Part shown: in pieces, positions 1 through 64,000 of the stretch
Numbering within the stretch: position 1 is the first letter of the stretch
Layout of the letters: each line of letters starts with the position of its first letter
Source of the DNA: a virus
Direction: 5' to 3' (one strand)
Length of the DNA stretch: 64,000 bases
IMG/VR virus record: IMGVR_UViG_3300025600_000001
Coordinates: 32,001-96,000 of that record
Made by a program: the position numbers and the translations under genes
The notes under the pieces: generated by a model
The model's input: the letters and a program-made list of their open reading frames with translations, nothing else
The model's database searches: none
Told to the model about the DNA's origin: nothing

Positions 1-2
1 GT

Positions 3-863
3 ATAGTAGGAGCTTTAAAGTTAAGTGTAAATTCTATATACGGAAAATCCTCAGATATGACAAGTTGGATGTATGATCGTCTACTTACAATGTTTACCAC
101 TATTACTGGTGAACTCTCTCTAATGATGTTAATAGAAACTTATGAACTTGCTGGTATTCATGTAATCAGTGCAAATACTGACGGTGTGACTATTGAAATA
201 CAATGTAAAGATCTTATTAAAATGAATGAGATTAATATATGGTGGATGGGTTTAACCAAATATGAACTTGAAAGAACAGATTATCAGAAAATCATCTTCT
301 CAACAGTAAATGATTATATCGCAATAAAAGTAGGATATGACAAAGTGAAAGTAGATGATCAAGAAGAATATATCAAACGGAAAGGGGATTTCCTTGTTGA
401 CTTCGAATTACATAAAAATAAAAGTGCAAGAATAGTTCCAATTGCACTTAGCAATTATTTTATTAATAACATACCTATTGCTGATACTATTAGGAATCAT
501 GGTAATATTTTTGATTTTGCATTGAGACAGAAAGCTTCTAAAGATTTTCATTATGAAGGAGTATCAGATAGTAAGAAATCTATTTACAATAAACTTATTC
601 GATACTATGTGTCGAATACAGGAGAAAAATTATTAAAAGTAAAGAACCCTGAATGTTTAACAAATGCTCCAAAGATAGCTCAAGTCAATGCAGGTGAGTG
701 GTTGGCTACAGTATGTAATAAATTATCAAAAAAGACTAAGGTAGAAGATTGTAATATCAACTACTCATATTATATCGAAAGAGCTAATAGAATAGTAGAT
801 AAGATTGCCTACAAAGGTAAACGGCACAAACAAATAGATATAAATCAGTTAAAACTTTTCTAA
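3..863 (+). CDS. polB: Family B DNA polymerase, C-terminal part (5' truncated by window)
   Basis: The frame is open from base 3 and reads IVGALKLSVNSIYGK (motif B, KxxxNSxYG), then SANTDG (motif C). The ORF track shows only 57..863. Confidence 0.9.
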   Translation: MVGALKLSVNSIYGKSSDMTSWMYDRLLTMFTTITGELSLMMLIETYELAGIHVISANTDGVTIEIQCKDLIKMNEINIWWMGLTKYELERTDYQKIIFSTVNDYIAIKVGYDKVKVDDQEEYIKRKGDFLVDFELHKNKSARIVPIALSNYFINNIPIADTIRNHGNIFDFALRQKASKDFHYEGVSDSKKSIYNKLIRYYVSNTGEKLLKVKNPECLTNAPKIAQVNAGEWLATVCNKLSKKTKVEDCNINYSYYIERANRIVDKIAYKGKRHKQIDINQLKLF

Positions 864-1255
864 TGAGTATATGGATAAAAGACGGAGATTCAACAAAATT
901 GGCTCCTCACGAGTATGAAAGAACACTAATTGGTGCTATTTCTAGAAATAGCGAAGAACTTATTATGTGGGTTGAAGGAAGTAACTTTGAATATAAGATA
1001 AAGTCTTTTGATTTTGGTATATGTGGTGGGAATATAAACACTAATGCTGGAATTAATTTTACTAAAAAGGAACTTCAACATATAGTAAGAAATATGAAAG
1101 AAGGAGCAATATTTAAAGTTGCTGCATGTAATAGTTTATCTATATCTGGTGTTGTAGAAGATTTTAAAAAGAGTAATAATATGGTCCAAACTGGTCATTG
1201 TTCTTTTGCTCCATCAGAAGTTGCAAAAACATTACCTAAATATAAACCATCATAA
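863..1255 (+). CDS. Hypothetical protein
   Basis: 130 aa ORF whose start overlaps the polymerase stop (TAATG). Confidence 0.6.
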   Translation: MSIWIKDGDSTKLAPHEYERTLIGAISRNSEELIMWVEGSNFEYKIKSFDFGICGGNINTNAGINFTKKELQHIVRNMKEGAIFKVAACNSLSISGVVEDFKKSNNMVQTGHCSFAPSEVAKTLPKYKPS

Positions 1256-1503
1256 AAGACGTTCTAGAATTCTTATACTCTTTAAAATGAATTACACATT
1301 AGCTTTTTATAGCGAAATCGAAGAGTTACTTAGAGTATCTCTTCAAAATACAATTTGGTTGAAAGTAGATATGACTAGAGAAAGAAGTATACAACTAATA
1401 GAAATTCATAAATCTTTTATAGATAAAGCAATGTCTAAATTATCTGGTGAGGAAATTGCAATAATTTTATTTAAATATGATCAAAATTTAAAACTATTTT
1501 AAA

Positions 1504-1827
1504 ATGGAAAATATTAAATGGATATCTGAAGGAATAGTATTTGGTAATTATTGGGGAGGAGGTAGAGGAAGTTATGCTGCTATAAAACTCTCTGCTAATA
1601 CTAAAGAAGAATTATTAGAACAAGCAAATAAAGGATTAGATGATGGATCTTTAGATGCAGGAATGGGATATGAATCCTTAATTGGAGCTCTTTTAAATAT
1701 TACAAAAATCACCACAATTATAATTAAAGGTAAATCATTTGTTAATGAAGAATCAGAATTAGAATTTATCGGTGATTTAACTGAACAACAACAAGACTTT
1801 TTATTAGAATGTAATTATTCATATTAA
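1504..1827 (+). CDS. Hypothetical protein
   Basis: 107 aa ORF in a tightly packed plus-strand run; no recognised motif. Confidence 0.6.
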   Translation: MENIKWISEGIVFGNYWGGGRGSYAAIKLSANTKEELLEQANKGLDDGSLDAGMGYESLIGALLNITKITTIIIKGKSFVNEESELEFIGDLTEQQQDFLLECNYSY

Positions 1828-1839
1828 GGAGAAATAACT

Positions 1840-2145
1840 ATGAATGTAGATGTAAAAGTAACAGCATGGAGAAGAGTAGAACTTCCAGAAGAAATGACAA
1901 AAGAAGAAGCTATTAAAATTCTTGAAAGTCATAACTCTGTAGATTATTTCTTTGATGAAGATGAGTATTTTAAAGAAAAATATCCTAATCACACCTTTGA
2001 ATATCAAGAAGTTGAAAATAGTGAAGAAGATATGACTACTAAAGAAAACGGTAATCAATCTACTATAGAATTACATGATTTTCCTAATGATGTATATGAT
2101 CGTGAAGATGTTATATTGTGGGAAAATTATAAAGAAAAATTATGA
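1840..2145 (+). CDS. Acidic hypothetical protein
   Basis: 101 aa ORF with AAGGAG upstream and an ATGA overlap with the next ORF. Confidence 0.65.
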   Translation: MNVDVKVTAWRRVELPEEMTKEEAIKILESHNSVDYFFDEDEYFKEKYPNHTFEYQEVENSEEDMTTKENGNQSTIELHDFPNDVYDREDVILWENYKEKL

Positions 2146-2366
2146 CAGAAATTCCAGAATTCTTACAAAAAATAAGTTGGGATAGACTTAGAGAGCAGAA
2201 AGCTTTATTGTTATCACTAAGTAATACTGGTATACTTACAGCAGATGTATGTAGTAATCTTGATGGTATAATTGGTCTTATTGATACTATTCAGGATTTT
2301 GCAGTTGATATAATGGGTTTATCAGAAAAAGAAGTATTTAATCTATCAGAGAAGGACATATTATGA
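2142..2366 (+). CDS. Hypothetical protein
   Basis: 74 aa ORF with ATGA overlaps at both ends. Confidence 0.6.
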   Translation: MTEIPEFLQKISWDRLREQKALLLSLSNTGILTADVCSNLDGIIGLIDTIQDFAVDIMGLSEKEVFNLSEKDIL

Positions 2367-3736
2367 AACAAGAAATTCGTGTATTAGCTCAACTAACTTT
2401 TGAAGATATTGAGATGTATAATATAGAAACTACTAAAATTAAAGAAATGAAATTAGAAAAACTACCACAACGATGGTTTATTAGATGGGAAAGTAGAGAA
2501 CACTATGAAGTGATTCAAGGATATTTTAATTCTATAAGATCACATAATCAGTGGACTTATTATGTACCACAACATTGTGACTCAAAGATTAATCAGGATA
2601 ATAAATATAGAAGTTGGTCTGATCCTGATTTTGAAGATTCTATAGAATTATCATTTGATGATTTTGAAAGATTAGTTCTTAAAAAAGAATTTGTTTTTGT
2701 TTTACCTGAGAAATGGTATTGTATTTATAAAAATCAACAAGAGTTTGCTATTGCTAATGACTTTTTTAAAGGAAATTGGACGTATGTCAATGTTGATGGT
2801 GAACATGGATTTACAAACGTAGATAGCAATAATCATTGGTGGTGGAAAGGTCCTTTACTAAAATATACACAAATTAATTTTGAACAATTTACAAATTACG
2901 TATTAAAACCTAAAAAAATGGAAAAGAAAGTTATTGGGTATGAATTAAAAGAAGATTGTAAACAGTTTATTCCTGCTTTAGCAAAGATCTCATATGGTTA
3001 TGCTGGAGGATGTTTTGAAAATGGTTCACCATTTCATAACCATTATAAAGCAGCTAATGTTCTTGATCTTTGGTTTACTCCTTTATATGAAAAAGAGAGA
3101 GAGTATCAAGTAGGAGATTGGATTACAATGTTAAGTGAGTATTGTAACGAAGTTCCAAAAGATAAAACTTTTAAATTAGTTAATTTTCAAGGTGGTAGTT
3201 GTTGGGTAGTAGAACATGATGGTGAAGACAGTTATCTTGCTCCTTTTACATCTCAATTTAGACTAGCTACTAAGGAAGAAATCAAAAAAGCAGAAGATGA
3301 TTTATTGTTAGCAGAAGCAGCGAAACGTTATCCGATAGGAACAAAATTTTATCCTGCTCATGCAAATATAAGTAGTAGATATTGTATTGTTACTAGTGAA
3401 ATATTTATAATAGATGATAATAATGTTATCTATGCCACGATAGATGAAACTAAGTGTTGGGATTCATCTGGAGATAAAAAATATGGAAATACAAATTTAA
3501 ATAGAATAGTACACATAAATGGTAAATGGGCTGAGATTTGTGAAGATGTTCCAGATATTACTATTAATGGTTATAAAGCAATAATTACTCCTTTTGATGT
3601 AACATTTGGATGTCAGAAATATACCAAAGCATTTATAATGAAACTTTGGCAATGTTTGGAAACAAATGATTTTAAGATGGATTATAAAGATGATATTCAA
3701 AAATTAGCTGAATACTATGGTAGAACAGAGAATTAA
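2363..3736 (+). CDS. Mosaic hypothetical protein with an internal tandem domain duplication
   Basis: 457 aa; LPQRWF...ELSFDDFERLVLK is repeated as LPEKWY...QINFEQFTNYVLK. Confidence 0.7.
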   Translation: MKQEIRVLAQLTFEDIEMYNIETTKIKEMKLEKLPQRWFIRWESREHYEVIQGYFNSIRSHNQWTYYVPQHCDSKINQDNKYRSWSDPDFEDSIELSFDDFERLVLKKEFVFVLPEKWYCIYKNQQEFAIANDFFKGNWTYVNVDGEHGFTNVDSNNHWWWKGPLLKYTQINFEQFTNYVLKPKKMEKKVIGYELKEDCKQFIPALAKISYGYAGGCFENGSPFHNHYKAANVLDLWFTPLYEKEREYQVGDWITMLSEYCNEVPKDKTFKLVNFQGGSCWVVEHDGEDSYLAPFTSQFRLATKEEIKKAEDDLLLAEAAKRYPIGTKFYPAHANISSRYCIVTSEIFIIDDNNVIYATIDETKCWDSSGDKKYGNTNLNRIVHINGKWAEICEDVPDITINGYKAIITPFDVTFGCQKYTKAFIMKLWQCLETNDFKMDYKDDIQKLAEYYGRTEN

Positions 3737-3977
3737 TAGAGAAAATATCGGAATACATTTAATGGATTACCAATTGATTTTAATAGACAAAACAAGAATG
3801 GATCTTCTTAATGATGACAAATGGAAAAGTCATTGGAAGATTACTTTTGAACAGCATACCCAGTTACATGGATATGCTATTTCTCTAATAAAGAAAGTTT
3901 TTCATTGCAATAAAAGAAAAGCTGAAGAAACTTTTAAATGGTTTGAACTTCAATTTGGATTAAAAATAAAAAACTAA
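3717..3977 (+). CDS. Hypothetical protein
   Basis: 86 aa ORF in operon context. Confidence 0.6.
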   Translation: MVEQRINRENIGIHLMDYQLILIDKTRMDLLNDDKWKSHWKITFEQHTQLHGYAISLIKKVFHCNKRKAEETFKWFELQFGLKIKN

Positions 3978-3986
3978 TTAAAAAAA

Positions 3987-4211
3987 ATGAAAAGTACGAA
4001 ATTAGGACAATCTCCTGCATTTTCTTGTGGGACAGATAATTATACACAAAAAGGAATATCTATACGTCTTTATCTGGCAGGAATGGCAATGCAAGGAATC
4101 TTAGCAAATAGAGTATTAGTTGAGGGATATGATACCTATATATATAAATGGGTAGCAGAACAGGCACTTGCGCAGGCCGATGAACTTCTTAAACAGGAGA
4201 CTATAGAATGA
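3987..4211 (+). CDS. Small phage protein (PAF...GISIRLYLAGMAMQG...ADELL type)
   Basis: Motif GxSxRxYxAxxAMQG...ADxLL is common in phage accessory regions. Confidence 0.7.
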   Translation: MKSTKLGQSPAFSCGTDNYTQKGISIRLYLAGMAMQGILANRVLVEGYDTYIYKWVAEQALAQADELLKQETIE

Positions 4212-4372
4212 TACAACAAGACTGGGAAAGATTTCAGGAGTTACACGAGATGTATCTCCTAGAGAATAGAATGAGAGAAGAGGAGGAATATTGGGACTGG
4301 GAACAAGAACAAAACAAACGTCCAGCTAAGATTATAATTTTAACATCAACTAAAAAGGAGAAAATAAAATGA
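4208..4372 (+). CDS. Small hypothetical protein (54 aa, not in ORF track)
   Basis: Hand translation MIQQDWERFQELHEMYLLENRMREEEEYWDWEQ...KEKIK; ATGA overlaps at both ends. Confidence 0.6.
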   Translation: MIQQDWERFQELHEMYLLENRMREEEEYWDWEQEQNKRPAKIIILTSTKKEKIK

Positions 4373-4590
4373 AAACAGTTAAAGAATGGTTTATACAATT
4401 TGGAAAAAAGAATTTTGAGAGTAATAAAGAAAATATAGAAAAAGCAGTAGAAGATGCTGATATTAAATTTATATTTGAAGCTATGGACGCCTATGGTAAG
4501 CAAGAATACAATCAGGCTATTGATGATTTAATAGTTAATGATCTAGTTACCGATAGAGAAACAACAAGATTAAGATTCAAAAAAGTTTAA
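4369..4590 (+). CDS. Hypothetical protein
   Basis: 73 aa ORF with AAGGAG upstream. Confidence 0.55.
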   Translation: MKTVKEWFIQFGKKNFESNKENIEKAVEDADIKFIFEAMDAYGKQEYNQAIDDLIVNDLVTDRETTRLRFKKV

Positions 4591-4594
4591 TCAA

Positions 4595-5251
4595 ATGATA
4601 AATATAAAATTTACACCAATCCATTTTCAGGAGTTAATAAGTAAAGGATATTCAATGGATCATATCATTCTACTTAAATGGATTTCTGAAGGAACTGATT
4701 TAACTTATATGCTACAATCAGGAATTCCTAAGATATCAGCACTATATCAGTCTTTAATTAGAAAAGGTCTTATCAATGATAATAGTATTACAGAATTAGG
4801 TAAAGAATTAATGATATTCATTAATACCGAAAATCCTCCACAACTTCTTAGAAAGAAACCTGCAGAAAAGAAGATTTTAACAGATATTCCAAGTGAGGGT
4901 TTTGATCTGTTTTGGAAAGCATATCCTGGAACAGATACATTTACATATAAAGGGATATCTTTTACTGGTAGTAGATCTTTAAGAGTAGATAGAGATAGAT
5001 GTAAGGCAAAACTTACTAGTATTCTTTCTGAAGGAGAGCATACTATTATAGATATCGTAGAAGCTCTTAATTTTGATGTAATTCAAAAGAAAGAAAATTC
5101 TATTAAAAATAAACAGAATAAACTTACCTATATGCAAAACTCTCTCACATATCTTAATCAATTAGCATTTGAACCATTCATTGAGCTTATTAAAGAAGGT
5201 GTTCAAGTTCAAACAACATCTGTACAACAAAGAGGAGGTACAGATATTTAA
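4595..5251 (+). CDS. Putative replication initiator/replisome organiser-like protein
   Basis: N-terminal winged-helix-like segment, FDLFWKAYP motif and C-terminal YMQNSLTYLNQ motif, typical of phage replication proteins. Confidence 0.55.
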   Translation: MINIKFTPIHFQELISKGYSMDHIILLKWISEGTDLTYMLQSGIPKISALYQSLIRKGLINDNSITELGKELMIFINTENPPQLLRKKPAEKKILTDIPSEGFDLFWKAYPGTDTFTYKGISFTGSRSLRVDRDRCKAKLTSILSEGEHTIIDIVEALNFDVIQKKENSIKNKQNKLTYMQNSLTYLNQLAFEPFIELIKEGVQVQTTSVQQRGGTDI

Positions 5252-5293
5252 AATTTAAATTATGAAAACATTAATAACTGAAGGGGACAAACA

Positions 5294-5770
5294 ATGAAGT
5301 CTACTTTTGAAGATGAACTTGTTTGTATGATTCCAAGACTTAAAAACTTCGCCTTTAGATTGACTAGGAATATTGAAAATAGTGAGGACTTGTTAAGTGA
5401 AACCATCTTACAATCATTGAAAAATAAAGCAAAATATAAAGATGATACGAATTTTAAAGGATGGATAACTACTATAATGAAAAACTGTTTTGTAAATAAT
5501 TATAGACGATCAGTTAGACACGGAATACAATTAGAACTCGAAGATGTGAAAGGCAATAACATTTGCACCAGTAGAGAAATCGACAATAAAGTATATTTAA
5601 ATCAGATATTAGATTTTATAAATAACCAAGATAAAAAACTAAGTATTCCAATGATTTTATTTTCACAAGGATTCAAATATGAGGAAATATCCGAAATGCT
5701 TGGTATTCCTTTAGGTACTGTGAAATCAAGAATATTTATAATGAGAGAAAAATTAACTGAAATTTTATAA
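5294..5770 (+). CDS. ECF-type sigma-70 family sigma factor
   Basis: Region 2 (SEDLLSET...FKGWITTIMKN) and region 4 (GFKYEEISEMLGIPLGTVKSRI) motifs. Confidence 0.9.
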   Translation: MKSTFEDELVCMIPRLKNFAFRLTRNIENSEDLLSETILQSLKNKAKYKDDTNFKGWITTIMKNCFVNNYRRSVRHGIQLELEDVKGNNICTSREIDNKVYLNQILDFINNQDKKLSIPMILFSQGFKYEEISEMLGIPLGTVKSRIFIMREKLTEIL

Positions 5771-5771
5771 A

Positions 5772-6050
5772 ATGAAATTAATTGACGAAAAAGAAGTTAA
5801 AGCAGAGGCCAATTCAGAAAAACATTTTGAATGCAAACCAAGTTCTGATTTTGTAGTAGGGTTTACGATCGGTAATAGTTGGACTGAAACTAAACTGGAG
5901 AAGTTGGCGATTGAATTTGCGAACGATTGCCTTCACGGTTATAAACCGTATTTCTATGGGAAAAATAGATGGTATAGAGAATCGGATGGAGTAGTTTACA
6001 CTACCTCGCAGTTATTTGAACTATTTATAAACGAAAGGAATAAGAAATGA
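5772..6050 (+). CDS. Hypothetical protein
   Basis: 92 aa ORF; loosely similar to 7684..7983. Confidence 0.6.
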   Translation: MKLIDEKEVKAEANSEKHFECKPSSDFVVGFTIGNSWTETKLEKLAIEFANDCLHGYKPYFYGKNRWYRESDGVVYTTSQLFELFINERNKK

Positions 6051-6197
6051 AAAAATTTGTACAACAACAAAAATTATACTATCTTTACACCGCAGGTCAG
6101 TAATGAAAATATTTAAAATTCCATATCGGTTACATCGCCAAAAGTACAACTCCGTACAACTGGACTGCCTTTGTAATCGGTATGGTATTTTTATATT

Positions 6198-6689
6198 ATG
6201 AAAGAAATATTATTAAGCAAGTATGGTAAAAATAAGGGCAAATATGTTGCCTTAGTTGACGATGAAGATTACGAAAGAGTAAATAAATTAAATTGGTATA
6301 TTAAAATTCGCAAATCGAATAATTTATATTACGCTGTTCGTCAATTTGCACATAATAATAAGATGAAATGTCAATTTATGCACTCATATATACTTGGTTT
6401 GCCTATGATTGATCACAAAGATCATAATGGATTAAATAATCAGAGATTAAATCTAAGAGAATGCACCACAATTCAAAATTGTCAAAATCAAAGAATTAGT
6501 TTAAATGGCAGTTCAATTTATAAAGGGGTAAATTGGAATAATTACAGTAAAAAATGGGTTTCTCAAATTGGGGTCAATTATAGGCGTATTTTCATTGGTA
6601 GATTTAAAGACGAAATAGAAGCAGCAAAAGCCTATGATGCAAAAGCAAAAGAATTGTTTGGAGAATTTGCATTTGTTAATTTTAAATAA
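6198..6689 (+). CDS. HNH homing endonuclease with AP2 DNA-binding domain
   Basis: ALVDDED, IDHKDHNGLNNQRLNLR (HNH) and YKGVNW...IGRFKDEIEAAKAYD (AP2). Confidence 0.92.
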   Translation: MKEILLSKYGKNKGKYVALVDDEDYERVNKLNWYIKIRKSNNLYYAVRQFAHNNKMKCQFMHSYILGLPMIDHKDHNGLNNQRLNLRECTTIQNCQNQRISLNGSSIYKGVNWNNYSKKWVSQIGVNYRRIFIGRFKDEIEAAKAYDAKAKELFGEFAFVNFK

Positions 6690-6715
6690 ACTACATATAT
6701 TTATAAGACATACCT

Positions 6716-6928
6716 ATGACAGCGAAAATAGAGGCCAAAAGGATATTTGAGCAATACTTTGACACACTTGCAGGATTTAGGATTAAAGACTGCAATGGAG
6801 TTCCTATTGAAAATGAATTAATCAAAGAGTGTGCTTTGATTGACGTTCATAATACACTAAAAGTAGTTCGCCAGCTAAATAATTATGCTTTTTATCAGGA
6901 AGTAAAAACAGAATTAGAAAAATATTGA
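6716..6928 (+). CDS. Small phage protein (paralog of 8333..8548)
   Basis: MTAKIEAKRIFEQY...KECALIDV...YQEVKTELEK. Confidence 0.7.
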   Translation: MTAKIEAKRIFEQYFDTLAGFRIKDCNGVPIENELIKECALIDVHNTLKVVRQLNNYAFYQEVKTELEKY

Positions 6929-6929
6929 T

Positions 6930-7238
6930 ATGAAACACGAATTTACAAAAGAAAAATGGGAATATGTAGGTGGAGATAATATGAGTGTTGAGGTAAATAT
7001 TGGAAATGCTACATGCAATATTGATAGATGTGATAAAAACACGAATGAAATAGTCGTATCTAGGAATGAAATGGAAGCAAATGCAAGGCTAATATCTGCC
7101 GCACCTGAAATGATTGAAGCGTTAATAAGCGTCGAATCATACTTAACTGATATTTACGAATCCAATCAACTCGCTCCGTTCCCTACTCGAAGCGAACTTG
7201 ATAAAATTAGATCAGCAATTAAAAAAGCAATCAAATGA
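6930..7238 (+). CDS. Small phage protein (ANARLISAAPE type)
   Basis: EANARLISAAPEM...AIKKA motif. Confidence 0.75.
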   Translation: MKHEFTKEKWEYVGGDNMSVEVNIGNATCNIDRCDKNTNEIVVSRNEMEANARLISAAPEMIEALISVESYLTDIYESNQLAPFPTRSELDKIRSAIKKAIK

Positions 7239-7639
7239 AAACAGAATTAAAAGATTGCCTGCATCATTACCTGAATACAGGGTTAAAAATACAAGCTAAG
7301 GGTGGCATGATATACACCTTAAACTTTGAGATATACAACCTTACAATTATTAGTGGATGGAAGCCCCTTCTCCTTCCAATGTCTGCACTTACCGAGCCTT
7401 TGGAAGATGGAACGATACCGATTGATTATATTGAAAAGAATATTCATAAAGATATAGATTTCTATATGCCATTGAATATTGATTTAGATTTAGAGGTTTG
7501 TATTCGTACTGCTGATTATTCTCAGGAAGTAGATTTATTTGATGGATTTTTAATCATGCAAAAGCTTTTTGAATGGCATTTTGATGTCTACGGATTGATT
7601 GAATCAGGTCAAGCGATTGATAAACGAACAGTTAAATAA
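7235..7639 (+). CDS. Bacteroidota phage hypothetical protein
   Basis: KPLLLPMSALT...LFEWHFDVYGLIESGQAID motif. Confidence 0.7.
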   Translation: MKTELKDCLHHYLNTGLKIQAKGGMIYTLNFEIYNLTIISGWKPLLLPMSALTEPLEDGTIPIDYIEKNIHKDIDFYMPLNIDLDLEVCIRTADYSQEVDLFDGFLIMQKLFEWHFDVYGLIESGQAIDKRTVK

Positions 7640-7683
7640 TACGGCTTGAGAATCAAGTCGAAACAAATACTAATACTAAAATT

Positions 7684-7983
7684 ATGAATTTAGAAGAAGA
7701 AAAGAAACAAGCATTTGATAATTTCGCTATTAGCTGCGCGTTGGCATGTACTCCAATTGATGAATATAAAATACCATTCGAATGTGGATTTGATGCAGGA
7801 ATTTCTAAGATAACCGACTTCGCAGATTGGTTGCATAATAATTGGTACGAACCCGAAGGATCGGACGGTTTCTGGCGATTGAAAGCTGAAGATGAAGAAT
7901 ACACCTTACCAATTCCAAATGTGAATTTCTTCACATCAGAAGAATTGGCAGCAAAGTATATTTCAGGTGAAGGGGCGAGTTAA
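7684..7983 (+). CDS. Hypothetical protein
   Basis: 99 aa ORF, co-oriented with neighbours. Confidence 0.6.
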   Translation: MNLEEEKKQAFDNFAISCALACTPIDEYKIPFECGFDAGISKITDFADWLHNNWYEPEGSDGFWRLKAEDEEYTLPIPNVNFFTSEELAAKYISGEGAS

Positions 7984-8038
7984 AAACTCACCTTAAGTGT
8001 ACCAGAACCAAAATAATTAACGAATAAAACTATAAAAC

Positions 8039-8329
8039 ATGTCAAAATACTATTTTTCAGATAATGACGAAGAAACGTGTTATACAATCGCAGGTCACAA
8101 ACAGCAAATGATAGATAACAACGAAGTCGAAAGAATTGTTTTTGAGGCTAAAATATCTGACGAAAAAGGTTTTTTCTATTGCAAGGTGATGGGAGAAATT
8201 GGAGAGGTTGATGGAACGTGCGGAAAAGATTGCATCATGTATATCCCACGCAACGGAAAATCTGGAATTTGTACTTCGTACAGAAAACTTTATGCACAAA
8301 CAGATAAATCAAGAACCATAAAACTATAA
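8039..8329 (+). CDS. Cys-rich hypothetical protein
   Basis: 96 aa with FYC...CGKDC...PRNGKSGIC; possible metal binding. Confidence 0.65.
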   Translation: MSKYYFSDNDEETCYTIAGHKQQMIDNNEVERIVFEAKISDEKGFFYCKVMGEIGEVDGTCGKDCIMYIPRNGKSGICTSYRKLYAQTDKSRTIKL

Positions 8330-8332
8330 GAA

Positions 8333-8548
8333 ATGACACCGAAAGACGAAGCGAAAAGAATATTTGATCAGTACTATAAGCTATTATTCCTTTGTGAAAC
8401 AACAAAAGATATAGCGAAAAAATGCGCTTTGATAACTGTTAATCAGGTTATATTATCTTTTAAAATGGCTATTAATGATTATAAACCTAATAGTTGGCAT
8501 CCTGCTTGTTGGTGGGAGAAGGTAAAAAACGAACTTGAAAACCTATGA
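8333..8548 (+). CDS. Small phage protein (paralog of 6716..6928)
   Basis: MTPKDEAKRIFDQY...AKKCALITV...WEKVKNELENL. Confidence 0.7.
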   Translation: MTPKDEAKRIFDQYYKLLFLCETTKDIAKKCALITVNQVILSFKMAINDYKPNSWHPACWWEKVKNELENL

Positions 8549-8634
8549 ACCACCTAATACACTTATTCCAATCAGGGGAGGCAATAGTAATACATATTAT
8601 TGATTTAATAAAGATTATACACTAAAAACACAAT

Positions 8635-8898
8635 ATGTACAATAAAAGAACATGGTTAAATGGCATAACATCATCTTCAACTAGCACTATTGTTACGTTT
8701 GATGGAGATGTGCGATATGATGATAAAACATACAGGGATACCTTTATTAAAATATCTGACTGTAAATATTCCATTAAGCTTCATAAAAAAGATGATGATT
8801 CGATGGAAGATTTTATTACCAAAATGGGATTATTAAAAACTGAAATAGAACTATTTATTAACCACTTAGAACAAAATGGAAGATATAACAATAAATAA
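8635..8898 (+). CDS. Hypothetical protein
   Basis: 87 aa ORF, co-oriented. Confidence 0.65.
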   Translation: MYNKRTWLNGITSSSTSTIVTFDGDVRYDDKTYRDTFIKISDCKYSIKLHKKDDDSMEDFITKMGLLKTEIELFINHLEQNGRYNNK

Positions 8899-9274
8899 AC
8901 AACTTCTATATTTTGCCATGCGTGACGTATTTAATGCTGGTCTTCATGCAACAGGTAGATATAACGAGGAGAATAGATACCAGATAGCAATAAAAAAAAT
9001 AAGACAATTAACTGCTGTTAATAAATGTGTAGAAAATGAAGAAATAACACACCAATGGTTTATTAATAATGGATTTAATGAAACAAATGGGGTAGGATAT
9101 TGCTATTACGCTTATCACACAAAGAAATTTGATTATTGCATGATAATAAATAAATATGGTGATAATTATTATTGTGGCAATCAAGATGAGATAGGCATGG
9201 TAAAATACACTAACCAAATAAAGCTAATTTATCTTATTCAAACTGGAAATGTATTCCCCGTAAACGAATGCTAA
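8876..9274 (+). CDS. Hypothetical protein
   Basis: 132 aa ORF overlapping the upstream gene. Confidence 0.6.
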   Translation: MEDITINKQLLYFAMRDVFNAGLHATGRYNEENRYQIAIKKIRQLTAVNKCVENEEITHQWFINNGFNETNGVGYCYYAYHTKKFDYCMIINKYGDNYYCGNQDEIGMVKYTNQIKLIYLIQTGNVFPVNEC

Positions 9275-9348
9275 AAAGTTACCTGAACTGTACCAGTACC
9301 GATTGAGTTATTTGAAAGACGAAGTAAAAATTATAAAAATGTAAAAAG

Positions 9349-9585
9349 ATGACAAATTTTGATATTGTAAATAAGTTAGTAGGTAAGATCAATCCTGTTG
9401 GTGAAACAAATACCGACAATGAAAGATTTGAGAACTTGAAAGAAATGTGTAAATTGGTAGATAACTTTATAGTTGAAATTGATAATGTTGGATATGAAAA
9501 TAGAGAGAGTAATGAATTTTCAGTTAAAAGGGCAGGCGAATTTGCAACCAATTTTCTTAAAGTAACAATTGGAATTAAAGATTAA
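9349..9585 (+). CDS. Hypothetical phage protein
   Basis: 78 aa; KLVGKINPVGETNTDNERFENL motif. Confidence 0.65.
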   Translation: MTNFDIVNKLVGKINPVGETNTDNERFENLKEMCKLVDNFIVEIDNVGYENRESNEFSVKRAGEFATNFLKVTIGIKD

Positions 9586-9587
9586 TC

Positions 9588-9773
9588 ATGCAATACTTCA
9601 TTGACATTGCCCCGAAAGGGGATAAGAAAGTATGCTCGAATTGTAAACACTTTTCTACGTTTGGAGTAGTAACAGGAGTATGTATGAACATCGTAAGATT
9701 GACGTACAAACAAAATACACAGAGTTGTAAGAAATTTGAATTTAAAACTAAAAAAGATGAAACAACTGATTGA
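9588..9773 (+). CDS. Small Cys-rich protein
   Basis: CSNCKHF...GVC...SCKKF. Confidence 0.55.
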   Translation: MQYFIDIAPKGDKKVCSNCKHFSTFGVVTGVCMNIVRLTYKQNTQSCKKFEFKTKKDETTD

Positions 9774-10065
9774 AAAGTACAAAGAAAGAGTAAAAAACAT
9801 TAATGCTTTCCTTAACGGTTATGAAGGATCACTAAAGACCATGACAGTAACAAGGACAAGAGAAAGAGCAAATTGTTATGAAACCTTTATCACTGAATTG
9901 GAAGCCTTACAAGCAAGGGATGCAGGTAAAATGGTGAATGAAAACGGAACTAAAAACTGTTAAGATGAAATTTCAATGCCCTGTCAATTCACTTTGGTAA
10001 GCATGTTAATATGAATGCTGTATTGTTATTTCATATTACGAATCTTAACTAATCTGAAAAATGAT

Positions 10066-10073
10066 TATATTTG
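10066..10073 (+). promoter_or_regulatory. Bacteroidota-type -7 promoter element
   Basis: TATATTTG matches TAnnTTTG; upstream of the ATG at 10098. Confidence 0.55.
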
Positions 10074-10097
10074 AAAAATATTCCTAAAAATGTAAAC

Positions 10098-10369
10098 ATG
10101 AATCCTCAAACTAAAGATCTTATTGATTATATATTTAGATATATATTAGCTCTTGTTGTAATTATAGGTCTTATAATTGTAATAGTGTTCATGTTTACAC
10201 ATAATATCAGTGGTATATATATACTGATACAATCACTCTATGTATAGGAGCACTTCTTGGTTCATATACCACTATAATCTCTTATGAATGGGGATCATCT
10301 AAAGGATCTTCAGATAAAACTACGATGCTTCACAATAGCACACCAATAATTCCAGAAAAAGAAAATTAA
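10098..10369 (+). pseudogene. Two-TM holin-like membrane protein frameshifted at a (TA)5 tract
   Basis: As written it stops at 10247. Removing one TA from 10214-10223 gives an 89 aa protein ending ...CIGALLGSYTTIISYEWGSSKGSSDK...EKEN. Confidence 0.7.
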
Positions 10370-10373
10370 TAAT

Positions 10374-11432
10374 ATGAGTTTTGAACAATTATCAAAAGAA
10401 GTTGAGAATGGTATGAAGGGACTCAACAATGGAATACCTATGGGATTTGATAGACTAAATAGATATATAGGAATTCGTAAAAGAATTCTTACTATGGTGT
10501 TTGGAGCTAGTGGATCTGGAAAATCTGCATATGTACATTCAGCATATATATTAAATCCTGCTGAGTGGTATATAAAAACTCGACCTAAAGATGTTAAGTT
10601 TAAAGTGATATTATTTTCTATGGAAAGAAGTAAAATATATACACTTGCTAAATGGATGAGTAGAAAGATATTTGTTGATCAAGGTATTTTAATACCTATT
10701 CCAAAGTTACTAGGATGGTGGGATGTAAAACTCACAAAAGATGAACATGATTTATTTTTAGCTTATAAAGATTATTTGAACGAACTTCTTGAAATAGTAG
10801 ATATTATAGAAGGAGCTCAAAATCCAACAGCAATTTATAAATATGTAAGGAGATATGCAGAAGATAATGGTAGATTTGAGCAAGTAGATGAATATACTAA
10901 AGTATACATACCAAATCATCCTAATGAAATAGTTATTCCTATAGAAGATCATTTAGGAATCACAAAACTTGAGAAAGGGCAATCTAATAAAAAAGAAGCT
11001 ATTGATAAAGTTTCAGAATATAATCAATGGTTTAGAGACATGTTAGGATATTCTCCTGTTACCGTTAGTCAACTTACAAGAGGTTTAAATAATCCAGCAT
11101 TTCGAAAAATGGATTCGTTTGAACCAACTATAGATGATATCAAGGAGAGTGGAAGACCTGGAGAAGATAGTGATGTAATTACTAGTCTTTTTGATCCAAT
11201 TAGGTATCAGACAAATGATCCTAGTTATAAAGTAGAAAACTTTATAGATGAGACTACAGGAGGAAAATTCTTTAGAAGTATCAAACTTCTTAAAAGTACA
11301 TATTCAGAAGACGATATTCGTATTGGTATGGGATTTCACGGAGCTACTGGAATTTTTAAAGAATTACCTAAAGGTAGAAACATGGATGGATTTGACTATA
11401 GTTCATTATTTAATGGTAGTTATTTTGTTTGA
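10374..11432 (+). CDS. DnaB-like replicative helicase
   Basis: TGF-like PMGFDRLN, Walker A GASGSGKS, FSME, EDHL, VSQLTR, DIKESGRPGEDSD. Confidence 0.88.
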   Translation: MSFEQLSKEVENGMKGLNNGIPMGFDRLNRYIGIRKRILTMVFGASGSGKSAYVHSAYILNPAEWYIKTRPKDVKFKVILFSMERSKIYTLAKWMSRKIFVDQGILIPIPKLLGWWDVKLTKDEHDLFLAYKDYLNELLEIVDIIEGAQNPTAIYKYVRRYAEDNGRFEQVDEYTKVYIPNHPNEIVIPIEDHLGITKLEKGQSNKKEAIDKVSEYNQWFRDMLGYSPVTVSQLTRGLNNPAFRKMDSFEPTIDDIKESGRPGEDSDVITSLFDPIRYQTNDPSYKVENFIDETTGGKFFRSIKLLKSTYSEDDIRIGMGFHGATGIFKELPKGRNMDGFDYSSLFNGSYFV

Positions 11433-11455
11433 CAAAACACTAAAAATTTATAAAA

Positions 11456-11671
11456 ATGAAAAAATTAAAAGGAAAAACATTAGATGAACTTCTAGAAGAT
11501 ATTCAAGTACTAGAAATAGATGAAGAAGTATGTAGAATAAATTATACTCCTGGACTAATTGGATGGTATGGCGTAATAAATGATCATTGTATTATTGCTT
11601 ATTTTAGAAAAGAAAAGAATGCTCTTAGATTTAGATTAGATTACATTAATCAAATATTAAATAGTATATGA
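11456..11671 (+). CDS. Hypothetical protein
   Basis: 71 aa ORF. Confidence 0.6.
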   Translation: MKKLKGKTLDELLEDIQVLEIDEEVCRINYTPGLIGWYGVINDHCIIAYFRKEKNALRFRLDYINQILNSI

Positions 11672-11841
11672 AAAGATATGTATTTGCTATAACGATTACA
11701 GGATTTGGAGAAACTCCTGATGAAGCATGGAAAGATGCTGTTGAAGCTACTAATCTTGAAGATGATCCTATACCTGAAGAGGATATATACGATGAGTATG
11801 AAATGGATGATGATGAAGAAGTAGAGGACTATAGGAATTAG
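11668..11841 (+). CDS. Small acidic protein (57 aa, not in ORF track)
   Basis: MKRYVFAITITGFGETPDEAWKDAVEA...DDDEEVEDYRN; ATGA overlap with the upstream ORF. Confidence 0.6.
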   Translation: MKRYVFAITITGFGETPDEAWKDAVEATNLEDDPIPEEDIYDEYEMDDDEEVEDYRN

Positions 11842-11920
11842 AGATCAACGACAATCTGAATTTGCAGATATGTGGATTCAAAGTGGAATGTTTGGTATAT
11901 TAAATCTATGTCCTAGTTGA
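11831..11920 (+). pseudogene. Stranded 5' relic of the SF2 helicase gene
   Basis: IGIRDQRQSEFADMWIQSGMFGILNLCPS-stop aligns with the helicase N-terminus IRTRRQREFANLWLESNMMNIMNLCPR; ATA stands where ATG is expected. Confidence 0.85.
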
Positions 11921-11947
11921 TAATTAAATTGTAATTTTGTATATTTG
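11916..11947 (+). promoter_or_regulatory. Bacteroidota-type promoter for the GIY-YIG cassette
   Basis: GTTG-N20-TATATTTG; the ATG at 11952 follows 4 nt later. Confidence 0.65.
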
Positions 11948-11951
11948 TACT

Positions 11952-12776
11952 ATGGAAATAAATAAAAATTTAATTAGAGTTTCTGGTATCTATAAGATAG
12001 AGAATATAGAAACAAAAGAATGTTATATAGGGAGTACCTTAAATATTTACAATAGAGCACATTCCTATAAATGCTTAGGAAAACAAAATAAAATTCATAG
12101 TACAAATTTACAAAAAGCAATAAATAACTATGGAATAGATATTTTTACTTTAGAAGTTTTAGAAAAAGTATATTTTGAAGAAGGTGTTTTAAAAAGTGAA
12201 AAATTGAAAATTCTTCACGATAAAGAACAAATATATTCCGATAATACTAATCTAAAATATAATAAAAGAAAAAATATTAATAAAAATACTGGAATAACTC
12301 TATCAAAAGAAACCAAAGAAAAAGTATCTACAACTCTTAAACGAATTTTTAAAGATGGTACAAGAATAATAGGAAGAATTTATTCTCATAATATAAAAGT
12401 ATCTATGTTTACAATTACTGGAACTTTTATTAAAGATTTTCCTGGATTAGCCCATTGTGCAGAATATTTAAATGTATCACCCTCATCAATCAATTATGCG
12501 TTAAAAAGCAAAAGACATGTTATAAAAAATCATATTATATTGAAACTTCAAGATAAAGATGAAATTAAAAATTTTATAAATATTCCATTAAATAAAAATA
12601 CTAATGGAAAAGCTATAAAAATTCTAGATACATTAGACGATAGTATACTGGAATTTATAAATTGTAAAACTTGTGCAAATATTATAAAATGTAAAGTTGA
12701 TACAATAGTTATTGGTTATAAAAAAAATAGATTAATTAAAAAAAGATATAAAGTAATAACCTATGGAAGATATTAG
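11952..12776 (+). CDS. GIY-YIG homing endonuclease with NUMOD1-like C-terminal repeats
   Basis: SGIYKIEN...CYIGS motif. Start moved from TTG 11937, which lies within the promoter, to ATG 11952. Confidence 0.9.
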   Translation: MEINKNLIRVSGIYKIENIETKECYIGSTLNIYNRAHSYKCLGKQNKIHSTNLQKAINNYGIDIFTLEVLEKVYFEEGVLKSEKLKILHDKEQIYSDNTNLKYNKRKNINKNTGITLSKETKEKVSTTLKRIFKDGTRIIGRIYSHNIKVSMFTITGTFIKDFPGLAHCAEYLNVSPSSINYALKSKRHVIKNHIILKLQDKDEIKNFINIPLNKNTNGKAIKILDTLDDSILEFINCKTCANIIKCKVDTIVIGYKKNRLIKKRYKVITYGRY

Positions 12777-13845
12777 AACGAGAAGACAACGTGAGTTTGC
12801 TAATTTATGGTTAGAGTCTAATATGATGAATATCATGAATTTGTGTCCCAGATTTGGAAAAATTAGAGTTGCTATAAATATCCTTGAACAGTTAAATCCT
12901 CATTGTACAGTATTAATTACTTATCCTGACAATAAAATAAGACATTCTTGGGAAGAGGATTTTGTAAAAAGAGGATATAATAATCCTAATATAACATTTA
13001 CTACACATCTTTCTCTCAAGAAATATGTAGATAAGATATTTGATATTATCATAATAGATGAAATACATCTAATTTCCACTGCACAAATGGAAATCTGCAA
13101 AGAACTTTTTAAAGAAAATCATGTAATGTTGGGTCTTACAGGTACATTAGCATCAGATACTAAAAATTGGTTACTATCTGCTTTGCATTTACCAGTAGTA
13201 GCAAATTACTCTATCAGTCAAGCTATATCTGAAGGAGTAATATCAGACTATGATATTACAGTTATTAAAGTTCCTTTGGATACAACAACTCTACAGGTTT
13301 ATAAGAAGCAACGTAAAACTGAGAAACAACAATTTGATATGCTCTCTTACGTTATTAATAAACAACAACAAGAAGGAAGAGATACAATGTTTATGCGTTT
13401 AGCTAGAATGAGAATTATTCAAAACAGTTTAAGTAAAATAAATAAAACTAAAGAAATACTAAAACAGTATGAAAATAATAGAATATTGGTCTTTTGTGGT
13501 ATTACAGCAGTTGCTGATAGTTTGGATATACCTTCTTTTCATAGTAAGTCAACCAATAAAATGACTTTTCAAAATTTTACAGAAGGCAATATTAAGCATT
13601 TGGCAGTTGTCAAAATTGGTGCTACAGGAATAACCTATAAACCTTTAAATCAGATAATTATAAATTATTTTGATAGTAATGCAGAAGATTTAGCACAAAA
13701 ATTGAACAGAGCTATGTCTTTTGAATACGATAATCCAGAGAAGAAGGCTCATATAACAATCATATGTTCAACAGAATCTGTCGAGCTTTTGTGGTTGAAG
13801 AAGGCTTTAGAATTTTTTAGTCCAGAAAAAATTAAATATCTATAA
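12763..13845 (+). CDS. Superfamily 2 (DExH) helicase
   Basis: Motif I CPRFGK, motif II DEIH, motif III GLTGT. Confidence 0.88.
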   Translation: MEDIRTRRQREFANLWLESNMMNIMNLCPRFGKIRVAINILEQLNPHCTVLITYPDNKIRHSWEEDFVKRGYNNPNITFTTHLSLKKYVDKIFDIIIIDEIHLISTAQMEICKELFKENHVMLGLTGTLASDTKNWLLSALHLPVVANYSISQAISEGVISDYDITVIKVPLDTTTLQVYKKQRKTEKQQFDMLSYVINKQQQEGRDTMFMRLARMRIIQNSLSKINKTKEILKQYENNRILVFCGITAVADSLDIPSFHSKSTNKMTFQNFTEGNIKHLAVVKIGATGITYKPLNQIIINYFDSNAEDLAQKLNRAMSFEYDNPEKKAHITIICSTESVELLWLKKALEFFSPEKIKYL

Positions 13846-13846
13846 T

Positions 13847-14011
13847 ATGAAACAAGAAATTGCTGATATTAAAAAAGTATTAGAAGAATTAAATATTTCA
13901 GTAGAAAAAATCAAATCTATTACTATTAAATGGGAAAAGATTTTTCCAAATAAAGCTTTTCCAAGAATAAAAATTAAACTATTTAATGATTCTAACGAAA
14001 AAAATGAGTAA
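13847..14011 (+). CDS. Small hypothetical protein (54 aa, not in ORF track)
   Basis: MKQEIADIKKVLEELNISVEK...NEKNE fills the gap between genes. Confidence 0.45.
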   Translation: MKQEIADIKKVLEELNISVEKIKSITIKWEKIFPNKAFPRIKIKLFNDSNEKNE

Positions 14012-14047
14012 CTTTAAAACAGAAATAATAAAAAAAATTAGAAAATT

Positions 14048-14878
14048 ATGGAGAAAGAAGATGTAATATTACCAGATGAAATTAGTAAAGTAGTTATATC
14101 AGCACCAAGAGATCTTGCTATAATTGGAATTCCTAAAAGTGGAAAAGGAACTATATTAGGAAATTTTACATTAACTCATAATGCTCTTGTACTAGATCTT
14201 GAAAAAGGAGGATATGAATATATTCCTGCTAGAAAAATGTCTACTTATACAGGACAGGAAACAAGTCAATGGGAAAGTTTTCAAAACTTTATTAAATATC
14301 GTAATCTTTTATTGGAAAATAAAGGAAAATATGAATATCTAATTATAGATGGATTATCCGATCTTGATAGTTTATCCGACCTCGGTGGAACTCTGTCTTA
14401 TATGAATGGAATTATAGGTAAGAATTTTAATAGACCTAAATTAGCAAATGGATTATATGGTGAAAAATATAAACCGACTGATCCAGAGTTTAAATCAGTA
14501 TTAACATTACCTGATGGGGCTGGTTATATGAGTACTCGAAATTGGTTTCTTCAACAAATTGAAATGTTTAGACAAATAGCACCATATAGAATTTATGCTG
14601 CTCATATTGCTGATAAATATATTAAAGATAATGGAAAAGAAGAAGTGATAGGTAGTGAAATTTCTCTTACTGGAAAATTAAAAACAATTTTTGCAAGTAG
14701 AGTGACTGCTTTAGCAAAATTGGTAGTAGATGAGAATGAACGTTATCTTAATTTTGATGTTCAAAATGATAGTATTGTTGCAGGAAGTAGATCTCCTAAA
14801 TTGAAAGGAAAGATACTAATTTCAAGACAAGAATCAGATGGAACTATAATAACCTTTTGGGATAATATTTATGGATAA
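14048..14878 (+). CDS. AAA/P-loop ATPase (AAA_24, Sak4-like)
   Basis: GIPKSGKGT, LVLDLEKG, LIIDG, GAGY, AAH; lies next to an SSB-like gene. Confidence 0.8.
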   Translation: MEKEDVILPDEISKVVISAPRDLAIIGIPKSGKGTILGNFTLTHNALVLDLEKGGYEYIPARKMSTYTGQETSQWESFQNFIKYRNLLLENKGKYEYLIIDGLSDLDSLSDLGGTLSYMNGIIGKNFNRPKLANGLYGEKYKPTDPEFKSVLTLPDGAGYMSTRNWFLQQIEMFRQIAPYRIYAAHIADKYIKDNGKEEVIGSEISLTGKLKTIFASRVTALAKLVVDENERYLNFDVQNDSIVAGSRSPKLKGKILISRQESDGTIITFWDNIYG

Positions 14879-15530
14879 CACTTTTTGTATATACGTATTT
14901 TCTGATCAATGGGGTGTACCAAAATATGTTGGTAAAGCTAAAGATTTTGCAAAAAGAATGGATGAGCATCTAAATAGAGATAGATTTAGATATAGTTCTA
15001 CTTGGTTCTATAGATGGTTAAATAAACAAATTGCAAACGATATAGAATTCTTTATGGATATATTAGAGGAAGTTACTCAGGAAACTTGGATAGAAAGGGA
15101 AATCTATTGGATAAAACATATTAAAGATAATGGATACAGATTAACAAATATGACTAATGGTGGGGATGGCAACAATAATCAAATCCATACTAAAGAGAGT
15201 AGATTAAAAAGATCCAAAAGAATGATGGGACACGAGGTCTCTGAAGAAACAAGAAAACGTATATCAAAAGGTCTCACTGGTAAAGTGATATCTAAAGAAA
15301 CTAGAAAGAAGTTATCTAATCTTAATAAAGGAAAAATATGTTTAGAATCTACTAAACTAAAATTTTCAAAAGTAATAGATCAATATGATTTAGCTAAGAA
15401 TTTTATTCAAAGTTTTACTTCTCTAACTAATGCTGCAATCTTTTTAAATTGTAGAAAATCATCTTTGAGTAATGCTATGAAAAGAAAAATTAATGGTAGA
15501 TTTAAAAACTATTTATGGAAATATAAATAA
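14871..15530 (+). CDS. GIY-YIG homing endonuclease with NUMOD3/NUMOD1 motifs
   Basis: CIYVF...KYVG, EREIYWI, LTNMTNGGDG, SEETRKRIS repeats, QYDL. Confidence 0.88.
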   Translation: MDNTFCIYVFSDQWGVPKYVGKAKDFAKRMDEHLNRDRFRYSSTWFYRWLNKQIANDIEFFMDILEEVTQETWIEREIYWIKHIKDNGYRLTNMTNGGDGNNNQIHTKESRLKRSKRMMGHEVSEETRKRISKGLTGKVISKETRKKLSNLNKGKICLESTKLKFSKVIDQYDLAKNFIQSFTSLTNAAIFLNCRKSSLSNAMKRKINGRFKNYLWKYK

Positions 15531-15568
15531 AACAAGTAATTAATTAAAACAAGTAAAAATTAAAAGCT

Positions 15569-16450
15569 ATGGCAATTGGTGGAGAAAAACGTGAGCATAC
15601 TAGCTTACCAGATTATGTAAAACGCATAGGTCTTTTCGAGGCTAAAGTAATTGCAGTTAATCCTGCAGCAGATGAGTATAAAACTTTACTAGGATATGAT
15701 CTGAAAGAAGATAGTAAAGAATGTGATTATCTAAGTGTTAACGATGCTGGGAATACTATTCTTAGAATCAATATTTGGTTGGAAGATGTGAAAACATCTA
15801 ACAATGATCAACCAAGTAGATATAAGGTGACCTTTTTCCTGGAGAATAAGGAAAGAGAAAATAAGGATCTAACCAAGAAACAGTATATTAATGAACTTGG
15901 TAGTTGTACATGGGCAGACGATCCTAATAATCTTAAAGAATGGTTTACTGCTCGTGAATATCGTGTAGCATATAATGGAGAAGAAGATCTTTACAATTTT
16001 ATGCGTACATGGTTGTGTGAATTGGATTATAAACAAGATGTCACTGTTTTACAAATTCCGTGGAAATCTTTAATGAAAGGAAATGTAAAAGAAATTAAAG
16101 AACAAATTAATGGTGAATGGTGTGGTAATATTGGCGCATTGGCTACAATTAACACTAAAGAGAAAGATGGAGACATTAAAGAGTACCAATCCGTCTATAA
16201 TAAGGCATTTCTGCCTATATATGCCCTTAAAAACTTTAGATTGATAGATTATAGCAATCCGAAGATAATCGAGGCTATAAAGGCTAAAAAGCCTAAAGAT
16301 CAGAAAGCTCATGAAAAATTTGTTTTAAATGTAACAGGGGAGTTTGGGTGTCGCGATAGTTACCTCCTTAAAGATATTAAAGATTATAACAGCGAAGAAT
16401 TCCTAGTGGCAAGTAATAAGGTGATATCAGAGGAAGGAGACGACTATTAA
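15569..16450 (+). CDS. Putative single-stranded DNA-binding protein
   Basis: crAss-like VIAVNP and KKQYINxxG motifs, acidic C-terminus EEGDDY, position after the AAA ATPase. Confidence 0.6.
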   Translation: MAIGGEKREHTSLPDYVKRIGLFEAKVIAVNPAADEYKTLLGYDLKEDSKECDYLSVNDAGNTILRINIWLEDVKTSNNDQPSRYKVTFFLENKERENKDLTKKQYINELGSCTWADDPNNLKEWFTAREYRVAYNGEEDLYNFMRTWLCELDYKQDVTVLQIPWKSLMKGNVKEIKEQINGEWCGNIGALATINTKEKDGDIKEYQSVYNKAFLPIYALKNFRLIDYSNPKIIEAIKAKKPKDQKAHEKFVLNVTGEFGCRDSYLLKDIKDYNSEEFLVASNKVISEEGDDY

Positions 16451-16472
16451 ATATTATGATTAATAGTTAAAG

Positions 16473-16514
16473 TTAAGGTGAATAGATTAATTCTTTTCAC
16501 CTTAATTTTTTTTT
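16473..16514 (+). terminator. Intrinsic terminator
   Basis: TTAAGGTGAA...TTCACCTTAA stem followed by T9. Confidence 0.8.
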
Positions 16515-16568
16515 CAAAATATAATACTTATTGTAGTATTATTCGTATCTTTATAGAAAATGTAAAAT

Positions 16569-17387
16569 ATGTATAACAAGAATAGAAAAGAGCAAGTTAA
16601 AAATCTTTGGGATACTGGATTAGGAGCTACAGAAATATCTAAATTTTTAAATATTTCAATAAGTAATGTTTCAACTTATTTAACACAATCCTTAGGATCA
16701 GGTAGAAAAGGAAGATTTATTTATAAAAGAAGAATATTTACGCTAAATGAATCTTTTTTTGAAAATATAGATACAGAAGCAAAAGCTTATTTTTTAGGAC
16801 TACTTGCTGCAGATGGTAATTTAAGTAGTTCTCAGAATTCAGTTAGAATAGGATTGCATGAAAAAGATAAAGAAATATTAGAGTGTTTTCGAGAAAATCT
16901 AAATTATACAAAACCTCTAAAATTTGTTAAAAAAGTTAAAGAACCTGGATGGAATAGAAGTGATCAGTATTTATTAGAAATAAGCTCAACTATTTTTAGG
17001 AAAAGTTTAGAGAAACATGGATTAACACCAAACAAATCTCTCACATTAGTTTTCCCAACAACTATTCCTTTAGAGTATCAACATGATTATATTAGAGGAT
17101 ATTTTGATGGTAATGGTTGTATTCATATAGACAAACGAGATCACGGTAGTATAATTATTGCTAGTAGTGAGATGTTTTCTAAAAGTCTTATTGAAGTATT
17201 ACAAACTTTTGGTATTAGATCAAGTACATCTAAACACTATAAAGCTAATTGTTTTTATACTCGTTCATTTGGATATGATAATGTAGAGAATTTTTATAAT
17301 TTCATGTATAAAGATTCTACTATTTTTCTTGATAGAAAAAAACAAATATTTGAAAATTGGATAAATAAAAGAAATAAGAAATTATGA
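16569..17387 (+). CDS. LAGLIDADG homing endonuclease with N-terminal HTH
   Basis: YFLGLLAADG and YIRGYFDGNG motifs; promoter-like TATCTTTA at 16546-16553. Confidence 0.9.
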   Translation: MYNKNRKEQVKNLWDTGLGATEISKFLNISISNVSTYLTQSLGSGRKGRFIYKRRIFTLNESFFENIDTEAKAYFLGLLAADGNLSSSQNSVRIGLHEKDKEILECFRENLNYTKPLKFVKKVKEPGWNRSDQYLLEISSTIFRKSLEKHGLTPNKSLTLVFPTTIPLEYQHDYIRGYFDGNGCIHIDKRDHGSIIIASSEMFSKSLIEVLQTFGIRSSTSKHYKANCFYTRSFGYDNVENFYNFMYKDSTIFLDRKKQIFENWINKRNKKL

Positions 17388-17800
17388 AATATTCAAAACT
17401 AATATTAACTACAGAATCTATAGAAAGTGTTATTGAGAAAATTAAACTAAATACACTATCCGCTTATCAATGGTTTCCTGTTAGAGGAAAAAATAAATGT
17501 TTCTATGAATTAGGAGGAAGGAATTATGAAAATACTCTTGAAATAAAAGCATATATTCCTAGTAGAGAAGATGATAAATATGTAGTTCATGCAAATGGGA
17601 TGATTAAATGTGAGTATTCTTTAACAGATTGGGGAGAAATAGAATTTCCTACTTTTTGTATAAAGTTTCCAAAAATTAAAAATATAGAAAGTATGATAAA
17701 TTTTCTAAAAACTACAGATTTTAAAAGTTATTACCCAAAAATAGAAGAAGAAAGAAGAAGATCACAAGAATATGAAACTATTTATATATGTAAATCATGA
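17384..17800 (+). CDS. Hypothetical protein
   Basis: 138 aa with ATGA overlaps. Confidence 0.6.
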   Translation: MKYSKLILTTESIESVIEKIKLNTLSAYQWFPVRGKNKCFYELGGRNYENTLEIKAYIPSREDDKYVVHANGMIKCEYSLTDWGEIEFPTFCIKFPKIKNIESMINFLKTTDFKSYYPKIEEERRRSQEYETIYICKS

Positions 17801-18183
17801 TACAAATTCCCATATCGACAGGTGAGTTACTTGATAAAGTAAGTATTCTTACAATCAAGAGTTTTAAAATATTAGATAAAGAAAAAGTTAGAGTGATTAA
17901 AAAGGAATTACGTATTCTATCTCGTCTTTCTGAACCATTTATGCTAGAACCAGAAGTAGAAAGCTTATATACTGATTTACTTAGTGCAAATCTTTCTCTT
18001 TGGGAACTAGAAGATGATATTAGAATACGTGAAAAAAATCAGAATTTTGATGAAATATTCATCGAACTTGCTAGAGCAGTATATCAACAGAATGATTTGA
18101 GATCTGATATTAAAAACATGATTAATAAAATTACTGATTCAGATTTTCAAGAAATAAAACAGTATAGTGAGTATAGATCATGA
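17797..18183 (+). CDS. DUF6165-like protein
   Basis: PISTGELLDKVSILTIK...NLSLWELEDDIR...ARAVYQQNDLRSDIK. Confidence 0.75.
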   Translation: MIQIPISTGELLDKVSILTIKSFKILDKEKVRVIKKELRILSRLSEPFMLEPEVESLYTDLLSANLSLWELEDDIRIREKNQNFDEIFIELARAVYQQNDLRSDIKNMINKITDSDFQEIKQYSEYRS

Positions 18184-19187
18184 TAACAGGAACTAGAAAA
18201 ATTGAACTTACACCAGAGTCAGTTCTTAAAAAGATTTCAAGTTATGATATTTTTCGTAGATATATGCCTGATACATTCTGGAAGATCAATCAAGCTACTA
18301 TTTCTCCATTTAGGAAAGAAACTAATCCCTCCTTTCTGATAGGAAATAGAGGAGGTACGCTCACCTTCATAGATTTTACTGACACAGCTAAACGTGGTGA
18401 TTGTTTTACATTCATGAAACAATTATTTATGCTTACCATGGACGAAGCATTAACTAAGATTGATCAGGATTTTGGACTTGGAATTTCTCACAAAGGAACT
18501 AATATTGGTGAATACAAAAAAATAGTAGCAGAATATAAACAACCTGAGGAATTAGGTAAACGTTATGCACTTATTCAAGTAATCACTAGAAAGTTTACTA
18601 AAGAGGAATTAGACTATTGGGCCCAGTATTATCAAAACATTGATGATCTGAGAGATAATCACATTCATTCTATAAAATCTCTATTTCTAAATAAGAGTAG
18701 ATTTGCTTTAAAGGATGATGAACTTCGTTTTGGTTATCTTTATAATGGTCATTGGAAGATTTATAGGCCATATATAGAGAAAAGAACAAAATGGGTTCCA
18801 AATAATGTACCTATTACTGCTTTAGATGGTAAAGATGATATCCTAAATTGTAGAAGTACTGTAATGATTCAAAAATCTAAAAAAGATTATATGTTAATGA
18901 AAAAAGTATATCCTTATAATATTGCAGTACAAAATGAAGGACATGCTTGTTTCTCTGATGAGAATGTAGAATATATTAGAACTAATTCTACCAGACAGGT
19001 TTTATCATTTGATAGTGATGAACCTGGTGTAGCCAATTCACAACAGATTACTAAGATCTTTGGATTTGACTACTGTAATGTTCCTAGAATGTATCTACAG
19101 GAGAATATAAAAGATTGGGCAGACTTAGCAAAAGCTCATGGATTAGAAGTTATTAAAGAAATTTTAAAAACGAAAGAATTATTATAA
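18180..19187 (+). CDS. DNA primase (DnaG-like TOPRIM)
   Basis: SPFRKETNPSF N-terminal domain, KSKKD, FDSDEPG (DxD) and KDWAD motifs. Confidence 0.85.
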   Translation: MITGTRKIELTPESVLKKISSYDIFRRYMPDTFWKINQATISPFRKETNPSFLIGNRGGTLTFIDFTDTAKRGDCFTFMKQLFMLTMDEALTKIDQDFGLGISHKGTNIGEYKKIVAEYKQPEELGKRYALIQVITRKFTKEELDYWAQYYQNIDDLRDNHIHSIKSLFLNKSRFALKDDELRFGYLYNGHWKIYRPYIEKRTKWVPNNVPITALDGKDDILNCRSTVMIQKSKKDYMLMKKVYPYNIAVQNEGHACFSDENVEYIRTNSTRQVLSFDSDEPGVANSQQITKIFGFDYCNVPRMYLQENIKDWADLAKAHGLEVIKEILKTKELL

Positions 19188-19588
19188 TGGAAATATGTAT
19201 TGATTTTGATGGAACTTGTGTAACACATGACTATCCAAATATAGGTAAAGATATAGGTGCAGTATCTGTATTAAGACAACTTATAGAGAAAGGTCATAGA
19301 TTAATCTTATTTACAATGAGAGGTGATAGAGTAAATGATGATCTTACTATGGGAACAACTTTAACTAATGCTATAAATTGGTTTAAAGAAAATGATATAC
19401 CTTTATATGGAATTAATCGTAATCCTGATCAACGTAGTTGGACTACAAGTCCTAAAGCCTATGCTCAATTATATATTGATGATGCTGCTTTAGGTTGTCC
19501 TTTAACATCTGATCTAGTAATATCAGATAGACCTTTTGTAGACTGGTACGAAGTTTTAAATTTATTAATAGATAAAGGAATATTATGA
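19187..19588 (+). CDS. HAD-family phosphatase-like protein
   Basis: ICIDFDGTCV, LFTMR, KAYAQLYIDD. Confidence 0.85.
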   Translation: MEICIDFDGTCVTHDYPNIGKDIGAVSVLRQLIEKGHRLILFTMRGDRVNDDLTMGTTLTNAINWFKENDIPLYGINRNPDQRSWTTSPKAYAQLYIDDAALGCPLTSDLVISDRPFVDWYEVLNLLIDKGIL

Positions 19589-19818
19589 GAAAATCAATCA
19601 CATTTTTAACTTTGGAAATAGAAGTAGAATTTGACTATCAACCAGAAGAAAAGGAAGTAAGAACTCTTTCAAATGGTGATCCTGGTTATCCAGGATATCC
19701 TGCTTCAGTAGAAATTAGTAATATTTATTTCAAAGGAGATGATATTACTTCTTTTTTTGAAGAATCAGGACTTATTTATAAATTAGAAGAACAAATATTA
19801 ACAGAAATTAAAAATTAA
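19585..19818 (+). CDS. Hypothetical protein
   Basis: 77 aa; NGDPGYPGYP motif. Confidence 0.65.
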   Translation: MRKSITFLTLEIEVEFDYQPEEKEVRTLSNGDPGYPGYPASVEISNIYFKGDDITSFFEESGLIYKLEEQILTEIKN

Positions 19819-19823
19819 ACAAA

Positions 19824-20015
19824 ATGGAAACTGTAAAAAATCCAGTAGTAATTTCAAACAACGTATTTAAAGGTGTAGTATGGAACAAAAAATCCATTAA
19901 GGCAGTAAATAAAGTTGCACAAGCTTTATTGAATCTCACAGAGTTATTTAAAAGCCAAAACATCAAAATTGATTGTATGATAAAGGTTAATGATGAAAGT
20001 GAAAAACAAATTTAA
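19824..20015 (+). CDS. Hypothetical protein
   Basis: 63 aa ORF. Confidence 0.55.
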   Translation: METVKNPVVISNNVFKGVVWNKKSIKAVNKVAQALLNLTELFKSQNIKIDCMIKVNDESEKQI

Positions 20016-20028
20016 AAATTAAATTAAA

Positions 20029-20118
20029 ATGTCAGACATTAAGACGTACAAAGTATCACAAGCAGCAATGCTAGCAGTGCTGCCACCAGAATCCACAAGA
20101 ACGTATAATTCTTCATAA
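20029..20118 (+). pseudogene. Stranded 5' relic of the DUF932-like gene
   Basis: MSDIKTYKVSQAAMLAVLPPESTRTYNSS-stop versus MKESYSVSKAMLISTPIPESTRTYKS. Confidence 0.88.
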
Positions 20119-20120
20119 AT

Positions 20121-20151
20121 TTTGAAATGTCATAGGAATTAGTTACATTTG
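20121..20151 (+). promoter_or_regulatory. Bacteroidota-type promoter for the GIY-YIG cassette
   Basis: TTTG-N19-TACATTTG; the ATG at 20156 follows 4 nt later. Confidence 0.75.
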
Positions 20152-20155
20152 GAAT

Positions 20156-21127
20156 ATGAAAAATATAACTATAAATTTTATATTAGCAAGAACTTCTGCT
20201 AATTATGAAGATATACATTGTACTGGTATATATAGAATATATCACATCATTAAACCATCTATTTTTTACATTGGAAGTGCTTCTTCTAATAAAAGATGGA
20301 GAGAGGGTTTTAAACAACGATGGGTAGAACATATCAAAGAACTTCGTAAAAACATTCATCATTCTCCATTCTTACAAAGAGTTATTAATTTATATGGAAT
20401 AGAAGGATTAAGATTTGAAATAATTGAAAAATGTGAATCTTCTATATGCATACGTAAAGAACAATTTTGGTTAGATTTTTATAAACCATTTAAAAATAAA
20501 GGTTATAATACTTGTAAAATTGCAGGAAGTTCTATGGGTTATAAATTTTCTGAAGATCAAATAAAAAATAGAAAAAAAATATTTCAATATGATTTAAAAG
20601 GTAAATTCATTGAAGAATATAAAAGTTTAACTGATGCAGCAAAACAAACAAATACTAGAATTAATGAAATCAAAGATTGTGCTAAAAAAAGAATACAATA
20701 TACGAAAGGACATATATGGAGATATGAAAAAGAAAGTGTAGATTCTATATTTCATATTAAGATTTTTAAGATAGCGTGCTACTTTGATGGACAATTTCAA
20801 TTTGTAGATTCTTTACAAAAAGTAGAAGAAAAAACAAAAGTCCATAAAAAGTTTATTTATAACTGTATTAATAAAAATCTAAATAAAACATCTAATAATT
20901 GGTTATTTAGAAAATACGATATTGAAAATTGTCCAGAAAAAATTGATTGTGTTACAGTATTAAGATATAAATATGAACTTATAGAAAATGAAAAATCTAT
21001 CATTTTTAATACGTTAATATTATTAACAAGTTATTTAAAAGTTCATAGAAAATATTTTGAAGAAAAAATGAAAGTAACAAATGAAATAGTTTTTAATAAT
21101 AAAATAATTAAAAAATTAATAAAATGA
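20156..21127 (+). CDS. GIY-YIG homing endonuclease with NUMOD1
   Basis: TGIYRIY...FYIGS, EQFWLD, YNTCKIAGS, QYDLKG. Confidence 0.9.
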   Translation: MKNITINFILARTSANYEDIHCTGIYRIYHIIKPSIFYIGSASSNKRWREGFKQRWVEHIKELRKNIHHSPFLQRVINLYGIEGLRFEIIEKCESSICIRKEQFWLDFYKPFKNKGYNTCKIAGSSMGYKFSEDQIKNRKKIFQYDLKGKFIEEYKSLTDAAKQTNTRINEIKDCAKKRIQYTKGHIWRYEKESVDSIFHIKIFKIACYFDGQFQFVDSLQKVEEKTKVHKKFIYNCINKNLNKTSNNWLFRKYDIENCPEKIDCVTVLRYKYELIENEKSIIFNTLILLTSYLKVHRKYFEEKMKVTNEIVFNNKIIKKLIK

Positions 21128-21999
21128 AAGAAAGTTATTCAGTTTCTAAAGCAATGTTAATAAGTACACCTATACCAGAGAGTACTCGTACTTATAAAAG
21201 TTTTTCTCACAAACAGTTAATAGATTTAACTCTTGAGGGTATTCACCATGCAGGATTTCAAGTGGGAAAAGAATTATATTCTTCTGCAAAAGATGGTCTT
21301 GTAGCTAATGGAAGATATACTATAGCAAATATAGCTGATTCAGAAATGCAATTACAAATTACATGGAGAAATAGTTATAATAAAAGTTTACCACTAACCT
21401 TTTCACTCGGTGCTATGGTGTTAGTATGTTCCAATGGAATGCAAAAATCTCAAGGAATGGGATCTTTTAAGAAAAAACATCAAGGACAAATTCAAAGTTT
21501 TACTCCACAAGCTATAGGCGAATACATCAAAGGAGCTGAAGAAGTATTTAAACAAATGCAAATAGAAAGAGAGCAAATGAAACAAGTCACACTCTCAAGA
21601 ACGCTGCAAGCAGAGATTATAGGAAAAATGTTTATAGAAGCAGAATTTATTAAGTCTACTCAATTGAATATTATCAAAAGAGAACTTGATAATCCTACAC
21701 ATGATTATGGAGATCCTAATAGTTTGTGGTCATTGTATAATTATACAACTTTTGCAATGCGTGAATTGCATCCATCTTTATATCTACAGGATCATATTGA
21801 TGCTCATTCATTCTTTGTCACTGAATCAGGAATCATAGTTAATACTCCTGAACCTATTACAATTCGTCCTGTAGAAGATAAGAGACAATTAAACTTGTTT
21901 GATGAACTTCTTAATCAAGAAACAGAAGAAGTCTTGGCTGAAGTGTATAATAGTGAAGAAGAAGAAGAAGAGGAAGAATGGGAACCAGAACAACTATAG
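21124..21999 (+). CDS. DUF932/DUF945-like protein
   Basis: WRNSYNKS...GAMVLVCSNG...KKKH and SLWSLYNYTT motifs; acidic tail. Confidence 0.75.
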   Translation: MKESYSVSKAMLISTPIPESTRTYKSFSHKQLIDLTLEGIHHAGFQVGKELYSSAKDGLVANGRYTIANIADSEMQLQITWRNSYNKSLPLTFSLGAMVLVCSNGMQKSQGMGSFKKKHQGQIQSFTPQAIGEYIKGAEEVFKQMQIEREQMKQVTLSRTLQAEIIGKMFIEAEFIKSTQLNIIKRELDNPTHDYGDPNSLWSLYNYTTFAMRELHPSLYLQDHIDAHSFFVTESGIIVNTPEPITIRPVEDKRQLNLFDELLNQETEEVLAEVYNSEEEEEEEEWEPEQL

Positions 22000-22220
22000 G
22001 TGCAAAACCTGCAATAGTAAAAGTTCCAGGAACTTTTATTAAGATTGGTGATTACAGAATAATAAAATCAAGTGTGAAGAGGTATCAACCAAGTAAAAAT
22101 GGATATATCAACATCTATTTTAACTCCTCAATAAATCATCCTGATTTTAAGAGTTTTCACTATACATCAACTAAGTTACAACAAGAAGTTTTAGACTATT
22201 TAGATTCAATTTATTTATGA
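21978..22220 (+). CDS. Hypothetical protein
   Basis: 80 aa; its stop overlaps the ATG of the UDG relic. Confidence 0.55.
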   Translation: MGTRTTIGAKPAIVKVPGTFIKIGDYRIIKSSVKRYQPSKNGYINIYFNSSINHPDFKSFHYTSTKLQQEVLDYLDSIYL

Positions 22221-22345
22221 ACAAAAGTAAAACAATACTATCAGAAGAGGCTTTTGAGCCTCTTTTTGGTAGTTGGTGGCCTAAGATTAACAAATTCTCT
22301 GTTATTTTATTTGTATATTCTACTTATTTAGTATATATTTGTTAG
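22217..22345 (+). pseudogene. Stranded 5' relic of the uracil-DNA glycosylase gene
   Basis: MNKSKTILSEEAFEPLFGSWWPKIN... versus MNNLDWKKFEPLFGTWALKIK. Similarity ends near 22290 and the frame runs on to a TAG in the promoter region. Confidence 0.85.
22310..22341 (+). promoter_or_regulatory. Bacteroidota-type promoter for the LAGLIDADG cassette
   Basis: TTTG-N20-TATATTTG. Confidence 0.75.
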
Positions 22346-22369
22346 ATTAATTTAATACAACATTACTAT

Positions 22370-23350
22370 ATGACATATTTTAAACTTACTCCAGAAATTC
22401 ATAAAAATATAGCAGATGAATATATTTCATCTATAACTACTCAACAAGATTTAGCAAAAAAATATAATGTTAGTACAGTTATGATTTCAAATATATTAAA
22501 AAAATTTAAAATTCCTACAGATCATCGAAGAGGATTTTATAATGTAGATATTAATTATTTTAAAATTATAGATACACCTAATAAATCATATTTTTTAGGT
22601 TTATTTCATGCCGATGGAAGTAACTCTGAGGAGCATAACTGTGTTAGAATTTCTTTACAGGAAAAGGATAAAGAAATATTAGAAAAATTAAAAAAAGATA
22701 TAAAATATTCAGGTCCTTTATATTATTTAAAAAAACAAGGAAATAGAAGTAATCAATTTTCATTAAATATTGTAGCAAAAGAATTATCACAAGATTTGGT
22801 AATTCTAGGTTATCCTAAGAATAAAACTTACAAAGTAGTATTTCCAGAATACTTAGAACAGTCATTAGTAAGACATTTTATTAGAGGATTGTTCGATGGA
22901 GATGGATGTATTCATGCTAAATATAAACATAGTTTAAGTATCGTTGGTACATGTAATACTTTGTTAGGAGTAAAAGATTATTTACAAGAAATATTAAATA
23001 TAAATTCTGTAATAGTAGAAAGTAAATCTAAAAATATATTTAGATTAAGTATATGTAAAAAGATAGATATATTCAATACATTATGTCATTTATATGAAAA
23101 TAGTGAATTGTATTTACAAAGAAAATATGACATCTTTCATCAAGTGTACATGATTCAGAAAGAACATTTATATTGGCAAATATACTGTAAAAATTTAAAA
23201 ACTAATGAAATTAATATTTTTAAAAATATGCAAGAAACTAAAGAATTTTTTGGATTAAAATCCTATGCAGCAATATCTTATTGTATCCATAAAAGTAAAA
23301 CTAAAATTTTTAGAAAAACGTATTATATAAATTTATTGAAAAATGAATAA
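22370..23350 (+). CDS. LAGLIDADG homing endonuclease with N-terminal HTH
   Basis: YFLGLFHADG and FIRGLFDGDG motifs. Confidence 0.9.
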   Translation: MTYFKLTPEIHKNIADEYISSITTQQDLAKKYNVSTVMISNILKKFKIPTDHRRGFYNVDINYFKIIDTPNKSYFLGLFHADGSNSEEHNCVRISLQEKDKEILEKLKKDIKYSGPLYYLKKQGNRSNQFSLNIVAKELSQDLVILGYPKNKTYKVVFPEYLEQSLVRHFIRGLFDGDGCIHAKYKHSLSIVGTCNTLLGVKDYLQEILNINSVIVESKSKNIFRLSICKKIDIFNTLCHLYENSELYLQRKYDIFHQVYMIQKEHLYWQIYCKNLKTNEINIFKNMQETKEFFGLKSYAAISYCIHKSKTKIFRKTYYINLLKNE

Positions 23351-24134
23351 TTTAGATTGGAAGAAATTCGAACCACTTTTTGGTACATGGGCTTTAAAAA
23401 TAAAGCCTTTTTTTGACTTAGGAGGTTTTGATAAAATATATGAGTTTCTTAAAAAAGAGTCAAAAAGAGGTAAAGAAATCGCACCTATGTCATCTCTTGT
23501 ATTTAGAGCATTTCGAGAGACAGACATAAATACTCTTAAAGTAGTAATTGTTGGTTTAGCACCATATCATACCTTTTATAATGGATCGTCTATTGCGGAT
23601 GGTTTGTGTATGAGTTGTTCTATTACTAGTAGATTACAACCTAGTCTTTCTAATTTCTATAATGCTATAGAACGAGAACTTTATAATGGACTTAATTTAA
23701 ATATGTATAAAAATCCAGATCTTACCTATTTAGCCAGAGACGGAATTCTTCTATTGAACTATGCTCTCACCACTAGTAAAAATAAACCAGGGGATCATTG
23801 TGTTCTTTGGGAACCTTTTATGAAATTTCTATTTGAACAGGTGTTAGATACTATTGGAGCTCCTGTTATTTTCTTAGGACGTGAAGCAGCCAAACTAGAG
23901 AGATATACAATGCCTTTTAATTGGATATTTAAGTTATCTCATCCTGCCTCAGCAAGTTATCAAGGTATCGAATGGGATTCTGAAGGAACATTTAAAACTA
24001 TAAATAAGATTTTATGGGAGCGAAATAAAGAAACGATAAATTGGTTACAATTAGATAGTATAAACGAAAAGGAGATAAAAAATGAAGACAAAGTTAAAAA
24101 ACCAGGAAAACCTAAATTTAGAAGTTCAAATTAA
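23343..24134 (+). CDS. ung: Uracil-DNA glycosylase (family 1-like)
   Basis: KVVIVGLAPY (GQDPY variant), ADGLCMS, PSL, GILLLNYALT, HPAS. The usual catalytic Asp is replaced. Confidence 0.8.
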   Translation: MNNLDWKKFEPLFGTWALKIKPFFDLGGFDKIYEFLKKESKRGKEIAPMSSLVFRAFRETDINTLKVVIVGLAPYHTFYNGSSIADGLCMSCSITSRLQPSLSNFYNAIERELYNGLNLNMYKNPDLTYLARDGILLLNYALTTSKNKPGDHCVLWEPFMKFLFEQVLDTIGAPVIFLGREAAKLERYTMPFNWIFKLSHPASASYQGIEWDSEGTFKTINKILWERNKETINWLQLDSINEKEIKNEDKVKKPGKPKFRSSN

Positions 24135-24146
24135 AAAGAAATACTC

Positions 24147-26453
24147 ATGATTTTAGAAAAACAAACAGATAATATTATACTAACAGAAGGAGATGTCTCA
24201 GAGAGTATAAATATGGAATTGGATTTGGATTCTGCTCAGATTTTGATGCAGATGTTAAGTAAAAATTTGTATTCTGATGCTATTGGTAGCACTGTTAGAG
24301 AAACCTGTAGTAATGCTTTAGATAGTCATCGAAAAGCAAATACAGATGATCCAATTATTGTTAGTTTTAAATCAAATAATGATAATACCTATTCGTTTTG
24401 TGTTCAAGATTTTGGTACTGGTCTGGATGCTGATGATGTAGAAAACATCATTAGCAAATATGGAAAATCTACTAAAAGATTAGAAGCTAACTCATTGGGT
24501 ATGATGGGATTGGGCTTTAAATCACCATTGGCTTATTCATCAAGTTTCACTTTTGTATGTCGTAAAGATGGTATGGAATGGACATATATGATGTATGAAG
24601 GAGAAGATAGTAATAAGATTGATTTGTTGTATTCTCAGAAGACAATCGAAAAGAATGGTGTAAAAGTTATTATTCCTGTAAAGTATTCAGATAAAAATGA
24701 ATTTCTTACTAAAATTAGGGAACAACTTGCATATTTTGAAAATGTATTCTTTGATACAGGTAATGTTAGTAATGATTTTATAATTCATCGTGCTGAACAT
24801 TATCAGATCTCTCCATTAGTTAATTCTAGTTTGATGCACATTTGTCTGGATAATGTCTATTATCCTATTGATTTTGAGAAATTAGGAATTCCTCCTATTC
24901 ATGTAGTTGTTGGTTTACGATTTGGTCTTAGTGATGGAATCTTTCCAACACCAAATAGAGAAGCAATAAGAATGACCCAAGAAGCTAAGAAGACTATTTT
25001 ATCTAAAATAGCTAAAGTTGCAGATGTTTTTATAACTATGTATAATAATACAATAGTTGCTACTTCTGACATACAAACTGTTTTTGAATATTATAAATCA
25101 CAAGACAGATTGGTAACAATTAGTGATAAAACCTATAATGTATTTCAGCTTAAGAACTATAGTAGTATAAAGATTACATCTCCTACATTAATAGGAGTTG
25201 AACTACTTAATTTAGAAGATTTGTATGAAGATAGAGAGAATATTCTTGGTGAATATCAAATCAGATATAATATCAAGAATAGAAAAATGAGTGAAGTAAA
25301 ATCTGGAGGGAGCAGAAATATACGACTTTATGATTTAAATAACACTCACTATTATCTCTATAATCAACCTATCTCTGGAAAGAAAAAAGAATATCTTAAA
25401 AGTATATGTAGTTATGGTGATAGTCATGTTTGCAAAAAAATAGATCCTTATAAATTAGGATTTAATTCTAGAAAAAGTTGGTCATCTACTAGTAGTTATT
25501 ACAGTATACTCAATCTTAAAAACTATAAAAGGACTGAATGGAGACAAAGAATTAAAGAGTTTCAATTTATTCAACAGAAATTTACAGAAAAGTTTATTGG
25601 TGTTGATAGTATGGAGATTCCTCAGAGTTACATAGATGCTAGAAAAAAAGAGAGAGTTTCGTCTTTAAATAATGGTAATGGAAGAAGAGTTAAACTTACA
25701 GGAGAACTTTTTGGTAAAACTGCTATGCCTCTTGAGAGATATGTAAGTGGTCAAAATTGTAAATTTGTTGCAGACACTTATATTCTTGCTGATATTCCTA
25801 AATATAAAGGATTGACTGTATACGACAGTTACGACAATCAACCTCTACTTGATAGTCTATATTACGTAACACGTAACTGTAGACATAAACTAAGAATTCT
25901 AAGTTTCTCAAATAGAGAGATGAAAGTTCTAAATGACATTAATATTCATAATCTAATATCTTATAGTAAATTTATGGAAGGAGAAAATAAACCATTTAAA
26001 AGATTAATTACAGCACATTTAATTAATACATTAATGTCTACGTACAATCATGTATTTAGTAAACGAGATTATCTAACTAGTATTTCACAACCTCTTTTAG
26101 ATAAACTTAATAAGTTATCTGACTATAAAAATGATTATTATTGTTATGCAGATAGTAATATCTATGTAAGTATGCTATCTGTAGCAGAAGAACACATGTT
26201 ATTTGATATGAAAATCTATTCTGATTATTTAGATATTAAGAATGTATTTTTGAAATTAACTTTTCTTAATACTGTAATGAAAACTATAAAAGATTATGAG
26301 AATGATCCGATGATTCCTATACTTGTAGATTTGTTTAAATATTATAGATATAGAATTGATTATAAGAACTATCATATCCCTCTTAATGAAATGATTGATT
26401 TCGATTCATTACTACTAACAGATGAAACTGTTAACGAATTAACTATTATTTAA
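24147..26453 (+). CDS. rIIA: rIIA-like protein (N-terminal GHKL/Hsp90-like ATPase)
   Basis: LYSD...VRETCSNALDSH, DFGTGL, GKSTK, GMMGLGFKSPLAY, TPNREAI. Confidence 0.88.
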   Translation: MILEKQTDNIILTEGDVSESINMELDLDSAQILMQMLSKNLYSDAIGSTVRETCSNALDSHRKANTDDPIIVSFKSNNDNTYSFCVQDFGTGLDADDVENIISKYGKSTKRLEANSLGMMGLGFKSPLAYSSSFTFVCRKDGMEWTYMMYEGEDSNKIDLLYSQKTIEKNGVKVIIPVKYSDKNEFLTKIREQLAYFENVFFDTGNVSNDFIIHRAEHYQISPLVNSSLMHICLDNVYYPIDFEKLGIPPIHVVVGLRFGLSDGIFPTPNREAIRMTQEAKKTILSKIAKVADVFITMYNNTIVATSDIQTVFEYYKSQDRLVTISDKTYNVFQLKNYSSIKITSPTLIGVELLNLEDLYEDRENILGEYQIRYNIKNRKMSEVKSGGSRNIRLYDLNNTHYYLYNQPISGKKKEYLKSICSYGDSHVCKKIDPYKLGFNSRKSWSSTSSYYSILNLKNYKRTEWRQRIKEFQFIQQKFTEKFIGVDSMEIPQSYIDARKKERVSSLNNGNGRRVKLTGELFGKTAMPLERYVSGQNCKFVADTYILADIPKYKGLTVYDSYDNQPLLDSLYYVTRNCRHKLRILSFSNREMKVLNDINIHNLISYSKFMEGENKPFKRLITAHLINTLMSTYNHVFSKRDYLTSISQPLLDKLNKLSDYKNDYYCYADSNIYVSMLSVAEEHMLFDMKIYSDYLDIKNVFLKLTFLNTVMKTIKDYENDPMIPILVDLFKYYRYRIDYKNYHIPLNEMIDFDSLLLTDETVNELTII

Positions 26454-26478
26454 ATATAAACATTAAAAATAAAAACTT

Positions 26479-27894
26479 ATGGATTTTTCATTAAATTGGT
26501 TTAAGAGTAAAAAGAAAGAAGAAAATGTACAGAAGATATATGTTCCTCAATCAACAACATCTTATGGTGTTGATCCTTTAGATCACAATGTAGAGTTTAT
26601 GCATGTGCCTTATAAGTCTATTAAGATGGTTAATGATGTAATTACTGTGGTGTTACTTGATGGAACAATTATTATCAAACCTTCTGCAGTAGAACTAGAT
26701 TTTATAAAAATTTCAAAAGCTACTACGATTGCTGAAATCTTAAACTTAGTAACTCTTCCCGAAATACTAGAAGAAAAACTTAAAGTTAAAGCTGAAGAAG
26801 AACGTAATATTGTTCTACATAAAGGAATCGAACTTCTAAAAGAAGTTAGTGATTTTAGAGTTGAAGATAATACTGTTTATATGGTAGGAACAAATAGAAG
26901 TGTTCCTGAACTCTTAGTTAATGAATTTATTGAAATTGTAGGAAGTTATGACTTTTCATCAATTTCTATGTCTATTAATGAGTATGTAGCAAAAAATGAA
27001 AAGTATCAAAGTTTAAAGAACTTCTTTCTTTGGGCATGTCTTAATCCAAGAGCTGAAGTAGCTAATGATCTATATGACTTTCTAAAAAGAAATAGTTTTA
27101 AGATCACTAAACAAGGATTCTTTGCAGCTCTTAGAAATGTTGTCACGCTTAATGATAATAGTGAAGAGTTTGATAACAATAGAGCACTTGTTGATTTTGT
27201 AAGTAATTCTTACAATAAGATTAAAGCTGTTTGGAAACAGAAACCTTCTAAATTTGATGTTTATAGAAATACTGATCATTTTGGAGAAAACTCTTTTTAT
27301 CTTTGGAAAATTGAAGAAACTCCAAATATTAAGAATAATGGAAACGAATGTATGGGTAATTTAGAAACTCTTTACAAACAGGATATGCCAGAGATGAAAG
27401 GTAATCGTTTCACTGATGATCACACAAAAACATTCGACATTCGTGTAGGAAAAGTTGTAAGTATGCCTATGAAAAAATGTAGTTGGTCGACAGCAGATTG
27501 CGATAAAGCAGGTTTACATTTTACTTCAGATCAGATTCACTATGTAGGATGTGGAGATACTTCTATGTTAGTACTAATCAATCCAATGAAGGTTGTAGGA
27601 ATAGGTACATCTAAAGGAAGATGTTATGAATATCTTCCAATTATGACAGTTCCTCGTGAAGAAGCAACACAACTTCTACATGATTTAGATTTTGATACTC
27701 TTGAATTAGATGAAGACTATGTCATTCATGAATTAGAAAGTCTTAGTGAAAAAGTCAAGAGTGGTTTCATAGCAGAAACTACTAAATATAGTTTCAATCT
27801 TCCAGCAACATCTACAGAAGAAATTGAGACTATTATAAAATCTTTATCATTAATGAAAGAACTCATTTCTAAACGAGTAAGTGTAATTAAATAA
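26479..27894 (+). CDS. rIIB: rIIB-like protein
   Basis: Follows rIIA; LNP...LYDFL, ITKQGFFAALR, FTDDHT...GKVVSM, CDKAGLH, GRCYEY. Confidence 0.85.
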   Translation: MDFSLNWFKSKKKEENVQKIYVPQSTTSYGVDPLDHNVEFMHVPYKSIKMVNDVITVVLLDGTIIIKPSAVELDFIKISKATTIAEILNLVTLPEILEEKLKVKAEEERNIVLHKGIELLKEVSDFRVEDNTVYMVGTNRSVPELLVNEFIEIVGSYDFSSISMSINEYVAKNEKYQSLKNFFLWACLNPRAEVANDLYDFLKRNSFKITKQGFFAALRNVVTLNDNSEEFDNNRALVDFVSNSYNKIKAVWKQKPSKFDVYRNTDHFGENSFYLWKIEETPNIKNNGNECMGNLETLYKQDMPEMKGNRFTDDHTKTFDIRVGKVVSMPMKKCSWSTADCDKAGLHFTSDQIHYVGCGDTSMLVLINPMKVVGIGTSKGRCYEYLPIMTVPREEATQLLHDLDFDTLELDEDYVIHELESLSEKVKSGFIAETTKYSFNLPATSTEEIETIIKSLSLMKELISKRVSVIK

Positions 27895-27899
27895 TTCAT

Positions 27900-27940
27900 G
27901 TGGTGTATTCCTTTAATTTAGGGATACATCACTAATTTTA
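27900..27940 (+). terminator. Intrinsic terminator
   Basis: GTGGTGTATTCCT...AGGGATACATCAC stem followed by a T-rich tail. Confidence 0.65.
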
Positions 27941-27944
27941 ATTT

Positions 27945-28346
27945 ATGAAAATAAAAAAAGTAGTTATAAAAAAAGTAAAACCTCGTAATGGAGGAACAAT
28001 GACTAATAGTCAGTATTTTTCTAAAATCAGATCAATACTTAGAAATGGTTTTAGATACTATAGACCTATGCAAGATGCTCTTAATTTAGTAAGTAGACCT
28101 TCTCAGTCTTTAAATAAAAAACTTAAAAAAGAATATCAGTGCTTTCATTGTAAAAAATGGTTTAAACGAGATGATGTAGAAATTGATCACATTGAAGAAT
28201 GTGGTAAACTAAATTGTTATGACGATATTGTACCATTTATTCAAAGACTTACCAGAGAAGAAGTTAGTGCATATCAAGTATTATGTAAATCGTGTCATAG
28301 TATAAAAACTGAAAAGTATAAACAACTTAAAAATGAAAGACTATGA
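27945..28346 (+). CDS. HNH endonuclease (Zn-binding)
   Basis: YQCFHC...EIDH...QVLCKSCH. Confidence 0.85.
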   Translation: MKIKKVVIKKVKPRNGGTMTNSQYFSKIRSILRNGFRYYRPMQDALNLVSRPSQSLNKKLKKEYQCFHCKKWFKRDDVEIDHIEECGKLNCYDDIVPFIQRLTREEVSAYQVLCKSCHSIKTEKYKQLKNERL

Positions 28347-28612
28347 TAATTCGTAGAAAAAAAGATTTATGGAAAGGATATCTTGTAGATGGTAGAGTTT
28401 ATCAAACTGAGACACATACAAGAAGAGACGATTTACTTGCATGTATTGCACGTAAAGAAAGTGTTATGTGGATATTAAATGATGGACGGAAAATGACTCT
28501 TACCTTTGATCAATTAAAGGATGAAGTTGAAGATATAGGTACTCCACAGAAAAGTATAAAGAATACTTCACCTTATAGTTTATGGTGTTATACATTTATA
28601 GAAGATAACTAA
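28343..28612 (+). CDS. Hypothetical protein
   Basis: 89 aa ORF. Confidence 0.55.
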   Translation: MIIRRKKDLWKGYLVDGRVYQTETHTRRDDLLACIARKESVMWILNDGRKMTLTFDQLKDEVEDIGTPQKSIKNTSPYSLWCYTFIEDN

Positions 28613-28613
28613 A

Positions 28614-28778
28614 ATGAAACAGAAATTATTAAAATCGACAATTAGTGTACTAGAAGCCTTAAAAGAAGATGCGAATATGGCATTGAATGGAACTTGGGAT
28701 TGTACTGAACCAGGTTTCAGAGCCCAAATTAGAGCAATTAATGGAGTTTTATCAGAACTAAAAGCAAAATTAAAATGA
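28614..28778 (+). CDS. Small hypothetical protein (54 aa, not in ORF track)
   Basis: MKQKLLKSTISVLEALKEDANMALNGTWDC...KAKLK; its stop overlaps the relic ATG. Confidence 0.6.
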   Translation: MKQKLLKSTISVLEALKEDANMALNGTWDCTEPGFRAQIRAINGVLSELKAKLK

Positions 28779-28843
28779 TAGAAGGAATTAAAAAAATAAA
28801 TTCTGAAAGTGATTATCGTAAGATACAACTTGATTCAAGTTAA
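28775..28843 (+). pseudogene. Stranded 5' relic of the PD-(D/E)xK nuclease gene
   Basis: MIEGIKKINSESDYRKIQLDSS-stop versus MIKGINKNIDEKSYRTICLDSA (12/22 identical, ungapped). Confidence 0.88.
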
Positions 28844-28911
28844 AAAAGAGAAAAGTTATAGGATTATATATTTAATTTTTGTATATTTATATATAACTAA
28901 GTTATAATAAG

Positions 28912-29685
28912 ATGATTGGAATCTATAAAATAACAAGTCCTTCGAATAAAGTTTATATAGGACAAAGTTGGAATTTGATTAAAAGAGAGAAAGATTATAA
29001 GTCTTTAGCTAATATAATTAGACAAAGAAAAATATATAATTCTATGAAAAAATATGGAGTAGATAAACATATTTTTGAAATACTTCATATTCTTTCAGAT
29101 ACTACTATACAAAAAGAATTAGATTATTGGGAAATATATTATTGGAAGTATTTTATATCTCAAGGATTTGAAATGCTTAATATTAAAGAACCAGGAAAAG
29201 GAGGAAGATTAGATATTGAAACTAAAGAAAAGATATCTAAATCAAATAAGGGAAGAATTAGAAGTGAAGAAGTAATGAGTAAAATTAAGAATTTAGATAG
29301 ATATAATCTTCCTATTCTAATGTTAAATTTAAATGGAAAAATCATAAGAGAGTTTAGAAATATAAATTCATGTTCACGAGAATTACATGTTAGTTCTTCT
29401 AATATAAAATCAGTAATGAATGGTAAAACTAAAACATGTTTATCTCATATTTTTATAAAAAAAGTAGATTATGATGAATCTAAATTTACACAAATAATAG
29501 TTCCTGGTGGATGTACTGAGGTAAATCAATATGATTTAGATAATAATTTTATTAAAAGTTTTTTAAGTTTTAAAAATATTAGATTAGAATTAGAATTAAA
29601 AATAGGATGTGATCCTAATATTATAAGAGCTTGCAAATCTGAAAATAGAATAGCTTATGGTTTTAAATGGAAATATAAAAATTAA
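28912..29685 (+). CDS. GIY-YIG homing endonuclease with NUMOD motifs
   Basis: MIGIYKITSPSNKVYIGQS, ETKEKISKS, QYDL...AYGFKWKY; promoter-like TATATTTA at 28882-28889. Confidence 0.92.
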   Translation: MIGIYKITSPSNKVYIGQSWNLIKREKDYKSLANIIRQRKIYNSMKKYGVDKHIFEILHILSDTTIQKELDYWEIYYWKYFISQGFEMLNIKEPGKGGRLDIETKEKISKSNKGRIRSEEVMSKIKNLDRYNLPILMLNLNGKIIREFRNINSCSRELHVSSSNIKSVMNGKTKTCLSHIFIKKVDYDESKFTQIIVPGGCTEVNQYDLDNNFIKSFLSFKNIRLELELKIGCDPNIIRACKSENRIAYGFKWKYKN

Positions 29686-29690
29686 TAAAT

Positions 29691-30749
29691 ATGATTAAGG
29701 GAATAAATAAAAACATAGATGAAAAAAGTTATCGAACAATTTGTCTTGACAGTGCTAGTTCTTTAAAAGATTTTTCACTAGATAGAAAATTATATTTTAA
29801 ACGTTACGTTTTGTATGAGGTAGTAGAAGAGAAGTTTAATCAATCAATATTGATGGGAAATCTTGTTGATTGTATGTTATTAACGCCTAATTTATTTGAT
29901 AATAAATTTTATATGTCAGCATGTGCATCTTCGCCTTCTGGATTGATGTTAGAATTTGTAGAAGCTCTTTATAGAGCAACTAGAGATGCTATGGGAGAGG
30001 ACAAAATCTTAACAAAGAATTTTGAAGAACTGTCAAAGATTGCATATTTAGCCAGTGGCTTCAAAATTAAATATGAAGCAGTGATAGGTAAGTTTATGGA
30101 TTCTGACAATCAAATTTACTATGACGAATTAGTAAAGGTGAGAACTAATAATCTACTAGTAGTTACAATTGATCAGGTAAATAAAGCTGAACAAATTGTT
30201 GAAGAATTAAAAGTTAATTTTGTAACTAAAGAAATTCTTACACGTATAAATAGTCAAAGATGGACTGTTCTAGTACAACATCAGGTAGAAAACTATTTGG
30301 TTGATAATCATCCTTTTAAGAGTATGATGGATTTATGTATTATAGACCATCAAGAAAAGATTATTCAGATTTATGACTTGAAATGTGTATGGACCGTTGA
30401 AGGCTTTTTTTCTGACTACTATCTTTTTCGTAGAGCATACATTCAGGGATATTTATATTGGAGAGCTGCTATGTATATGAGTAATGATATTAATAGTGAA
30501 TTCTACGAATATACTGTTCTACCTCCAAGATTTATTGTATGTGATAGTATTAACTATTTTAATCCCTTAATATATACAATGTCAAATGATGATCTAAAGG
30601 ATGCGTATGAAGGATTTGAACACAAAGGACATAAATATCCTGGTGTAAAAGAGATAATTTTAAATCTTGATTGGAATATAAATAATAATATCTGGGGGAT
30701 GAGTAGAGAAAACTATATTAACAATGGTATAGTAAATATTAAAGATTAG
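29691..30749 (+). CDS. PD-(D/E)xK exonuclease-like protein
   Basis: SSLK, MGNLVDCML, KSMMD...IYDLK, YIQGYLY. Confidence 0.8.
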   Translation: MIKGINKNIDEKSYRTICLDSASSLKDFSLDRKLYFKRYVLYEVVEEKFNQSILMGNLVDCMLLTPNLFDNKFYMSACASSPSGLMLEFVEALYRATRDAMGEDKILTKNFEELSKIAYLASGFKIKYEAVIGKFMDSDNQIYYDELVKVRTNNLLVVTIDQVNKAEQIVEELKVNFVTKEILTRINSQRWTVLVQHQVENYLVDNHPFKSMMDLCIIDHQEKIIQIYDLKCVWTVEGFFSDYYLFRRAYIQGYLYWRAAMYMSNDINSEFYEYTVLPPRFIVCDSINYFNPLIYTMSNDDLKDAYEGFEHKGHKYPGVKEIILNLDWNINNNIWGMSRENYINNGIVNIKD

Positions 30750-30759
30750 AAACTATAAA

Positions 30760-31314
30760 ATGATGTTAAAAAAAACAATCACGACTGTGTTCATGGTCCC
30801 AACGTTAGGTATAAGTAGTAAACTTCTTAATGATAATGGATTTATTAATGGTTATTCTAAAGATCTTCAGCAAGACATAGAATATAAAGATTCTGTATAT
30901 TTATTATTTCAACCTAAAAATCTTAATCAATTTAAAGAATTTTTAGAGGATGAATATGAACGAACTAAACAGATAATTGAAGACTATGATCTTGCTAAAG
31001 GTTTTGTTGTTGTAGTATATAAGTTAGATCCTTTATATAAAGTTGATTTTGATTTAATACGAAAAAGTAAGTATTCAAAAACTTCTCCAGGTTTTCAAAA
31101 TTTATTTCCAAGAATTAAAAAAATGAATCTTAACGGAATATCAAAAGATGAGATATCTTTGCAATATCGAATTTTTAATAGAACACAGGATCTAATTACT
31201 TTTTGGGAAGATAAATTTGGAATTACTCTTGAAAAAGAACAAGAAGTCTGGAGTGGATTTATTGAAGAAAATGAATGTTTAAATATTGGTAATACTAAAG
31301 AAATAGCTGAATAA
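30760..31314 (+). CDS. Conserved phage hypothetical protein
   Basis: 184 aa; FMVPTL...FINGY...KYSKTS. Confidence 0.7.
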   Translation: MMLKKTITTVFMVPTLGISSKLLNDNGFINGYSKDLQQDIEYKDSVYLLFQPKNLNQFKEFLEDEYERTKQIIEDYDLAKGFVVVVYKLDPLYKVDFDLIRKSKYSKTSPGFQNLFPRIKKMNLNGISKDEISLQYRIFNRTQDLITFWEDKFGITLEKEQEVWSGFIEENECLNIGNTKEIAE

Positions 31315-31324
31315 TTGTTGTTGT

Positions 31325-31415
31325 AATCTGATTTAATTGGGAGTAATATCTATCAGAATCAGATTCATTTTTTGTATCCTCTTAGGTTCTTTAATAGGAA
31401 CTTAAGAGGATTTTT
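31325..31415 (+). terminator. Two tandem hairpins/terminators
   Basis: AATCTGATT...AATCAGATT plus T-run (31325-31373) and ATCCTCTTAGGTTC...GAACTTAAGAGGAT plus T-run (31376-31415). Confidence 0.7.
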
Positions 31416-31460
31416 AATCAAATTTTCGTATCTTTAATGTTCACAAACAATGAAAAGATA

Positions 31461-32504
31461 ATGGCAAAAAAAGCAGAAGAAATAAAAGAAAAAAAGGATA
31501 AATTGCGAGAAGCAATAGATCAAATGAATAAAAAATATGGTGTAGGTTCAATAATAACTCTTGATAATAATAACTCTTTAGAGAAATATGAGGTAATTAG
31601 TTCTGGATCTATTGGATTTGATTATATCACTCTTGGAACTGGGGGATGGGTTAAAGGTAAATTATATGAACTAATGGGCTGGGAAGGAGTTGGGAAGAGT
31701 ACTATTTGTGGACATGCTGCTGCTGAGTGTCAAAAAACTGGAGGAAAAGTTTTATATGTAGATGGTGAACATGCTTTAGATAAGAATTATTTTCAGGCAT
31801 TAGGAGTGGATACATCTAAAATGTTAATAGCTCAACCATCCTCAGGAGAAGAAGGATTTAATATTGCAGAAGAAATGATGAAATCAGGGGAACTTGATTT
31901 GGTTATTATTGACTCTGATAGTTCTTTAATTCCAAAAGCTGTGTTAATGGATGGAGAAATTGGAGATTCTTCTATAGGAAAAAAAGCTAAGTTAAATAGT
32001 AGTGCTTATCCTAGACTAAAAAATGCTCTTGTAGAAACTAAAACTTGTGTTTTAGTGGTTAGTCAATTTAGAGAAAAAATTGGTCAAATGTTTGGCGATC
32101 CAAAAATTACCCAGGGAGGACACGCACTAAAATATTATAGTGATGGAAGAATTGAAATAACCAGAACATTAGCTAAAGAAGGAGATGAAATCTATGGTGC
32201 AATTATAAAGATAAAAACAATTAAGAATAAAATGGCTCCACCTTATAAGAAAAATGCGTTTGAGATTATTTATGGTAAGGGAGTTGATAAATATAAAGAA
32301 CTTATTGAACTTGGACAGGAATATCTAATTCTTAAGAAATGGGGAGAAAGTATTACTTATACTGGAACTAAATACAAAATAAGTGAGTTTAATACTCTTC
32401 TTAGAGATAATGATGAATTCTTTGAAGAGATCAAACAACAACTTATCAATATCTTGATGCATACAGAAGAGTTACCAATTGATGAAATATCTGAAGAAGA
32501 CTAA
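31461..32504 (+). CDS. recA: RecA recombinase
   Basis: GWEGVGKST, DGEHALD, SQFREKIGQMFGDP, GGHALKYY, KNKMAPP. Start placed at MAKK because ATG 31437 abuts the promoter-like TATCTTTA. Confidence 0.93.
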   Translation: MAKKAEEIKEKKDKLREAIDQMNKKYGVGSIITLDNNNSLEKYEVISSGSIGFDYITLGTGGWVKGKLYELMGWEGVGKSTICGHAAAECQKTGGKVLYVDGEHALDKNYFQALGVDTSKMLIAQPSSGEEGFNIAEEMMKSGELDLVIIDSDSSLIPKAVLMDGEIGDSSIGKKAKLNSSAYPRLKNALVETKTCVLVVSQFREKIGQMFGDPKITQGGHALKYYSDGRIEITRTLAKEGDEIYGAIIKIKTIKNKMAPPYKKNAFEIIYGKGVDKYKELIELGQEYLILKKWGESITYTGTKYKISEFNTLLRDNDEFFEEIKQQLINILMHTEELPIDEISEED

Positions 32505-32524
32505 ATAATGTTAATAAATAATGT

Positions 32525-32959
32525 ATGAAAAATGAAAAATATTATACTCCTAATATCGAGGATATTAGAGTAGGTTATGAATGTGAGATATGTCCTAATT
32601 TAGGATATGATGATGAATGGATAAAAGTTATTGGAAAATGTAAAGAAGTTTTAGGAAATGGAGTAAAAGATTGTAATTTAGCTGAATTAACGTATGATTG
32701 TTTAATAGATAGTCATATTGGAATCAGAACTTCCTATCTTACTAAAGAGCAAATAGAAAAAGAAGACTGGTTATTCAAAGTTTCTTATGGTGATGCTGAA
32801 AGATTTAGTAAAGCTAATTACAATATATTTTATTATTATAAAGATTGTATGTTAAGTGTAATTATGACAAAAGAAACTAAAGAAGATATTTCAATTTTTG
32901 GAGGTAAATGTAATTCGATTAATGAATTTAGATGGATATGTAAATTATTAAATATTTAA
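32525..32959 (+). CDS. Hypothetical protein
   Basis: KYYTPNIEDIRVGYECE...KCNSINEFR. Confidence 0.7.
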   Translation: MKNEKYYTPNIEDIRVGYECEICPNLGYDDEWIKVIGKCKEVLGNGVKDCNLAELTYDCLIDSHIGIRTSYLTKEQIEKEDWLFKVSYGDAERFSKANYNIFYYYKDCMLSVIMTKETKEDISIFGGKCNSINEFRWICKLLNI

Positions 32960-32968
32960 AAATAAATA

Positions 32969-33331
32969 ATGAATAACTCAATTAATCTATTAGTAAAAGT
33001 TTGTCACGATGCCTCAGTAACTGCTGGATGGTATAATGATCCTATTACAGAAAAATCTCTTAAAACAAATAAGGGAGAAAAGTTAATGTTAATGGTATCA
33101 GAAATAGTTGAAGCTATGGAAGGAGAAAGAAAAGATCTAATGGATGATCATCTTCCTCATAGAAAAATGGCAGAAGTTGAACTAGCTGATGCAGTGATTA
33201 GAATTTGTGATTACTGTGGAAGATTTAAATATGATCTAGGAGGAGCTATTGTAGAAAAACTTGAATACAATCGAACTCGTTCAGATCACAAAATAGAAAA
33301 TCGCACAAAAGAAAATGGTAAAAAGTTTTAA
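32969..33331 (+). CDS. MazG-like nucleotide pyrophosphohydrolase
   Basis: SEIVEAMEG...EVELADAVIRICD. Confidence 0.85.
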   Translation: MNNSINLLVKVCHDASVTAGWYNDPITEKSLKTNKGEKLMLMVSEIVEAMEGERKDLMDDHLPHRKMAEVELADAVIRICDYCGRFKYDLGGAIVEKLEYNRTRSDHKIENRTKENGKKF

Positions 33332-33349
33332 ATAAAAAATCTTAATTTT

Positions 33350-33508
33350 ATGAAAGTACTACTAATTATCGTAATATTATTAGTTACAGTTATTTCTATA
33401 ATATTAATATTTATTTCTATAAAAGGAATAATTAGATCTCATTATGAATTAAAAGAGATAGATAGACAAATTAAAGAATTACAGAATGAAAATCAGAAAA
33501 GGGTTTAA
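33350..33508 (+). CDS. Small membrane protein (52 aa, not in ORF track)
   Basis: MKVLLIIVILLVTVISIILIFISIKG followed by a charged tail. Confidence 0.5.
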   Translation: MKVLLIIVILLVTVISIILIFISIKGIIRSHYELKEIDRQIKELQNENQKRV

Positions 33509-33803
33509 AAGAACAATAAAACCAATAGATAAAGAATCTCTCAATAAAATGAGAGATTTCTTTCTCTCTATATGGTCTAAGAAATCTCATAATTGTGAAA
33601 ACTGTAAAAAGTGGCTTGGAAACGAACCACTTTCTTATATGTTTGATCATCTTCTTGAAAAGTCTAGGTATCCAGAACTAAAATATGAAGAAGAAAATAT
33701 CATGTTAGTATGTTTAGAGTGTCATGATAATAAGACTAGAGGATTTCCTTCAGATACAACTAGATTGAGGATTGAAAAAGTTAAAGAACGATTTGACTTA
33801 TAG
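33486..33803 (+). CDS. HNH endonuclease
   Basis: CENC...FDHLLEKS...NIMLVCLECH. Confidence 0.8.
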   Translation: MKIRKGFKRTIKPIDKESLNKMRDFFLSIWSKKSHNCENCKKWLGNEPLSYMFDHLLEKSRYPELKYEEENIMLVCLECHDNKTRGFPSDTTRLRIEKVKERFDL

Positions 33804-33872
33804 TTATCAATATTCTCTATCTATAGGAATAACTATAAGAAGGAGAAAGATAGTAATACTAAAAACTTATAA

Positions 33873-34128
33873 TATGAAAATGCCCTATGGAAAATATAAA
33901 GGAAAAACATTAGAATATATTATTAAAATAGACAAGTCCTATGTGAAATGGTTATATACAGATTGCACAGATGATGATATAAGTTACTATGCAGGAAAAA
34001 TACTAGGGTATACTTCTCATCATAAAATCGAAGATATAGTTATAGATTGTATAATTAGTAGAGGATATGCTCCTACTGAAGCCAATCTCTTTATTAAGAA
34101 ATTAAAAGGATTAGGAGAAGGAAAATAA
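33873..34128 (+). CDS. Small protein with MPYGKYKG motif (DUF3820/exonuclease X C-terminal-like)
   Basis: MKMPYGKYKGKTL...DKSYVKWL; likely start is later than the track's TTG at 33772 (start coordinate approximate). Confidence 0.6.
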
Positions 34129-34143
34129 GAATAAAGAGAATAG

Positions 34144-34169
34144 AAGGAGAGGAATTTTTATCTCTCCTT
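34144..34169 (+). terminator. Hairpin, possible terminator
   Basis: AAGGAGAG...CTCTCCTT inverted repeat just after the stop. Confidence 0.5.
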
Positions 34170-34344
34170 AACTATTTCACTTTAAATGTGTTAACTCAAT
34201 TTAAAATGTGAAGATGCTATGAACTTTATTAATAACCCAAGAGATAGTTATTAATAGTCTGATAGATAAATATTAATATTTTTTGTATATAATAGTATTT
34301 GTATTAATATTTTTGTATATTTGTATGGACTAAAAATTAAAAGT

Positions 34345-34845
34345 ATGAATTATGTAGAAGGTAATGAATTTGAACTTTTTGATGATACAGATGCATCTTT
34401 AGGAAAGAAATTAGACTTAAGACATAGAAAATATAGAACTGACGAACCTATGTTTGTAAAAGCCTATCTTAATGACTTAAGTCAAATTCTTAGTGTAAAT
34501 AGAGGAGATATAGCTGTTTTAATTGAACTTATGAAATATATGACCTATGACAATATTATTGATATCACTCCTAGAATAAAAGATAAAGTAATTGAAGGTA
34601 TGGGATATGGTACTCAACAAACTGTTGGTAATAGTATTTCTAAACTTAAAAAAGCCTTTATTATCCTATCTCTAACTAGAGGATCTTATTTGATTGATCC
34701 TAAACTATTTTCTAAAGGAAGTTGGATAGATATATTAAAAATTAAAATGCAAATTACTTATAACAAAGATGGTACTAAAACTATTAAAACTAAGTTTGAA
34801 AAAGAAGAAATTAGTAATGAAATACCAATTAATCAAGAAGGATAA
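34345..34845 (+). CDS. RepL-like winged-helix protein
   Basis: EPMFVKAY, TVGNSISKL, RGSYLIDPKLFSKG. TATATTTG at 34316-34323 argues for the start at ATG 34345. Confidence 0.7.
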   Translation: MNYVEGNEFELFDDTDASLGKKLDLRHRKYRTDEPMFVKAYLNDLSQILSVNRGDIAVLIELMKYMTYDNIIDITPRIKDKVIEGMGYGTQQTVGNSISKLKKAFIILSLTRGSYLIDPKLFSKGSWIDILKIKMQITYNKDGTKTIKTKFEKEEISNEIPINQEG

Positions 34846-34962
34846 TGAATAAGACTGAATATGCCAAATTGTTAAAAGATCCTACATATATAGGAGGACC
34901 AACAAATTCATCAGTAACTGCACCAAATACTATAGCAACATTAACTTAAAATAATTTATCAC

Positions 34963-35271
34963 ATGAGAAATCAATTCGTTTATTCTAGTAGAGTAGAACT
35001 TCAAGTACAAGTAGAAGGTCAGGAAAAGCAATTTAAAGACCTACAGAACAGTTTTAGTCTTGATATGGTCTTATTGTCCATAGAAACACCAACAGGGCGT
35101 ACAGTGGTCTTAAATCACATACATGAACGTACTCAGGAAGTTCCTGTTAGAAACAAACAGGGAAAAATTACGGCAATGAGAAATGAACGAGGAATGTATC
35201 AGACTGAGGTTGCCCTTAATCAAGAGGATAGTGAACGATTTTTAAAAGTTACATCAGTTGATGTCGAATAA
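34963..35271 (+). CDS. Conserved phage hypothetical protein
   Basis: 102 aa ORF. Confidence 0.65.
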   Translation: MRNQFVYSSRVELQVQVEGQEKQFKDLQNSFSLDMVLLSIETPTGRTVVLNHIHERTQEVPVRNKQGKITAMRNERGMYQTEVALNQEDSERFLKVTSVDVE

Positions 35272-35488
35272 AGACTATATTAATCTATTCCAAATGAAAA
35301 AGAAACTTTATAAATACAAACTACCAAAGATAATTAAAGAAACTCTTGGTAAAGATATATATGACAAAATGTCTAATGTTATATCTGAACCTACTTCTGA
35401 AAGAGAATGTGTTATATATGGATCTCCTAAATGTATTGATATTATCGAGGAAGCAATTACTGAAGAATTTAAAAATCGAATTAAATGA
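35258..35488 (+). CDS. Hypothetical protein
   Basis: 76 aa ORF overlapping both neighbours. Confidence 0.5.
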   Translation: MMSNKDYINLFQMKKKLYKYKLPKIIKETLGKDIYDKMSNVISEPTSERECVIYGSPKCIDIIEEAITEEFKNRIK

Positions 35489-36252
35489 TTGATATGAATA
35501 ATAAACTTCCAGGAATTAGTTGTCGTGTGATGACCTATGGGCGTGTTTCTACTCTTGAAGAAACTATTCAATCCTTTTTACAACAAGATTATTTAGGACC
35601 AAAAGAACTCATAATAATTAATGATTATAGCAAACAAACTCTAGTATATGATCATCCTGAAATAAAAATATTTAATTTTACAGAACTTTTTGAAACTTTA
35701 GGAGATAAAGAGAATTTTTGTGTAGAACAATCTCAATATGAGATAATTGCAGTTATGGATGATGATGATTTATATTTACAAAATCATCTTTCTAATATTG
35801 CTAAGTATTTTATTGAAGGAAGTGACTTGTTACATTGGAATAAGGGTATTTATATGTCATGGCCTAAGATTGAAGCTATTACTGGTATTGGAAATTCTGG
35901 TATAGTTTATTCTAAAAAAATATGGAAAGAAATAGAAGGATATTCTAAAATGCATTCAGGATTTGATATGGATTTTGTAGTTAGAATTAACTCAGTATCT
36001 TCTAATATTATTTTTGCTTCTCCTCCTGATAAAGAAGTGTCTGCTATCTATGTATGGGGAAATAGAGGTTATCATTGTAGTGGAAATGGGACAGATACTC
36101 CTGATAGACCAAATATATTAATACGTCATAGTGAATATATAGAATCTGAAAGAAAAAAAGGAAATATACCAACAGGAATTATTCAATTAAATCCACATTG
36201 GAAATATCCATATGATGAAAAACTAAAAACTTTTATAAATGATCATAAATAA
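35485..36252 (+). CDS. GT2-family glycosyltransferase
   Basis: TYGR...SFLQQDY...ELIIIND, LGDKEN, MDDDD, GFD. Confidence 0.88.
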   Translation: MIDMNNKLPGISCRVMTYGRVSTLEETIQSFLQQDYLGPKELIIINDYSKQTLVYDHPEIKIFNFTELFETLGDKENFCVEQSQYEIIAVMDDDDLYLQNHLSNIAKYFIEGSDLLHWNKGIYMSWPKIEAITGIGNSGIVYSKKIWKEIEGYSKMHSGFDMDFVVRINSVSSNIIFASPPDKEVSAIYVWGNRGYHCSGNGTDTPDRPNILIRHSEYIESERKKGNIPTGIIQLNPHWKYPYDEKLKTFINDHK

Positions 36253-36919
36253 TATTGTAGTAGACTCTACAAATTCTGTTACAGATTTGTGTATGCTTGG
36301 AACATTATATCCTACAGATAAAAGTCCATATAATAAGAATGATAATTTACACAAACATGCTTATACAAGTATTTATAATCTTCTATTTTCTTCTATGAGG
36401 TATAAGACTATTAAACTTGGAGAGATTGGAATTCTTGATAATAACTCTATGAAGATGTGGAGAAAATATTTTCCATATGCAGAGTTACATGGGTATGAAT
36501 GGTCAGACGATTATCTTAAAAAAGCTACATCTGATAATCTTCCTAATACTTTTTATACTAAGATGGATGTCACAGATAAATTTTCAATAGAGAAAGAGTT
36601 TAATAATATACTATTTGATGTTCTTATAGATGATTCTACACACAAATTTGAAGATCAAATTAATCTTATTAATGTAGCTTGTAAGTATATGAATGTTGGA
36701 GGAATATTAATTATAGAAGATATATTTACAAATTTTGATCAAAAACAGTATGAAGATAGTATTGATCATCTAAAGGAATATTTTTCAACTATTACATTTA
36801 TAGAAACTAATCATCTTCTAAAATACTCTCCAGGATGGAATAATGATAAACTCTTAATATTATTTAGAAACAACATTCCTTACAATGACTATAAAATTAG
36901 TAATAATAACTCCATGTAG
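36239..36919 (+). CDS. Class I SAM-dependent methyltransferase (sugar O-methyltransferase-like)
   Basis: TDK...HAYT, LGEIGI, SMKMWRKYFP, FDVLIDDSTH, GGILIIED. Confidence 0.82.
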   Translation: MIINNIVVDSTNSVTDLCMLGTLYPTDKSPYNKNDNLHKHAYTSIYNLLFSSMRYKTIKLGEIGILDNNSMKMWRKYFPYAELHGYEWSDDYLKKATSDNLPNTFYTKMDVTDKFSIEKEFNNILFDVLIDDSTHKFEDQINLINVACKYMNVGGILIIEDIFTNFDQKQYEDSIDHLKEYFSTITFIETNHLLKYSPGWNNDKLLILFRNNIPYNDYKISNNNSM

Positions 36920-37430
36920 CAGAATAGAAAATCTATTTGTTTTGGAAAAAGCAATAAAAAGTATTCCTGAAACTAATAGAAGATGGATAGTTGTATTTGA
37001 TAGAGAAGAAATTCCTTTAGATATACCAAAGAGTTGCGAACCTTATGCTTTTAAGGATAAAGAAAGTGTATTTGGAAATGCACAAAGAAACTATGCTTTT
37101 CAACTTATAGATGAAGGATATATCTATTTTAACGATGATGATACAGTCATTCATCCTCATCTATGGGATAATATAAAAAATTCTACAGAAGATTTTGTCT
37201 ATTTTAAACAAGAAGATAAAGAAGGAAAGATTAGACTTGAAGGAGAAATTGTAGCTCCTAATTATATTGATAGTGGTAATTTTATTGTAACACGCCAATG
37301 TATAGGAGATATTCGATGGGATTTAAAGAGATATGATGCAGATGGAGTATTTGCACAAGAATGTTATAAGAAAGCAAAAACTAAAAAATACATTCCTATT
37401 TCTCTCTCTATATATAATTCACTTAAATAA
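36885..37430 (+). CDS. GT-A fold glycosyltransferase
   Basis: IITPCSR, WIVVFD, GNAQRN, YFNDDD, IDSG, YDADG. Confidence 0.82.
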   Translation: MTIKLVIITPCSRIENLFVLEKAIKSIPETNRRWIVVFDREEIPLDIPKSCEPYAFKDKESVFGNAQRNYAFQLIDEGYIYFNDDDTVIHPHLWDNIKNSTEDFVYFKQEDKEGKIRLEGEIVAPNYIDSGNFIVTRQCIGDIRWDLKRYDADGVFAQECYKKAKTKKYIPISLSIYNSLK

Positions 37431-37434
37431 TAAT

Positions 37435-37468
37435 AAGAAAGGCTCTGTAAATAAGAGCCTTCTTTTTA
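37435..37468. terminator. Bidirectional terminator at the convergence of the two gene blocks
   Basis: AAGAAAGGCTCT...AGAGCCTTCTTTTT. Confidence 0.75.
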
Positions 37469-37630
37469 TTTAGACAACTTTTTGCCTGTAAGTGGTTGCA
37501 TCGGACTCTTCCCTTTTTTCCTAATTAAATCCGATTCCTGCATGAAATTGGGTTTTTTAGGATTAGGAGGTTTTACTTTTGGTGCGTTCCTAGGACTCCC
37601 TGACTTAGGTGCTTTTCCAAATGTTGCCAT
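37466..37630 (-). CDS. Lys/Pro-rich microprotein (54 aa)
   Basis: Hand translation MATFGKAPKSGSPRNAPKVKPPNPKKPNFMQESDLIRKKGKSPMQPLTGKKLSK. Confidence 0.7.
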   Translation of the reverse strand: MATFGKAPKSGSPRNAPKVKPPNPKKPNFMQESDLIRKKGKSPMQPLTGKKLSK

Positions 37631-37792
37631 TTAATGTCCCTTCTTTTTCGTAGATCCTCCAGTTTTCATCATCGGTGGACCCCCTCCCCCCATAGGATTA
37701 CTACCTGTAGGAGGTACCTGCATAGGAACTTTCATACGAGATTTCTTCACTGGAAGAATTCTTTTAGCTTTTGCAGCGATTTTCTTTTTCAT
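37631..37792 (-). CDS. Lys-rich microprotein (53 aa)
   Basis: MKKKIAAKAKR...PPMMKTGGSTKKKGH. Confidence 0.7.
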   Translation of the reverse strand: MKKKIAAKAKRILPVKKSRMKVPMQVPPTGSNPMGGGGPPMMKTGGSTKKKGH

Positions 37793-37796
37793 GATG

Positions 37797-37958
37797 TTAT
37801 TTCTTTTTAGAAAGTTTTTTACTTTTAACTTTTCCACCTTTTTTCATAAGAGTACCAGACCCAGTTTGTACTGCTAATTTTTTTACCCTTATAGGAGATC
37901 CTGGTGTAGACGTATCATGATACGTATCTGCACTTTTTGGTTTAATTCGCACTGCCAT
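37797..37958 (-). CDS. Lys-rich microprotein (53 aa)
   Basis: MAVRIKPKSADTYHDTSTPGSPIRVKKLAVQTGSGTLMKKGGKVKSKKLSKKK. Confidence 0.7.
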   Translation of the reverse strand: MAVRIKPKSADTYHDTSTPGSPIRVKKLAVQTGSGTLMKKGGKVKSKKLSKKK

Positions 37959-37960
37959 AA

Positions 37961-38056
37961 CTATTTAGTTGATTTTTTGGCAGTTTTCACTTTGACCTTT
38001 GCTGATTTTTTAACAATCTTCATTTCGACCTTTTCTTCTTTTTTTTCATTTTTCAT
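37961..38056 (-). CDS. Lys-rich microprotein (31 aa)
   Basis: MKNEKKEEKVEMKIVKKSAKVKVKTAKKSTK. Confidence 0.55.
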   Translation of the reverse strand: MKNEKKEEKVEMKIVKKSAKVKVKTAKKSTK

Positions 38057-38090
38057 GATAATATGATTTAATAAATATTTAGAAACTTTA

Positions 38091-38252
38091 TTATTTACCT
38101 TTTCTAGTTCTTCCCATTTTTTTGAAAGTTTGGGCAAGTGTATACCGTTTACTTCCTGGAGGACATGTTTCACTACCAAATTTAGAACCTGTACAAGGTT
38201 TTGATTTTACCATAGTTTTAGTAGTAGTTTGTATCCAATTTTTCTTAGCCAT
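38091..38252 (-). CDS. Basic microprotein (53 aa)
   Basis: MAKKNWIQTTTKTMVKSKPCTGSKFGSETCPPGSKRYTLAQTFKKMGRTRKGK. Confidence 0.75.
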   Translation of the reverse strand: MAKKNWIQTTTKTMVKSKPCTGSKFGSETCPPGSKRYTLAQTFKKMGRTRKGK

Positions 38253-38255
38253 GAT

Positions 38256-38423
38256 TTATTTCTTTTTTGTTTTCTTTTTTCCACAACTTATACAAGTACC
38301 AGTTTTTGCTTTCTTTGTAGAGGCAATAGTTCGTTGTTGTACTTTAGTAAATGCTCCTTGAGGATCTACCATAGGAGATTTTGTAGTTTTGTGGGCTATC
38401 CCACCAGCTTGATATTTTTTCAT
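38256..38423 (-). CDS. Lys-rich microprotein (55 aa)
   Basis: MKKYQAGGIAHKTTKSPMVDPQGAFTKVQQRTIASTKKAKTGTCISCGKKKTKKK. Confidence 0.7.
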   Translation of the reverse strand: MKKYQAGGIAHKTTKSPMVDPQGAFTKVQQRTIASTKKAKTGTCISCGKKKTKKK

Positions 38424-38429
38424 AATTTA

Positions 38430-38687
38430 TTACTTTAATATATTCATTTCTGGTTTTTTCATAGCTGATGGTTCAACTTCTGTAACAGTTCCCTGTTCTA
38501 CAGCTTTTGCCATCATACCCTCAATAGTTCTATTAGCTCTATCGAGCATCATTATTCTTTCAGCTTCGGGAGTTTGAAGTACAGCTCTGATAGCATTAAG
38601 AATTGTTCCAAACTCATTTCCAGATAATTCAAATTTATCTTCTGGTTGCCAAGTATAAAACTTAGAAGGATCATAAGTATTACTCAT
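38430..38687 (-). CDS. Conserved phage hypothetical protein
   Basis: 85 aa; YDPSKFYTWQPEDKFELSGNEFG. Confidence 0.7.
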   Translation of the reverse strand: MSNTYDPSKFYTWQPEDKFELSGNEFGTILNAIRAVLQTPEAERIMMLDRANRTIEGMMAKAVEQGTVTEVEPSAMKKPEMNILK

Positions 38688-38697
38688 ATTTTTATAT

Positions 38698-39471
38698 TTA
38701 AATTGTTATTACTGTCACTGTGTTATTATCCATTAAATATTGAATATCTCCATCTGGTAAACCACCATTGATAGTCATCAATGCAATGGGAACTGTTAAT
38801 TGAATATTGTTTCCACTTATACCAAAGAATACACCATCGTCACCTGTTGAAGATCCTAAATCTGTACAACTATCAAGATATACAGAAGTCATACTTGTAC
38901 AATTAGCAAATGCACTAGGACCTATATCAGTTACTAGAGGAAGATTAATAGTATCAAGAAGAACACATCCTGATGCAAAATTAGATGGTATAGATGTTGC
39001 TCCAAATAAAGTTAGATTATTTAAATTAGTATTATTTTGAAGAGCAGTACTTTGTCCTGATTCAATTGCAAATGAGGTATCCACAATTCTCAACAAATCT
39101 GTTAGAAAACTAGAAAATATTTCTGTTCTTATATAAATGTGTGATCCACCAAATAAATGTACAATGTTATTAATAATATCAAAATTTATAGAAGTGAAAG
39201 GATTTCCATTAGCAGGAAGATCAAAGAAAGTATTCCAATCACTAACATTTGAACCTACATCTACAATTGGATCTGCTGTAGGTATAAAATATATATCAAC
39301 TGATAAAGGAATAGCAGTAGTAGTAGATGTAGAACTAAATTCACAACATAGATCCGTAGAGATTTCTTTCCATATTCCTATTTTAGGTCTAAAATTTGCA
39401 AGAATTAAACTTCCTCCTACAATCTTATTATTAGCATATCTGACAAATGCTTTTAATTTATTCTTTTCCAT
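38698..39471 (-). CDS. BspA-like leucine-rich repeat protein with shared N-terminal module
   Basis: TSIPSNFASGC...LPLVTDIGPSAFANCTSMTSVYL repeats; N-terminal LKAFVRY...CC module and STSTTT linker. Confidence 0.75.
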   Translation of the reverse strand: MEKNKLKAFVRYANNKIVGGSLILANFRPKIGIWKEISTDLCCEFSSTSTTTAIPLSVDIYFIPTADPIVDVGSNVSDWNTFFDLPANGNPFTSINFDIINNIVHLFGGSHIYIRTEIFSSFLTDLLRIVDTSFAIESGQSTALQNNTNLNNLTLFGATSIPSNFASGCVLLDTINLPLVTDIGPSAFANCTSMTSVYLDSCTDLGSSTGDDGVFFGISGNNIQLTVPIALMTINGGLPDGDIQYLMDNNTVTVITI

Positions 39472-39478
39472 AGTTCAT

Positions 39479-39763
39479 TTAATCTAAACTAATATTAAAT
39501 GTGATAGTCGATGTATGTTTAATACTTTTTCCTAAATCTAAATGTATCGAAAACATGTTATGAAACTTCAAAATCTCTTGTAATAACATATTGGTATATA
39601 CAGGAAGACTAGGAGCCAATCGAAATTTATAAGCTTCAGGAACTTTTGTTATTTCAAGACTTGCATATTCATCGACAGAAGAAATAATCCCTTCAAGTTG
39701 AGCCAGATAATTTAATTCATTATCTAACATGATCTCAGGAAAGAATCTCTTATGTATTTGCAT
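39479..39763 (-). CDS. Hypothetical protein
   Basis: 94 aa, tightly coupled to neighbours. Confidence 0.65.
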   Translation of the reverse strand: MQIHKRFFPEIMLDNELNYLAQLEGIISSVDEYASLEITKVPEAYKFRLAPSLPVYTNMLLQEILKFHNMFSIHLDLGKSIKHTSTITFNISLD

Positions 39764-40176
39764 TAGGATTGTGTTAACAAATACAAAGTTTTTGCTGCTT
39801 TGCCACTAAGATCTTGGGCTAAATTCTCAATATTAGAATATCCTTTAGAACTAGCATAGTTTTCTAATTGACTTGCAAAATTCTTTAATTCTATAAGAAC
39901 TTTTTCAGGAGCACCTGGAATATAATCAATAATTGGTTCAAACTTATAGACTTTTACCTTTCTTCCTTCATACCCCATTAGTTCTTCTAAAAATGTATCT
40001 TTTGCATTTACTACATCATCCCAAACATTTAATGCAGAGTGTTCAGCATGAGAAGGAGTCTGTAAATGCAGTAGGTGTATCTGCTCAAAAAAATATGAAA
40101 ATCTTTGAGCAATTGTTTCTAAAGATAACTCTCCCCCTGAGGAGGAGAGCATATTTTGAGGAAATAATGATTTCAT
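39763..40176 (-). CDS. Ferritin/Dps-like four-helix protein (DUF5856-like)
   Basis: HLLHLQT...AEHSAL...DTFLEELMG...KTLYLLT. Confidence 0.75.
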   Translation of the reverse strand: MKSLFPQNMLSSSGGELSLETIAQRFSYFFEQIHLLHLQTPSHAEHSALNVWDDVVNAKDTFLEELMGYEGRKVKVYKFEPIIDYIPGAPEKVLIELKNFASQLENYASSKGYSNIENLAQDLSGKAAKTLYLLTQS

Positions 40177-41060
40177 TATCCTAAATTTGTAGTTGTTGTC
40201 GTTGTTGTACTACTTGTACTGGTACTAGTAGAACTAGTAGACGAACTAGTTGTTGATGTAGAGGTAGTAGTAGGACAAGGATTAACTGTACAAGTTGCAC
40301 CAGTGATATTATTACCATCAAGAGTTACAGCAGCAGTTAATGCAAATGCTCTACCTACTAATTTAGCAGAAGTAGTCATTGTTACAGATGCCTGTGCAAT
40401 AATATTACCAACCATATTTGAGAAAGTACCAAGTGTAGCAGAGGATCCTACTATCCAATATACATTTCCTGCTTTAGTACCATTAGTTAATGATACATTA
40501 GATGATGAAGCTGTAACTAATGTTGAAGGAACTATAAATACAAATAATGCATTTGGATTACCTCCGCCATTTAATGTAAGAGTTCCTGTAATAGCAGCAG
40601 AACTTCCAAAGGTATATACACCTGGTATAACGGTAGTACCACCGATATCTGTACTTAGTGTAGAAGTAGGAGTTAATGCTCCTAAACAGTCAAAAGCAGT
40701 TTGTGCACTTACTTTTCCAGCAGCAGCAACTCCATCAGTTATAAACTTTGTTCCATTTACAATTCCTGGTGGAAAACCTACCACTGATGTTCCTGGGGAT
40801 AAACCAAGATCACCATTTACTACTGATGATCCTGTATTTGTAACAGTAGAAGCACCTAACACTACAAAGTGTGCAGCATCTCCTAATGTGGTACAAGTAA
40901 TAGGACCAGGTAAAAAATTACAACATTGATATGCAGGGATTTCCTGCCATTTTCCTACTCTGGGCATCTTTCTCCTAAGGATTAAAGATCCCGCTACAAC
41001 TCTCCCAGATCCATCGTATCTAACATAGGCATTGAGCGGACGTTGACTAATAGTTCCCAT
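40176..41060 (-). CDS. Ice-binding-like protein (DUF3494) with shared N-terminal module and Thr/Ser tail
   Basis: FVVLGASTVTNTGSSVVNGDLGLSPG, PGVY, GTLTL, NVYWIVGSSATLG, GRAFA...AVTLD. Confidence 0.9.
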   Translation of the reverse strand: MGTISQRPLNAYVRYDGSGRVVAGSLILRRKMPRVGKWQEIPAYQCCNFLPGPITCTTLGDAAHFVVLGASTVTNTGSSVVNGDLGLSPGTSVVGFPPGIVNGTKFITDGVAAAGKVSAQTAFDCLGALTPTSTLSTDIGGTTVIPGVYTFGSSAAITGTLTLNGGGNPNALFVFIVPSTLVTASSSNVSLTNGTKAGNVYWIVGSSATLGTFSNMVGNIIAQASVTMTTSAKLVGRAFALTAAVTLDGNNITGATCTVNPCPTTTSTSTTSSSTSSTSTSTSSTTTTTTTNLG

Positions 41061-41089
41061 AATTTTATTTTTTAATTTAAAAATTTATA

Positions 41090-41097
41090 CAAATATA
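41090..41097 (-). promoter_or_regulatory. Bacteroidota-type -7 promoter element
   Basis: CAAATATA, which is TATATTTG on the minus strand, about 30 nt upstream of the DUF3494 gene. Confidence 0.6.
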
Positions 41098-41136
41098 TAA
41101 AATATTTATCTAATAATAATTAATTTATTTTAGTAT

Positions 41137-41502
41137 CTATTGATTTGTTTTTATTTCTGATGATTCTGATTTTGATATAGTTGAAGAAGATGTTCCTCCT
41201 GATTTCATTTCAGCAAATTTCTGTAAAAATTTTGGAACAAAAGCAGCAATTAAGAGTATTGCTACAATATCCCAATCAAATAATTTTTGACCTGTTATAA
41301 GAACATTAAAACTTTGCTCTGAAATAAAATTCTGGGCTCGCATTTGAATGAATTTTAAAAAATGAAACTCATAAGAAATACCTGCAAATATCATATATAT
41401 AAAAAAAATAAGTAATGCAATAGCAGAAGCTTCTCGCATATAACTTGATGCAATTTTACCTGATGGTAATTCTTCCTGAAATATTCCTATTTGCGATTTC
41501 AT
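41137..41502 (-). CDS. Two-TM membrane protein, possible holin
   Basis: Two hydrophobic helices; SSYMR and PKFLQKFAE motifs. Confidence 0.55.
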   Translation of the reverse strand: MKSQIGIFQEELPSGKIASSYMREASAIALLIFFIYMIFAGISYEFHFLKFIQMRAQNFISEQSFNVLITGQKLFDWDIVAILLIAAFVPKFLQKFAEMKSGGTSSSTISKSESSEIKTNQ

Positions 41503-41504
41503 TA

Positions 41505-42521
41505 TTAATATTCTAATTTATATTTATCTTTTACTTTCTTTAATTCATTTGTATAATACCATGTACAATGTTTCTTGCTTTCTTCACTCTTCAATACGTC
41601 ATAAATATGCTGATCTTTGAAAGGATCATTACCATTAATGTATTTACCTTTATAGAAACATGGATAACCATCTTGGATTGGTCCAGAGATACCAGCATTG
41701 TGATAGATTGTACATCGTTTTAATTTATTGATATCATCAGGAGCCCAACTAAATTCTAATTCATCTACTATTTTAGTTTCATATCCTGTTCTCCAAAGTT
41801 CCCATAACACTAACCACATATCACTTGTCCATTTTTGATATCCTTTATTTTCATTCTCAAAGAATTGCTTATTTATTTTTCCTAAGTACTTTAACAAAGG
41901 AATACATTTATCAAATACATTTTGCCAAAATTCTTTATTTGTATTTTTTAATAAATATTGGGTTCCTATAGAGTGTAAATTATTCTTCTCACATATCTGT
42001 CTGCTTATTCCTACAATTTTCGCTGATTCTTCTAATACATCAATTGTTCTATATTCTTCTAATTTATTAGGAAGCACATCGTTAATTTTACTATCAAAAT
42101 ATGAAGCATTTATATAACTATTAGTATCTGAACCATAAATAATATCATCTTCTAATAAATGGTCAATATTAAAATTCTCTAAAAATAAAATATCACTATC
42201 ACAATAAAACACTGCTTTATTTGCTATCTCAGGGAACTGCTTACAATATTTAATCATACAATAAGGACGAAGAATAGGAATATATGTTGATAGTAAAGGA
42301 TCAACAGTTCCATCATCCTTATAAAAATGAAATTCTGCTTCAGGATATAAATCTATTATCTGCTTCCATTTAGGATTTGTTCTTCCAAGAGGTTCGAATA
42401 ATAATACTATAGCTTTATCTGAATGTCCAATATTTTTTAAACTTTCTAACCAAGAATGTACTTGCCATGTGAAGTAATTATCTATCGGGCAAATTGTCAA
42501 GAACTTCAACTCTCTTCTCAT
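41505..42521 (-). CDS. Putative GT-A protein O-glycosyltransferase
   Basis: YFTWQV, YIPILRPY, FYCDSDILF (DxD), WTSDMW, IYHNAG; by eye resembles plant HPAT/SGT1-type peptidyl O-glycosyltransferases. Confidence 0.6.
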   Translation of the reverse strand: MRRELKFLTICPIDNYFTWQVHSWLESLKNIGHSDKAIVLLFEPLGRTNPKWKQIIDLYPEAEFHFYKDDGTVDPLLSTYIPILRPYCMIKYCKQFPEIANKAVFYCDSDILFLENFNIDHLLEDDIIYGSDTNSYINASYFDSKINDVLPNKLEEYRTIDVLEESAKIVGISRQICEKNNLHSIGTQYLLKNTNKEFWQNVFDKCIPLLKYLGKINKQFFENENKGYQKWTSDMWLVLWELWRTGYETKIVDELEFSWAPDDINKLKRCTIYHNAGISGPIQDGYPCFYKGKYINGNDPFKDQHIYDVLKSEESKKHCTWYYTNELKKVKDKYKLEY

Positions 42522-42542
42522 ATATGTAGTTTATAAAATATA

Positions 42543-42692
42543 CTATGGAATTGTTGTAGTGGTAGTAGTGGTAGGATTAGTGTTGGTAGTTATTTTACCA
42601 AGTAATCCTTTTATTTGTTCTAACTCTTTTGCAATATACCACAACATTTGTGATTGTGGATCTTGACCGATTGGGCGGGATGGAATAGCCAT
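42543..42692 (-). CDS. Microprotein with poly-Thr tail (49 aa, not in ORF track)
   Basis: MAIPSRPIGQDPQSQMLWYIAKELEQIKGLLGKITTNTNPTTTTTTTIP. Confidence 0.75.
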   Translation of the reverse strand: MAIPSRPIGQDPQSQMLWYIAKELEQIKGLLGKITTNTNPTTTTTTTIP

Positions 42693-42720
42693 GATAATTA
42701 AGATTTTATGTGTTTATAAA

Positions 42721-43191
42721 CTAAATATAATTTGAGTATGTAGTATTACCATTAACTTTATTTGATACTAAAATATTCTTTCTATTTTTTCCTTTATTAT
42801 AGGATACATGAACCCATGAGGGATAATCATTGTCATCTGGGAATTCCGATATAATTTGATCAAATTCCATGTTGTTCCTAATATAATCAAATATTTCTTT
42901 GTTATTTGGATTACTTTCATTATCAATATCCATAGCAGATCCGTTGTTTGCCATATGTTGACTATTAGTAGCTCCTCCTACTGCAACATTGAGTTCTGCA
43001 CTACGAAAGAATGAACAAAGTTTTATAGGAGTTCCGAAATGTGCTCTTAAAGGTTCAAATACATTTTGAGCAAGTTCTTTCATATGTATTAATTGAAATT
43101 CATTAGGAACATTTTTTATCCCTAATCTTGTACCCGTGGCACTTATAGTACCTTCTCTAAAGCTGATATGTTCGCTAATATTTGGTTCCAT
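42721..43191 (-). CDS. Peptidase M15A endolysin
   Basis: SFFRSAELN...VGGATNSQH...AMDID...WVHVSY. Confidence 0.9.
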   Translation of the reverse strand: MEPNISEHISFREGTISATGTRLGIKNVPNEFQLIHMKELAQNVFEPLRAHFGTPIKLCSFFRSAELNVAVGGATNSQHMANNGSAMDIDNESNPNNKEIFDYIRNNMEFDQIISEFPDDNDYPSWVHVSYNKGKNRKNILVSNKVNGNTTYSNYI

Positions 43192-43820
43192 TATTTACGT
43201 CTTAAATTTATTTTCCAATAGGATTGGATTCCTAGGTTAAAGTTAATGTTTTTATCAATACCGCCGTATATTCCATAAATCTGATCTCTCTTATTTTTTA
43301 AGAGGAATCCAACATCAATTTGATTTATAGGATTGAGTTTATTACCTTCTAAACTTCCTCCTATATATATCTGATTTCTTAATGTAGGAGGTAAGGTAAT
43401 AGTGTTGGTAATAATAGGATATTTTAAATCATAACTAAACTTTCTACCAGTAATCAGATTCTTAGTAACTGTATCTGTAATAAATACAAAACCTATACTA
43501 TCTATCTTTATTTTATTTTGCTGAATATTTTTTACAAGATATAGTGATAGAAGATTTTGGTATTGAATAAGAAGTTTGTGGTAGTTCGTATCGGGAAGAT
43601 ACTGAATCTCTTTAGTAAGTCTATCTACAGGATAAGGAATACTGTTTATTAATGAAGGTATACTATTACCTGTTGACGTGTGTTCTGTCCAGATAGTATC
43701 TCTAACTATCGTCGGAGCAATTGGAGCATCTTTTTTTTGACTACATCTGTCAATGAGCAGTAACCCTACTAATATGACGACTAGTAGAGTCAGAAAATTG
43801 GTTTTTAGAAAAGTAATCAT
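43191..43820 (-). CDS. Membrane-anchored lysis-module protein (spanin-like)
   Basis: N-terminal TM followed by RC, VRDTIW, and a beta-rich C-terminus; abuts the endolysin. Confidence 0.6.
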   Translation of the reverse strand: MITFLKTNFLTLLVVILVGLLLIDRCSQKKDAPIAPTIVRDTIWTEHTSTGNSIPSLINSIPYPVDRLTKEIQYLPDTNYHKLLIQYQNLLSLYLVKNIQQNKIKIDSIGFVFITDTVTKNLITGRKFSYDLKYPIITNTITLPPTLRNQIYIGGSLEGNKLNPINQIDVGFLLKNKRDQIYGIYGGIDKNINFNLGIQSYWKINLRRK

Positions 43821-43868
43821 TTGTAGTTGTTTTAAATATTTTTATACGAAATTTATTTAAATAAGTTA

Positions 43869-44342
43869 TCATTTAAAGATATGAAGTAGCATAAGAGTAA
43901 ATAAAGCACCAACAGCAATCATTAGTAGACTTACTGTAATCATGTATCTGGATGACTTATCTTCTATTGCTCTAATTCTTTCTTCTCTTGGTCCTCTAAT
44001 CTCTGTAACTAATAAATCAAATTCAGTTTTATTTGCTTTACTAATTTCTAACTGTTCAATTTTAGTACTAACACCATTAGATAAACTCTTAATATCATCT
44101 CTAATGAATTGATTTCCAATTTTTAGTTCGATTAACAAATCATGATCATCGGCATTTTTAATACTTAGTACTTTAACTGATACAGCTGCTGCCTCTGCTA
44201 TTACTTTTGATGCTTCTGAGGCTGCTGATGCTATTACATTCTTTGCATCGGTTGCAGCATCCCTAATTTCATCCTTATGCTTTCGTAAAGTATTATAGTC
44301 AGATTCTTGTTTAGTAATAGGTTCTGTTCTTTTCACTACCAT
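43869..44342 (-). CDS. Coiled-coil protein with C-terminal TM (holin/hemolysin-like)
   Basis: Probable start MVVKRTE at 44342; ERIRAIED followed by a hydrophobic C-terminus. Confidence 0.55.
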   Translation of the reverse strand: MVVKRTEPITKQESDYNTLRKHKDEIRDAATDAKNVIASAASEASKVIAEAAAVSVKVLSIKNADDHDLLIELKIGNQFIRDDIKSLSNGVSTKIEQLEISKANKTEFDLLVTEIRGPREERIRAIEDKSSRYMITVSLLMIAVGALFTLMLLHIFK

Positions 44343-44413
44343 AATTAAGAGTTTATAAAAAAACCACATTTCTTTTCTAAAGAATATGTGGTTTTAGATA
44401 TGTAATTTCGCAT

Positions 44414-44461
44414 CAAACTTACAATTATTATTTTATATTACCAACTTATTTATTAATTTTG
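44414..44461. promoter_or_regulatory. Divergent Bacteroidota-type promoter pair
   Basis: TAAGTTTG on the minus strand (44414-44421) and TAATTTTG on the plus strand (44454-44461); hairpin at 44360-44395. Confidence 0.6.
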
Positions 44462-44482
44462 AAGTAATTAAATATAAAATAC

Positions 44483-46594
44483 ATGACAGACTTATTAATT
44501 GAAAAAAAACTTCGTATAATGGTTATACCTAGTCATCTTTCGACAGGGGGAATGCCAGCCTTTTTATTAAAAAGAATCGAAGCATTGTTAACTTATACAG
44601 AATTTGAAATATTTGTTGTAGAATTTAATTGTGTGAGTTTAGACTATGTGGTACAGAGAGATAAAATAAAAAATATAGTACCATATTTTTATATTTTAGG
44701 GGAGAATAAAAATGAACTATTAGATTTAATTAAAAAAAATAATATAGATATTTTACAATTTGATGATCCTATAGAGTATATCCCCAATATGTCTTTTAAA
44801 TTAAGTTGTCAATTATACTCTAATGATAGAACTTGGAGAATATGTGAAACTATACATACTACTAGTTTTAAACTAGAACACAAAAGATTTTTTGCTGATG
44901 CTTATCCTTTAGTCTCTCCTTTTCATTTAGATATATTAAAAACTCTTCCAGGAATAAGAGGAGTAATTAGATATCCAATTGATAAAAAAGAATTTACTGT
45001 TTCTGAAAAATGTGCTGCAAAAAAACTTTTAGATTTTCCTATAGACAAACAATTATTTATAAATATAGGTTTATGGAATAAAAATAAAAATCAAGAGGAA
45101 TTTATAGAAATAGCTAGACGATATCCTGATAAAGAATTTGCAGCAATTGGTAATTTAGCTGAAAATTTTAGTTCTTATTGGGAACCATTAATAAAAGACA
45201 TTCCTTCTAATTTTCATATCATGGGAGAACGAGAAGATGTCTCTACATTTTTATGTGCCGCAGATGGCATGGTATTTACATCTTTGTATGAGTGTATGCC
45301 TTTATGTTTATTTGAGGCTATCGAAGTTCATTTGCCTATTTTAGCTCATAATTTAAAAGAATATGAAGGAGTATTTGATCAGTATATTCAATCTATTGAT
45401 ACAGACTTAAACAACCTTACCTATTCTTATTCTGTTCCTACAGATAATACAATTGAGGATTTTGGTAAAAATTATAAAGCTCTATATGAATATATAGTAA
45501 AAAAAGATATTATTACAAATGATCCTATAAGTAAAATAAATATAAATCAACATTTTGTAGATGGTCCATTTCTTGAAATAAAAGGAGGGAGTGATAGTTT
45601 GTTTACTGTTAGATTTTATGATGAAGAAGATGTTTGCCATTATGAACACACTATTACTTCTAATTGTTGGGTGAAACTAAATAGAAAATACTACACTAAA
45701 TGGACTACTAAAGTATGGCAGGACGGTATTCTTATTTATGAGAATATTCTTAATTATACTGGTAAAAGAGTATATATTGCTTTTGATAGTGAAAGTTTGG
45801 GAGATTCTATTGCTTGGATACATTATGTTCTTGAATTTCAGAAGAAACATAACTGTCATGTAATTGTAAGTACCTTTAAAAACTTTCTATTTGATTATCC
45901 TGAACTAGAATTTGTCAAACCTGGAACAGTAGTAAATAATATTTATGGAATGTATAAGATTGGTTGGTTCTATAATAGTGATATGGAACCTACTTCTCCT
46001 AATACTATTCCTCTTCAACAAACTGCAACAAATATTCTTGGATTAGACTATAAAGAAATTATTCCAAAAATGAAATTTACACCTAAAAAAAGACAGTTTA
46101 AGTATAAATATGTAACAATTGCAACAAATTCAACTATGGCCTGTAAGTTTTTCCCCAAAGAAACATGGCAAGAAATTATAAATTATTTAGTATCTAAAGG
46201 ATATAAAGTAATTAATGTCTCTAAAGAGAAGAATTCTTTTAAAAACTGTTCACAAATAAAAGATGTATCTATAGAGAATACTATACAGGTTATCCATTAT
46301 AGTGAGTTTGTTTTAACTTTAAGTAGTGGATTAGGATGGCTTGCATTTGGAATGAATAAACAAACTGTACTTTTAAGTAACTTTACTGAAGACTGGCACG
46401 AATGGTCAACTAAGTGTATTAGAATTACTAATAAAGAAGTGTGTCATGGATGCTGGAACAAAAAAGATATAATATTCTCTAAAAATGACTGGGAATGGTG
46501 TCCTTATAATAAAGGTACAATAAACCAGTTTATATGTCATTCAGCAATATCTTCAGGAACAATAATAGAAAGAATTCAATCATTAATTATTTAA
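44483..46594 (+). CDS. GT4 glycosyltransferase fused to an Aah/TibC-like (autotransporter O-heptosyltransferase-like) domain
   Basis: N-terminal HLSTGGMP, KNQ, FTSLYECMPLCLFEA; C-terminal SESLGDSIAW, LSSGLGWLA, CHGCWN...WCP...FIC (four-Cys motif). Confidence 0.85.
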   Translation: MTDLLIEKKLRIMVIPSHLSTGGMPAFLLKRIEALLTYTEFEIFVVEFNCVSLDYVVQRDKIKNIVPYFYILGENKNELLDLIKKNNIDILQFDDPIEYIPNMSFKLSCQLYSNDRTWRICETIHTTSFKLEHKRFFADAYPLVSPFHLDILKTLPGIRGVIRYPIDKKEFTVSEKCAAKKLLDFPIDKQLFINIGLWNKNKNQEEFIEIARRYPDKEFAAIGNLAENFSSYWEPLIKDIPSNFHIMGEREDVSTFLCAADGMVFTSLYECMPLCLFEAIEVHLPILAHNLKEYEGVFDQYIQSIDTDLNNLTYSYSVPTDNTIEDFGKNYKALYEYIVKKDIITNDPISKININQHFVDGPFLEIKGGSDSLFTVRFYDEEDVCHYEHTITSNCWVKLNRKYYTKWTTKVWQDGILIYENILNYTGKRVYIAFDSESLGDSIAWIHYVLEFQKKHNCHVIVSTFKNFLFDYPELEFVKPGTVVNNIYGMYKIGWFYNSDMEPTSPNTIPLQQTATNILGLDYKEIIPKMKFTPKKRQFKYKYVTIATNSTMACKFFPKETWQEIINYLVSKGYKVINVSKEKNSFKNCSQIKDVSIENTIQVIHYSEFVLTLSSGLGWLAFGMNKQTVLLSNFTEDWHEWSTKCIRITNKEVCHGCWNKKDIIFSKNDWEWCPYNKGTINQFICHSAISSGTIIERIQSLII

Positions 46595-46600
46595 ATTAAC

Positions 46601-46630
46601 ATCCCAGGATTAAGAGTCCTGGGATTTTTT
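46601..46630. terminator. Terminator between convergent genes
   Basis: ATCCCAGGA...TCCTGGGAT followed by a T-run. Confidence 0.75.
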
Positions 46631-46667
46631 AGAATTTATGTCCAACTTTCATCATTGAATTATATTC

Positions 46668-46910
46668 TTAACTAATAATTTCTTCTATTATTGGGTTATC
46701 CTCAATTTTTACATCTACCAATTTACTAATTATTCCTACGTCATCCGAAGATTTTGTATTTAATCTCTTAACATTCATTATTTGAGCATTAAATATATTT
46801 CCGCATTTACACTTAAAAATAGCCCTTCTTTCTCCCACATAAGGAGTATCTTTGATATAAGAAACTTGTCCTATTATTTCCCCTTTTTTGTAGATTATTT
46901 TTGATGACAT
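46668..46910 (-). pseudogene. Truncated homing endonuclease N-terminus fused to an unrelated tail
   Basis: AIFKCKCGN...VKRLNTKS breaks off where KSCGC normally follows. Confidence 0.55.
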
Positions 46911-46917
46911 ATATTTA

Positions 46918-48549
46918 TTATTGTACTATAACCCAGTCAAAAATTACGGAACCTGTAAGTCCAGTGAGAAAAACGACATCGAAGGAAGTTGTTGTTTTAT
47001 TATTCACATAATGTACTGCGGAAGACAAAACGTTGTTTCCTTCCGTTACGACTTTATATGTAGTATTTGCCATTGTTTGCCCGATTGTTACTGTAAATGT
47101 TGTTGTGGCTGTTCCTGTTCCAGAAAATGAACCTGCTATGGCACTCTGTTGGTCTAATTGATACCTAGTGGGAGTAGAAGATGTCCAATAAATATGAGTT
47201 CCATCACTTTCTACATTTCCAGTTACAGGTGTTGTAGTTACTACTCCAGCGTCTATTTTAAGTGAAGCGGTATTTGCCGAAGCTGTTGATGCCTTCAAAT
47301 GTAGTACTGCAGTTGGCGATATAGTCCCGATGCCGACGTTGCCGTTATTTGTTATTCTCATTTTCTCTGTGGGAGGGGTATTTACTAACCCAGTACCAAA
47401 AGAAATATAAGAAATACCAGTAGCACCACCGTTTGAATTATTTATATAAGTAGTCCCATAAGTAGAGTAATCTACTGTATTTGCATTGGCATTCCAGTTG
47501 TTGCTGATTAACAAGTCGGAACCAGTTGTTCCATTTATCCCAATACGGTTATAGTATGGCCAACCATTCGCACTAAATTTAATTCCATTATTATCAGATG
47601 TTGCAGAACTTAAATGTAGTTGTGCATACGGCATCGTCGTACCAATCCCGACGTTAGTTCCATCATCATAAATCATTGCACCAGTGTCACCAATAGTTGT
47701 AGCACTTGTAAATTTAGCAACGTAATTTGTTGTTCCACTTACTGCTACAGATGTACCACTAGTTCCAGTAGTACCTGAAGTTCCATTTATACCAGAACTA
47801 CCTGATGTTCCACTAGTTGATGAGGTTCCTGATGTGCCATCTATAGCACTACTTCCACTAGTTCCATTTGTTCCTGAAGACCCAGATATACCGCTAGTTC
47901 CGTCAATAGCAGAGGTACCACTTGTACCATTTAATCCTGATGTACCAGACGTTCCATTAGTTCCATTGATACTTATTCCTGATGTACCTGAAGTTGAACT
48001 ACTACCTGAACTACCAGATATTGAAATACCTGACGAACCTGAACTTCCTGATGTTCCACTCACACCACTACTACCAGCAATTGTTATTCCTGAACTACCA
48101 CTTAATCCAGATGAACCAGATGTACCTCCAGTTGATGAAGTTCCTGAACTACCATTAGTAGAACTACCACTAGTTCCACTTGTTGATGATGTACCAGAAG
48201 TTCCAGGAATAGTAAGACCACTAGTACCACTAGTAGAACTTGTTCCACTACTACCGTTTGAACCATTAATAGCACTTGTTCCTGATGTTCCATTTCCACT
48301 AGTACCACTTGTAGATGAGGTTCCTGATGTTGATGAAGTTCCACTAGTGGCAGAAGTACCACTAGTTCCTCCTGTTCCTGAAGACCCATTTAATACTCCT
48401 GAATGCAAAGCATTATCTATTTTTACAAATACTGTTTCAATAGTATCATTTGTATTGACGTGAAGATATATTAAATTAGGACCTTCATAAAATACACAGG
48501 TAGAACTTAATATAACAGGACATGGAGAGGGATTACAACGTATCTTCAT
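46918..48549 (-). CDS. Putative tail fibre/surface protein with Gly-Thr-Ser repeats
   Basis: N-terminal CxxxxCP...CVFYEG module, about 210 aa of (G-T/S-S) repeats, then NVGIGT beta repeats. Confidence 0.75.
   Translation of the reverse strand: MKIRCNPSPCPVILSSTCVFYEGPNLIYLHVNTNDTIETVFVKIDNALHSGVLNGSSGTGGTSGTSATSGTSSTSGTSSTSGTSGNGTSGTSAINGSNGSSGTSSTSGTSGLTIPGTSGTSSTSGTSGSSTNGSSGTSSTGGTSGSSGLSGSSGITIAGSSGVSGTSGSSGSSGISISGSSGSSSTSGTSGISINGTNGTSGTSGLNGTSGTSAIDGTSGISGSSGTNGTSGSSAIDGTSGTSSTSGTSGSSGINGTSGTTGTSGTSVAVSGTTNYVAKFTSATTIGDTGAMIYDDGTNVGIGTTMPYAQLHLSSATSDNNGIKFSANGWPYYNRIGINGTTGSDLLISNNWNANANTVDYSTYGTTYINNSNGGATGISYISFGTGLVNTPPTEKMRITNNGNVGIGTISPTAVLHLKASTASANTASLKIDAGVVTTTPVTGNVESDGTHIYWTSSTPTRYQLDQQSAIAGSFSGTGTATTTFTVTIGQTMANTTYKVVTEGNNVLSSAVHYVNNKTTTSFDVVFLTGLTGSVIFDWVIVQ
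47750..48390 (-). repeat. Degenerate 9-bp coding repeat (GTS/GSS)n
   Basis: Translation SGTSGTSATSGTSSTSGTS...; codons are diversified. Confidence 0.85.
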
Positions 48550-48560
48550 TTTAAAAGGTA

Positions 48561-48797
48561 TTAATACAGTATAGTTGTAGAAGTAGTTGTTGTGCTACTA
48601 CTACTTGTTGTTGAGGATGTACTAGTAGAACTAGTTGTAGGAGTTATTGCTGTAATAGCAACTTCTAACTTTGCAAGAATTACATCAAGTGAATCTCCAG
48701 GAGAGATATTTGTTACTGGTAAAAAAGTTCCTTCATATATAACACATTTAGTATTTTCATATGTAGGACATGTTGGGCAAACTTTGGCTGTACGCAT
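48561..48797 (-). CDS. Small protein with CxxCP...CVIYEG module and Thr/Ser tail
   Basis: VCPTCPTYENTKCVIYEG...GDSLDVILAK followed by TPTTSSTSTSSTTSSSSTTTTSTT. Confidence 0.75.
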   Translation of the reverse strand: MRTAKVCPTCPTYENTKCVIYEGTFLPVTNISPGDSLDVILAKLEVAITAITPTTSSTSTSSTTSSSSTTTTSTTILY

Positions 48798-48815
48798 GAT
48801 ATTTAAATTTAAGTA

Positions 48816-51800
48816 TTATTGCTGAACTCTTGGTTGACTTGTTACTACATATCCATGTTCTTTAGACCATTCTGGGAATAGTAAAGGAGCATAATCTCTA
48901 CCAAATTGTGATGCTCCAGGAATAATATTCATAAATTGTTTTAATGGATAATTTTTATTAGTTAATTCTTCATTATCTGTAACTGTTCCATATACTTCCT
49001 GACCTAGAGTATTTATTGCTTTCCATGCACTAGCAACAGTTCCTAATGCTGGAAGAAAACTACCCTTAGTCATTTGTGTAAATGAGAGAGGATTATAATA
49101 GAAATCAATTTCATTTTTTACTTTTATAAATACTTTAAGGAAATACTTATATTTATTTTTTGTGAGCAAGTCATCGTCATCATCAGGAACAGCAATTTTA
49201 GCTGCAAGCATTAATACTACAAGTCCTAATAATAGTCCAAGTTCTTTCATTTCATTCGAAAGAGTTTGTCTCATCATATTATAGAATTCCTCGTTAGTTA
49301 TTTTTAGTTCTTTTCCATTTTTTTTATAATATTCCTGCTTTTTTTGTTCCAACATATCATCCAATATAGCAAGTCCTTTATCTGTACCATTAATAATATC
49401 TATCATTCTAAATACATTCCAATTAGCTGCCTGAATATAGGCTTTCATAAAAGCTCTTGCTCTACCATATCTCCATTCATGTAAAGTAGTATCATAGGTA
49501 ATCTCGTGAGCTCTTACCTCTACTTGTTTTACAATCCAATTTCTAAACATAGCAAAAGATTTTAAAAGAATATCCCTTCTATAACCAGCTTTATTTTCCT
49601 GACTCATCTGACCATTTAGTTTTCTTCCCCATTCTACAATAGTTGTTCTAAATTTTGCAAGTTCTTCATCAGAAATACCAGGAATAACAATTTGATCATC
49701 CTCTATTTTTACTATTTTATCTAATGATGATGATTCCTGTAATTCTTTTATTCTATCATCAAAAGTTTTTTCATAAGATTTTCTTTCCTCCTGAGACATA
49801 ATAAAATTTCCTTGTTCATCTTTCGCATATCTTTTCTCATCCTGTTTCCTTAAATATTGTGGAATATTCACAATTCTTCCATTTATAATCATTGCATTAT
49901 CAATAAAGGATAAAGCATTAGTAAATTGTAGATTTCTTTCAGGAAGATAATTGGTAGATTGCATTGCATCCTGTATAGTCCATGTTCCTAACCATTTAAT
50001 ATATCCTTGTTTCCATGCAATTTTTCTTCTTGCTTCTGTATAAGGATCTCCATTTAAAGGAACAATTAAATCAAGAAGTCCTTTTTGTATTGTAGATAAA
50101 TTTATTCCTGTAATTAATTTTATATGATTGGGAAAATAATTACCAAAATATGTATAGAATTCTCCATTATTAATAAAAGATTGAAAATGATTACCAAAAT
50201 AGTTAGGAACAGCAATTAGCCATCGAAGTCCCACAGCTATATTTTGTGTAAGAGAATTCATATTCTCAAATCCTTTTTTAATAGATACTACTTTATCATT
50301 TACTTTATCTTTATCTTTTGATAGTGTATTAGTAATAGATGTAAGATTTACAGTTCCTACAGATGAGTTATCTTCATGCTGTCCATAAATTTCATCATTA
50401 GTTTTTGTAATCATTAAATCAGCATTCTTATTACTAGTTAAATCTATTTTAGGGGATGTTCCTTCCCATTCAATATCTCCATTTTTATCTACAACAACAT
50501 GTCCTTTTGATTTTTCTACTTCTGTAAGTGTAAGTGCTGTCATTTCCAGATTCCTTGCTCTCTCATATTCTAATAAGGATTTAATCCATAATGGAAACAC
50601 TCTTGTCAAATCTCTGGAGAGTTGATGTAATTCCTTATCTGTTCTTGTAAATAATTTAGGAATCTTTAATCTAGGTAAATTAGTATCAGGATCTGTAGAG
50701 GAATATTGGTTTTTTTCATTGATTCGTACAGTATAGAAATCTTGAAATAAATCTTTTGTTTCTGTTAATATATTACCTGTAGCAGCTAATTTATTGAGCA
50801 TGGAAGCTTCTATTAATGCAAAGAATGATAAACTACCATTAGGAATATATCCAGCTCTTATAGCTCTTTCATTTAATGCTGTTGCAAATTCCCACATAGC
50901 AAACGCTTCTTTATTTTTGATCATTTGTTTATAATCTTCTGATTGACGCAACTCTGTATTTCTTGCTTTATTAAATAAGTATGAAAAATTTTTATGATCA
51001 TTATAGCCATCAAAAGAATCACTCCATATTTCAAGAGAATTTACTAATTGTTTTTTTGCATATTCTTTTCTTCTAATATTCTCATCTTCATCAGAAGAGT
51101 ATTTTGTCAAATCAATTTCTTTTATACCATTTTCGATAGTTTCTTTTGCTATTTTAGTATACAATTCCATATTTAAATTGTCTATCAGAAATTGTTTATT
51201 CTTTTCATTTTTTGCTTTTACCAATTCTTCTTTAAATTTATCATCTGTTTTTTCAATAAGATGCAGTTCTCCATTTTTTACTTTTGCAAATAAATCAAAA
51301 GCTGATTTTTCCATTGATTTTGCTCTTTCTTCCAAGGGTAATATTAATTTCTCAAATTCAGTGAGTAATTTACCCATATTGATATTTGTATTACTTCTTG
51401 TGTCTAAGGACAATTTAGTAAAAAAATTCATAATGCTTGAATTAAGCATTCCTTCTTCTGATAAATATCTGAATATACCTTTAATTTCTTTTTCAGGTAA
51501 AAGTATATCTTCTTTATTTTCTTCTGTACTATATCCTTTTAATATAGCATATTGTACGATAAACAGTCTCTGAAGTTCAGTGATTTTGGCAATCATTCTT
51601 TCTGTAGAGACTGCAATATCTACAAGTCCTGGAATTTTATTTCCTTTACTATCTATATAACCATTTAAAGTTTTCTTTTCTTCTTCTGATAAAGTTTCCT
51701 TTGGATGAATTATTAGAAATGTTTCATCAATTTTTGCAAATTTTCCTGCCCTTATTTTAAATTCTGTTAATTCTCTCTGTTTATCATCTAAGACTTTATC

Positions 51801-53789
51801 ATCTAATTGTTTATAATCAATATCCTGAAATGTTTTAAAAGCTTCCTTAGCATCAATAAGAAATTTCTGTCCTATATTAGTTAAAGGAGTAAAGTCTAAT
51901 TTTAATCTTAATACACGAATAGCTTTTGATAATTCTTTAAGTCTAATATCTTTTACAATTTTCTGTTCAGGTTCAACATGTAATTTCTGTAACTTTTCAT
52001 AGTCAGCTTCTAATGCCAATATTAATGATTTTGCAGGATTATCTTTTAGTTCATCATCTGTAGGAACAGGAAGCAAATATAGATTTGTTTCTGTAAGACT
52101 ATCTAATTTTCCTATTTCAATTGACGCTGCATATTGAAGATTCCCCTTTGTATCATATTTATAATTTACCTGAAAAGGAATCATTCTTGATTTTCTTAAT
52201 TGTGCTTGTGTAGCACCATAAAGCCTATCAATTTTATTGTATTCTCCCATTTGAGGAATCCAATCTTTTTTCTTAAACCAAGAAACATCTTCCTCTCTTG
52301 TTTTATCAATACTCATAAATTTCCAATCTAAGGTATCAATTCTGATATCTTCTTTTTCTTTAATTACAACAGGTTCTATTGCTTTAAAATCCACTGTAGA
52401 AGCAAGCATTCCTTCTTCTTGGGTATTTATTACCTTTCTTTCGATGATAAATCTTGTTCCTGGAGCATAAGAGTTTATTAGTTCTATTGCAAAATCTACA
52501 AGCTTCTTTTGAATTGCTGTATTGAGTTTACTTGTAATAGGAATATTGAGAAGAGTTTCTCTTTTATAACCATCCTTGTCAATTAAATTATTGGTAATAT
52601 AATTCTCCATAAAACTATGTCCTTCAATCCCCCAATCTCTTTTTTGATCATCTTCTAGTTTTTGTGAAGGAGTTCTGTCAGGCATTTTGTTACTTTCCTT
52701 AGTTTTCTCTGTAACACTCTTTGCTACTCTAACACCATCAAATGTATAATGCCTTTTATCAGTTACTGTTTCTGGATTTAATTCCAGTCTACTATCCATT
52801 TCAATTATCTTGTCATATAATTTATCTACAAGAGGATTTTTGATTTGGAGAAATACTCCTTCAGATGTAATATCATTGACTGTTCCTATATTTTCATTAA
52901 GAATTTTCTCTCCTACTAAATTAAAAATATCAATATTGGTTTTTTTGTATATTCCTTTTATGTAATCCTTAATGGCATTCCACCATTGTTGAACCATAGA
53001 AATGTTTTCCTCTTTAAGAAGTTCAGGAAAGTCTATTTTGTTTTCGGAGTTATTTATAATAATTTCTACTATTAATTTATCAACTACTTCTTTCTTTATC
53101 TTTCTAATATCAGGTTTACCATTGGTCAGTTGATATTCTTTTCTTTTTCCATAAGTGGCTAATATTGTCTTATATATTTGAAACCTATCTATTTTCGATA
53201 TAAGTTCTGTGATGAGTTTTGGATTGGTTTGTTCGAGTATAGATGTAGCTATGTGTACAATCTCTTCTGTAAGAGTTGCATCTTCTTTTCCCTGAGCAAC
53301 TGCAACAACACCTTGCACAAGATCAGCTAGTCCATTTACTCCTTTAATATCCACATTAGGATTACCTTTCAAGTAGTCTTGTAAATTCTGAATATCAATT
53401 CCCATTTTCTTTGCAGCCTCTTTAATTTTAGAAAGAGTTTCTGGAGATGATTTAGAAGTAGGAACATCATTAGTTTGAAACATGTAATCATTAGTAAATT
53501 CTTCTCCTACACGTTGAGTATCTTCAATTTGTATATTTGCTGCTTCTTTAGTTTCTATATTAGTAAAAAAAGCATGATATTTATCTACAAGTTCTGAAGG
53601 AATATCAATTACTACTTTATTAGTATAATTATTCTCTCCCTCAAAAACTTTTATAACATCAGCATTATAAGAAGAGTTAATCTCTTTAGCTTTTTGTTGA
53701 GCAATTTTTAAGTTTGCTCCTTCTAATTCCACTGCTCTTTTAGTAATTTGTTCTTCAAGAGTTTGTCTGATATTAATTTTACAAGCCAT
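48816..53789 (-). CDS. Giant virion-associated (ejected) protein with degenerate zincin motif and PD-(D/E)xK-like domain
   Basis: 1657 aa; TLTEEIVH, GIEGH...ERKV...ASTVD...LDWK, hydrophobic segment near the C-terminus; adjacent to the RNAP gene as in crAss-like phages. Confidence 0.7.
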   Translation of the reverse strand: MACKINIRQTLEEQITKRAVELEGANLKIAQQKAKEINSSYNADVIKVFEGENNYTNKVVIDIPSELVDKYHAFFTNIETKEAANIQIEDTQRVGEEFTNDYMFQTNDVPTSKSSPETLSKIKEAAKKMGIDIQNLQDYLKGNPNVDIKGVNGLADLVQGVVAVAQGKEDATLTEEIVHIATSILEQTNPKLITELISKIDRFQIYKTILATYGKRKEYQLTNGKPDIRKIKKEVVDKLIVEIIINNSENKIDFPELLKEENISMVQQWWNAIKDYIKGIYKKTNIDIFNLVGEKILNENIGTVNDITSEGVFLQIKNPLVDKLYDKIIEMDSRLELNPETVTDKRHYTFDGVRVAKSVTEKTKESNKMPDRTPSQKLEDDQKRDWGIEGHSFMENYITNNLIDKDGYKRETLLNIPITSKLNTAIQKKLVDFAIELINSYAPGTRFIIERKVINTQEEGMLASTVDFKAIEPVVIKEKEDIRIDTLDWKFMSIDKTREEDVSWFKKKDWIPQMGEYNKIDRLYGATQAQLRKSRMIPFQVNYKYDTKGNLQYAASIEIGKLDSLTETNLYLLPVPTDDELKDNPAKSLILALEADYEKLQKLHVEPEQKIVKDIRLKELSKAIRVLRLKLDFTPLTNIGQKFLIDAKEAFKTFQDIDYKQLDDKVLDDKQRELTEFKIRAGKFAKIDETFLIIHPKETLSEEEKKTLNGYIDSKGNKIPGLVDIAVSTERMIAKITELQRLFIVQYAILKGYSTEENKEDILLPEKEIKGIFRYLSEEGMLNSSIMNFFTKLSLDTRSNTNINMGKLLTEFEKLILPLEERAKSMEKSAFDLFAKVKNGELHLIEKTDDKFKEELVKAKNEKNKQFLIDNLNMELYTKIAKETIENGIKEIDLTKYSSDEDENIRRKEYAKKQLVNSLEIWSDSFDGYNDHKNFSYLFNKARNTELRQSEDYKQMIKNKEAFAMWEFATALNERAIRAGYIPNGSLSFFALIEASMLNKLAATGNILTETKDLFQDFYTVRINEKNQYSSTDPDTNLPRLKIPKLFTRTDKELHQLSRDLTRVFPLWIKSLLEYERARNLEMTALTLTEVEKSKGHVVVDKNGDIEWEGTSPKIDLTSNKNADLMITKTNDEIYGQHEDNSSVGTVNLTSITNTLSKDKDKVNDKVVSIKKGFENMNSLTQNIAVGLRWLIAVPNYFGNHFQSFINNGEFYTYFGNYFPNHIKLITGINLSTIQKGLLDLIVPLNGDPYTEARRKIAWKQGYIKWLGTWTIQDAMQSTNYLPERNLQFTNALSFIDNAMIINGRIVNIPQYLRKQDEKRYAKDEQGNFIMSQEERKSYEKTFDDRIKELQESSSLDKIVKIEDDQIVIPGISDEELAKFRTTIVEWGRKLNGQMSQENKAGYRRDILLKSFAMFRNWIVKQVEVRAHEITYDTTLHEWRYGRARAFMKAYIQAANWNVFRMIDIINGTDKGLAILDDMLEQKKQEYYKKNGKELKITNEEFYNMMRQTLSNEMKELGLLLGLVVLMLAAKIAVPDDDDDLLTKNKYKYFLKVFIKVKNEIDFYYNPLSFTQMTKGSFLPALGTVASAWKAINTLGQEVYGTVTDNEELTNKNYPLKQFMNIIPGASQFGRDYAPLLFPEWSKEHGYVVTSQPRVQQ

Positions 53790-53792
53790 GTT

Positions 53793-56700
53793 TTAACATT
53801 TAATAGGAGGTCTTTTAATTTCTGGTAATCCTTCTGGTGCACCTGTTAATAATTCTTTAATCTCCTGAGAAGATAATTTTGATACTATTTCATTAATAGG
53901 AGCATTTTTTAATACTTCAAATTCTATAGCTGCAGCACCATCTTTGAATCTGTCTATAACTTTAACATCATCTGCTCTCCATCCCTCTTTACTCCAAGTT
54001 CCTTTCCATCCTATAGTTCCTTTAGGATGTATAGCAGTAACTTTAGCATAAATAGTTTTAGTTGTACCATCTGCAGATTTACCAAAGTTTTTAATAGTGT
54101 CTCCTATCTTAATTTTATATTTAGCCATTTCAGATTCACTTCTTGTGGTTCTTGTTCTAAATCCAGCATCAATCATATCAATAGAATGAGGATTATTTCC
54201 TAATACCTTCTTAACTTCATCATTCGCAGTAGTTAAAGAACCATAAGACTCAATACCTGAAATTTTATTTTGAGGAATATCTGCCATAGACTTAGTATTT
54301 AATAATTCATTAATAGGAGCATTTGCTGTTATTTCTTTTTCTCCTGCAAGAATATCTGTAATTATGTAATCTTCCACTTCATTATATTTATCAAATCCAT
54401 TATCAAGAACAGATTGTTGTCCTAATGTTGAGAGAGGATTATTAATCAATCCATCATATAATTCCTGAGCTTTATAACTATCACCCCAAGCATTGATCGC
54501 TTTGTAAATATACTTGGTATATATTATTCCTGTTTTCTTATCAATATTACTGAGAATCATTGGCGATCCATCAGAATTATATACTTTTTTCATCAAAGCT
54601 TTATGTATATGATTTCTGTCTCCAGTTTTTCTTGCTACTATTCTATTTTTCTTAGAAATATAAGTTTCCCATGAATAGACGATAAATTCATCTCTTGCTT
54701 CATAGGGGTTTAAGCCTACTAATTTTGGAATAATACCATCATCCATTGCTTTTTGTAGTTTTCTTTTTGGATCAAGAAACATATTTGCATCTTTCCAAAC
54801 CTTTATTCCAGAAACATCTGTAATAGGTTTCATATTTGCTCTAATGAAAGACGTAACATTCTCGTTATTCCAATTGTTTCTTTCAAAAACATTTAATCTG
54901 CTAAAGTTAGATAAATTAGACATTGTTTCCAAACTGGAAAGTGTTTCATTATAAATGGCTACAAAATCATTATAAGGAAGTAAACTAGTAAAAGCAATTG
55001 GTGAATTTGTAAGACCACTTTGTAATACAACAAGTCTTACAAGTTTTCCATATAAATCTTTGTTTTCATCCTTGAGTACTTTCTTTAATTCTTCAAATCC
55101 ATAGATAATTAAATTTTGATCATATACATTATCTCTTCCAGTAATAACTAAATTATTTACTTTCCCTAATTTATCTCCTCCCTGTTGTTTGATCTTTCTA
55201 AGAATTAAATTATTATATAAAGGATGTTTAGGATTTGCTAACACTTCGTCTCTATATGCAATAATTTGTTCTGCAGCACTTTTCTCAGAAGAGTTTCCTA
55301 AGAGAATACTTGCTATTTTATTATTTACTCTTGTACTATTCTGCATAGCCCAATCAAACATGTTACTAACAGCAGTTTGACTTATTTTTATAAAATCTTT
55401 AGAAGATGTGTCTACATAGGAGCGAAGAACATCTTCCATAACTCTTCTCATATTGGGTTTATCCGCAATCAGTATTTCTGCAAAAGCATCTTTAATATCA
55501 AAAATTAGATCTTTAAGAGGACCAACAAACGAACTCTTTAATATATTATCAACTGCTGGAACAACATTATTGTTTTCATCAAGACTACTAAATATAGTTT
55601 TTTGAGCTTTCTTTAATTGTTCCTGTTTCTGGAATATTAAGAATGAATCATTTAAGTTTGCTGTATCATAGTTACTGGCTTGTGTTACTGTGAACATCTG
55701 TTGAGTCATTTTAGCATATTTTGTAAATTCCCCTAATATAAATTGTTGTTGATTTTTTTGTTTATTAGTAAGATCTTTTGTTTTTTTACCTATCATGTCG
55801 AACAACTCTCCTTCAGATGGTAATTCTGTTTCATCTGCCATTTGTTCCTGAACATTATATATATCTATCATATCAGAAAAGATATTATCAACGAAAAGCC
55901 AGGAATATCCTTTATTTTCAATATTACGTAAATAGTCTTTTATAATTGGTTGGTTTAGAAAATACGCTACAGATTCTTTACTTACACCACTATCTAATAA
56001 GAATAATGCTGTAGCAATAACATTAGGAGTAAATCCTAATTCTATTAACCATGTACCATTTGATACATCCACTGCACCATCTATAATAGCACTATTTACA
56101 TTAGAAATAAAATCCTTTCCATTATCACTTTTTATTTTAGAGAGTACTGCTACTTTCTTACCATTAATAATTTCTGAATTATATTCCTTAAATTTAATCT
56201 CTCCATCTCCTAACCATTTCTTATCTTCAGGAGTAATTTTAGAAGTATCACTATAAACAAGTGTACGTTGTCTTTGTGAATGACTCGCTTGTCCTACGGC
56301 AGCAATACCAATGATTTGCTTACCTGTCACAAAAGCATGTCTTAAATAGGACATAAATGACCATTTTAACATGTTTCCTGGAGATGAATAATCAATTTCT
56401 TTTCTTCCTAATTTAGCATTTATTTTTTTTGTTAAGTCTTTTAAATCCTTTGCAGAATTAGGTCGTGTTAATTGTGCAAAATTTAAAGGATGTGATGTGA
56501 TTCTTTCAAGAGATTGTATGTATTCATTCTCTAAAGATTTTTTATACATCAAATCAATTATCATTTCACGTTCTCCTTCTTCTATTACAGAATCCATGAA
56601 ATCTTCTGTAATTTCTTCTTCTGTAAATACACCAAGTTCTCCAAATAACGATTGTATAAATTGATGTCCAGGAGCTATTCCTTCTGCCTGAATTTCTGCT

Positions 56701-59700
56701 TGCAATTCCTGATATAATTTTTTAGAAAGAAATTCTCCCTTATCAAACATTTCACCAAATTTCTGTTTGGCTTGTTCTCCTATTCCTAAATATGGAACTG
56801 CTTTTATATTTCCTTTATTATCCTTATAAACATTCTTTAAATAGACAAATAGTTTATCCACATCAAAGTCACTTCCCACTTTTCTAACTAAAGCAGAAGA
56901 AACCACAACACTATCACCAAAATCTTTAGGAAGGAATTTTTCTATTTTGAATACATCAATTGAATTCTTATCTTGTGTTGGAATCCTAAATGCAATCCCT
57001 CCTAATATCTTCTGACCTTCAGGGGTATTATTTAAATAATTAAGAAGTTCCTCATCAGAGAGAAGACTATCAAACCATCTTGACGCCATAATACCACATA
57101 CTCTCTTTCCATCTTCATCTATGTACCAACTTAAAACATCTGATGTATATATAGTTTTACCATTATCAAGTGTTTCTTTTACTATTTTATTTTCCTCCAG
57201 AAGGGTTGAAGAAATTTGTACAAGTTGTTTACCATTAATTTTAGGACGTACAACATTCTTATCAGCAATAGAATATAAAATATTTCTAATTTGTTTGTAA
57301 ATAGGTGTAGCTTCCAATACTACTTTTCCATCTTCAAATCCTTCAAGAGCATCTACAATATTACTATTTACTTCTTGTTTTAATACTTCATCTTTAAGAG
57401 TAGTGATTAATTTTTTAACATTAGTTATTTTAAATCCTTTGTTAGTTTTCTCAATCCCAAGTTTTTTTAATAAAGTCTGATAACCATGAAGTTGTTTAGC
57501 CTCCAATAATTCCTGATTATGAGTAATCTCTTTTCCAAGTTCTATATCTATAGGAACACCCATTTCTATAAGATCCATTGTAGCCTCTTTTGTCATCTGA
57601 CTACCTGTAGTAACTGAATGACCTTCTTTAGAGGGAACTTCTGATTGTGTAGATATAATTGAGAATGGTACATTAGTCACTCCTTGAAGAGAAGTAGGAT
57701 TATCTATTTGCTGTTTAGTTTCAAATGGAGTATCATTAAATTTCTCTCCAATATATAATTGATGAATAACTTCTGCCCCTACTTTTCTTCCTGATTTATA
57801 CACTGCATAATTTACTTGTTCATTTTCTAACTTATTATAAAATCTTACGGCATTTGAATTTGGATTTAATTCATGTAGTATTCTAAAAGAATGTACCACC
57901 ATAGCTATCTTATCAAGAATAAGATCATTATAATTTCTTCCATTTTCTTTATTTCCTCTTATAATAGGTTTTTTTGGTGTATATGTACTTTTTATATTAG
58001 GATTCTTTCCAATATAAGATACACTACTATCTTTATTTGTTCTCTTCTTTATTTCAAAAGCTTTTTCTTTTTCACTAAGAGTTAATCCTCGTCTTGCTCT
58101 TTCTTGATTAGAAAGATTTTCTCCTTGTACTGTTTTTTGATAAGCAATGTCATATCTAAATTGCTGTTCGTTATCATCAGTCCAGGTTCCTGCTCTTAAA
58201 CCAAATATTCTATTAGCTTTTAATGCAATAATAGCACCACCATCAGTTTCTTCCCAAGGAGTTGTATAACCTTCTGAATCATTAGCACTTTCTACATCAG
58301 CAAGTGTAACAGTTCTATAATATTCCTGTTTAAAATCTGTCCAGCCAATATCTTTTTTTTCAAATCCTTCATTATATTCTCTGTCAAGAGTTTCACTAAA
58401 AGATTTATTACTATGTATTAATGGTTGTGCTGGAGAACTAAAACTTTTAACACGTTTTAATTCTTGTGAATATTGATAAGGATCTGAATAAATTAGTTTA
58501 TGAAATTCAATGTTAGCAATGATATAATTAGTAGTCAACACTTGTAATTTCGTATTTAGAATTTTTTGAGTTAAATCTACATCCTGAGAAAATAAAAAGT
58601 TTTCTGCTATTATATTCTCTTCACTACCTTCAATAAGTCCATATTCTCTTAAAAGATTTTCTTTATCTTTTGATTCTATTTCAATGAATAATTTTATAGC
58701 AGCATTAATTTCAGATTTATTATCTTCATATACTTTTTCAGAAGATTCTTTATTAGCTATCACTTTTCTATGAAGTGTTTCTCCTAATATATCTTTGAAA
58801 AATCTAAGATCAGTAGCACTTTTTCCTTTTACAACATGTCTATTATCTCTGGAAAGCTCTATCTCTGAAATAAAATAATTCTTGAATATTTCAATATATC
58901 TTTTTTCCAGAAAGTCTTCTTCTGAAACAAAAGGATCATTAGAGTTATGCAATCTTGTTCCCCATTCCATTGATGCATCTCCAGGAACCAGTGTAAGATA
59001 TATACCATCAGAATTTAAATTTAATTCCTGAAGAAGTCTTTGTCTATATTTTAGTCTGGAGGATTCGTTTTTCTTTCCTGTTTGTTCATCTATTAAACCA
59101 TCTGCCACTTGTGTATGAAGAATGTTATCTGTATTACTTCTTCTTGCTCCTTTTCCTGTAGATGATATATTGAATATCTTTTGCAATACTACTGAACTAC
59201 TTACAATTTTAGTTCCTACACGTTTAGATGTAAATACATCTGTAAGAAGATATTTGTATCTTGTATCTTTTAAATCATCAATGTTCTTCACCTTACTGAT
59301 TATATCATGTAAATCACTTCCTGTATTGGTTCCAATATAAGTTTGTGTCTTTTCTCCATTTACATTAAAATATGTACTATCATATTCTGGATATTCAATA
59401 ATTGCCTGAATAGTTCCAAGTCTTAATAAATCTCCTTCGATATTTAATGTTTTTGAAGAAAGTGTAATCAGACTATAGTCTATAGGTTTCTTAGTCTCAT
59501 TATCATACACTTGTTTTCCTTCTTTATTTAGAAGAGGTTTCATTTTAGAGAAACTGGTCTGAATTCCTTCTATAGCACTTTTGAATACATCTTTCTGATT
59601 AGATGTGAGATGATTTATATCTTTAAATTTGAAATCAATATTTAGATTTTTTAAGAAGTTGATATAACTTTGAATATCTGTTAACTTGTAATCTGTTAAT

Positions 59701-62700
59701 ATTTTTGTTATTGTATATTTTCCTGTCTTTCCTTCATATGAGAAATAAGGAGTTTTGTCATTCTTAATAACATCTACTAATGTATAGAACAAACTTTTCT
59801 TAGATTGTCTTGCTACACTATTTAATGCACTATCAGCAATCTGTACTTCACCATCGGGTTGAATAAATACACTTATTACATCTGCATTCTGTTTTTTCAT
59901 TGCACTCCAGAAAGCTCCTATTAATTGTATGTCATGTCCTTTTAAATTAGTAAAATCAAACTTTTGTCCTTCAGAAGGACTCAGTTTAGTAATACGTTTA
60001 TATAAAGCAACGTAACTTGGATTCTTTAAAGCAAAATCATTAAACTTTGAAAACATATCTTCTGGATCAATTGCATCATATAATTGATTTAATAATTGAA
60101 TATTTACTACATCTGCTGCTAAAAGTTTTACACCACCAATTGTAGAAGGAGTCCAAGATGTTCCGTTTGTTGTTTGTGCCACTGTTCCAAATAGAAGTTT
60201 AATAGCTATATGAGCTTTTCTAAAACTATCAATTTTGTTTGCTGCCTGATAATCTCCTTTTCCAGAGTTCTCATCATCATTAATTATAACATCATCATTC
60301 TCGTCAAATTTGATATTAGAAGACAATAGACGTTCCTGATGTGCTTTAGCAATACTATCCCATTGTTTCTCAACAGTATTGTATAAAGTTTCTATATTGT
60401 TGTATTCATGAGTAGCTTGTTTAGCAGAGTATTTACCATTAGCAATACCATCTTCTACAGTATCACCTATAGCTCCTATATAGTCTAAAATCTCTTCTTT
60501 TAATCTATTGTACAGTTCTGTTTTCTTTTTCTTAAAGTTTTCAGAAACAGTGAATAAACTTTTATTATTGAGTGTCAATTCAGTAATGGTACTATATGTC
60601 ATTTGCTGTAAGATATCATGCAACTGTACATATGGAATTTCTTTCACTCTACTAAATTCTGCATGTTGTCCTGCAAATACATCTTCTATATCAATTATTC
60701 CTTTAGATGTATAATTCAATTTACTTTCATAAGGATTAAACTGTGTATAGTATCCGTTACCAATTTTATCAAATAATTTTTGAGTATTATTAATTGCATC
60801 TTTTCCTGTAAAGAAATGAACAATAAAATTCTTTAAATCATAAAATAGTTTACTAATCCAAGATTTACCTAAATTTCTTTCAACAAGTTTACCTGTAAGT
60901 CTAAAATCCCTAAACTCTTCAGAAAGTTCCTCTTTTAATTCAGCCTCTGTAGCTTTAGAATATTCAATATTTTCTCCTGTAATCCTATCCTGATAACTTC
61001 CTTGTCTATTTCTAAACTCATTTATAATAAGGGATTTTTCTTTTGGTCCAGCAAACATTTTCCATACAGCTTCAAATACCTCATGATATCCTGTACCAAT
61101 TTCGGCATTCTCATAAATATAAATAGCTCCATCTTGAAAAATACCCCAAGCTTGTTTTCCATTTGTTGCCTGAATAATATTTTTTACTCTATATACAGGA
61201 ATATTTGGAAAAGCAGTTTTTAGAAATTCTTCCAGTTTTGTCCAGTTTTCTCCTTCAAAATCATTAATCGTTTTAGCAAGTCTTGCTTCAAATTCTGGAT
61301 TAGAAGGTTTTACTCCTCTTTTTCTATTTTTAAAAGCTGAAGATTCATTAGAGGTTGTATCATTAATTGCTGGTTCAACAGGAATAGCATATGCTATTAA
61401 TTGTGGTTTTAATTTATTAAGAATAGATGCACCAATAATATCTCTAGCTTTTTCTTCTGTAAAACCTTTTTGTGTTATTAATACTTGTACTAATTCACCA
61501 TTGAATGTAGGAGTGAATCCTTCTTTTCCTTCAGATGCTATATATTTTTTTGCATCAAGTTTAAATGTTGTACTACCAAATGTTCCTATTTGAATAGTAT
61601 TATCTTTAACACCATCTAATACAAATTCCTCAGTTTTTCTTTCTTCTACTTTCTCTATAGGTGTAGCAACATGATCATCTATTGTACTTGTTATTGTAAA
61701 ATAAATGTTCTTTCTATTAAAATCATCTTCTCCTTTTATAGGTCTAAATTGTGTAACAAGAGGAATCTCTTCAGTTTTTCTTTGACTACCATCAGGATTT
61801 GTATTAGAAAGTAAATAGGTTTGATAATTTGTCCATTCTCTCATAATAGGTTCTCCTTGACCATCTATTCCTATTAGTTCAGAATATTTAACTGATGTAG
61901 GTTTATTTATTTGTGTAGCATTAGTATTATTGTACAATTCCTTAATAAGAAGGATAATATCATTTTTTGCATTAAGAAGTCCTGTTGGTGTAAATGTAAA
62001 TCCTTCTGTATTCTTTCCTGATATTTTTAATTTTGAAACTGGTTTACCGTTTTCAATTATATCTTCAAACCAAATATTATTATATCCTGCGGGTTTAGGT
62101 TCTTTGGTAGTAAAGTCTTTTGCTATTCCCCAATAAACAGTGGTACGTAACCAATTAAAAAGTCTATCAGATTTGGTTCCCTTTTTAACTGACCCTTCTT
62201 CCTGAGCGTTCTTGGTAATCTGAAGAAGACCATCAAATATTGTATTTGCTTCTTTGTCAGAAAACTTTCTATTAAAAAGTTTAGCAAGTCCTATTCCAGG
62301 AATTTTTAATACAACAGCACCAGTAAATAGTTTAAATGTAACACTACCTTCTGTAATATTATCATTTGTTGTTAATACTTTTATCACTTGTGTTTCTCCT
62401 AGCATTTCTGGAGATACAAGTCCTGAATCTTCTACAGGAGTTCTTGCAGAATAATCAATAATCTCTTTACCATTTTCATCTAATCTTGTTACATATTCCA
62501 CTGTTCCAAAAGAAGGAGTAAAGTCATATGATTTTCCTAATTTATCTTGAATAAGAATCTGTTTTCTTCGTTCTGCATATTGTAATTCTAATTCCCTTCT
62601 TATATCTTCAGGAGTATCATCCCTAAACATAGTTTCAGAAACATCATGATTACTGCTATCTTTATATGTAGCTGTAAGATGAGGATGTCCTTTTGCATCA

Positions 62701-63998
62701 AGTTTAGGAAGAGGTCTTACCTGAAATAATGCATATTCAAGAGGATTTGTATTCTCTTCTAAAGGATCACCAAATTCGTCAACTAACTGTCCTTTATCAT
62801 TAACTATGACAGCAACAATCATTTCATCAGCTTTATAAATGCCTACATCTATAGGAAGCATATGTCTGATTAATCCTAAAAGTCCTACTTCTTCTTCTGT
62901 TGCCTGTGTAACATCAAGTAATTTGAATGTTTTTCTTTTTTCCTCATCAAACTTGGCCCATCTATTTCCAAAACCATCAGTTCTCTTTTGATAAGGAACA
63001 TCAGCATTATTAGTAATAGTACTATCTCTTACCTGTTCATTAGTTTTTTTAGAATTTAATTCATAATGCCTTTCATCAAAATTACTCTGTACATCAGTAT
63101 CCATTGTACCAATGTATTCATCTTTTAATTTTTCATTATGAGAGAGAAGTTTCTCTTCTGCTTTTTGTTCTTTATAAATATCTGCTATTTCTTTAAATTT
63201 TGAATATATTGTGTCAATTGCTGTATATTCTTTTTGAACATCTTTTAATTGCTCCTCCAGATCTAACATTTGATTAGAGAACTCTTTTAATTTTTCTTGA
63301 TTAGGTACAATTTCAAAATCTTCGGTTTCTATAATTAAATCTTCAAGAGATCCTAAATCTTCTTTAAAATTAGGTTTAAGTTTTAAAAAGTTTGGATTTG
63401 ATTGTAAAAAATCAATCCATGTTTGTCCTAAAATAGCCATTGGTGTTTTAGGATATTTTTGTTGAAATTCTTTTACAAAGTCATTTAATACTTCAAAAGT
63501 AGAATTAATCAACTTATTAATTTTTTCAATTAGTTTTGCAATACTACTAATTTGATTAGTTATTTCTTTTTGAACATTCTGAAGAAGTCCTAAATGATCT
63601 TTCAATTCATTCATTAAATCCTTACTATCAATAGGAAGTTCATCAATATTTTGAGACATATCTTCTACATAGGCAATTGTATTGTCTATATCATCTTTCT
63701 GTGATTCTAAATCTGAAAGTTCTTGTTCAAGTTGTTCCTTAGTTCTTGTAAGTCTAACACTAGCTTCTAAATATTTTTTAGTAAGTTTCTTAAATTGTGT
63801 AGTTTTTTTAACTCTTTGATTTATAGCATTTTCTGATTCAATATCTTCTCTTAATAATTCAAGTCCAGTATTGATATTGTGTAATTCGTTTGTTTTTCTT
63901 TCAATAAGAGATTTGATTTTCTCCTGTTTACCAGAAAGTTCATCATATAAATCACTAAGAATTTTTAATCTATTCTCTCGCTGAAAATTACTACGTTC
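53793..63998 (-). CDS. Giant virion DNA-dependent RNA polymerase (5' part beyond the window)
   Basis: FRIPTQ...VGSDFDVDK catalytic DxDxD near 56853-56870; zincin-like YHEVFE near 61071-61091. The frame appears to stay open upstream of 63659 towards the window edge. Confidence 0.9.
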   Translation of the reverse strand, partial: ERSNFQRENRLKILSDLYDELSGKQEKIKSLIERKTNELHNINTGLELLREDIESENAINQRVKKTTQFKKLTKKYLEASVRLTRTKEQLEQELSDLESQKDDIDNTIAYVEDMSQNIDELPIDSKDLMNELKDHLGLLQNVQKEITNQISSIAKLIEKINKLINSTFEVLNDFVKEFQQKYPKTPMAILGQTWIDFLQSNPNFLKLKPNFKEDLGSLEDLIIETEDFEIVPNQEKLKEFSNQMLDLEEQLKDVQKEYTAIDTIYSKFKEIADIYKEQKAEEKLLSHNEKLKDEYIGTMDTDVQSNFDERHYELNSKKTNEQVRDSTITNNADVPYQKRTDGFGNRWAKFDEEKRKTFKLLDVTQATEEEVGLLGLIRHMLPIDVGIYKADEMIVAVIVNDKGQLVDEFGDPLEENTNPLEYALFQVRPLPKLDAKGHPHLTATYKDSSNHDVSETMFRDDTPEDIRRELELQYAERRKQILIQDKLGKSYDFTPSFGTVEYVTRLDENGKEIIDYSARTPVEDSGLVSPEMLGETQVIKVLTTNDNITEGSVTFKLFTGAVVLKIPGIGLAKLFNRKFSDKEANTIFDGLLQITKNAQEEGSVKKGTKSDRLFNWLRTTVYWGIAKDFTTKEPKPAGYNNIWFEDIIENGKPVSKLKISGKNTEGFTFTPTGLLNAKNDIILLIKELYNNTNATQINKPTSVKYSELIGIDGQGEPIMREWTNYQTYLLSNTNPDGSQRKTEEIPLVTQFRPIKGEDDFNRKNIYFTITSTIDDHVATPIEKVEERKTEEFVLDGVKDNTIQIGTFGSTTFKLDAKKYIASEGKEGFTPTFNGELVQVLITQKGFTEEKARDIIGASILNKLKPQLIAYAIPVEPAINDTTSNESSAFKNRKRGVKPSNPEFEARLAKTINDFEGENWTKLEEFLKTAFPNIPVYRVKNIIQATNGKQAWGIFQDGAIYIYENAEIGTGYHEVFEAVWKMFAGPKEKSLIINEFRNRQGSYQDRITGENIEYSKATEAELKEELSEEFRDFRLTGKLVERNLGKSWISKLFYDLKNFIVHFFTGKDAINNTQKLFDKIGNGYYTQFNPYESKLNYTSKGIIDIEDVFAGQHAEFSRVKEIPYVQLHDILQQMTYSTITELTLNNKSLFTVSENFKKKKTELYNRLKEEILDYIGAIGDTVEDGIANGKYSAKQATHEYNNIETLYNTVEKQWDSIAKAHQERLLSSNIKFDENDDVIINDDENSGKGDYQAANKIDSFRKAHIAIKLLFGTVAQTTNGTSWTPSTIGGVKLLAADVVNIQLLNQLYDAIDPEDMFSKFNDFALKNPSYVALYKRITKLSPSEGQKFDFTNLKGHDIQLIGAFWSAMKKQNADVISVFIQPDGEVQIADSALNSVARQSKKSLFYTLVDVIKNDKTPYFSYEGKTGKYTITKILTDYKLTDIQSYINFLKNLNIDFKFKDINHLTSNQKDVFKSAIEGIQTSFSKMKPLLNKEGKQVYDNETKKPIDYSLITLSSKTLNIEGDLLRLGTIQAIIEYPEYDSTYFNVNGEKTQTYIGTNTGSDLHDIISKVKNIDDLKDTRYKYLLTDVFTSKRVGTKIVSSSVVLQKIFNISSTGKGARRSNTDNILHTQVADGLIDEQTGKKNESSRLKYRQRLLQELNLNSDGIYLTLVPGDASMEWGTRLHNSNDPFVSEEDFLEKRYIEIFKNYFISEIELSRDNRHVVKGKSATDLRFFKDILGETLHRKVIANKESSEKVYEDNKSEINAAIKLFIEIESKDKENLLREYGLIEGSEENIIAENFLFSQDVDLTQKILNTKLQVLTTNYIIANIEFHKLIYSDPYQYSQELKRVKSFSSPAQPLIHSNKSFSETLDREYNEGFEKKDIGWTDFKQEYYRTVTLADVESANDSEGYTTPWEETDGGAIIALKANRIFGLRAGTWTDDNEQQFRYDIAYQKTVQGENLSNQERARRGLTLSEKEKAFEIKKRTNKDSSVSYIGKNPNIKSTYTPKKPIIRGNKENGRNYNDLILDKIAMVVHSFRILHELNPNSNAVRFYNKLENEQVNYAVYKSGRKVGAEVIHQLYIGEKFNDTPFETKQQIDNPTSLQGVTNVPFSIISTQSEVPSKEGHSVTTGSQMTKEATMDLIEMGVPIDIELGKEITHNQELLEAKQLHGYQTLLKKLGIEKTNKGFKITNVKKLITTLKDEVLKQEVNSNIVDALEGFEDGKVVLEATPIYKQIRNILYSIADKNVVRPKINGKQLVQISSTLLEENKIVKETLDNGKTIYTSDVLSWYIDEDGKRVCGIMASRWFDSLLSDEELLNYLNNTPEGQKILGGIAFRIPTQDKNSIDVFKIEKFLPKDFGDSVVVSSALVRKVGSDFDVDKLFVYLKNVYKDNKGNIKAVPYLGIGEQAKQKFGEMFDKGEFLSKKLYQELQAEIQAEGIAPGHQFIQSLFGELGVFTEEEITEDFMDSVIEEGEREMIIDLMYKKSLENEYIQSLERITSHPLNFAQLTRPNSAKDLKDLTKKINAKLGRKEIDYSSPGNMLKWSFMSYLRHAFVTGKQIIGIAAVGQASHSQRQRTLVYSDTSKITPEDKKWLGDGEIKFKEYNSEIINGKKVAVLSKIKSDNGKDFISNVNSAIIDGAVDVSNGTWLIELGFTPNVIATALFLLDSGVSKESVAYFLNQPIIKDYLRNIENKGYSWLFVDNIFSDMIDIYNVQEQMADETELPSEGELFDMIGKKTKDLTNKQKNQQQFILGEFTKYAKMTQQMFTVTQASNYDTANLNDSFLIFQKQEQLKKAQKTIFSSLDENNNVVPAVDNILKSSFVGPLKDLIFDIKDAFAEILIADKPNMRRVMEDVLRSYVDTSSKDFIKISQTAVSNMFDWAMQNSTRVNNKIASILLGNSSEKSAAEQIIAYRDEVLANPKHPLYNNLILRKIKQQGGDKLGKVNNLVITGRDNVYDQNLIIYGFEELKKVLKDENKDLYGKLVRLVVLQSGLTNSPIAFTSLLPYNDFVAIYNETLSSLETMSNLSNFSRLNVFERNNWNNENVTSFIRANMKPITDVSGIKVWKDANMFLDPKRKLQKAMDDGIIPKLVGLNPYEARDEFIVYSWETYISKKNRIVARKTGDRNHIHKALMKKVYNSDGSPMILSNIDKKTGIIYTKYIYKAINAWGDSYKAQELYDGLINNPLSTLGQQSVLDNGFDKYNEVEDYIITDILAGEKEITANAPINELLNTKSMADIPQNKISGIESYGSLTTANDEVKKVLGNNPHSIDMIDAGFRTRTTRSESEMAKYKIKIGDTIKNFGKSADGTTKTIYAKVTAIHPKGTIGWKGTWSKEGWRADDVKVIDRFKDGAAAIEFEVLKNAPINEIVSKLSSQEIKELLTGAPEGLPEIKRPPIKC
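53889..54324 (-). repeat. 19-bp perfect direct repeat pair flanking an in-frame domain
   Basis: TTCATTAATAGGAGCATTT at 53889-53907 and 54306-54324, 417 nt apart; both encode NAPINE. Confidence 0.85.
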
Positions 63999-64000
63999 AT

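Follow-up and report, generated by a model that had tools for sequence, protein, structure and literature searches.

Organization of the helicase locus

We describe here a window of 64,000 nucleotides of viral DNA (positions 32,001 to 96,000 of IMG/VR record IMGVR_UViG_3300025600_000001) in which a complete SF2 helicase gene is accompanied by a short second helicase start, referred to here as the relic. The gene order is relic, spacer, endonuclease gene and whole helicase, and the features, in window coordinates, are as follows.

11668..11841, + strand: acidic 57-aa ORF from the ORF list, function unassigned; its last 11 nt overlap the first codons of the relic
11831..11920, + strand: relic, probably the original start of the helicase gene (29 codons, then TGA), with ATA instead of ATG
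11917..11951, + strand: 35-nt spacer, the presumed left end of a cassette, with a putative promoter TTGATA-N17-TATATT
11952..12776, + strand: free-standing I-TevI-like GIY-YIG homing endonuclease gene, 274 aa (Pfam, PHROGs, PDB 1mk0)
12763..13845, + strand: SF2 helicase, 360 aa, whole but mosaic; it starts 14 nt before the endonuclease ORF ends
12763..13120, + strand: probable imported helicase 5' segment of a foreign lineage (sliding nucleotide identity; right end approximate)
12844..12861, + strand: motif I (P-loop), TGT CCC AGA TTT GGA AAA, encoding C28 P29 R30 F31 G32 K33; presumed target region
13348..13845, + strand: helicase 3' part, DNA 100% identical to the endonuclease-free locus L003

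The downstream helicase has Helicase_C and ResIII domains (Pfam PF00271, 28.6 bits, and PF04851, 24.9 bits), matches PHROG 16 (DNA helicase), and in alignment keeps its invariant residues, including PRFGK and DEIH. The motif I codons are the most conserved 18-nt stretch within the first 70 codons of 76 distinct helicase 5' ends. A protein search with the helicase returned Flavobacterium-phage proteins that are 27-30% identical (29 of 30 records) and one 'Bacteriophage sp.' protein at 22%, all too distant to be informative; at the DNA level, nothing in the phage collection matched 10300-14900.

The endonuclease ORF scores 24.0 bits with PF01541 (GIY-YIG; cut-off 22.6) and 21.8 bits with NUMOD1, slightly below the cut-off of 22.8. 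It matches PHROG 314 'homing endonuclease' (E 3.7e-12) and also PHROGs 19446, 5123 and 7168, and aligns with the I-TevI catalytic domain 1mk0 over residues 11-80 (E 0.0027) with the GIY, YIG and Arg positions in register; a second I-TevI structure, 1ln0, is matched as well. Its homologues include proteins that are 51%, 49% and 43-44% identical, among which P0125-P0127 carry PF07453 in precomputed annotation. The ORF is in a different reading frame from the relic, and as the junction falls in helicase codon 30, it lies inside the helicase coding region. No group I intron RNA (RF00028) was found by Rfam in 11000-14200 at E <= 1.

The short spacer ahead of this gene is promoter-like in sequence and may act as its promoter. 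Beyond the TTGATA and TATATT elements it contains one TAnnTTTG box at 11932, another at 11940 that lies 4 nt ahead of the ATG, and a TTTGTATATT box at 11936. A sigma-70-type scan of 11400-13000 gave seven sites against 13.9 expected, and thus no enrichment, with the spacer site among the two best. The same promoter-like box is present at ORF 34345, upstream of which no relic was found. On the other side of the relic, the acidic 57-aa ORF has no Pfam or PHROG match and no tblastn homologue among 86 helicase loci (L003-L088); it is missing from L003, where a 71-aa ORF abuts the helicase.

We ruled out an assembly artefact, since contigs of two sequencing runs span the relic, the endonuclease gene and the helicase start with no differences (run X1, depth 551, 11300-13424; run X2, depth 287, 11608-13245). 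Both runs may be the source sample, and their agreement therefore speaks for contiguity and not for independence. Neither an endonuclease-free variant nor a joint skipping the insertion was seen in X1 or X2, whose contigs drop rare variants, and run X3 contributed only 35-40-nt pieces, with 3-5 differences each, on the relic-to-endonuclease region.

The relic resembles the helicase starts of other phages

The relic reads ATA GGA ATT AGA ... TGT CCT AGT TGA, with the translation IGIRDQRQSEFADMWIQSGMFGILNLCPS followed by the stop. The initial annotation had proposed that it corresponds to the start of the downstream helicase, and we reproduced the reported match of 15/26 identical residues (BLASTP E 1e-11); the Smith-Waterman score is 92, and the maximum in 200 shuffles is 48. 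The endings are also as first described, TGT CCT AGT TGA in the relic and TGT CCC AGA TTT GGA AAA (CPRFGK) in the intact gene, and the homology stops after the AG at 11916, within the Arg codon of motif I (CP/RFGK), which agrees with an insertion at that motif. CNNNG is the cleavage motif of I-TevI, and a CNNNG sequence (CCTAG) is present at the relic end; we discounted it as evidence, the motif being too common.

The suggestion that the relic has lost its start codon also holds. An ATA follows 3 nt after a GAGG, an in-frame TAG lies two codons 5' of the relic (11822-11824), and inspection of the sequence found no ATG, GTG or TTG ahead of the internal Met14. The ATA aligns both with the ATG of L003 and with the ATG of a second relic, in locus L136 (see below), so that loss through a G-to-A change is the simplest reading.

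Comparison with orthologues points to the relic, and not the working gene start, as the phage's own. The initial annotation proposed setting it against endonuclease-free helicases, and the relic is closer than the working N-terminus to 53 of 55 distinct orthologue N-termini, with two ties and none in the opposite direction. Over 81 helicases its identity has a median of 17/26 and reaches 24/26 in L003 (BLASTP E 4e-18), whereas the working N-terminus has a median of 13 and a best of 16/26. The working N-terminus thus appears to be the outlier. The codon differences between the relic and L003 comprise 10 synonymous and two non-synonymous changes, which suggests that the two sequences diverged before the segment ceased to code and that the stub is young. 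L003 itself has the arrangement of an empty site, with the 71-aa ORF (67/71 identical) followed directly by the helicase.

The layout is uncommon among the helicase loci compared. Among 82 loci with a helicase N-terminus, the window included, a true relic occurs only in the window, and no second helicase N-terminus was found in the other 81 loci giving an N-terminal match. An upstream ORF is present at 78 of the helicase loci, and from these neighbours we took 21 to Pfam, excluding DnaB-size ORFs, duplicates and eight ORFs of 56-85 aa. No endonuclease family was matched among the 21, and five ORFs of ~200 aa had no Pfam match at all.

The working helicase is a mosaic

The nearest relative shifts along the helicase gene, from L010 through L085 and L003 to L003 alone. 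From 12763 to about 13120 the sliding nucleotide identity is 66-84% to L010 versus 48-70% to L003, and for residues 30-100 the identity to L010 is 86%, with no other sequence exceeding 72%. Between 13120 and 13350 the nearest sequences are L085 and L003, and DNA identity to L003 is 100% from 13348 to the end of the gene. Blastn gives a second L003 segment, 99.9% identical, from 13828 to the query end at 15600, and L003 has an extra 98-aa ORF between its two segments. These comparisons indicate that the first ~120 helicase codons come from a foreign sublineage, that the last ~165 are shared with L003, and that the imported 5' segment travels with the endonuclease gene. The downstream copy, described initially as the intact gene, is indeed a whole helicase, but appears not to be the phage's original one.

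No close donor was found for the imported segment. Over its residues 1-125, P0003/L010 is 76% and P0004 and P0005 are 73% identical to it, and these nearest relatives do not share the first 29 residues of the window helicase. L010 has no endonuclease gene at its helicase start; there is a 55-aa ORF there, and an HNH ORF lies ~850 nt upstream. We also considered the residues KIR after motif I as a resistance mark of endonuclease-linked alleles and rejected this, since IR is found at that position in 34 of 82 helicases, including the native-like L042.

A second genome and further cases

L136, a different phage contig, has the same layout as the window, with a relic ORF (33 codons), a homologous spacer, an endonuclease gene and a helicase; its helicase is 59% and its endonuclease 42% identical to those of the window. 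A GIY-YIG gene is thus present at the helicase start in the window and L136, and absent in L003. L136 was reached only by an alignment query with the endonuclease and not via the helicase search, and a single-sequence endonuclease search of viral contigs gave no match. The junction at motif I is common to both genomes, TGTCCTAG followed by TTGATAA in the window and TGTCCAAGG followed by TTGTTAA in L136. The L136 relic is identical to endonuclease-free L042 at 25 of 28 positions, and is closer than its own working copy to the orthologues in 41 of 57 comparisons, with two ties and 14 opposite, while the window and L136 relics match each other at 17/25. The presence of fresh relics beside endonucleases that are only 42% identical argues for renewal of the relic by repeated insertion, as in homing, rather than a single accident.

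Relics may also accompany other endonuclease genes. Four of the eight endonuclease-like ORFs of the window score above the maximum of 200 shuffles in the relic test, one of these being borderline (55 versus a shuffle maximum of 54), and the three window relics other than the helicase one keep an ATG and an open frame, as does the L136 relic, with lengths of 22-42 codons. When the 400 nt upstream were compared, with shuffles, to the N-terminus of the downstream gene, a relic was found in L136 only among 62 testable GIY-YIG loci (80 fetched). None of 46 DUF932 loci has a relic. A search of viral contigs for the UDG gene gave no match, and the gene at 29691 gave one distant locus.

In L085 the same helicase gene is interrupted at motif II by an apparent group I intron that contains a GIY-YIG-like ORF. 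A shorter Rfam search gave two partial RF00028 matches below the gathering score; the intron was not detected in a whole-locus Rfam search, and the fold of its 5' part was not better than that of shuffles (z -1.28).

Plausible origins of the relic

The reading that we favor, and consider probable, is that the relic was originally the start of the phage's own helicase gene, stranded when a homing cassette of the end-replacing type entered the gene within its motif I codons. This cassette would consist of the promoter-like spacer, the GIY-YIG gene and foreign helicase codons 1-29 with their own start. In a mixed infection, the endonuclease would cut endonuclease-free helicase alleles in or near the conserved P-loop codons; the left break end, carrying helicase codons 1-29, could then pair with the donor's relic and the right end with the donor's helicase, and gap repair would copy in the spacer, the endonuclease gene and the donor's codons 1-29, with co-conversion extending a few hundred bases rightward. 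The junction common to two genomes, within the most conserved 18 nt, points to such a cut only indirectly. The helicase would thereafter be read from the imported start overlapping the endonuclease stop, making an intron or intein unnecessary. The recipient's old start would be left as a stub, which in the window later lost its ATG, and this stub would be both a scar and, in the next round, the left homology arm. Several observations count against the homing cassette: no close donor was found, the window alone among the 82 helicase loci has a relic, no endonuclease-free variant was seen in X1 and X2, the orthologue comparison is less one-sided for the L136 relic, and NUMOD1 scores below its cut-off. 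In addition, the 18 nt GAATTTGTGTCCCAGATT across the junction are identical between the working allele and endonuclease-free L003, although the working allele would have to escape its own enzyme.

Other origins can be envisaged. Half-illegitimate break repair could have end-joined a donor's upstream endonuclease gene a single time, leaving an element without mobility and a relic without a role. Such a one-off scar would fit with the cassette having no close known copy (51% identity for the best endonuclease homologue), no polymorphism in the X1 and X2 contigs, and a layout that is uncommon overall, with L136 the only instance among the testable GIY-YIG loci. We nevertheless think it unlikely: L136 shares the junction and a homologous spacer, the two relics match different endonuclease-free alleles (24/26 and 25/28), a single old scar should have decayed given how far the endonucleases have diverged, and four such layouts in one window would require four accidents. 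Less likely still is that the relic is kept for a function of its own, either as a short peptide or as an operator half-site beside the endonuclease promoter, for which autorepression by I-TevI is the model. The relic does abut the promoter-like TTGATA at 11917, and the other relics do retain start codons and open frames, but the window relic has no start codon and the conservation comparison consists of two relic sequences only. The initial annotation took the persisting frame to indicate a DNA-level role, a step we do not follow, as selection before insertion explains both the open frame and the excess of synonymous changes.

Two simpler arrangements seem to us barely tenable. A local tandem duplication of the helicase start, with decay of one copy and an unrelated endonuclease gene, would place the same 26 residues twice on one strand, 935 nt apart, as is seen; but 32 of 78 nt differ between the two copies, it is the non-functional copy that resembles the orthologues while the functional one belongs to another sublineage, and L003 displays the empty site. 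A split gene, with the relic as exon 1 and the endonuclease gene within a group I intron, has a parallel in the apparent intron of L085, but faces the complete N-terminus of the downstream helicase, a relic without a start that ends in TGA TAA, only 35 nt in front of the endonuclease ORF and no space behind it, and the lack of an Rfam intron across 11000-14200.

Relationship to known homing systems

The free-standing seg and mob endonucleases of T4-like phages (such as SegF and SegG) move by 'intronless homing'. Like the window gene, they are free-standing GIY-YIG genes between or beside essential phage genes, and they spread by cutting the neighbor gene of phages that lack the endonuclease, flanking markers being co-converted. 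Their insertions, however, are intergenic and are not known to leave a duplicated gene end, whereas the window insertion lies 29 codons inside a gene. I-TevI, of the T4 td gene, resembles the window protein in having an N-terminal GIY-YIG domain, possibly in a C-terminal NUMOD-type DNA-binding part (the window NUMOD1 match being below cut-off), and in targeting a conserved coding site as we propose here, although it rides in a self-splicing intron and no intron RNA was found at the window locus.

The closer parallels appear to be eukaryotic. Mobile endonuclease ORFs (mORFs) of fungal mitochondria are described as making gene hybrids of Allomyces macrogynus atp6 and of Glomus atp6, atp9, cox2 and nad3 (PMC3630166). 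As in the window, an endonuclease ORF (LAGLIDADG or GIY-YIG) sits within a host gene without an intron, the foreign gene end is expressed with the native end stranded alongside, and the native end is nearer to relatives than the inserted one, with mostly synonymous changes. The mORFs described there replace the 3' end and leave the relic downstream, whereas the window cassette replaces the 5' end with the relic upstream; the window's imported piece also supplies the start codon, which is coupled to the stop of the endonuclease gene, and its host is a phage instead of an organelle. In the yeasts Torulaspora and Lachancea, FBA1 is the target of WHO homing elements, for which it is described (Coughlan et al. 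2020, PMC7282813) that homing swaps the end of an essential gene for a resistant copy, the old end is displaced as a fragment that is the homology arm for the next event, and the chimeric host gene has two parts with discordant histories, much as in our reading of the window. By the same account, the WHO proteins are of an intein-like LAGLIDADG-zinc-finger type and act in meiosis, at a 3' end, in contrast to a GIY-YIG protein at a 5' end; WHO loci build clusters of several fragments where the window locus has one relic; and cleavage, which has been shown for WHO, is presumed for the window enzyme. By analogy, the window layout appears to be a phage, 5'-end mirror of mORF gene hybrids and WHO elements. 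A full-text literature search did not find the end-replacing layout described in phages.

Implications for phage genomes

Besides introns and inteins, a spare gene start would give homing endonuclease genes a third means of occupying an essential gene without destroying it; the equivalent strategy at the 3' end of genes has been documented in the mitochondria of fungi and in yeast nuclei. The stub would mark the endonuclease's probable target within a few bases and reveal the recipient lineage, so that cut site and specificity are directly testable, and end replacement would explain the patchwork of the helicase. Annotators should bear in mind that a short orphan ORF in front of an endonuclease gene of a phage may be the relic of a gene start.

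More tentatively, and with somewhat less than even confidence, we suggest that phages harbor a distinct intron- and intein-free class of homing elements that invade the catalytic motifs of essential genes, each event renewing the relic and rewriting the 5' end of the gene. If so, the unit would comprise a relic arm, its own promoter, an endonuclease gene and a replacement gene start, and the relic, lying beside the cassette promoter, may in addition provide the enzyme with a half-site operator. With target-gene sequence at both of its ends, such a unit could home into any genome with the gene, regardless of what lies upstream, and homing would then drive a fast, chimeric evolution of phage replication genes.

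Structure of the locus and identity of the relic

The endonuclease gene sits between a non-working copy of the SF2 helicase 5' end (the relic) and the working helicase gene, within a virus record of 117,568 bp with terminal repeats.

Features of the helicase locus
10374-11432, + strand, DnaB-like helicase
11456-11671, + strand, 71-aa ORF
11668-11841, + strand, 57-aa acidic ORF
11831-11920, + strand, relic of the helicase start
11917-11951, + strand, spacer of 35 nt
11952-12776, + strand, GIY-YIG ORF
12763-13845, + strand, SF2 helicase

The last 14 nt of the endonuclease ORF are also the first of the helicase, start codon included, so that the endonuclease gene and the imported segment of the helicase would move as one piece. 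The whole arrangement is spanned with no differences by contigs of two sequencing runs (depth 551 and 287), which rules out a mis-join; both runs are possibly the source sample, and hence are not independent evidence. An Rfam search of 11000-14200 (E <= 1) found no group I intron signal.

The relic translates as IGIRDQRQSEFADMWIQSGMFGILNLCPS followed by a stop codon, and matches residues 4-29 of the window helicase at 15/26 positions (BLASTP E 1e-11; Smith-Waterman score 92, with a maximum of 48 over 200 shuffles). The initial annotation of its sequence, its 15/26 match and its end at the motif I codons was correct in every detail. The homology stops at 11916, after ...TGT CCT AG, at the point where the working gene reads on TGT CCC AGA TTT GGA AAA (CPRFGK, motif I). 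The proposed insertion at motif I is upheld both by this end point and by the same junction in a second phage contig, L136. Loss of the start codon is likewise confirmed: opposite the relic ATA stands an ATG both in L003, a close relative that lacks the endonuclease gene (L009 is the same contig found again), and in the L136 relic; a G-to-A change would be the simplest account. There is no ATG, GTG or TTG upstream of the internal Met14, and an in-frame TAG lies two codons 5' of the ATA.

Native and imported helicase ends

In L003 the helicase lies directly 3' of the equivalent 71-aa ORF (67/71 identical to that of the window), and its N-terminus, MNIRDQRQSEFADMWIQQGMYGILNLCPRFGK, matches the relic at 24/26 positions (E 4e-18). 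Compared with 81 helicases encoded on viral and metagenome contigs, the relic has a median identity of 17/26 (best 24), and the working N-terminus a median of 13 (best 16). Of 55 distinct N-terminal segments, 53 are nearer to the relic than to the working copy, two are equally near to both and none is nearer to the working copy, which agrees with the expectation that it be nearer to endonuclease-free orthologues than the downstream N-terminus. The 17 of 78 nucleotides that differ from L003 give 10 synonymous and two non-synonymous codon differences, so nearly all of this divergence accrued under purifying selection, before the segment was cut off from a working gene. Judged by these comparisons, the relic is the phage's own helicase start, and young. 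Youth alone is sufficient to explain why it is still open; the DNA-level role that had been proposed from its frame is not needed, and function cannot be argued from the open frame.

The downstream copy, previously regarded as the intact gene, does read CPRFGK at motif I, but its N-terminus is imported. Sliding nucleotide identity along the working helicase gives a mosaic.

Segments of the working helicase and their nearest relatives
12763 to ~13120, nearest L010, 66-84% (L003 only 48-70%)
~13120 to 13350, nearest L085 and L003, 74-92%
13348 onward, nearest L003, 100%

The best matches to residues 1-125 in a collection of 5.8 billion proteins are 76%, 73% and 73% identical and none of the three shares the first 29 residues. 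From this and the mosaic, the imported segment derives from another helicase sublineage, its exact donor unsampled. Identity to L003 is 75% over the upstream backbone (10366-11672), 78.8% over the relic and 99.9% over a second blastn segment, 13828-15600 (the query end). This latter tract (L003 3424-5196) includes a second GIY-YIG gene (14871-15530) present in both genomes, and co-conversion around it could account for the 100% helicase 3' part as against the 75% upstream backbone. An extra 98-aa ORF, absent from the window, separates the two blastn segments in L003 (3129-3425, between the helicase and a 54-aa ORF; counterpart point 13843-13847). A 359-nt low-depth contig (9.5 and 12.9 in runs X1 and X2) touches both sides of this point, and suggests a minor variant with the 98-aa-ORF insert in the same samples.

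The probable cut region and other invasions

In a comparison of 76 distinct helicase 5' ends, conservation over the first 70 codons is highest in the 18-nt segment that starts at codon 28 (TGT CCA AGG TTT GGT AAG). The relic junction falls within it, and the endonuclease probably cuts in or near this region. The window's working allele and L003 share 18 identical nt over the junction, which counts against the homing reading, in which the working allele would have to escape cutting. In L010, a related locus whose helicase start carries no endonuclease gene, the ORF preceding the helicase has 55 aa and an HNH ORF lies about 850 nt upstream; the helicase sequence resembles L003 until 20-35 nt past the junction point and the window thereafter. 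This switch may record a break that was repaired while the cassette was not gained, or may have arisen by chance. The DnaB-like gene after the HNH ORF is a 110-aa C-terminal piece only; these features of L010 lie at 175-1141 and 1368-1500.

The L085 helicase is interrupted at motif II, where a 1087-nt insert (110-1196) splits LIVLD from EIHLL. It encodes a 270-aa GIY-YIG-like/NUMOD1 ORF. Its two partial matches to the group I intron model RF00028, one of 35.9 bits (E 3e-7) and the other of 31.3 bits (E 6.8e-6), fall short of the gathering score of 50. The protein of the 5' exon is identical to L003 and the 3' exon is from another lineage. At L005 (2057-3991; contig shared with L082) the DnaB-like gene adjoining the helicase has 644 aa rather than the usual about 354, and the extra block, which begins right after GNTGSGK and ends ...VTHN, looks like a P-loop intein.

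The spacer and its promoter-like boxes

The sequence TTGATA-N17-TATATT at 11917-11945 is among the two best sigma-70-like sites of 11400-13000, a region in which such sites are not enriched. The TTTGTATATT box occurs six times in the window (0.99 expected; 0/100 shuffles reach six). Three copies (11936, 22310 and 28878) lie in relic-to-endonuclease spacers before three relic-linked endonuclease genes, one (34312) lies in a true intergenic region 5' of ORF 34345, itself preceded by a hairpin-like terminator, and the other two are on the + strand within a minus-strand ORF. The L136 spacer has a copy too, and the box is probably a promoter element. TAnnTTTG is the -7 consensus of Bacteroidota promoters; host assignment and promoter function are inferred here. 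The + strand of 1-37500 has 34 TAnnTTTG boxes, six of them no more than 45 nt ahead of an ORF start, and four of these six precede three relic-linked endonuclease genes.

Recurrence of the layout in the window

Four of the window's eight endonuclease-like ORFs are preceded by a relic of the gene that follows them, and none of the eight has the mirror pattern on the 3' side.

Endonuclease-like ORFs with an upstream relic (score against shuffle maximum)
11952-12776 (GIY-YIG), next gene SF2 helicase, 92 against 48
20156-21127, next gene DUF932 gene, 63 against 48; relic with ATG at 20030-20119, MSDIKTYKVSQAAMLAVLPPESTRTYNSS then stop
22370-23350 (LAGLIDADG), next gene UDG gene, 55 against 47; relic with ATG at 22217-22345, a 42-codon ORF beginning MNKSKTILSEEAFEPLFGSWWPKINKF
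28912-29685, next gene at 29691, 55 against 54 (borderline); relic with ATG at 28776-28844, MIEGIKKINSESDYRKIQLDSS then stop

No relic was found at 46 DUF932 loci of other phages. In another phage contig, L120, a LAGLIDADG ORF (1362-2150) lies directly 5' of a DUF932 gene with no relic at E <= 0.01, an endonuclease gene at the same gene start but without a stub. Elsewhere in the window, the small ORFs 6716-6928, just after an AP2-domain ORF (6198-6689), and 8333-8548 are alike at 12 of their first 18 residues (MTAKIEAKRIFEQYFDTL and MTPKDEAKRIFDQYYKLL). The window also encodes a sigma-70-type factor (5294-5770, +), an ice-binding-like protein (40176-41060, -; PF11999, E 5e-51) and a collagen-repeat protein (46918-48549, -), and the sequencing runs containing this phage are labelled peat metagenome.

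A probable homing cassette that replaces gene ends

In the mitochondrial mORF 'gene hybrids' (PMC3630166), an endonuclease ORF imports a 3' end of foreign origin, and the native one stays downstream, is nearer to relatives and differs from them by synonymous changes. The window layout is the mirror of these hybrids and of the yeast WHO elements (PMC7282813). It departs from them in three respects: it occurs in a phage, its enzyme is of the GIY-YIG type, and the replaced end is the 5' end, so that the cassette must supply a start codon and, it appears, a promoter as well. No description of such a layout in phages was found in full-text searches, whose coverage leaves out most subscription journals, so that absence is unproven, nor was a case found in the passages of Barth et al. 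2023 (PMC10448857) that were consulted.

Relatives of the window endonuclease number eight proteins at E <= 1e-5, itself included, the best 51% identical. An alignment-based scan of viral contigs gave 80 GIY-YIG loci, with a full-length relative only in L136 (42%; 112-kb contig). For each locus, the 400 nt upstream of the endonuclease ORF were tested for similarity to the N-terminal 60 residues of the gene that follows, with 100 shuffles as background. The test could be applied to 62 loci, the other 18 having no following ATG-started ORF of at least 60 aa or reaching the contig end, and the sole relic was that of L136 (82 against a shuffle maximum of 40, z 12.5). There, the order is DnaB-like gene, 227-aa ORF, 33-codon relic ORF that keeps its ATG (MSIRDLRQKEFADVWLKEKHGILNLCPRLLITF then stop), spacer, endonuclease gene and a 371-aa helicase, 59% identical to that of the window, that overlaps the endonuclease stop. 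The two genomes share the junction, TGTCCTAG / TTGATAATT in the window and TGTCCAAGG / TTGTTAATA in L136, where the intact gene reads TGTCCCAGATTTGG, its position uncertain by about 3 nt, and are alignable over the spacer and endonuclease start, with a TAnnTTTG box 4 nt 5' of the ATG in both.

A single ancient scar would have decayed in the time over which the endonucleases diverged to 42% identity, yet each relic has a near-identical living counterpart. The L136 relic matches the N-terminus of the endonuclease-free L042 at 25/28 positions, and of 57 comparisons with orthologues it is nearer than the working L136 N-terminus in 41, tied in two and more distant in 14. Repeated insertion fits these relationships better: the cassette would have inserted repeatedly into fresh native alleles, leaving a new relic each time. 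An end-replacing homing cassette is the best explanation of the locus, and one in which we place good though not complete confidence; L136 and the argument for repeated insertion are the main addition to the earlier observation of the relic.

Follow-up and report, generated by a model that had tools for sequence, protein, structure and literature searches.

Displaced gene starts upstream of free-standing homing endonuclease genes in a phage genome: probable footprints of intronless homing

For the free-standing homing endonuclease genes (HEGs) of T-even phages (SegF, SegG, SegE and MobE), intronless homing, marker exclusion and co-conversion are established, and embedded promoters favour HEG retention according to a review of these systems (PMC2988022). 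The same source describes one-sided homing with illegitimate joins, demonstrated experimentally in T4 in 1999, as well as genes in pieces made by HEGs, namely Aeh1 nrdA with mobE and T4 genes 39/60 with mobA (PMC2988022). The mORFs of fungal mitochondria (Allomyces atp6; Glomus atp6, atp9, cox2 and nad3) are described as carrying a foreign gene end, the native relic being 91% identical in nucleotides to the sister species and 63.5% identical to the inserted copy (PMC3630166). Here we describe four replication genes with a common layout in a 117.6-kb environmental phage record, of which the 64,000-nt stretch analysed is termed the window, and for which intronless homing is the best explanation.

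Layout and distribution of the four loci

The four genes encode an SF2 helicase, a DUF932 protein, UDG and a PD-(D/E)xK-like nuclease. At each locus the order is a gene-start relic (22-29 codons), a spacer (24-68 nt), a free-standing HEG and a complete gene, the HEGs being three of the GIY-YIG type and one LAGLIDADG. All four layouts claimed in the original prediction are present. Pfam agrees with the gene names except at the nuclease and the DUF932-site HEG.

The first 50 aa of each ORF in the genome (ORFs of at least 60 aa, both strands, n = 154) were compared with the ORF's own 2.5 kb upstream, a scan that detects relics of about 15 codons or longer. Seven of the 154 ORFs gave a match. Four of these are the relic-HEG-gene layouts (E = 6e-10, 8e-6, 8e-5 and 3e-4), which are restricted to these four places in the genome; the other three are tandem paralogues without an intervening HEG. 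The best E from reversed queries was 0.005, and shuffled queries yielded one match at 3e-5 among 154, so that the two weakest relic E-values do not suffice by themselves. Homologues support both: the P0122 N-terminus agrees with the nuclease relic at 21/22 positions, and the UDG relic is found 27/27 in L076.

For each relic-HEG-gene stretch, one Logan contig spans the whole and shows 0 differences, at a depth of about 270-600 in two runs (X1 and X2, which may be the source sample and hence not independent of the assembly). It is hardly credible, given these contigs and the same architecture in the independent records L076, L063 and L123/L124, that co-assembly of two strains placed the gene start of one before the HEG allele of the other, although these runs also contain a related strain, at about 3% of the depth, and unitigs break at 21829-21849, close to a recombination boundary.

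The motif TTTGTATATT occurs six times in the window, against about one expected, and three of these copies lie between relic and HEG, at the helicase, UDG and nuclease loci; the DUF932 cassette lacks it. The motif is a candidate promoter-like element, and the spacers may have a promoter function.

11936-11945 (+): TTTGTATATT in the helicase spacer, putative promoter-like element (motif count, position)
22310-22319 (+): TTTGTATATT in the UDG spacer (motif count, position)
28878-28887 (+): TTTGTATATT in the nuclease spacer (motif count, position)

Native relics and foreign gene starts

The DUF932 locus comprises the following features.

20016-20118 (+): native DUF932 gene-start relic (ORF 20029-20118), from nucleotide identity to the intact gene of L075/L076
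20109-20155 (+): cassette leader, conserved in an alignment with related cassettes of L063 and L124
20156-21127 (+): free-standing HEG, GIY-YIG family with NUMOD1 (Pfam, phmmer), with a 4-nt ATGA overlap with the DUF932 start
21124-21800 (+): first about 225 codons of resident DUF932, of donor origin (step in nucleotide and amino acid identity; 50-78% nucleotide identity to L075/L076)
21808-21999 (+): native 3' part of DUF932 (nucleotide and amino acid identity)

An empty allele of this locus exists in two closely related metagenome contigs, L075 and L076, in which DUF932 is uninterrupted and its first 80 nt match the window's relic; their flanks are 83-89% identical to the window in nucleotides. 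Over 93 nt, the relic and the 5' end of the intact gene share 95.7% (L075) and 90.3% (L076) nucleotide identity, with 25/29 and 24/29 identical amino acids, respectively, and the native-derived part of the relic extends to 20108 (...ACGTATAA). The complete resident gene (21124-21999, + strand) is 43-78% identical to L075/L076 in nucleotides up to about 21800 and 88-95% identical from there to a variable acidic tail. Its protein matches L076 at 136/225 and then 60/66 positions, with the opposite trend for P0002 (184/225, then 33/66). The closest relatives without the HEG are thus relic-like and unlike the downstream N-terminus, which agrees with the original prediction. Pfam recognizes only NUMOD1 in the DUF932-site HEG (34.7 bits); phmmer matches it to the genome's other GIY-YIG HEGs, and its L063 homologue passes the Pfam GIY-YIG threshold (29.8 bits).

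The nuclease locus shows a similar step at the protein level.

28775-28843 (+): native nuclease gene-start relic ORF, 22 codons, with ATGA overlap with the upstream gene (P0122 identity)
28912-29685 (+): free-standing GIY-YIG-type HEG with NUMOD1 (Pfam; similarity to the helicase-site HEG)
29691-30749 (+): complete PD-(D/E)xK-like nuclease gene, a chimera (P0122/P0133 identities; annotation of a crAss-like homologue), starting after a 5-nt gap from the HEG stop

The relic terminates at the conserved motif LDSS|SSLKDF. The N-terminus of P0122, the closest homologue, is nearly that of the relic (see above) and matches the resident copy at only 11/22 positions. Codons 1 to about 72 of the resident nuclease are foreign (P0133-like) and codons about 73-352 native (P0122-like), with 43/72 and then 263/280 positions identical to P0122 and the opposite trend for P0133 (50/72, then 180/280). 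The nuclease has no Pfam match of its own; its sole named relative is a crAss-like phage homologue (26% identity) annotated as a PD-(D/E)XK exonuclease. The HEG at this site scores 32.2 bits for NUMOD1 and 17.3 bits, under the cut-off, for GIY-YIG, and resembles the helicase-site GIY-YIG HEG (E = 2e-12); its relatives occur in other contexts.

The UDG locus carries the LAGLIDADG enzyme.

22217-22345 (+): UDG gene-start relic ORF, with ATGA overlap with the upstream gene (similarity to relatives' UDG)
22370-23350 (+): free-standing LAGLIDADG HEG (Pfam LAGLIDADG_3, 48.8 bits, two stretches), overlapping UDG by 8 nt
23343-24134 (+): complete UDG gene, a chimera (Pfam UDG, 37 bits; step in nucleotide identity)

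The relic ORF is UDG-like and native-like to about 22297, the remainder being cassette sequence read through, and the N-termini of relatives' UDG are 55-71% identical to it. L076 has the same relic and junction (106/106 nt, including the first 25 nt past the relic). UDG is foreign as far as about 23800, near codon 155, and native-like beyond: nucleotide identity to L075 is 45-73% before this point and 83-97% after it. The step recurs against L077/L078, in which the site is without a HEG (34-70%, then 82-90%). Among the UDG relatives, none combines a relic-type N-terminus with a body like that of the window's UDG, and no relic was detectable beside the HEG at the UDG site of L075. The ATGA overlaps of the UDG and nuclease relics with their upstream genes, noted in the original prediction, were confirmed.

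The helicase locus is a mosaic.

11831-11920 (+): helicase relic, homologous part 11837-11914 (similarity to the resident and relatives' N-termini)
11952-12776 (+): free-standing GIY-YIG/NUMOD1 HEG (Pfam), overlapping the helicase start by 14 nt
12763-13845 (+): complete SF2 helicase gene, mosaic (Pfam; segment-wise identities)

The relic has ATA at 11831, where relatives have ATG; it stops just short of the conserved motif RFGKI, and TGA TAA follows. Its 26 aa are 58% identical to resident residues 4-29 (the match at E = 6e-10) and 69-73% identical to relatives' N-termini. The HEG scores 24 bits for GIY-YIG (cut-off 22.6) and 21.8 bits for NUMOD1 (cut-off 22.8). Residues 1 to about 110 of the helicase group with a P0243-like clade, and residues about 124-228 with the P0242 group, whose N-termini are relic-like. 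Across 119 homologues the identities to the two segments are anticorrelated (Spearman -0.49, p = 1e-8). The five homologues closest over residues 124-228 (76-82%) match the relic at 17-20/26 positions and the resident N-terminus at 11-14/26; P0243, the closest over residues 30-110, has the resident's unusual WLES/IM-LCP residues. On this weaker evidence, the helicase appears to be a chimera with a breakpoint at codons 110-124, blurred because no close native relative was found (best 68% identity).

Judged from these alignments, the relic is the recipient's own native gene start, as originally proposed, at the DNA level for DUF932 and at the protein level for the nuclease, with the helicase and UDG consistent, and the front of the resident gene is of foreign origin. 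The proposal of a mobile unit with a replacement N-terminus therefore holds as to a foreign 5' part, but this part is longer than an N-terminus, at about 72 (nuclease), 110-124 (helicase), 155 (UDG) and 225 (DUF932) codons.

Across the four loci, relic and resident copy share 49-59% nucleotide and 50-58% amino acid identity, with a saturated pS of 0.83 and a pN of 0.37 (54 and 222 sites), and hence diverged as working genes in separate lineages and not by decay in place. In wide homologue sets, 16 of the 33 differing positions favour the relic and 16 the resident as the consensus-like copy, with one tied, so that the relic is no closer to consensus than the resident, which does not favour the homing reading. 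A tandem duplication of the gene 5' end in place, followed by HEG insertion between the copies and drift, predicts the same gene order. We consider it very improbable, and already contradicted: relatives' functional gene shares 90-96% identity with the relic, whereas the resident copy comes from another clade, and the foreign tract extends far past the duplicated part. Moreover, the frames are open despite saturated synonymous sites, and four occurrences with four unrelated HEGs would be required.

An Rfam search of 9000-33000 returned no family at E up to 1 except one weak sRNA match, and no intron was detected, which upholds the earlier claim on this point. Group I introns often house HEGs, and in two relics the start codon is still coupled to the gene before it, as would be expected of split genes in which the relic is an exon 1 spliced to the downstream ORF, or joined to it by an intein or bypass. 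We nonetheless regard this reading as highly unlikely: no Rfam intron matches, each downstream ORF has a complete N-terminus and runs collinearly with full-length homologues, starting at residue 1, joining relic to ORF would duplicate a motif, the helicase relic lacks an ATG, and the empty alleles are continuous genes.

Recurrent junctions and a homing mechanism

A DUF932-type GIY-YIG cassette with the conserved leader is present in two other phage lineages behind unrelated relics. The L063 and L124 HEGs are 50% and 55% identical in amino acids to the DUF932-site HEG (L123, whose truncated record has these same ORFs, was counted with L124), and their relics end at the same TATAA as the DUF932 relic, within 4 nt. 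Not all HEGs are so placed: no relic was detectable for four other HEG-like ORFs in this genome, including the two below, or, in three complete relatives totalling 359.6 kb, for five GIY-YIG HEGs. A HEG need not be accompanied by a relic.

14871-15530 (+): GIY-YIG HEG, comparison case without detectable relic (Pfam, relic scan)
16569-17387 (+): LAGLIDADG HEG, comparison case without detectable relic (Pfam), whose stop overlaps the start of ORF 17384-17800

These HEGs without relics, here and in relatives, fit a reading in which the relics are incidental scars, each arising afresh from one-sided illegitimate repair with a distant donor that had no homology upstream, with no role as homology arm or half-site and no part in a self-perpetuating element. 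T4 offers a precedent for one-sided homing with illegitimate joins in the review cited (PMC2988022), and the sequence upstream of these genes varies among relatives. Independent illegitimate joins should scatter, however, and three unrelated relics join one cassette family at a point that is constant to within about 12 nt in the donor and 4 nt in the relic; we consider incidental scars possible but rather unlikely.

Each layout probably records one event of intronless homing. A donor phage would have carried a free-standing HEG directly 5' of its replication gene, and upon co-infection the enzyme would have cut another phage's allele that lacked the HEG, 65-85 nt past the coding start, where the first strongly conserved motif lies. 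The junctions lie at conserved motifs (TRTYK, LDSS|SSLKDF and GILNLCP|RFGKI), where the enzymes presumably cut. With the donor as template for repair of the break, homology-driven repair on the right side, inside the gene, would have copied in the HEG and the donor's 5' gene part, with a crossover 72 to about 225 codons into the gene. On the left side the join would form at the break, because donor and recipient share little or no upstream sequence. The recipient's start codon and first 22-29 codons would remain as a dead stub, and the gene would be restored through replacement of its front part, without splicing. No donor genome was found.

The variable imported length (about 72-225 codons) would follow from co-conversion, which yields such tracts in double-strand-break repair. 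It also implies that the empty allele includes native sequence that the window phage no longer holds; the original prediction that this allele is the relic joined to the present downstream gene did not stand, the allele instead comprising the relic, a native stretch lost from the window and the remainder. At the DUF932 site, native and resident sequences differ at 21/45 nt but only 3/15 aa; with about half of the site nucleotides changed and the protein motif kept, the resident copy may be protected from the enzyme. In our estimate it is about as likely as not that the relic end, which forms the left half of the target, is carried along by the cassette and acts as short left homology.

Comparison with known systems

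As described for T-even HEGs, a free-standing GIY-YIG or other HEG adjoins its target gene, HEG+ and HEG- alleles occur among relatives, donor flanks are co-converted to give chimeric genes, and the HEG is woven into the expression of the adjoining essential gene (PMC2988022). Unlike the window phage, T4 as described there has its recipient segment cleanly replaced, with no stub of the target start upstream (PMC2988022); here the left join falls within coding sequence, and 4/4 cases retain a duplicate of 22-29 codons. In the genes in pieces, too, a HEG lies in conserved coding sequence of a replication gene and no intron is involved, but the split gene yields two polypeptides, which reassemble (PMC2988022). 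At the phage loci no gene is split; the HEG is followed by an entire gene, and the piece before it is redundant.

One-sided homing in T4 is also alike in having homology at one side of the break only, the other join being made at or near the break by microhomology; it is described from an experimental intron system with scattered ectopic joins (PMC2988022), whereas the phage loci are natural, intron-less events with a reproducible junction. The mORFs share an endonuclease ORF with a foreign gene-end copy and the displaced native end as relic, the relic being near relatives and far from the inserted copy, and both LAGLIDADG and GIY-YIG enzymes take part (PMC3630166). The mORFs, which are organellar, replace the 3' end, in many cases in frame with the gene, and have their relic downstream (PMC3630166); the phage loci mirror this arrangement, with the 5' end and start codon replaced, the HEG a separate upstream ORF and the relic upstream.

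Relic–endonuclease–gene layouts in the replication module

The source record is 117,568 bp long with direct terminal repeats (the window comprises its bases 32001–96000) and has a G+C content of ~28%. Its replication genes lie together:

10–32 kb, + strand: replication module with DnaB-like helicase, SF2 helicase, AAA_24 ATPase, DUF932 protein, UDG, rIIA-like 768-aa protein and PD-(D/E)xK-like nuclease

A 335-aa protein of the module, with no Pfam match and no name from the family search, is a putative primase by position only. The rIIA-like HATPase_c protein (24147–26453) shows 23–31% identity to the rIIA of many phages over its first 320–440 residues, and the next ORF (26479–27894) may be a candidate rIIB partner. 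A near-identity DNA search of 10000–32000 against 50,697 phage records returned no near relative, the sole match being 185 nt at 77% to Sphingomonas phage PAU (19362–19546, inside ORF 19187–19588; PAU gp95 is annotated as a phosphoheptose isomerase). Since there is no near DNA match and the sole named relative of the nuclease, from crAss-like phage cr111_1, is 26% identical in amino acid sequence, “Crassvirales” serves as a loose label.

Four genes of the module are each preceded by a stub of a 5′ end of the same gene (the relic), a spacer and a homing endonuclease gene (HEG) adjoining the complete resident copy, at the positions claimed in the original prediction:

11831–13845, + strand: SF2 helicase layout, HEG at 11952–12776
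20016–21999, + strand: DUF932 layout, HEG at 20156–21127
22217–24134, + strand: UDG layout, HEG at 22370–23350
28775–30749, + strand: nuclease layout, HEG at 28912–29685

The relic, which ends at 11914, 20108, ~22297 and 28840, is 22–29 codons long at all four sites, and the spacer from relic stop to HEG start measures 31, 37, 24 and 68 nt (helicase, DUF932, UDG and nuclease, respectively). Each HEG is a separate ORF with its own start and stop; its end runs 14, 4 and 8 nt into the gene at the first three sites, and at the nuclease the stop precedes the gene start by 5 nt. The helicase relic has no ATG, with ATA at the position where its relatives start (M-x-[IL]-R-D).

Comparison of the first 50 residues of each ORF with its own 2.5 kb upstream, over the whole genome on both strands (ORFs ≥60 aa, E ≤0.01), gave matches for 7 of 154 ORFs, four being the relic layouts and three tandem paralogues; only in the four layouts does an HEG lie between match and ORF. 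Reversed queries reached a best E of 0.005 and shuffled queries gave one match at 3e-5 among 154, so the weakest relics (UDG, 8e-5; nuclease, 3e-4) need other support. The nuclease relic is identical at 21 of 22 residues to the N-terminus of the closest nuclease homologue, P0122 (87% overall, a protein-level comparison), with which the resident N-terminus shares 11 of 22. The UDG relic shows 55–71% identity to the UDG N-termini of three fetched loci (L082, L115 and L118).

Elsewhere, a 71-aa ORF (8333–8548) has a paralogue ~1.5 kb upstream (6716–6886; 38% identity over 58 aa, E 1e-6), and two − strand ORFs, 46918–48549 (with 48654–48770) and 38698–39471 (with 40914–41051), have N-terminal modules duplicated just upstream. 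One of these two − strand repeats has a CP..L.S.CV.YEG.NL-type motif, likewise repeated in relatives G001 and G004; both look like tandem paralogues of tail-fibre-like genes rather than HEG relics.

GIY-YIG identity is firm for the helicase-site HEG (Pfam GIY-YIG 24 bits, cut-off 22.6) and comes through relatives for two others. The nuclease-site HEG (17.3 bits, below cut-off) matches the helicase-site HEG at E 2e-12, and the DUF932-site HEG, with no Pfam GIY-YIG match, matches other GIY-YIG HEGs by phmmer and has a homologue in locus L063 that passes with 29.8 bits. NUMOD1, a C-terminal DNA-binding module, scores 21.8 bits (under the 22.8 cut-off) at the helicase site, 34.7 at DUF932 and 32.2 at the nuclease. 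The UDG-site HEG matches LAGLIDADG_3 (48.8 bits) in two stretches, corresponding to two LAGLIDADG-type domains. Pairwise identity among the six HEGs of this region is only 20–36%, which points to separate arrivals and rules out a single HEG spreading within the genome. The relic scan detected no relic at four other HEG-like ORFs of this genome, whose total is at least eight:

14871–15530: HEG-like ORF
16569–17387: HEG-like ORF
genome 17112–17966, − strand: GIY-YIG-like ORF (phmmer), outside the window
genome 29904–30875, + strand: LAGLIDADG-like ORF (phmmer), outside the window

Relics were likewise not found at the five GIY-YIG matches in three complete relatives (359.6 kb), nor at loci L121 and L122, where relatives of the nuclease-site HEG lie in unrelated contexts. 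Searches of viral contigs for related loci, run with the UDG and with the HEGs of the UDG (LAGLIDADG) and helicase sites, returned no relatives.

Native relics and foreign gene starts

Across the four aligned pairs, relic and resident copy share 49–59% nucleotide and 50–58% amino acid identity. Synonymous divergence is saturated (pS 0.83) at a pN of 0.37, which is biased downward, the segments having been found by protein similarity. This pattern indicates two genes that diverged under selection in different lineages, and it contradicts a dead copy decaying beside its parent. The closeness of relic and resident to the consensus of 119 homologues per family carried no signal (16 vs. 16 positions among 33 differing).

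An empty allele of the DUF932 gene is present in L075 and L076, metagenome contigs found by way of the DUF932 homologue P0006, whose flanks are 83–89% identical in nucleotides to those of this phage. Both carry an uninterrupted, HEG-less gene whose first 80 nt, together with a 13-nt leader, align with the relic at 95.7% and 90.3% identity, confirming the proposal that the relic is the recipient's own gene start. This phage diverges from them directly after ...ACGTATAA (20108). The resident gene is 43–78% identical to theirs up to ~21800 and 88–95% identical thereafter, the variable acidic tail excepted, a step that delimits the imported block as 20109 to ~21800, comprising leader, HEG and ~225 foreign codons. 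At the protein level, identity to L076 is 136/225, then 60/66, vs. 184/225, then 33/66, to homologue P0002. P0006 itself has a relic-like N-terminus, a middle from another clade and a C-terminus near-identical to that of this phage. Immediately before its DUF932 relic this phage has a 63-aa ORF (19824–20015), absent from L075 and L076.

Foreign tracts with sharp breakpoints span ~225 (DUF932), ~155 (UDG) and ~72 codons (nuclease); the helicase breakpoint is blurred (codons 110–124). The nuclease agrees with P0122 at 43 of residues 1–72 and then at 263/280, with the opposite trend against homologue P0133 (50/72, then 180/280). For UDG, nucleotide identity to L075 is 45–73% up to ~23800 and 83–97% beyond, and to L077 and L078, contigs with no HEG before UDG, 34–70% and then 82–90%. 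A search of representative sequences found no UDG relative above 55% identity and was thus useless for the breakpoint. As judged from these comparisons, the tracts appear to be co-converted flanking donor sequence.

The picture of the helicase chimera is softer because no relative exceeds 68% identity. The five homologues nearest in residues 124–228 (76–82%) have N-termini that match the relic at 17–20 of 26 residues and the resident N-terminus at 11–14 of 26. P0243, the nearest homologue in residues 30–110 (81%), has the resident's unusual WLES and IM-LCP residues. Among 119 homologues, identity in one segment tends to fall as that in the other rises (Spearman −0.49, p 1e-8). Degenerate patterns built on the relic peptides of UDG and helicase had 0 matches each in genome contigs.

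HEG presence is polymorphic at two sites, the DUF932-site HEG being absent from L075 and L076 and any HEG before UDG from L077 and L078; for helicase and nuclease, the comparison covered relatives' proteins. L076, with its empty DUF932 site, carries the UDG relic of this phage and 25 nt beyond, identical at 106/106 nt, where the contig ends; in this lineage, the UDG site was therefore invaded before the DUF932 site, or at least independently of it. The UDG site of L075 is occupied by another GIY-type HEG (NUMOD3), with no relic (HEG 2701–3486 overlapping UDG 3465–4265), which makes the UDG start a repeated landing place for unrelated HEGs. A hairpin lies just upstream of this NUMOD3 HEG. The cluster representative P0385 (524 aa) combines in one predicted protein a GIY-YIG domain (9–72) with a UDG domain of the type found in this phage (335–504), and gives the impression of read-through from an upstream HEG into UDG or of a fusion made by gene calling.

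Each relic–HEG–gene stretch is contained in one Logan contig, with 0 differences, at a depth of ~270–600 in two sequencing runs (X1 and X2) that may be the source sample. A relative is present in both at ~3% of main depth. Comparison of the reads with the window showed no clean allele of this strain that lacks an HEG; most read joints, with short sides (21–30 nt) at 80% likeness, were not used. A joint from 22221 to 23808, which coincides with the UDG boundaries, is a weak hint (one contig, depth 10.5, side 30). The unitigs of both runs break at 21829–21849, the DUF932 recombination boundary, where the minor strain merges with the window sequence. L075 is without the 133-aa gene at 19187–19588, with a 53-aa ORF in its place, and the minor strain shows the same skip (19185 to 19585). 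A third run, X3 (share 0.09), contains scattered pieces of relatives only.

The recurrent cassette and its junction

Loci L054–L120 (both strands, 677,524 nt) and L121–L131 (+ strand) were scanned for the layout. The same architecture occurs at DUF932 in L063 and L124, and in L123, a truncated record that has the ORFs of L124. The DUF932-site HEG of this phage is 50% identical to that of L063 (131/261) and 55% to that of L124. No sequence relationship links the three relics (42% nucleotide identity between this phage and L063), and all of them end at TATAA plus 0–4 further native nucleotides, after which a ~45-nt leader and the HEG are clearly homologous across all three. One cassette family thus invaded three native alleles at one and the same position. 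A sliding-identity comparison of the cassette-linked DUF932 genes of this phage, L063 and L124 gave no clear breakpoint, and a relic scan of L001–L046 and L048–L053 (+ strand only) yielded 6 weak or off-pattern rows.

Junctions fall at the first well-conserved motifs (TRTYK, LDSS/SSLKDF and GILNLCP/RFGKI), and the ten residues past the junction rank in the 74th–95th percentile of conservation. Near the junction, the resident copies have residues at conserved positions that each occur in <1/10 of homologues (helicase G to N and L to M; nuclease S to A). At DUF932, native and resident sites differ at 21/45 nt and at only 3/15 residues.

The layouts contain no detectable intron, as the original prediction held: no Rfam intron match appears at E ≤1 in 9000–33000, where one weak sRNA match is all that reaches E 1, and the HEGs are free-standing ORFs. 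An HEG encoded in a group I intron is further opposed by spacers of only 24–68 nt, by HEG stops that abut the gene start and by the complete downstream ORF. The downstream ORFs align collinearly with full-length homologues, beginning at residue 1, and together the Rfam null result and the complete downstream ORFs make an intron or a split gene very unlikely.

The motif TTTGTATATT occurs in 6 copies (~1 expected), four of which sit 6–50 nt upstream of + strand ORF starts; three of these precede relic-linked HEGs, the DUF932 cassette being without it. The fourth (34312–34321) lies 24 nt upstream of ORF 34345–34845 (+ strand, 166 aa, with a weak RepL match of 19.4 bits, below cut-off) and shares its 16-nt context with the helicase-site copy. 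TTTGTATATT may not be specific to the cassettes and may instead be a promoter-like element used generally by this phage, and the spacer is a candidate promoter, judged from the motif only. A sigma-70 promoter scan was uninformative (131 sites vs. 137 expected), and a terminator scan gave 4 vs. 3.4 expected.

Proposed homing route and known systems

The core of the original prediction, that an HEG arrives with a replacement gene start and displaces the old one as a relic, largely holds. In the proposed route, the enzymes would cut an HEG-less gene 65–85 nt into its coding sequence. The right end would recombine within the conserved gene body. The left end would be joined at the break, since the small genes upstream vary from phage to phage and offer it no homologous counterpart. 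The balance of probability leans slightly towards donors that already carry the relic end, because three phages share one donor-side join. In that case the donor's relic end would be a conserved half-site supplying a few nucleotides of left homology, close to the ‘homology arm’ first envisaged. The cassette is plausibly hard to lose, since relic and resident identity is too low for precise excision.

We tentatively consider, at a little under an even chance, that this is a distinct self-perpetuating phage mobile element, in which an HEG cassette enters at a target motif, heals the gene with a replacement 5′ end, uses the relic end as left homology and is not simply deletable. Such an element would insert at the target motif as an intron would, carrying in a start codon and requiring no splicing. 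The retained relic end would be the left half of the target and a short upstream homology, which would explain a junction reproduced behind unrelated relics. As an essential replication gene would take its start, and probably its expression signals, from the cassette, simple deletion would not remove the cassette. If so, GIY-YIG and LAGLIDADG enzymes would use this strategy convergently, and it would be a so far overlooked driver of mosaicism at the 5′ ends of phage replication genes.

The layouts offer a third way for an HEG to reside inside an essential gene, beside the intron/intein route and genes in pieces, in natural genomes with an empty site in hand. A short upstream ORF resembling the N-terminus of the gene behind an HEG is a practical signature for mapping, in uncultured phages, where HEGs target and where horizontal exchange was recent, the relic end placing the presumed cut within a few nucleotides. 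In phage replication genes, the 5′ part (here the first 72–225 codons) can differ in history from the rest, which affects phylogeny, and gene calling is affected because relic ORFs are annotated as hypothetical proteins. The full-text literature searched, largely outside subscription journals and including excerpts of PMC10448857, PMC2988022, PMC8351571, PMC12386605, PMC12724721 and PMC5871332, gave no account of a phage layout with a 5′ relic.

According to excerpts of one account (PMC2988022), free-standing phage HEGs cleave alleles that lack the HEG, close to where they themselves are inserted, and the HEG is copied in during repair along with donor sequence beside it; one-sided homology suffices for homing, the other join being illegitimate, and embedded promoters are argued to make T4 HEGs hard to lose. 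The layouts work like such SegF/SegG-type intronless homing combined with one-sided repair. Fungal mitochondrial mORFs, as described in the excerpted text of PMC3630166, bring in a foreign carboxy-terminal end of the gene, and the native end stays behind as a relic; in Glomus, this native end shares 91% identity with the sister species and 63.5% with the inserted copy. All three parts, endonuclease ORF, foreign gene end and displaced native end, are present here too. However, the organellar mORFs replace the 3′ end in phase with the gene, whereas the phage layouts replace the 5′ end and their HEG is a separate upstream ORF. The phage layouts are the mirror image of fungal mORFs, working alike without belonging to them, a symmetry that suggests a general solution reached independently by selfish endonucleases.

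Follow-up and report, generated by a model that had tools for sequence, protein, structure and literature searches.

The DUF932 gene of an uncultured phage has very probably been rebuilt by an endonuclease cassette that imported a diverged allele (type B) into the resident type A gene, and the two spellings of the peptide PESTRTY at this locus are in that case the spellings of two alleles. The phage is IMG/VR record IMGVR_UViG_3300025600_000001, a complete virus record of 117.6 kb with terminal repeats. We analysed a stretch of 64,000 nucleotides, positions 32,001 to 96,000 of the record, which is called the window here and whose numbering is used throughout. The features of the locus are collected in Table 1.

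Table 1. Features of the DUF932 locus and its endonuclease cassette (window coordinates)
Feature	Position	Strand	Description
Stub (relic)	20029..20118	+	ORF of 29 codons with ATG at 20029 and stop at 20116-20118; codons 1-26 of the resident DUF932 gene, type A (MSDIKTYKVSQAAMLAVLPPESTRTY), then 3 junction codons and the stop
PESTRTY codons of the stub	20086..20106	+	CCA GAA TCC ACA AGA ACG TAT
Spacer, left end of the putatively imported DNA	20109..20155	+	Promoter-like element, followed by the endonuclease ATG
Endonuclease gene, GIY-YIG/NUMOD1, free-standing, I-TevI-like	20156..21127	+	323 aa; alignment and profile matches
Live chimeric DUF932 gene	21124..21999	+	291 aa; codon-aligned to L069 and L070; start codon overlapping the stop of the endonuclease gene (ATGA)
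Replacement gene start	21124..21197	+	24 codons and a further AA; came along with the endonuclease
Second PESTRTY (live gene)	21175-21195	+	CCA GAG AGT ACT CGT ACT TAT
Putatively co-imported type B gene body, 3' of the insertion point	21198..21810	+	0.64 nt identity to L070, pS 0.63
Native type A tail of the DUF932 gene	21811..21999	+	0.91 nt identity to L070, pS 0.33

The first-pass annotation had noticed that the relic and the functional gene both encode PESTRTY with five of the seven codons different, and direct reading of the sequence bears this out. Two of these differences change the codon family, namely TCC in the stub against AGT in the live gene for Ser and AGA against CGT for Arg. 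It is also correct that the two copies stop matching after TAT AA (20108), where the stub continues with T TCT TCA TAA and the live gene with A AGT TTT TCT CAC. The live gene was assigned to DUF932 by a match to PF06067 (E 1.8e-8, 34.9 bits against a gathering cut-off of 23, aa 72-209), and 1065 of 1521 candidates are homologous to its protein at E<=0.001. The protein P0001 is encoded exactly by 5 contigs. A blastn search of the annotated phage collection at the "distant" setting with positions 19800-22300 gave no match.

Two relatives, L069 and L070, carry an intact 295-aa DUF932 gene in the same gene order and have no endonuclease at the codon in question. The sequence flanking the locus is 83-89% identical to both at the nucleotide level. 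The stub shares 76/80 nt with the L069 gene at its 5' end and 72/80 with that of L070 (dS 0.18 and 0.32, respectively), and is a genuine gene remnant, as had been proposed, and no chance match; it is nearer to these element-free genes than to the inserted copy, with which it has 33/72 nt in common. The first five codons of PESTRTY are spelled in both relatives as in the stub; the exceptions are the last two (ACG/ACT and TAC). The match of either relative to the window breaks off at 20108, and that of L070 restarts at 21212.

The live gene is chimeric. Compared with L070, codons 1-26 have a pS of 0.65 and alignment columns 27-231 one of 0.63, and only in the tail does it drop to 0.33; pS of the live start against L069 and L070 is 0.65-0.86, and L069 and L070 differ from each other by 0.31. 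The dS against L070 is about 1.4-1.5, which is near-saturated, up to about 21790-21811, and the sliding-window pS falls from 0.49-0.81 to 0.21-0.45 at column 226. Nucleotide identity to L070 is 0.64 in columns 1-229 (the seven site codons excluded) and 0.91 in the tail, where 50/60 conserved residues have the same codon. The recombination boundary at which the gene switches to type A thus lies at about 21790-21811. Since the divergence extends up to this boundary and is followed by 91% identity with L070, about 1.7 kb, including the first ~225 codons of the foreign gene copy, appears to have arrived together as one divergent allele. The closest relative of the live protein is the type B protein P0002 (77%), which was compared at the protein level; further type B relatives are P0005 and P0007-P0009. 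The type B background may have been altered specifically at the site.

In the runs X1 and X2, which may themselves be the source of the window, minor contigs at a depth of 12-17 (main form 271-547) match the window from 21790/21791 onward. 5' of this point, they read exactly as the type A sequence of L069 and L070. No contig in the reads joins across the endonuclease, which is expected because the endonuclease-free alleles are <80% identical over the next 600 bp. A joint of 19579 to 21102 (run X3, side 21; X3 = 0.05 of words) was a short match of low likeness and was set aside.

The product of 20156-21127 is a GIY-YIG enzyme, as had been assumed, because residues 23-120 align to the catalytic domain of I-TevI (1LN0/1MK0, E 6e-6). 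The GIY and YIG motifs stand about 10 residues apart in the N-terminal part (TGIYRIYHIIKPSIFYIGSA) and align with those of I-TevI. The conserved Arg, Glu, and Asn of I-TevI, which we take to be its catalytic residues, align with kqRW, rkEqfW, and gyN of the endonuclease. The Pfam GIY-YIG model did not match the protein at E<=0.01; the Pfam domain reported is NUMOD1, a C-terminal DNA-binding module (aa 140-176, E 2e-8, 34.7 bits against a cut-off of 22.8). Among the PHROGs, phrog_314 and phrog_5123 matched (1.7e-8 and 1.4e-4), both annotated as homing endonuclease.

The spacer in front of the endonuclease contains TTTG (20121-20124), N19, and TACATTTG (20144-20151), ending 4 nt 5' of the ATG. 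We take the underlying pattern, TTTG-N18-21-TAnnTTTG, to be a promoter consensus, and the element may accordingly be labelled a putative promoter of the endonuclease gene. The pattern is not enriched in the window, where 4 matches stand against 3.21 expected and 37/100 shuffles reach 4. Two of the four matches stand directly 5' of endonuclease genes, and it is their placement alone that deserves note.

The insertion point recurs in two other phage lineages. Endonucleases homologous to the window enzyme lie directly 5' of DUF932 in L116/L115 and L055 (135/255 and 130/253 residues identical), so that one defined site is empty in L069 and L070 and occupied in these lineages. The L116 and L055 cassettes are independent of the one in the window, and each has its own stub, which ends 0-2 codons past the same TAT. 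All three cassettes have a copy of part of the target gene's 5' end beyond the endonuclease, and their spacers can be aligned from about TTCATAAA onward. Nucleotide identity between stub and replacement start is 33/72 in the window, 41/69 in L116, and 37/75 in L055, with a longest common exact run of 7 nt in each. A search for endonuclease-free relatives in the L116 and L055 lineages gave, as best matches to the stubs, 72-76% over 59-77 nt, plus one 30-nt match at 90%. In the first 46 viral loci, a search for an endonuclease adjoining DUF932 gave four weak matches (24-29% identity), none of them directly upstream. Of the picture drawn by the first-pass annotation, the arrangement stub-endonuclease-live gene stands, with site-specific insertion after the Tyr-Lys codons; the selected recoding is not supported.

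Selection had been offered as the cause of the recoding, either for immunity to the enzyme or against deletion by recombination, together with a comparison of synonymous divergence between the site and the rest of the gene. This preset comparison gave equally high values (pS 0.65 vs 0.63), which is against selection. In the imported tract outside the site, 63/122 conserved degenerate residues (52%) keep their codon relative to L070, and conserved Ser and Arg residues switch codon family in 6/14 cases. The respelling of PESTRTY looks like ordinary divergence of two old alleles, the same as in every other part of the tract. What counts against this, and for immunity, is that 2/7 codons are kept at the site, placing it in about the lowest fifth of windows; 26/123 sliding sets of seven conserved residues in the rest of the tract (21%) are as strongly recoded, keeping at most two codons. 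Selection for immunity would mean that the enzyme recognises PESTRTY-encoding DNA and that respelled starts escape self-cutting. The cassette rebuilds a complete gene, and because insertion by itself leaves the site whole, the live allele must owe its protection to a difference in sequence. A precedent is known from the WHO elements of Torulaspora/Lachancea yeasts, which target FBA1 and whose resistant allele, in the account of Coughlan et al. (2020, PMC7282813), differs at 3/7 core bases. The exact 15-mer of the live site, moreover, is absent from 57 endonuclease-free alleles; each single codon of the live site is found among these 57 unique site DNAs, and 14 of their 42 Arg are encoded by CGN. 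On the other side, synonymous divergence is equally high over the whole 680-bp tract, and the stub and live copies of L116 and L055 retain most codons of conserved residues beside the junction (7/11 and 6/9, compared with 3/11 here). The L116 stub, a former target, and the live copy of L055 even have the same sequence at the site, ACA AAA AGT TAT AAA, although the two enzymes are identical at only 172/255 residues and may not have the same specificity. It may also be that the recognition site lies 3' of the junction, in sequence that is missing from the stub. With divergence this even across the imported tract, selection for immunity is unsupported, and we consider it unlikely. From the alleles compared here, there seems to be no need to invoke selection aimed at the seven codons.

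Avoidance of deletion fares worse. Similar direct repeats flanking the endonuclease could recombine and delete it, so that unlike starts persist, and the low identities and 7-nt runs of the three cassettes would agree with this. However, transfer of a cassette between diverged alleles gives the same outcome automatically, three cassettes are too few to speak of survivorship, and the divergence continues for ~600 bp past the repeat, where deletion cannot be affected. Such selection is very improbable as the cause of the recoding. Alternatively, the gene start might have been duplicated within the lineage when the endonuclease inserted, with the copies diverging in place afterwards. Both copies have the uncommon Glu-Ser before TRTY, where most relatives have other residues, which would fit a duplication. 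Glu-Ser is nevertheless present in both allele types elsewhere (P0002, P0006, P0020, P0044, and L048), and the complete PESTRTY occurs in type B (P0002) as well as type A proteins (P0006, P0020, and P0044). The divergence also goes far past the duplicated part, and the stub has a dS of only 0.18-0.32 to L069/L070, compared with a pS of 0.65-0.86 for the live start. We regard duplication in place as highly improbable, since this unequal divergence of stub and live gene from L069/L070 contradicts it.

Import of a type B allele, which we prefer, suggests the following history. A resident type A DUF932 gene would have been invaded after codons 26-27, the Tyr-Lys of the conserved T-R-T-Y-K motif. 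The invading cassette would have consisted of the promoter-like spacer, the GIY-YIG/NUMOD1 endonuclease, and the replacement start coupled to it via ATGA, and the donor would have been a phage whose DUF932 allele, type B, was strongly diverged. Repair of a double-strand break would have copied the cassette along with ~600 bp of the donor gene body, with a crossover back to the native sequence at ~21790-21811, and the old gene start would have been left behind as a dead 26-codon stub. We infer that the enzyme cleaves at or near this site and that the live allele is uncleavable through its allelic differences; by analogy with the WHO elements, immunity acquired in this way is plausible. The stub may serve as the upstream homology arm. 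It could also have come with the cassette, from a donor that likewise carried a type A stub.

The cassette can be compared with several known systems. SegF, SegG, SegB, and MobE of the T4 type are free-standing homing endonucleases that carry out intronless homing with co-conversion; these elements lie between genes and are not known to leave a duplicated gene fragment. The window cassette resembles them as a GIY-YIG gene beside its target that would spread by break repair and give mosaic genes. It differs in that the insertion point is within the coding region and a stub remains. With the intron-encoded I-TevI of T4, the window enzyme has in common the aligned GIY-YIG catalytic domain and the modular structure with a C-terminal DNA-binding part. 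Unlike I-TevI, it is not intron-encoded, has another target and a longer unmatched C-terminal region, and the similarity is low, as the E-value given above indicates.

The closest parallels concern elements that replace a gene end. In WHO, as described by Coughlan et al. (PMC7282813), the endonuclease likewise travels with a replacement gene end, what was the end before is displaced and persists as a fragment, and the target becomes chimeric. According to the same description, the displaced fragment can act as a second homology arm, and resistance comes from allelic sequence differences. There, the 3' end is replaced, and the enzyme is an intein-derived LAGLIDADG/zinc-finger protein acting on a eukaryotic chromosome; here, it is the 5' end in a phage, with a GIY-YIG enzyme, a promoter-like element of its own, and the ATGA overlap. 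Allele-specific cleavage has been shown for WHO (PMC7282813) and is putative for the window cassette. We think it possible, yet short of probable, that the cassette is a phage 5'-end mirror image of WHO: a self-contained homing unit that combines a stub-arm and its own promoter with a GIY-YIG enzyme and a replacement start and that would spread among the DUF932 genes of Bacteroidota-type phages, with the stub as upstream homology arm and the imported allele making the rebuilt gene uncuttable.

Fungal mitochondrial mORFs also create gene hybrids (Beaudet et al. 2013, PMC3630166, citing Allomyces atp6). As presented there, a LAGLIDADG or GIY-YIG ORF is inserted along with a foreign gene end, and the native end is kept as a duplicate. 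This duplicate is 91-98% identical in nucleotides to endonuclease-free relatives and 64-81% to the inserted copy, and the protein is nearly unchanged (PMC3630166). The window cassette has the same signature of one peptide and different DNA. In the cases reported by these authors, C-terminal ends are replaced, often in frame with the gene, whereas the window cassette replaces the N-terminal end and would have co-converted ~600 bp of gene body as well. In the HEG-islands of ICP1-like vibriophages, small ORFs beside endonuclease genes are fragments of neighbouring essential genes; Barth et al. (2023, preprint, PMC10055350) propose that these fragments serve as substrates for recombination when homing occurs later. 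Their account of the fragments in the text describes no defined start-replacing layout, insertion codon, or coupled replacement start. In the literature searched, we found no GIY-YIG cassette that replaces the start of a DUF932 gene in a phage; fragments of a comparable kind may be shown in the figures and supplements of PMC10055350.

The finding bears on how sequence footprints next to endonucleases are read. Identical peptides with different codons beside an endonuclease gene are the expected footprint of importing a diverged allele, and selected immunity should not be read from such recoding without a background comparison. If the cassette is indeed a mirror image of WHO, the codon differences near the Tyr-Lys junction, some PESTRTY codons among them, would determine immunity even though they are ordinary in origin. 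Here, with neither intron nor intein, a homing endonuclease would reside within a protein-coding gene of a phage by bringing along a substitute gene start. In passing, the cassette would overwrite ~600 bp of that gene with sequence from a foreign allele, as becomes visible against the endonuclease-free relatives. Cassettes of this kind would give rise to mosaic genes in phages and also to short "orphan" ORFs, which annotation pipelines miscall. With three independent cassettes inserted at the same codon, the region coding for T-R-T-Y-K is a defined candidate for the target.

The DUF932 locus carries a site-specific presence/absence polymorphism, in which the insertion follows the codons for Tyr-Lys in the conserved TRTYK motif. 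The stub is native; the endonuclease gene, the replacement start and part of the gene body are imported, with a crossover ~600 bp downstream. As the first-pass annotation correctly stated, stub and live gene both encode PESTRTY with five of seven codons different, and their likeness stops after TAT AA. The window covers positions 32001-96000 of its source virus record, which is 117,568 bp long, has direct terminal repeats and is rated complete. No near relative of the window was found in the annotated phage collection.

Features of the DUF932 cassette, the second cassette and the stubs of homologous cassettes (window positions)
Feature	Position	Details
Stub ORF	20029-20118	29 codons; MSDIKTYKVSQAAMLAVLPPESTRTYNSS-stop
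PESTRTY in stub	20086-20106	CCA GAA TCC ACA AGA ACG TAT
Endonuclease ORF	20156-21127	323 aa
DUF932 gene (live)	21124-21999	291 aa; ATG overlaps preceding endonuclease stop (ATGA)
PESTRTY in live gene	21175-21195	CCA GAG AGT ACT CGT ACT TAT
Second-cassette stub	22217-22345	42 codons; FEPLFG-W--K-K common with start of 263-aa ORF
Second-cassette LAGLIDADG endonuclease	22370-23350	Pfam
Second-cassette downstream ORF	23343-24134	263 aa
L116 stub		...PIPQQTKSYKP-stop
L055 stub		...NIPQQTRTYKKK-stop

Endonuclease identity: The only Pfam match of the endonuclease is NUMOD1 at aa 140-176 (E 2e-8), and the Pfam GIY-YIG model gave nothing at E<=0.01. Residues 23-120 align with the I-TevI catalytic domain (PDB 1LN0/1MK0, E 6e-6), and the alignment takes in both motifs, GIY and YIG, as well as the matching Arg, Glu, and Asn positions. 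Two PHROG families match, both annotated as homing endonuclease. We accept the product as a predicted I-TevI-like free-standing GIY-YIG homing endonuclease.

The stub represents the native start of the resident DUF932 gene. Of 1521 candidates in a protein search, 1065 were DUF932 homologues at E<=0.001. The homologue P0006 is 65% identical overall to the live protein; its N-terminus is identical to the stub at 24 of 26 residues, and its C-terminal end is nearly exactly that of the window's DUF932 protein. A metagenome scan provided its DNA relatives L069 (97% to P0006) and L070 (96%), which have no endonuclease at the window's insertion position. Both share with the window the order primase-like gene, small ORF just 5' of DUF932, DUF932, and 80-aa gene, with flanks at 83-89% nt identity; L070 also shares the 133-aa gene between the primase-like gene and the small ORF. 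Over 20016-20108, stub included, the window matches L069 at 95.7% and L070 at 90.3%. The match ends at 20108 and, for L070, picks up again at 21212. The stub is identical to the gene starts at 76/80 nt (L069) and 72/80 nt (L070), and its NG86 dS values (0.18 and 0.32, respectively) are in the same range as that between L069 and L070 (0.40). Immediately 5' of the stub, a 63-aa ORF (19824-20015) is absent from L069 and L070, which have 12-18 nt there. It had no match in Pfam, PHROG or, by tblastn at E<=1e-4, across 122 loci, and may be a separate insertion or a piece of imported DNA.

The live gene is chimeric. Codon-aligned with L070, it has an nt identity of 0.64 up to column 229, the seven site codons left out; here 137/219 residues are identical and only 63 of 122 conserved degenerate residues have an unchanged codon. 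From column 230 on, identity is 0.91 and 50/60 codons are kept. Values of pS for the first 26 codons, columns 27-231, and the tail are 0.65, 0.63, and 0.33 against L070 and 0.86, 0.65, and 0.28 against L069. In sliding 30-codon sets, pS is 0.49-0.81 until column 211 and 0.21-0.45 from column 226. Column 225 corresponds to window position 21790. In the peat metagenome runs X1 and X2, minor contigs (depth 12-17; main form 271-547) fit the window from 21790/21791 on, and their loose ends 5' of 21790 read exactly the type A (resident allele) sequence of L069/L070. Because X1 and X2 may be the very source of the window, they do not corroborate the main form independently. In these runs, related phages are present as low-depth contigs (9-17) that part from the window at 19585 and, within the DUF932 gene, 5' of 21790 (21790-21838). 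As they occur beside the main form, endonuclease-bearing phages and type A relatives share one habitat.

From the divergence profile and the minor-contig boundary at 21790, we conclude that ~1.7 kb (20109 to ~21800) is foreign to the lineage. Besides the spacer and the endonuclease gene, it holds a replacement start of 24 codons and ~600 bp of the gene body. The protein closest to the imported part is P0002 (77%), which represents a diverged type B allele and likewise has PESTRTYKSFS. Endonuclease-free relatives, native stub, and imported tract thus support the proposed arrangement of stub, endonuclease, and live gene arising by site-specific insertion.

The first-pass annotation went further and read the recoding of PESTRTY as what selection would produce, either for immunity to the GIY-YIG enzyme or against deletion by recombination. 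Several results agree that the recoding does not exceed the background of the imported tract. Elsewhere in this tract, the codon is kept at 52% of conserved residues, 26 of 123 sliding sets of seven conserved residues have two or fewer kept codons (our own binomial estimate is ~0.2), and 6 of 14 conserved Ser/Arg residues switch codon family. Of 122 loci fetched, 104 had the site, giving 59 unique DNAs, 57 without an adjoining homologous endonuclease. All live-site codons occur among these 57 (ACT 7, CGT 7, ACT 26, TAT 29, AAA 38), 14 of 42 Arg are CGN, and further PESTRTY spellings exist in endonuclease-free alleles (L048 group). Against background divergence counts that the exact live-site 15-mer is in none of the 57. 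Since synonymous divergence is equally saturated across the imported tract, the computable test speaks against selection at the target site, which is therefore not supported as the cause of the recoding.

Independent homologous cassettes allow a comparison. The endonuclease search yielded L116 and L115, which are identical throughout a compared stretch of 1.4 kb surrounding the cassette; their enzyme matches that of the window at 135/255 aa. A second scan through all loci added L055 (130/253). The L116 and L055 enzymes share 172/255 residues. Both loci have a short ORF (DUF932 start), the enzyme gene, and the DUF932 gene directly adjoining, and their stubs end 0-2 codons past the same TAT. The stub-enzyme spacer is alignable across all three cassettes and has a common TTTG...TAnnTTT-like element. 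L116 and L055 combine type B-like stubs with live genes of another allele type; hence, the enzyme travels between allele types and has no single fixed start. Conserved residues of stub and replacement have the same codon at 7/11 positions in L116, 6/9 in L055, and 3/11 in the window, and ACA AAA AGT TAT AAA is common to the L116 stub site and the L055 live site. As codons are mostly kept in L116 and L055, heavy recoding just 5' of the junction is no general trait of the element family, a comparison limited by the different enzymes, whose specificity may differ too. In each of the three cassettes, the longest exact run common to stub and replacement measures 7 nt, and loss of the insert by recombination is unlikely. 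Inter-allele transfer itself accounts for the low likeness; no further selection is needed. In three other loci (L028 3327-3872, L052 3464-4006, L054 5068-5610), distant GIY-YIG homologues, 26-28% identical to the window's enzyme, lie just 3' of DUF932 instead of 5'. The DUF932 neighbourhood seems to draw endonuclease genes to both sides.

A second cassette of the same layout (stub, LAGLIDADG endonuclease, downstream ORF) occupies 22217-24134. The final 35 codons of L070 are identical to its stub (35/35). L069 (2662-4265) has a homologue of the 263-aa ORF (72% identical), preceded by a different, GIY-YIG-looking ORF of 274 aa that overlaps its start. Another LAGLIDADG endonuclease gene (16569-17387; 272 aa; Pfam LAGLIDADG_3, E 2.8e-13) overlaps the start of ORF 17384-17800. 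The pattern TTTG-N18-21-TAnnTTTG, a Bacteroidota promoter consensus, has only four strict matches in 64 kb, not above chance. Two of them, on the + strand, are directly 5' of two endonuclease genes (20121-20151 and 22310-22341). Their placement hints that the cassettes bring host-type promoters of their own and that the host belongs to the Bacteroidota.

In the mechanism that we propose, the enzyme would target DUF932 alleles free of the endonuclease gene and cut them at or close to the TRTYK motif. Upon co-infection, the break would be repaired from the cassette-bearing genome, with stub and gene body as homology arms. The promoter-like element of the cassette, with a -7-like box ending 4 nt short of the ATG, would drive expression of both the rebuilt gene and the enzyme. 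Differences between the imported and the sensitive allele would let the rebuilt site escape cutting. Intronless homing with co-conversion by T4 Seg/Mob is the nearest phage mechanism, but is not known to leave a stub.

Gene-end replacement is known elsewhere. In yeast WHO elements, an FBA1 fragment acts as second homology region and resistance comes via allelic differences (PMC7282813). In mitochondrial mORF gene hybrids, the native C-terminal ends are 91-98% identical to relatives but only 64-81% to their inserted counterparts, although the protein is almost unchanged (PMC3630166), the same signature as in the window cassette. Gene-fragment remnants beside phage endonuclease genes are suggested as recombination substrates by Barth et al. 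(PMC10055350). The window case belongs to this gene-end-replacing kind as a phage variant that affects the 5' end and has a GIY-YIG enzyme. It is a clean, well-documented instance of an event type already known, and it calls for care in interpreting synonymous differences beside endonuclease genes.
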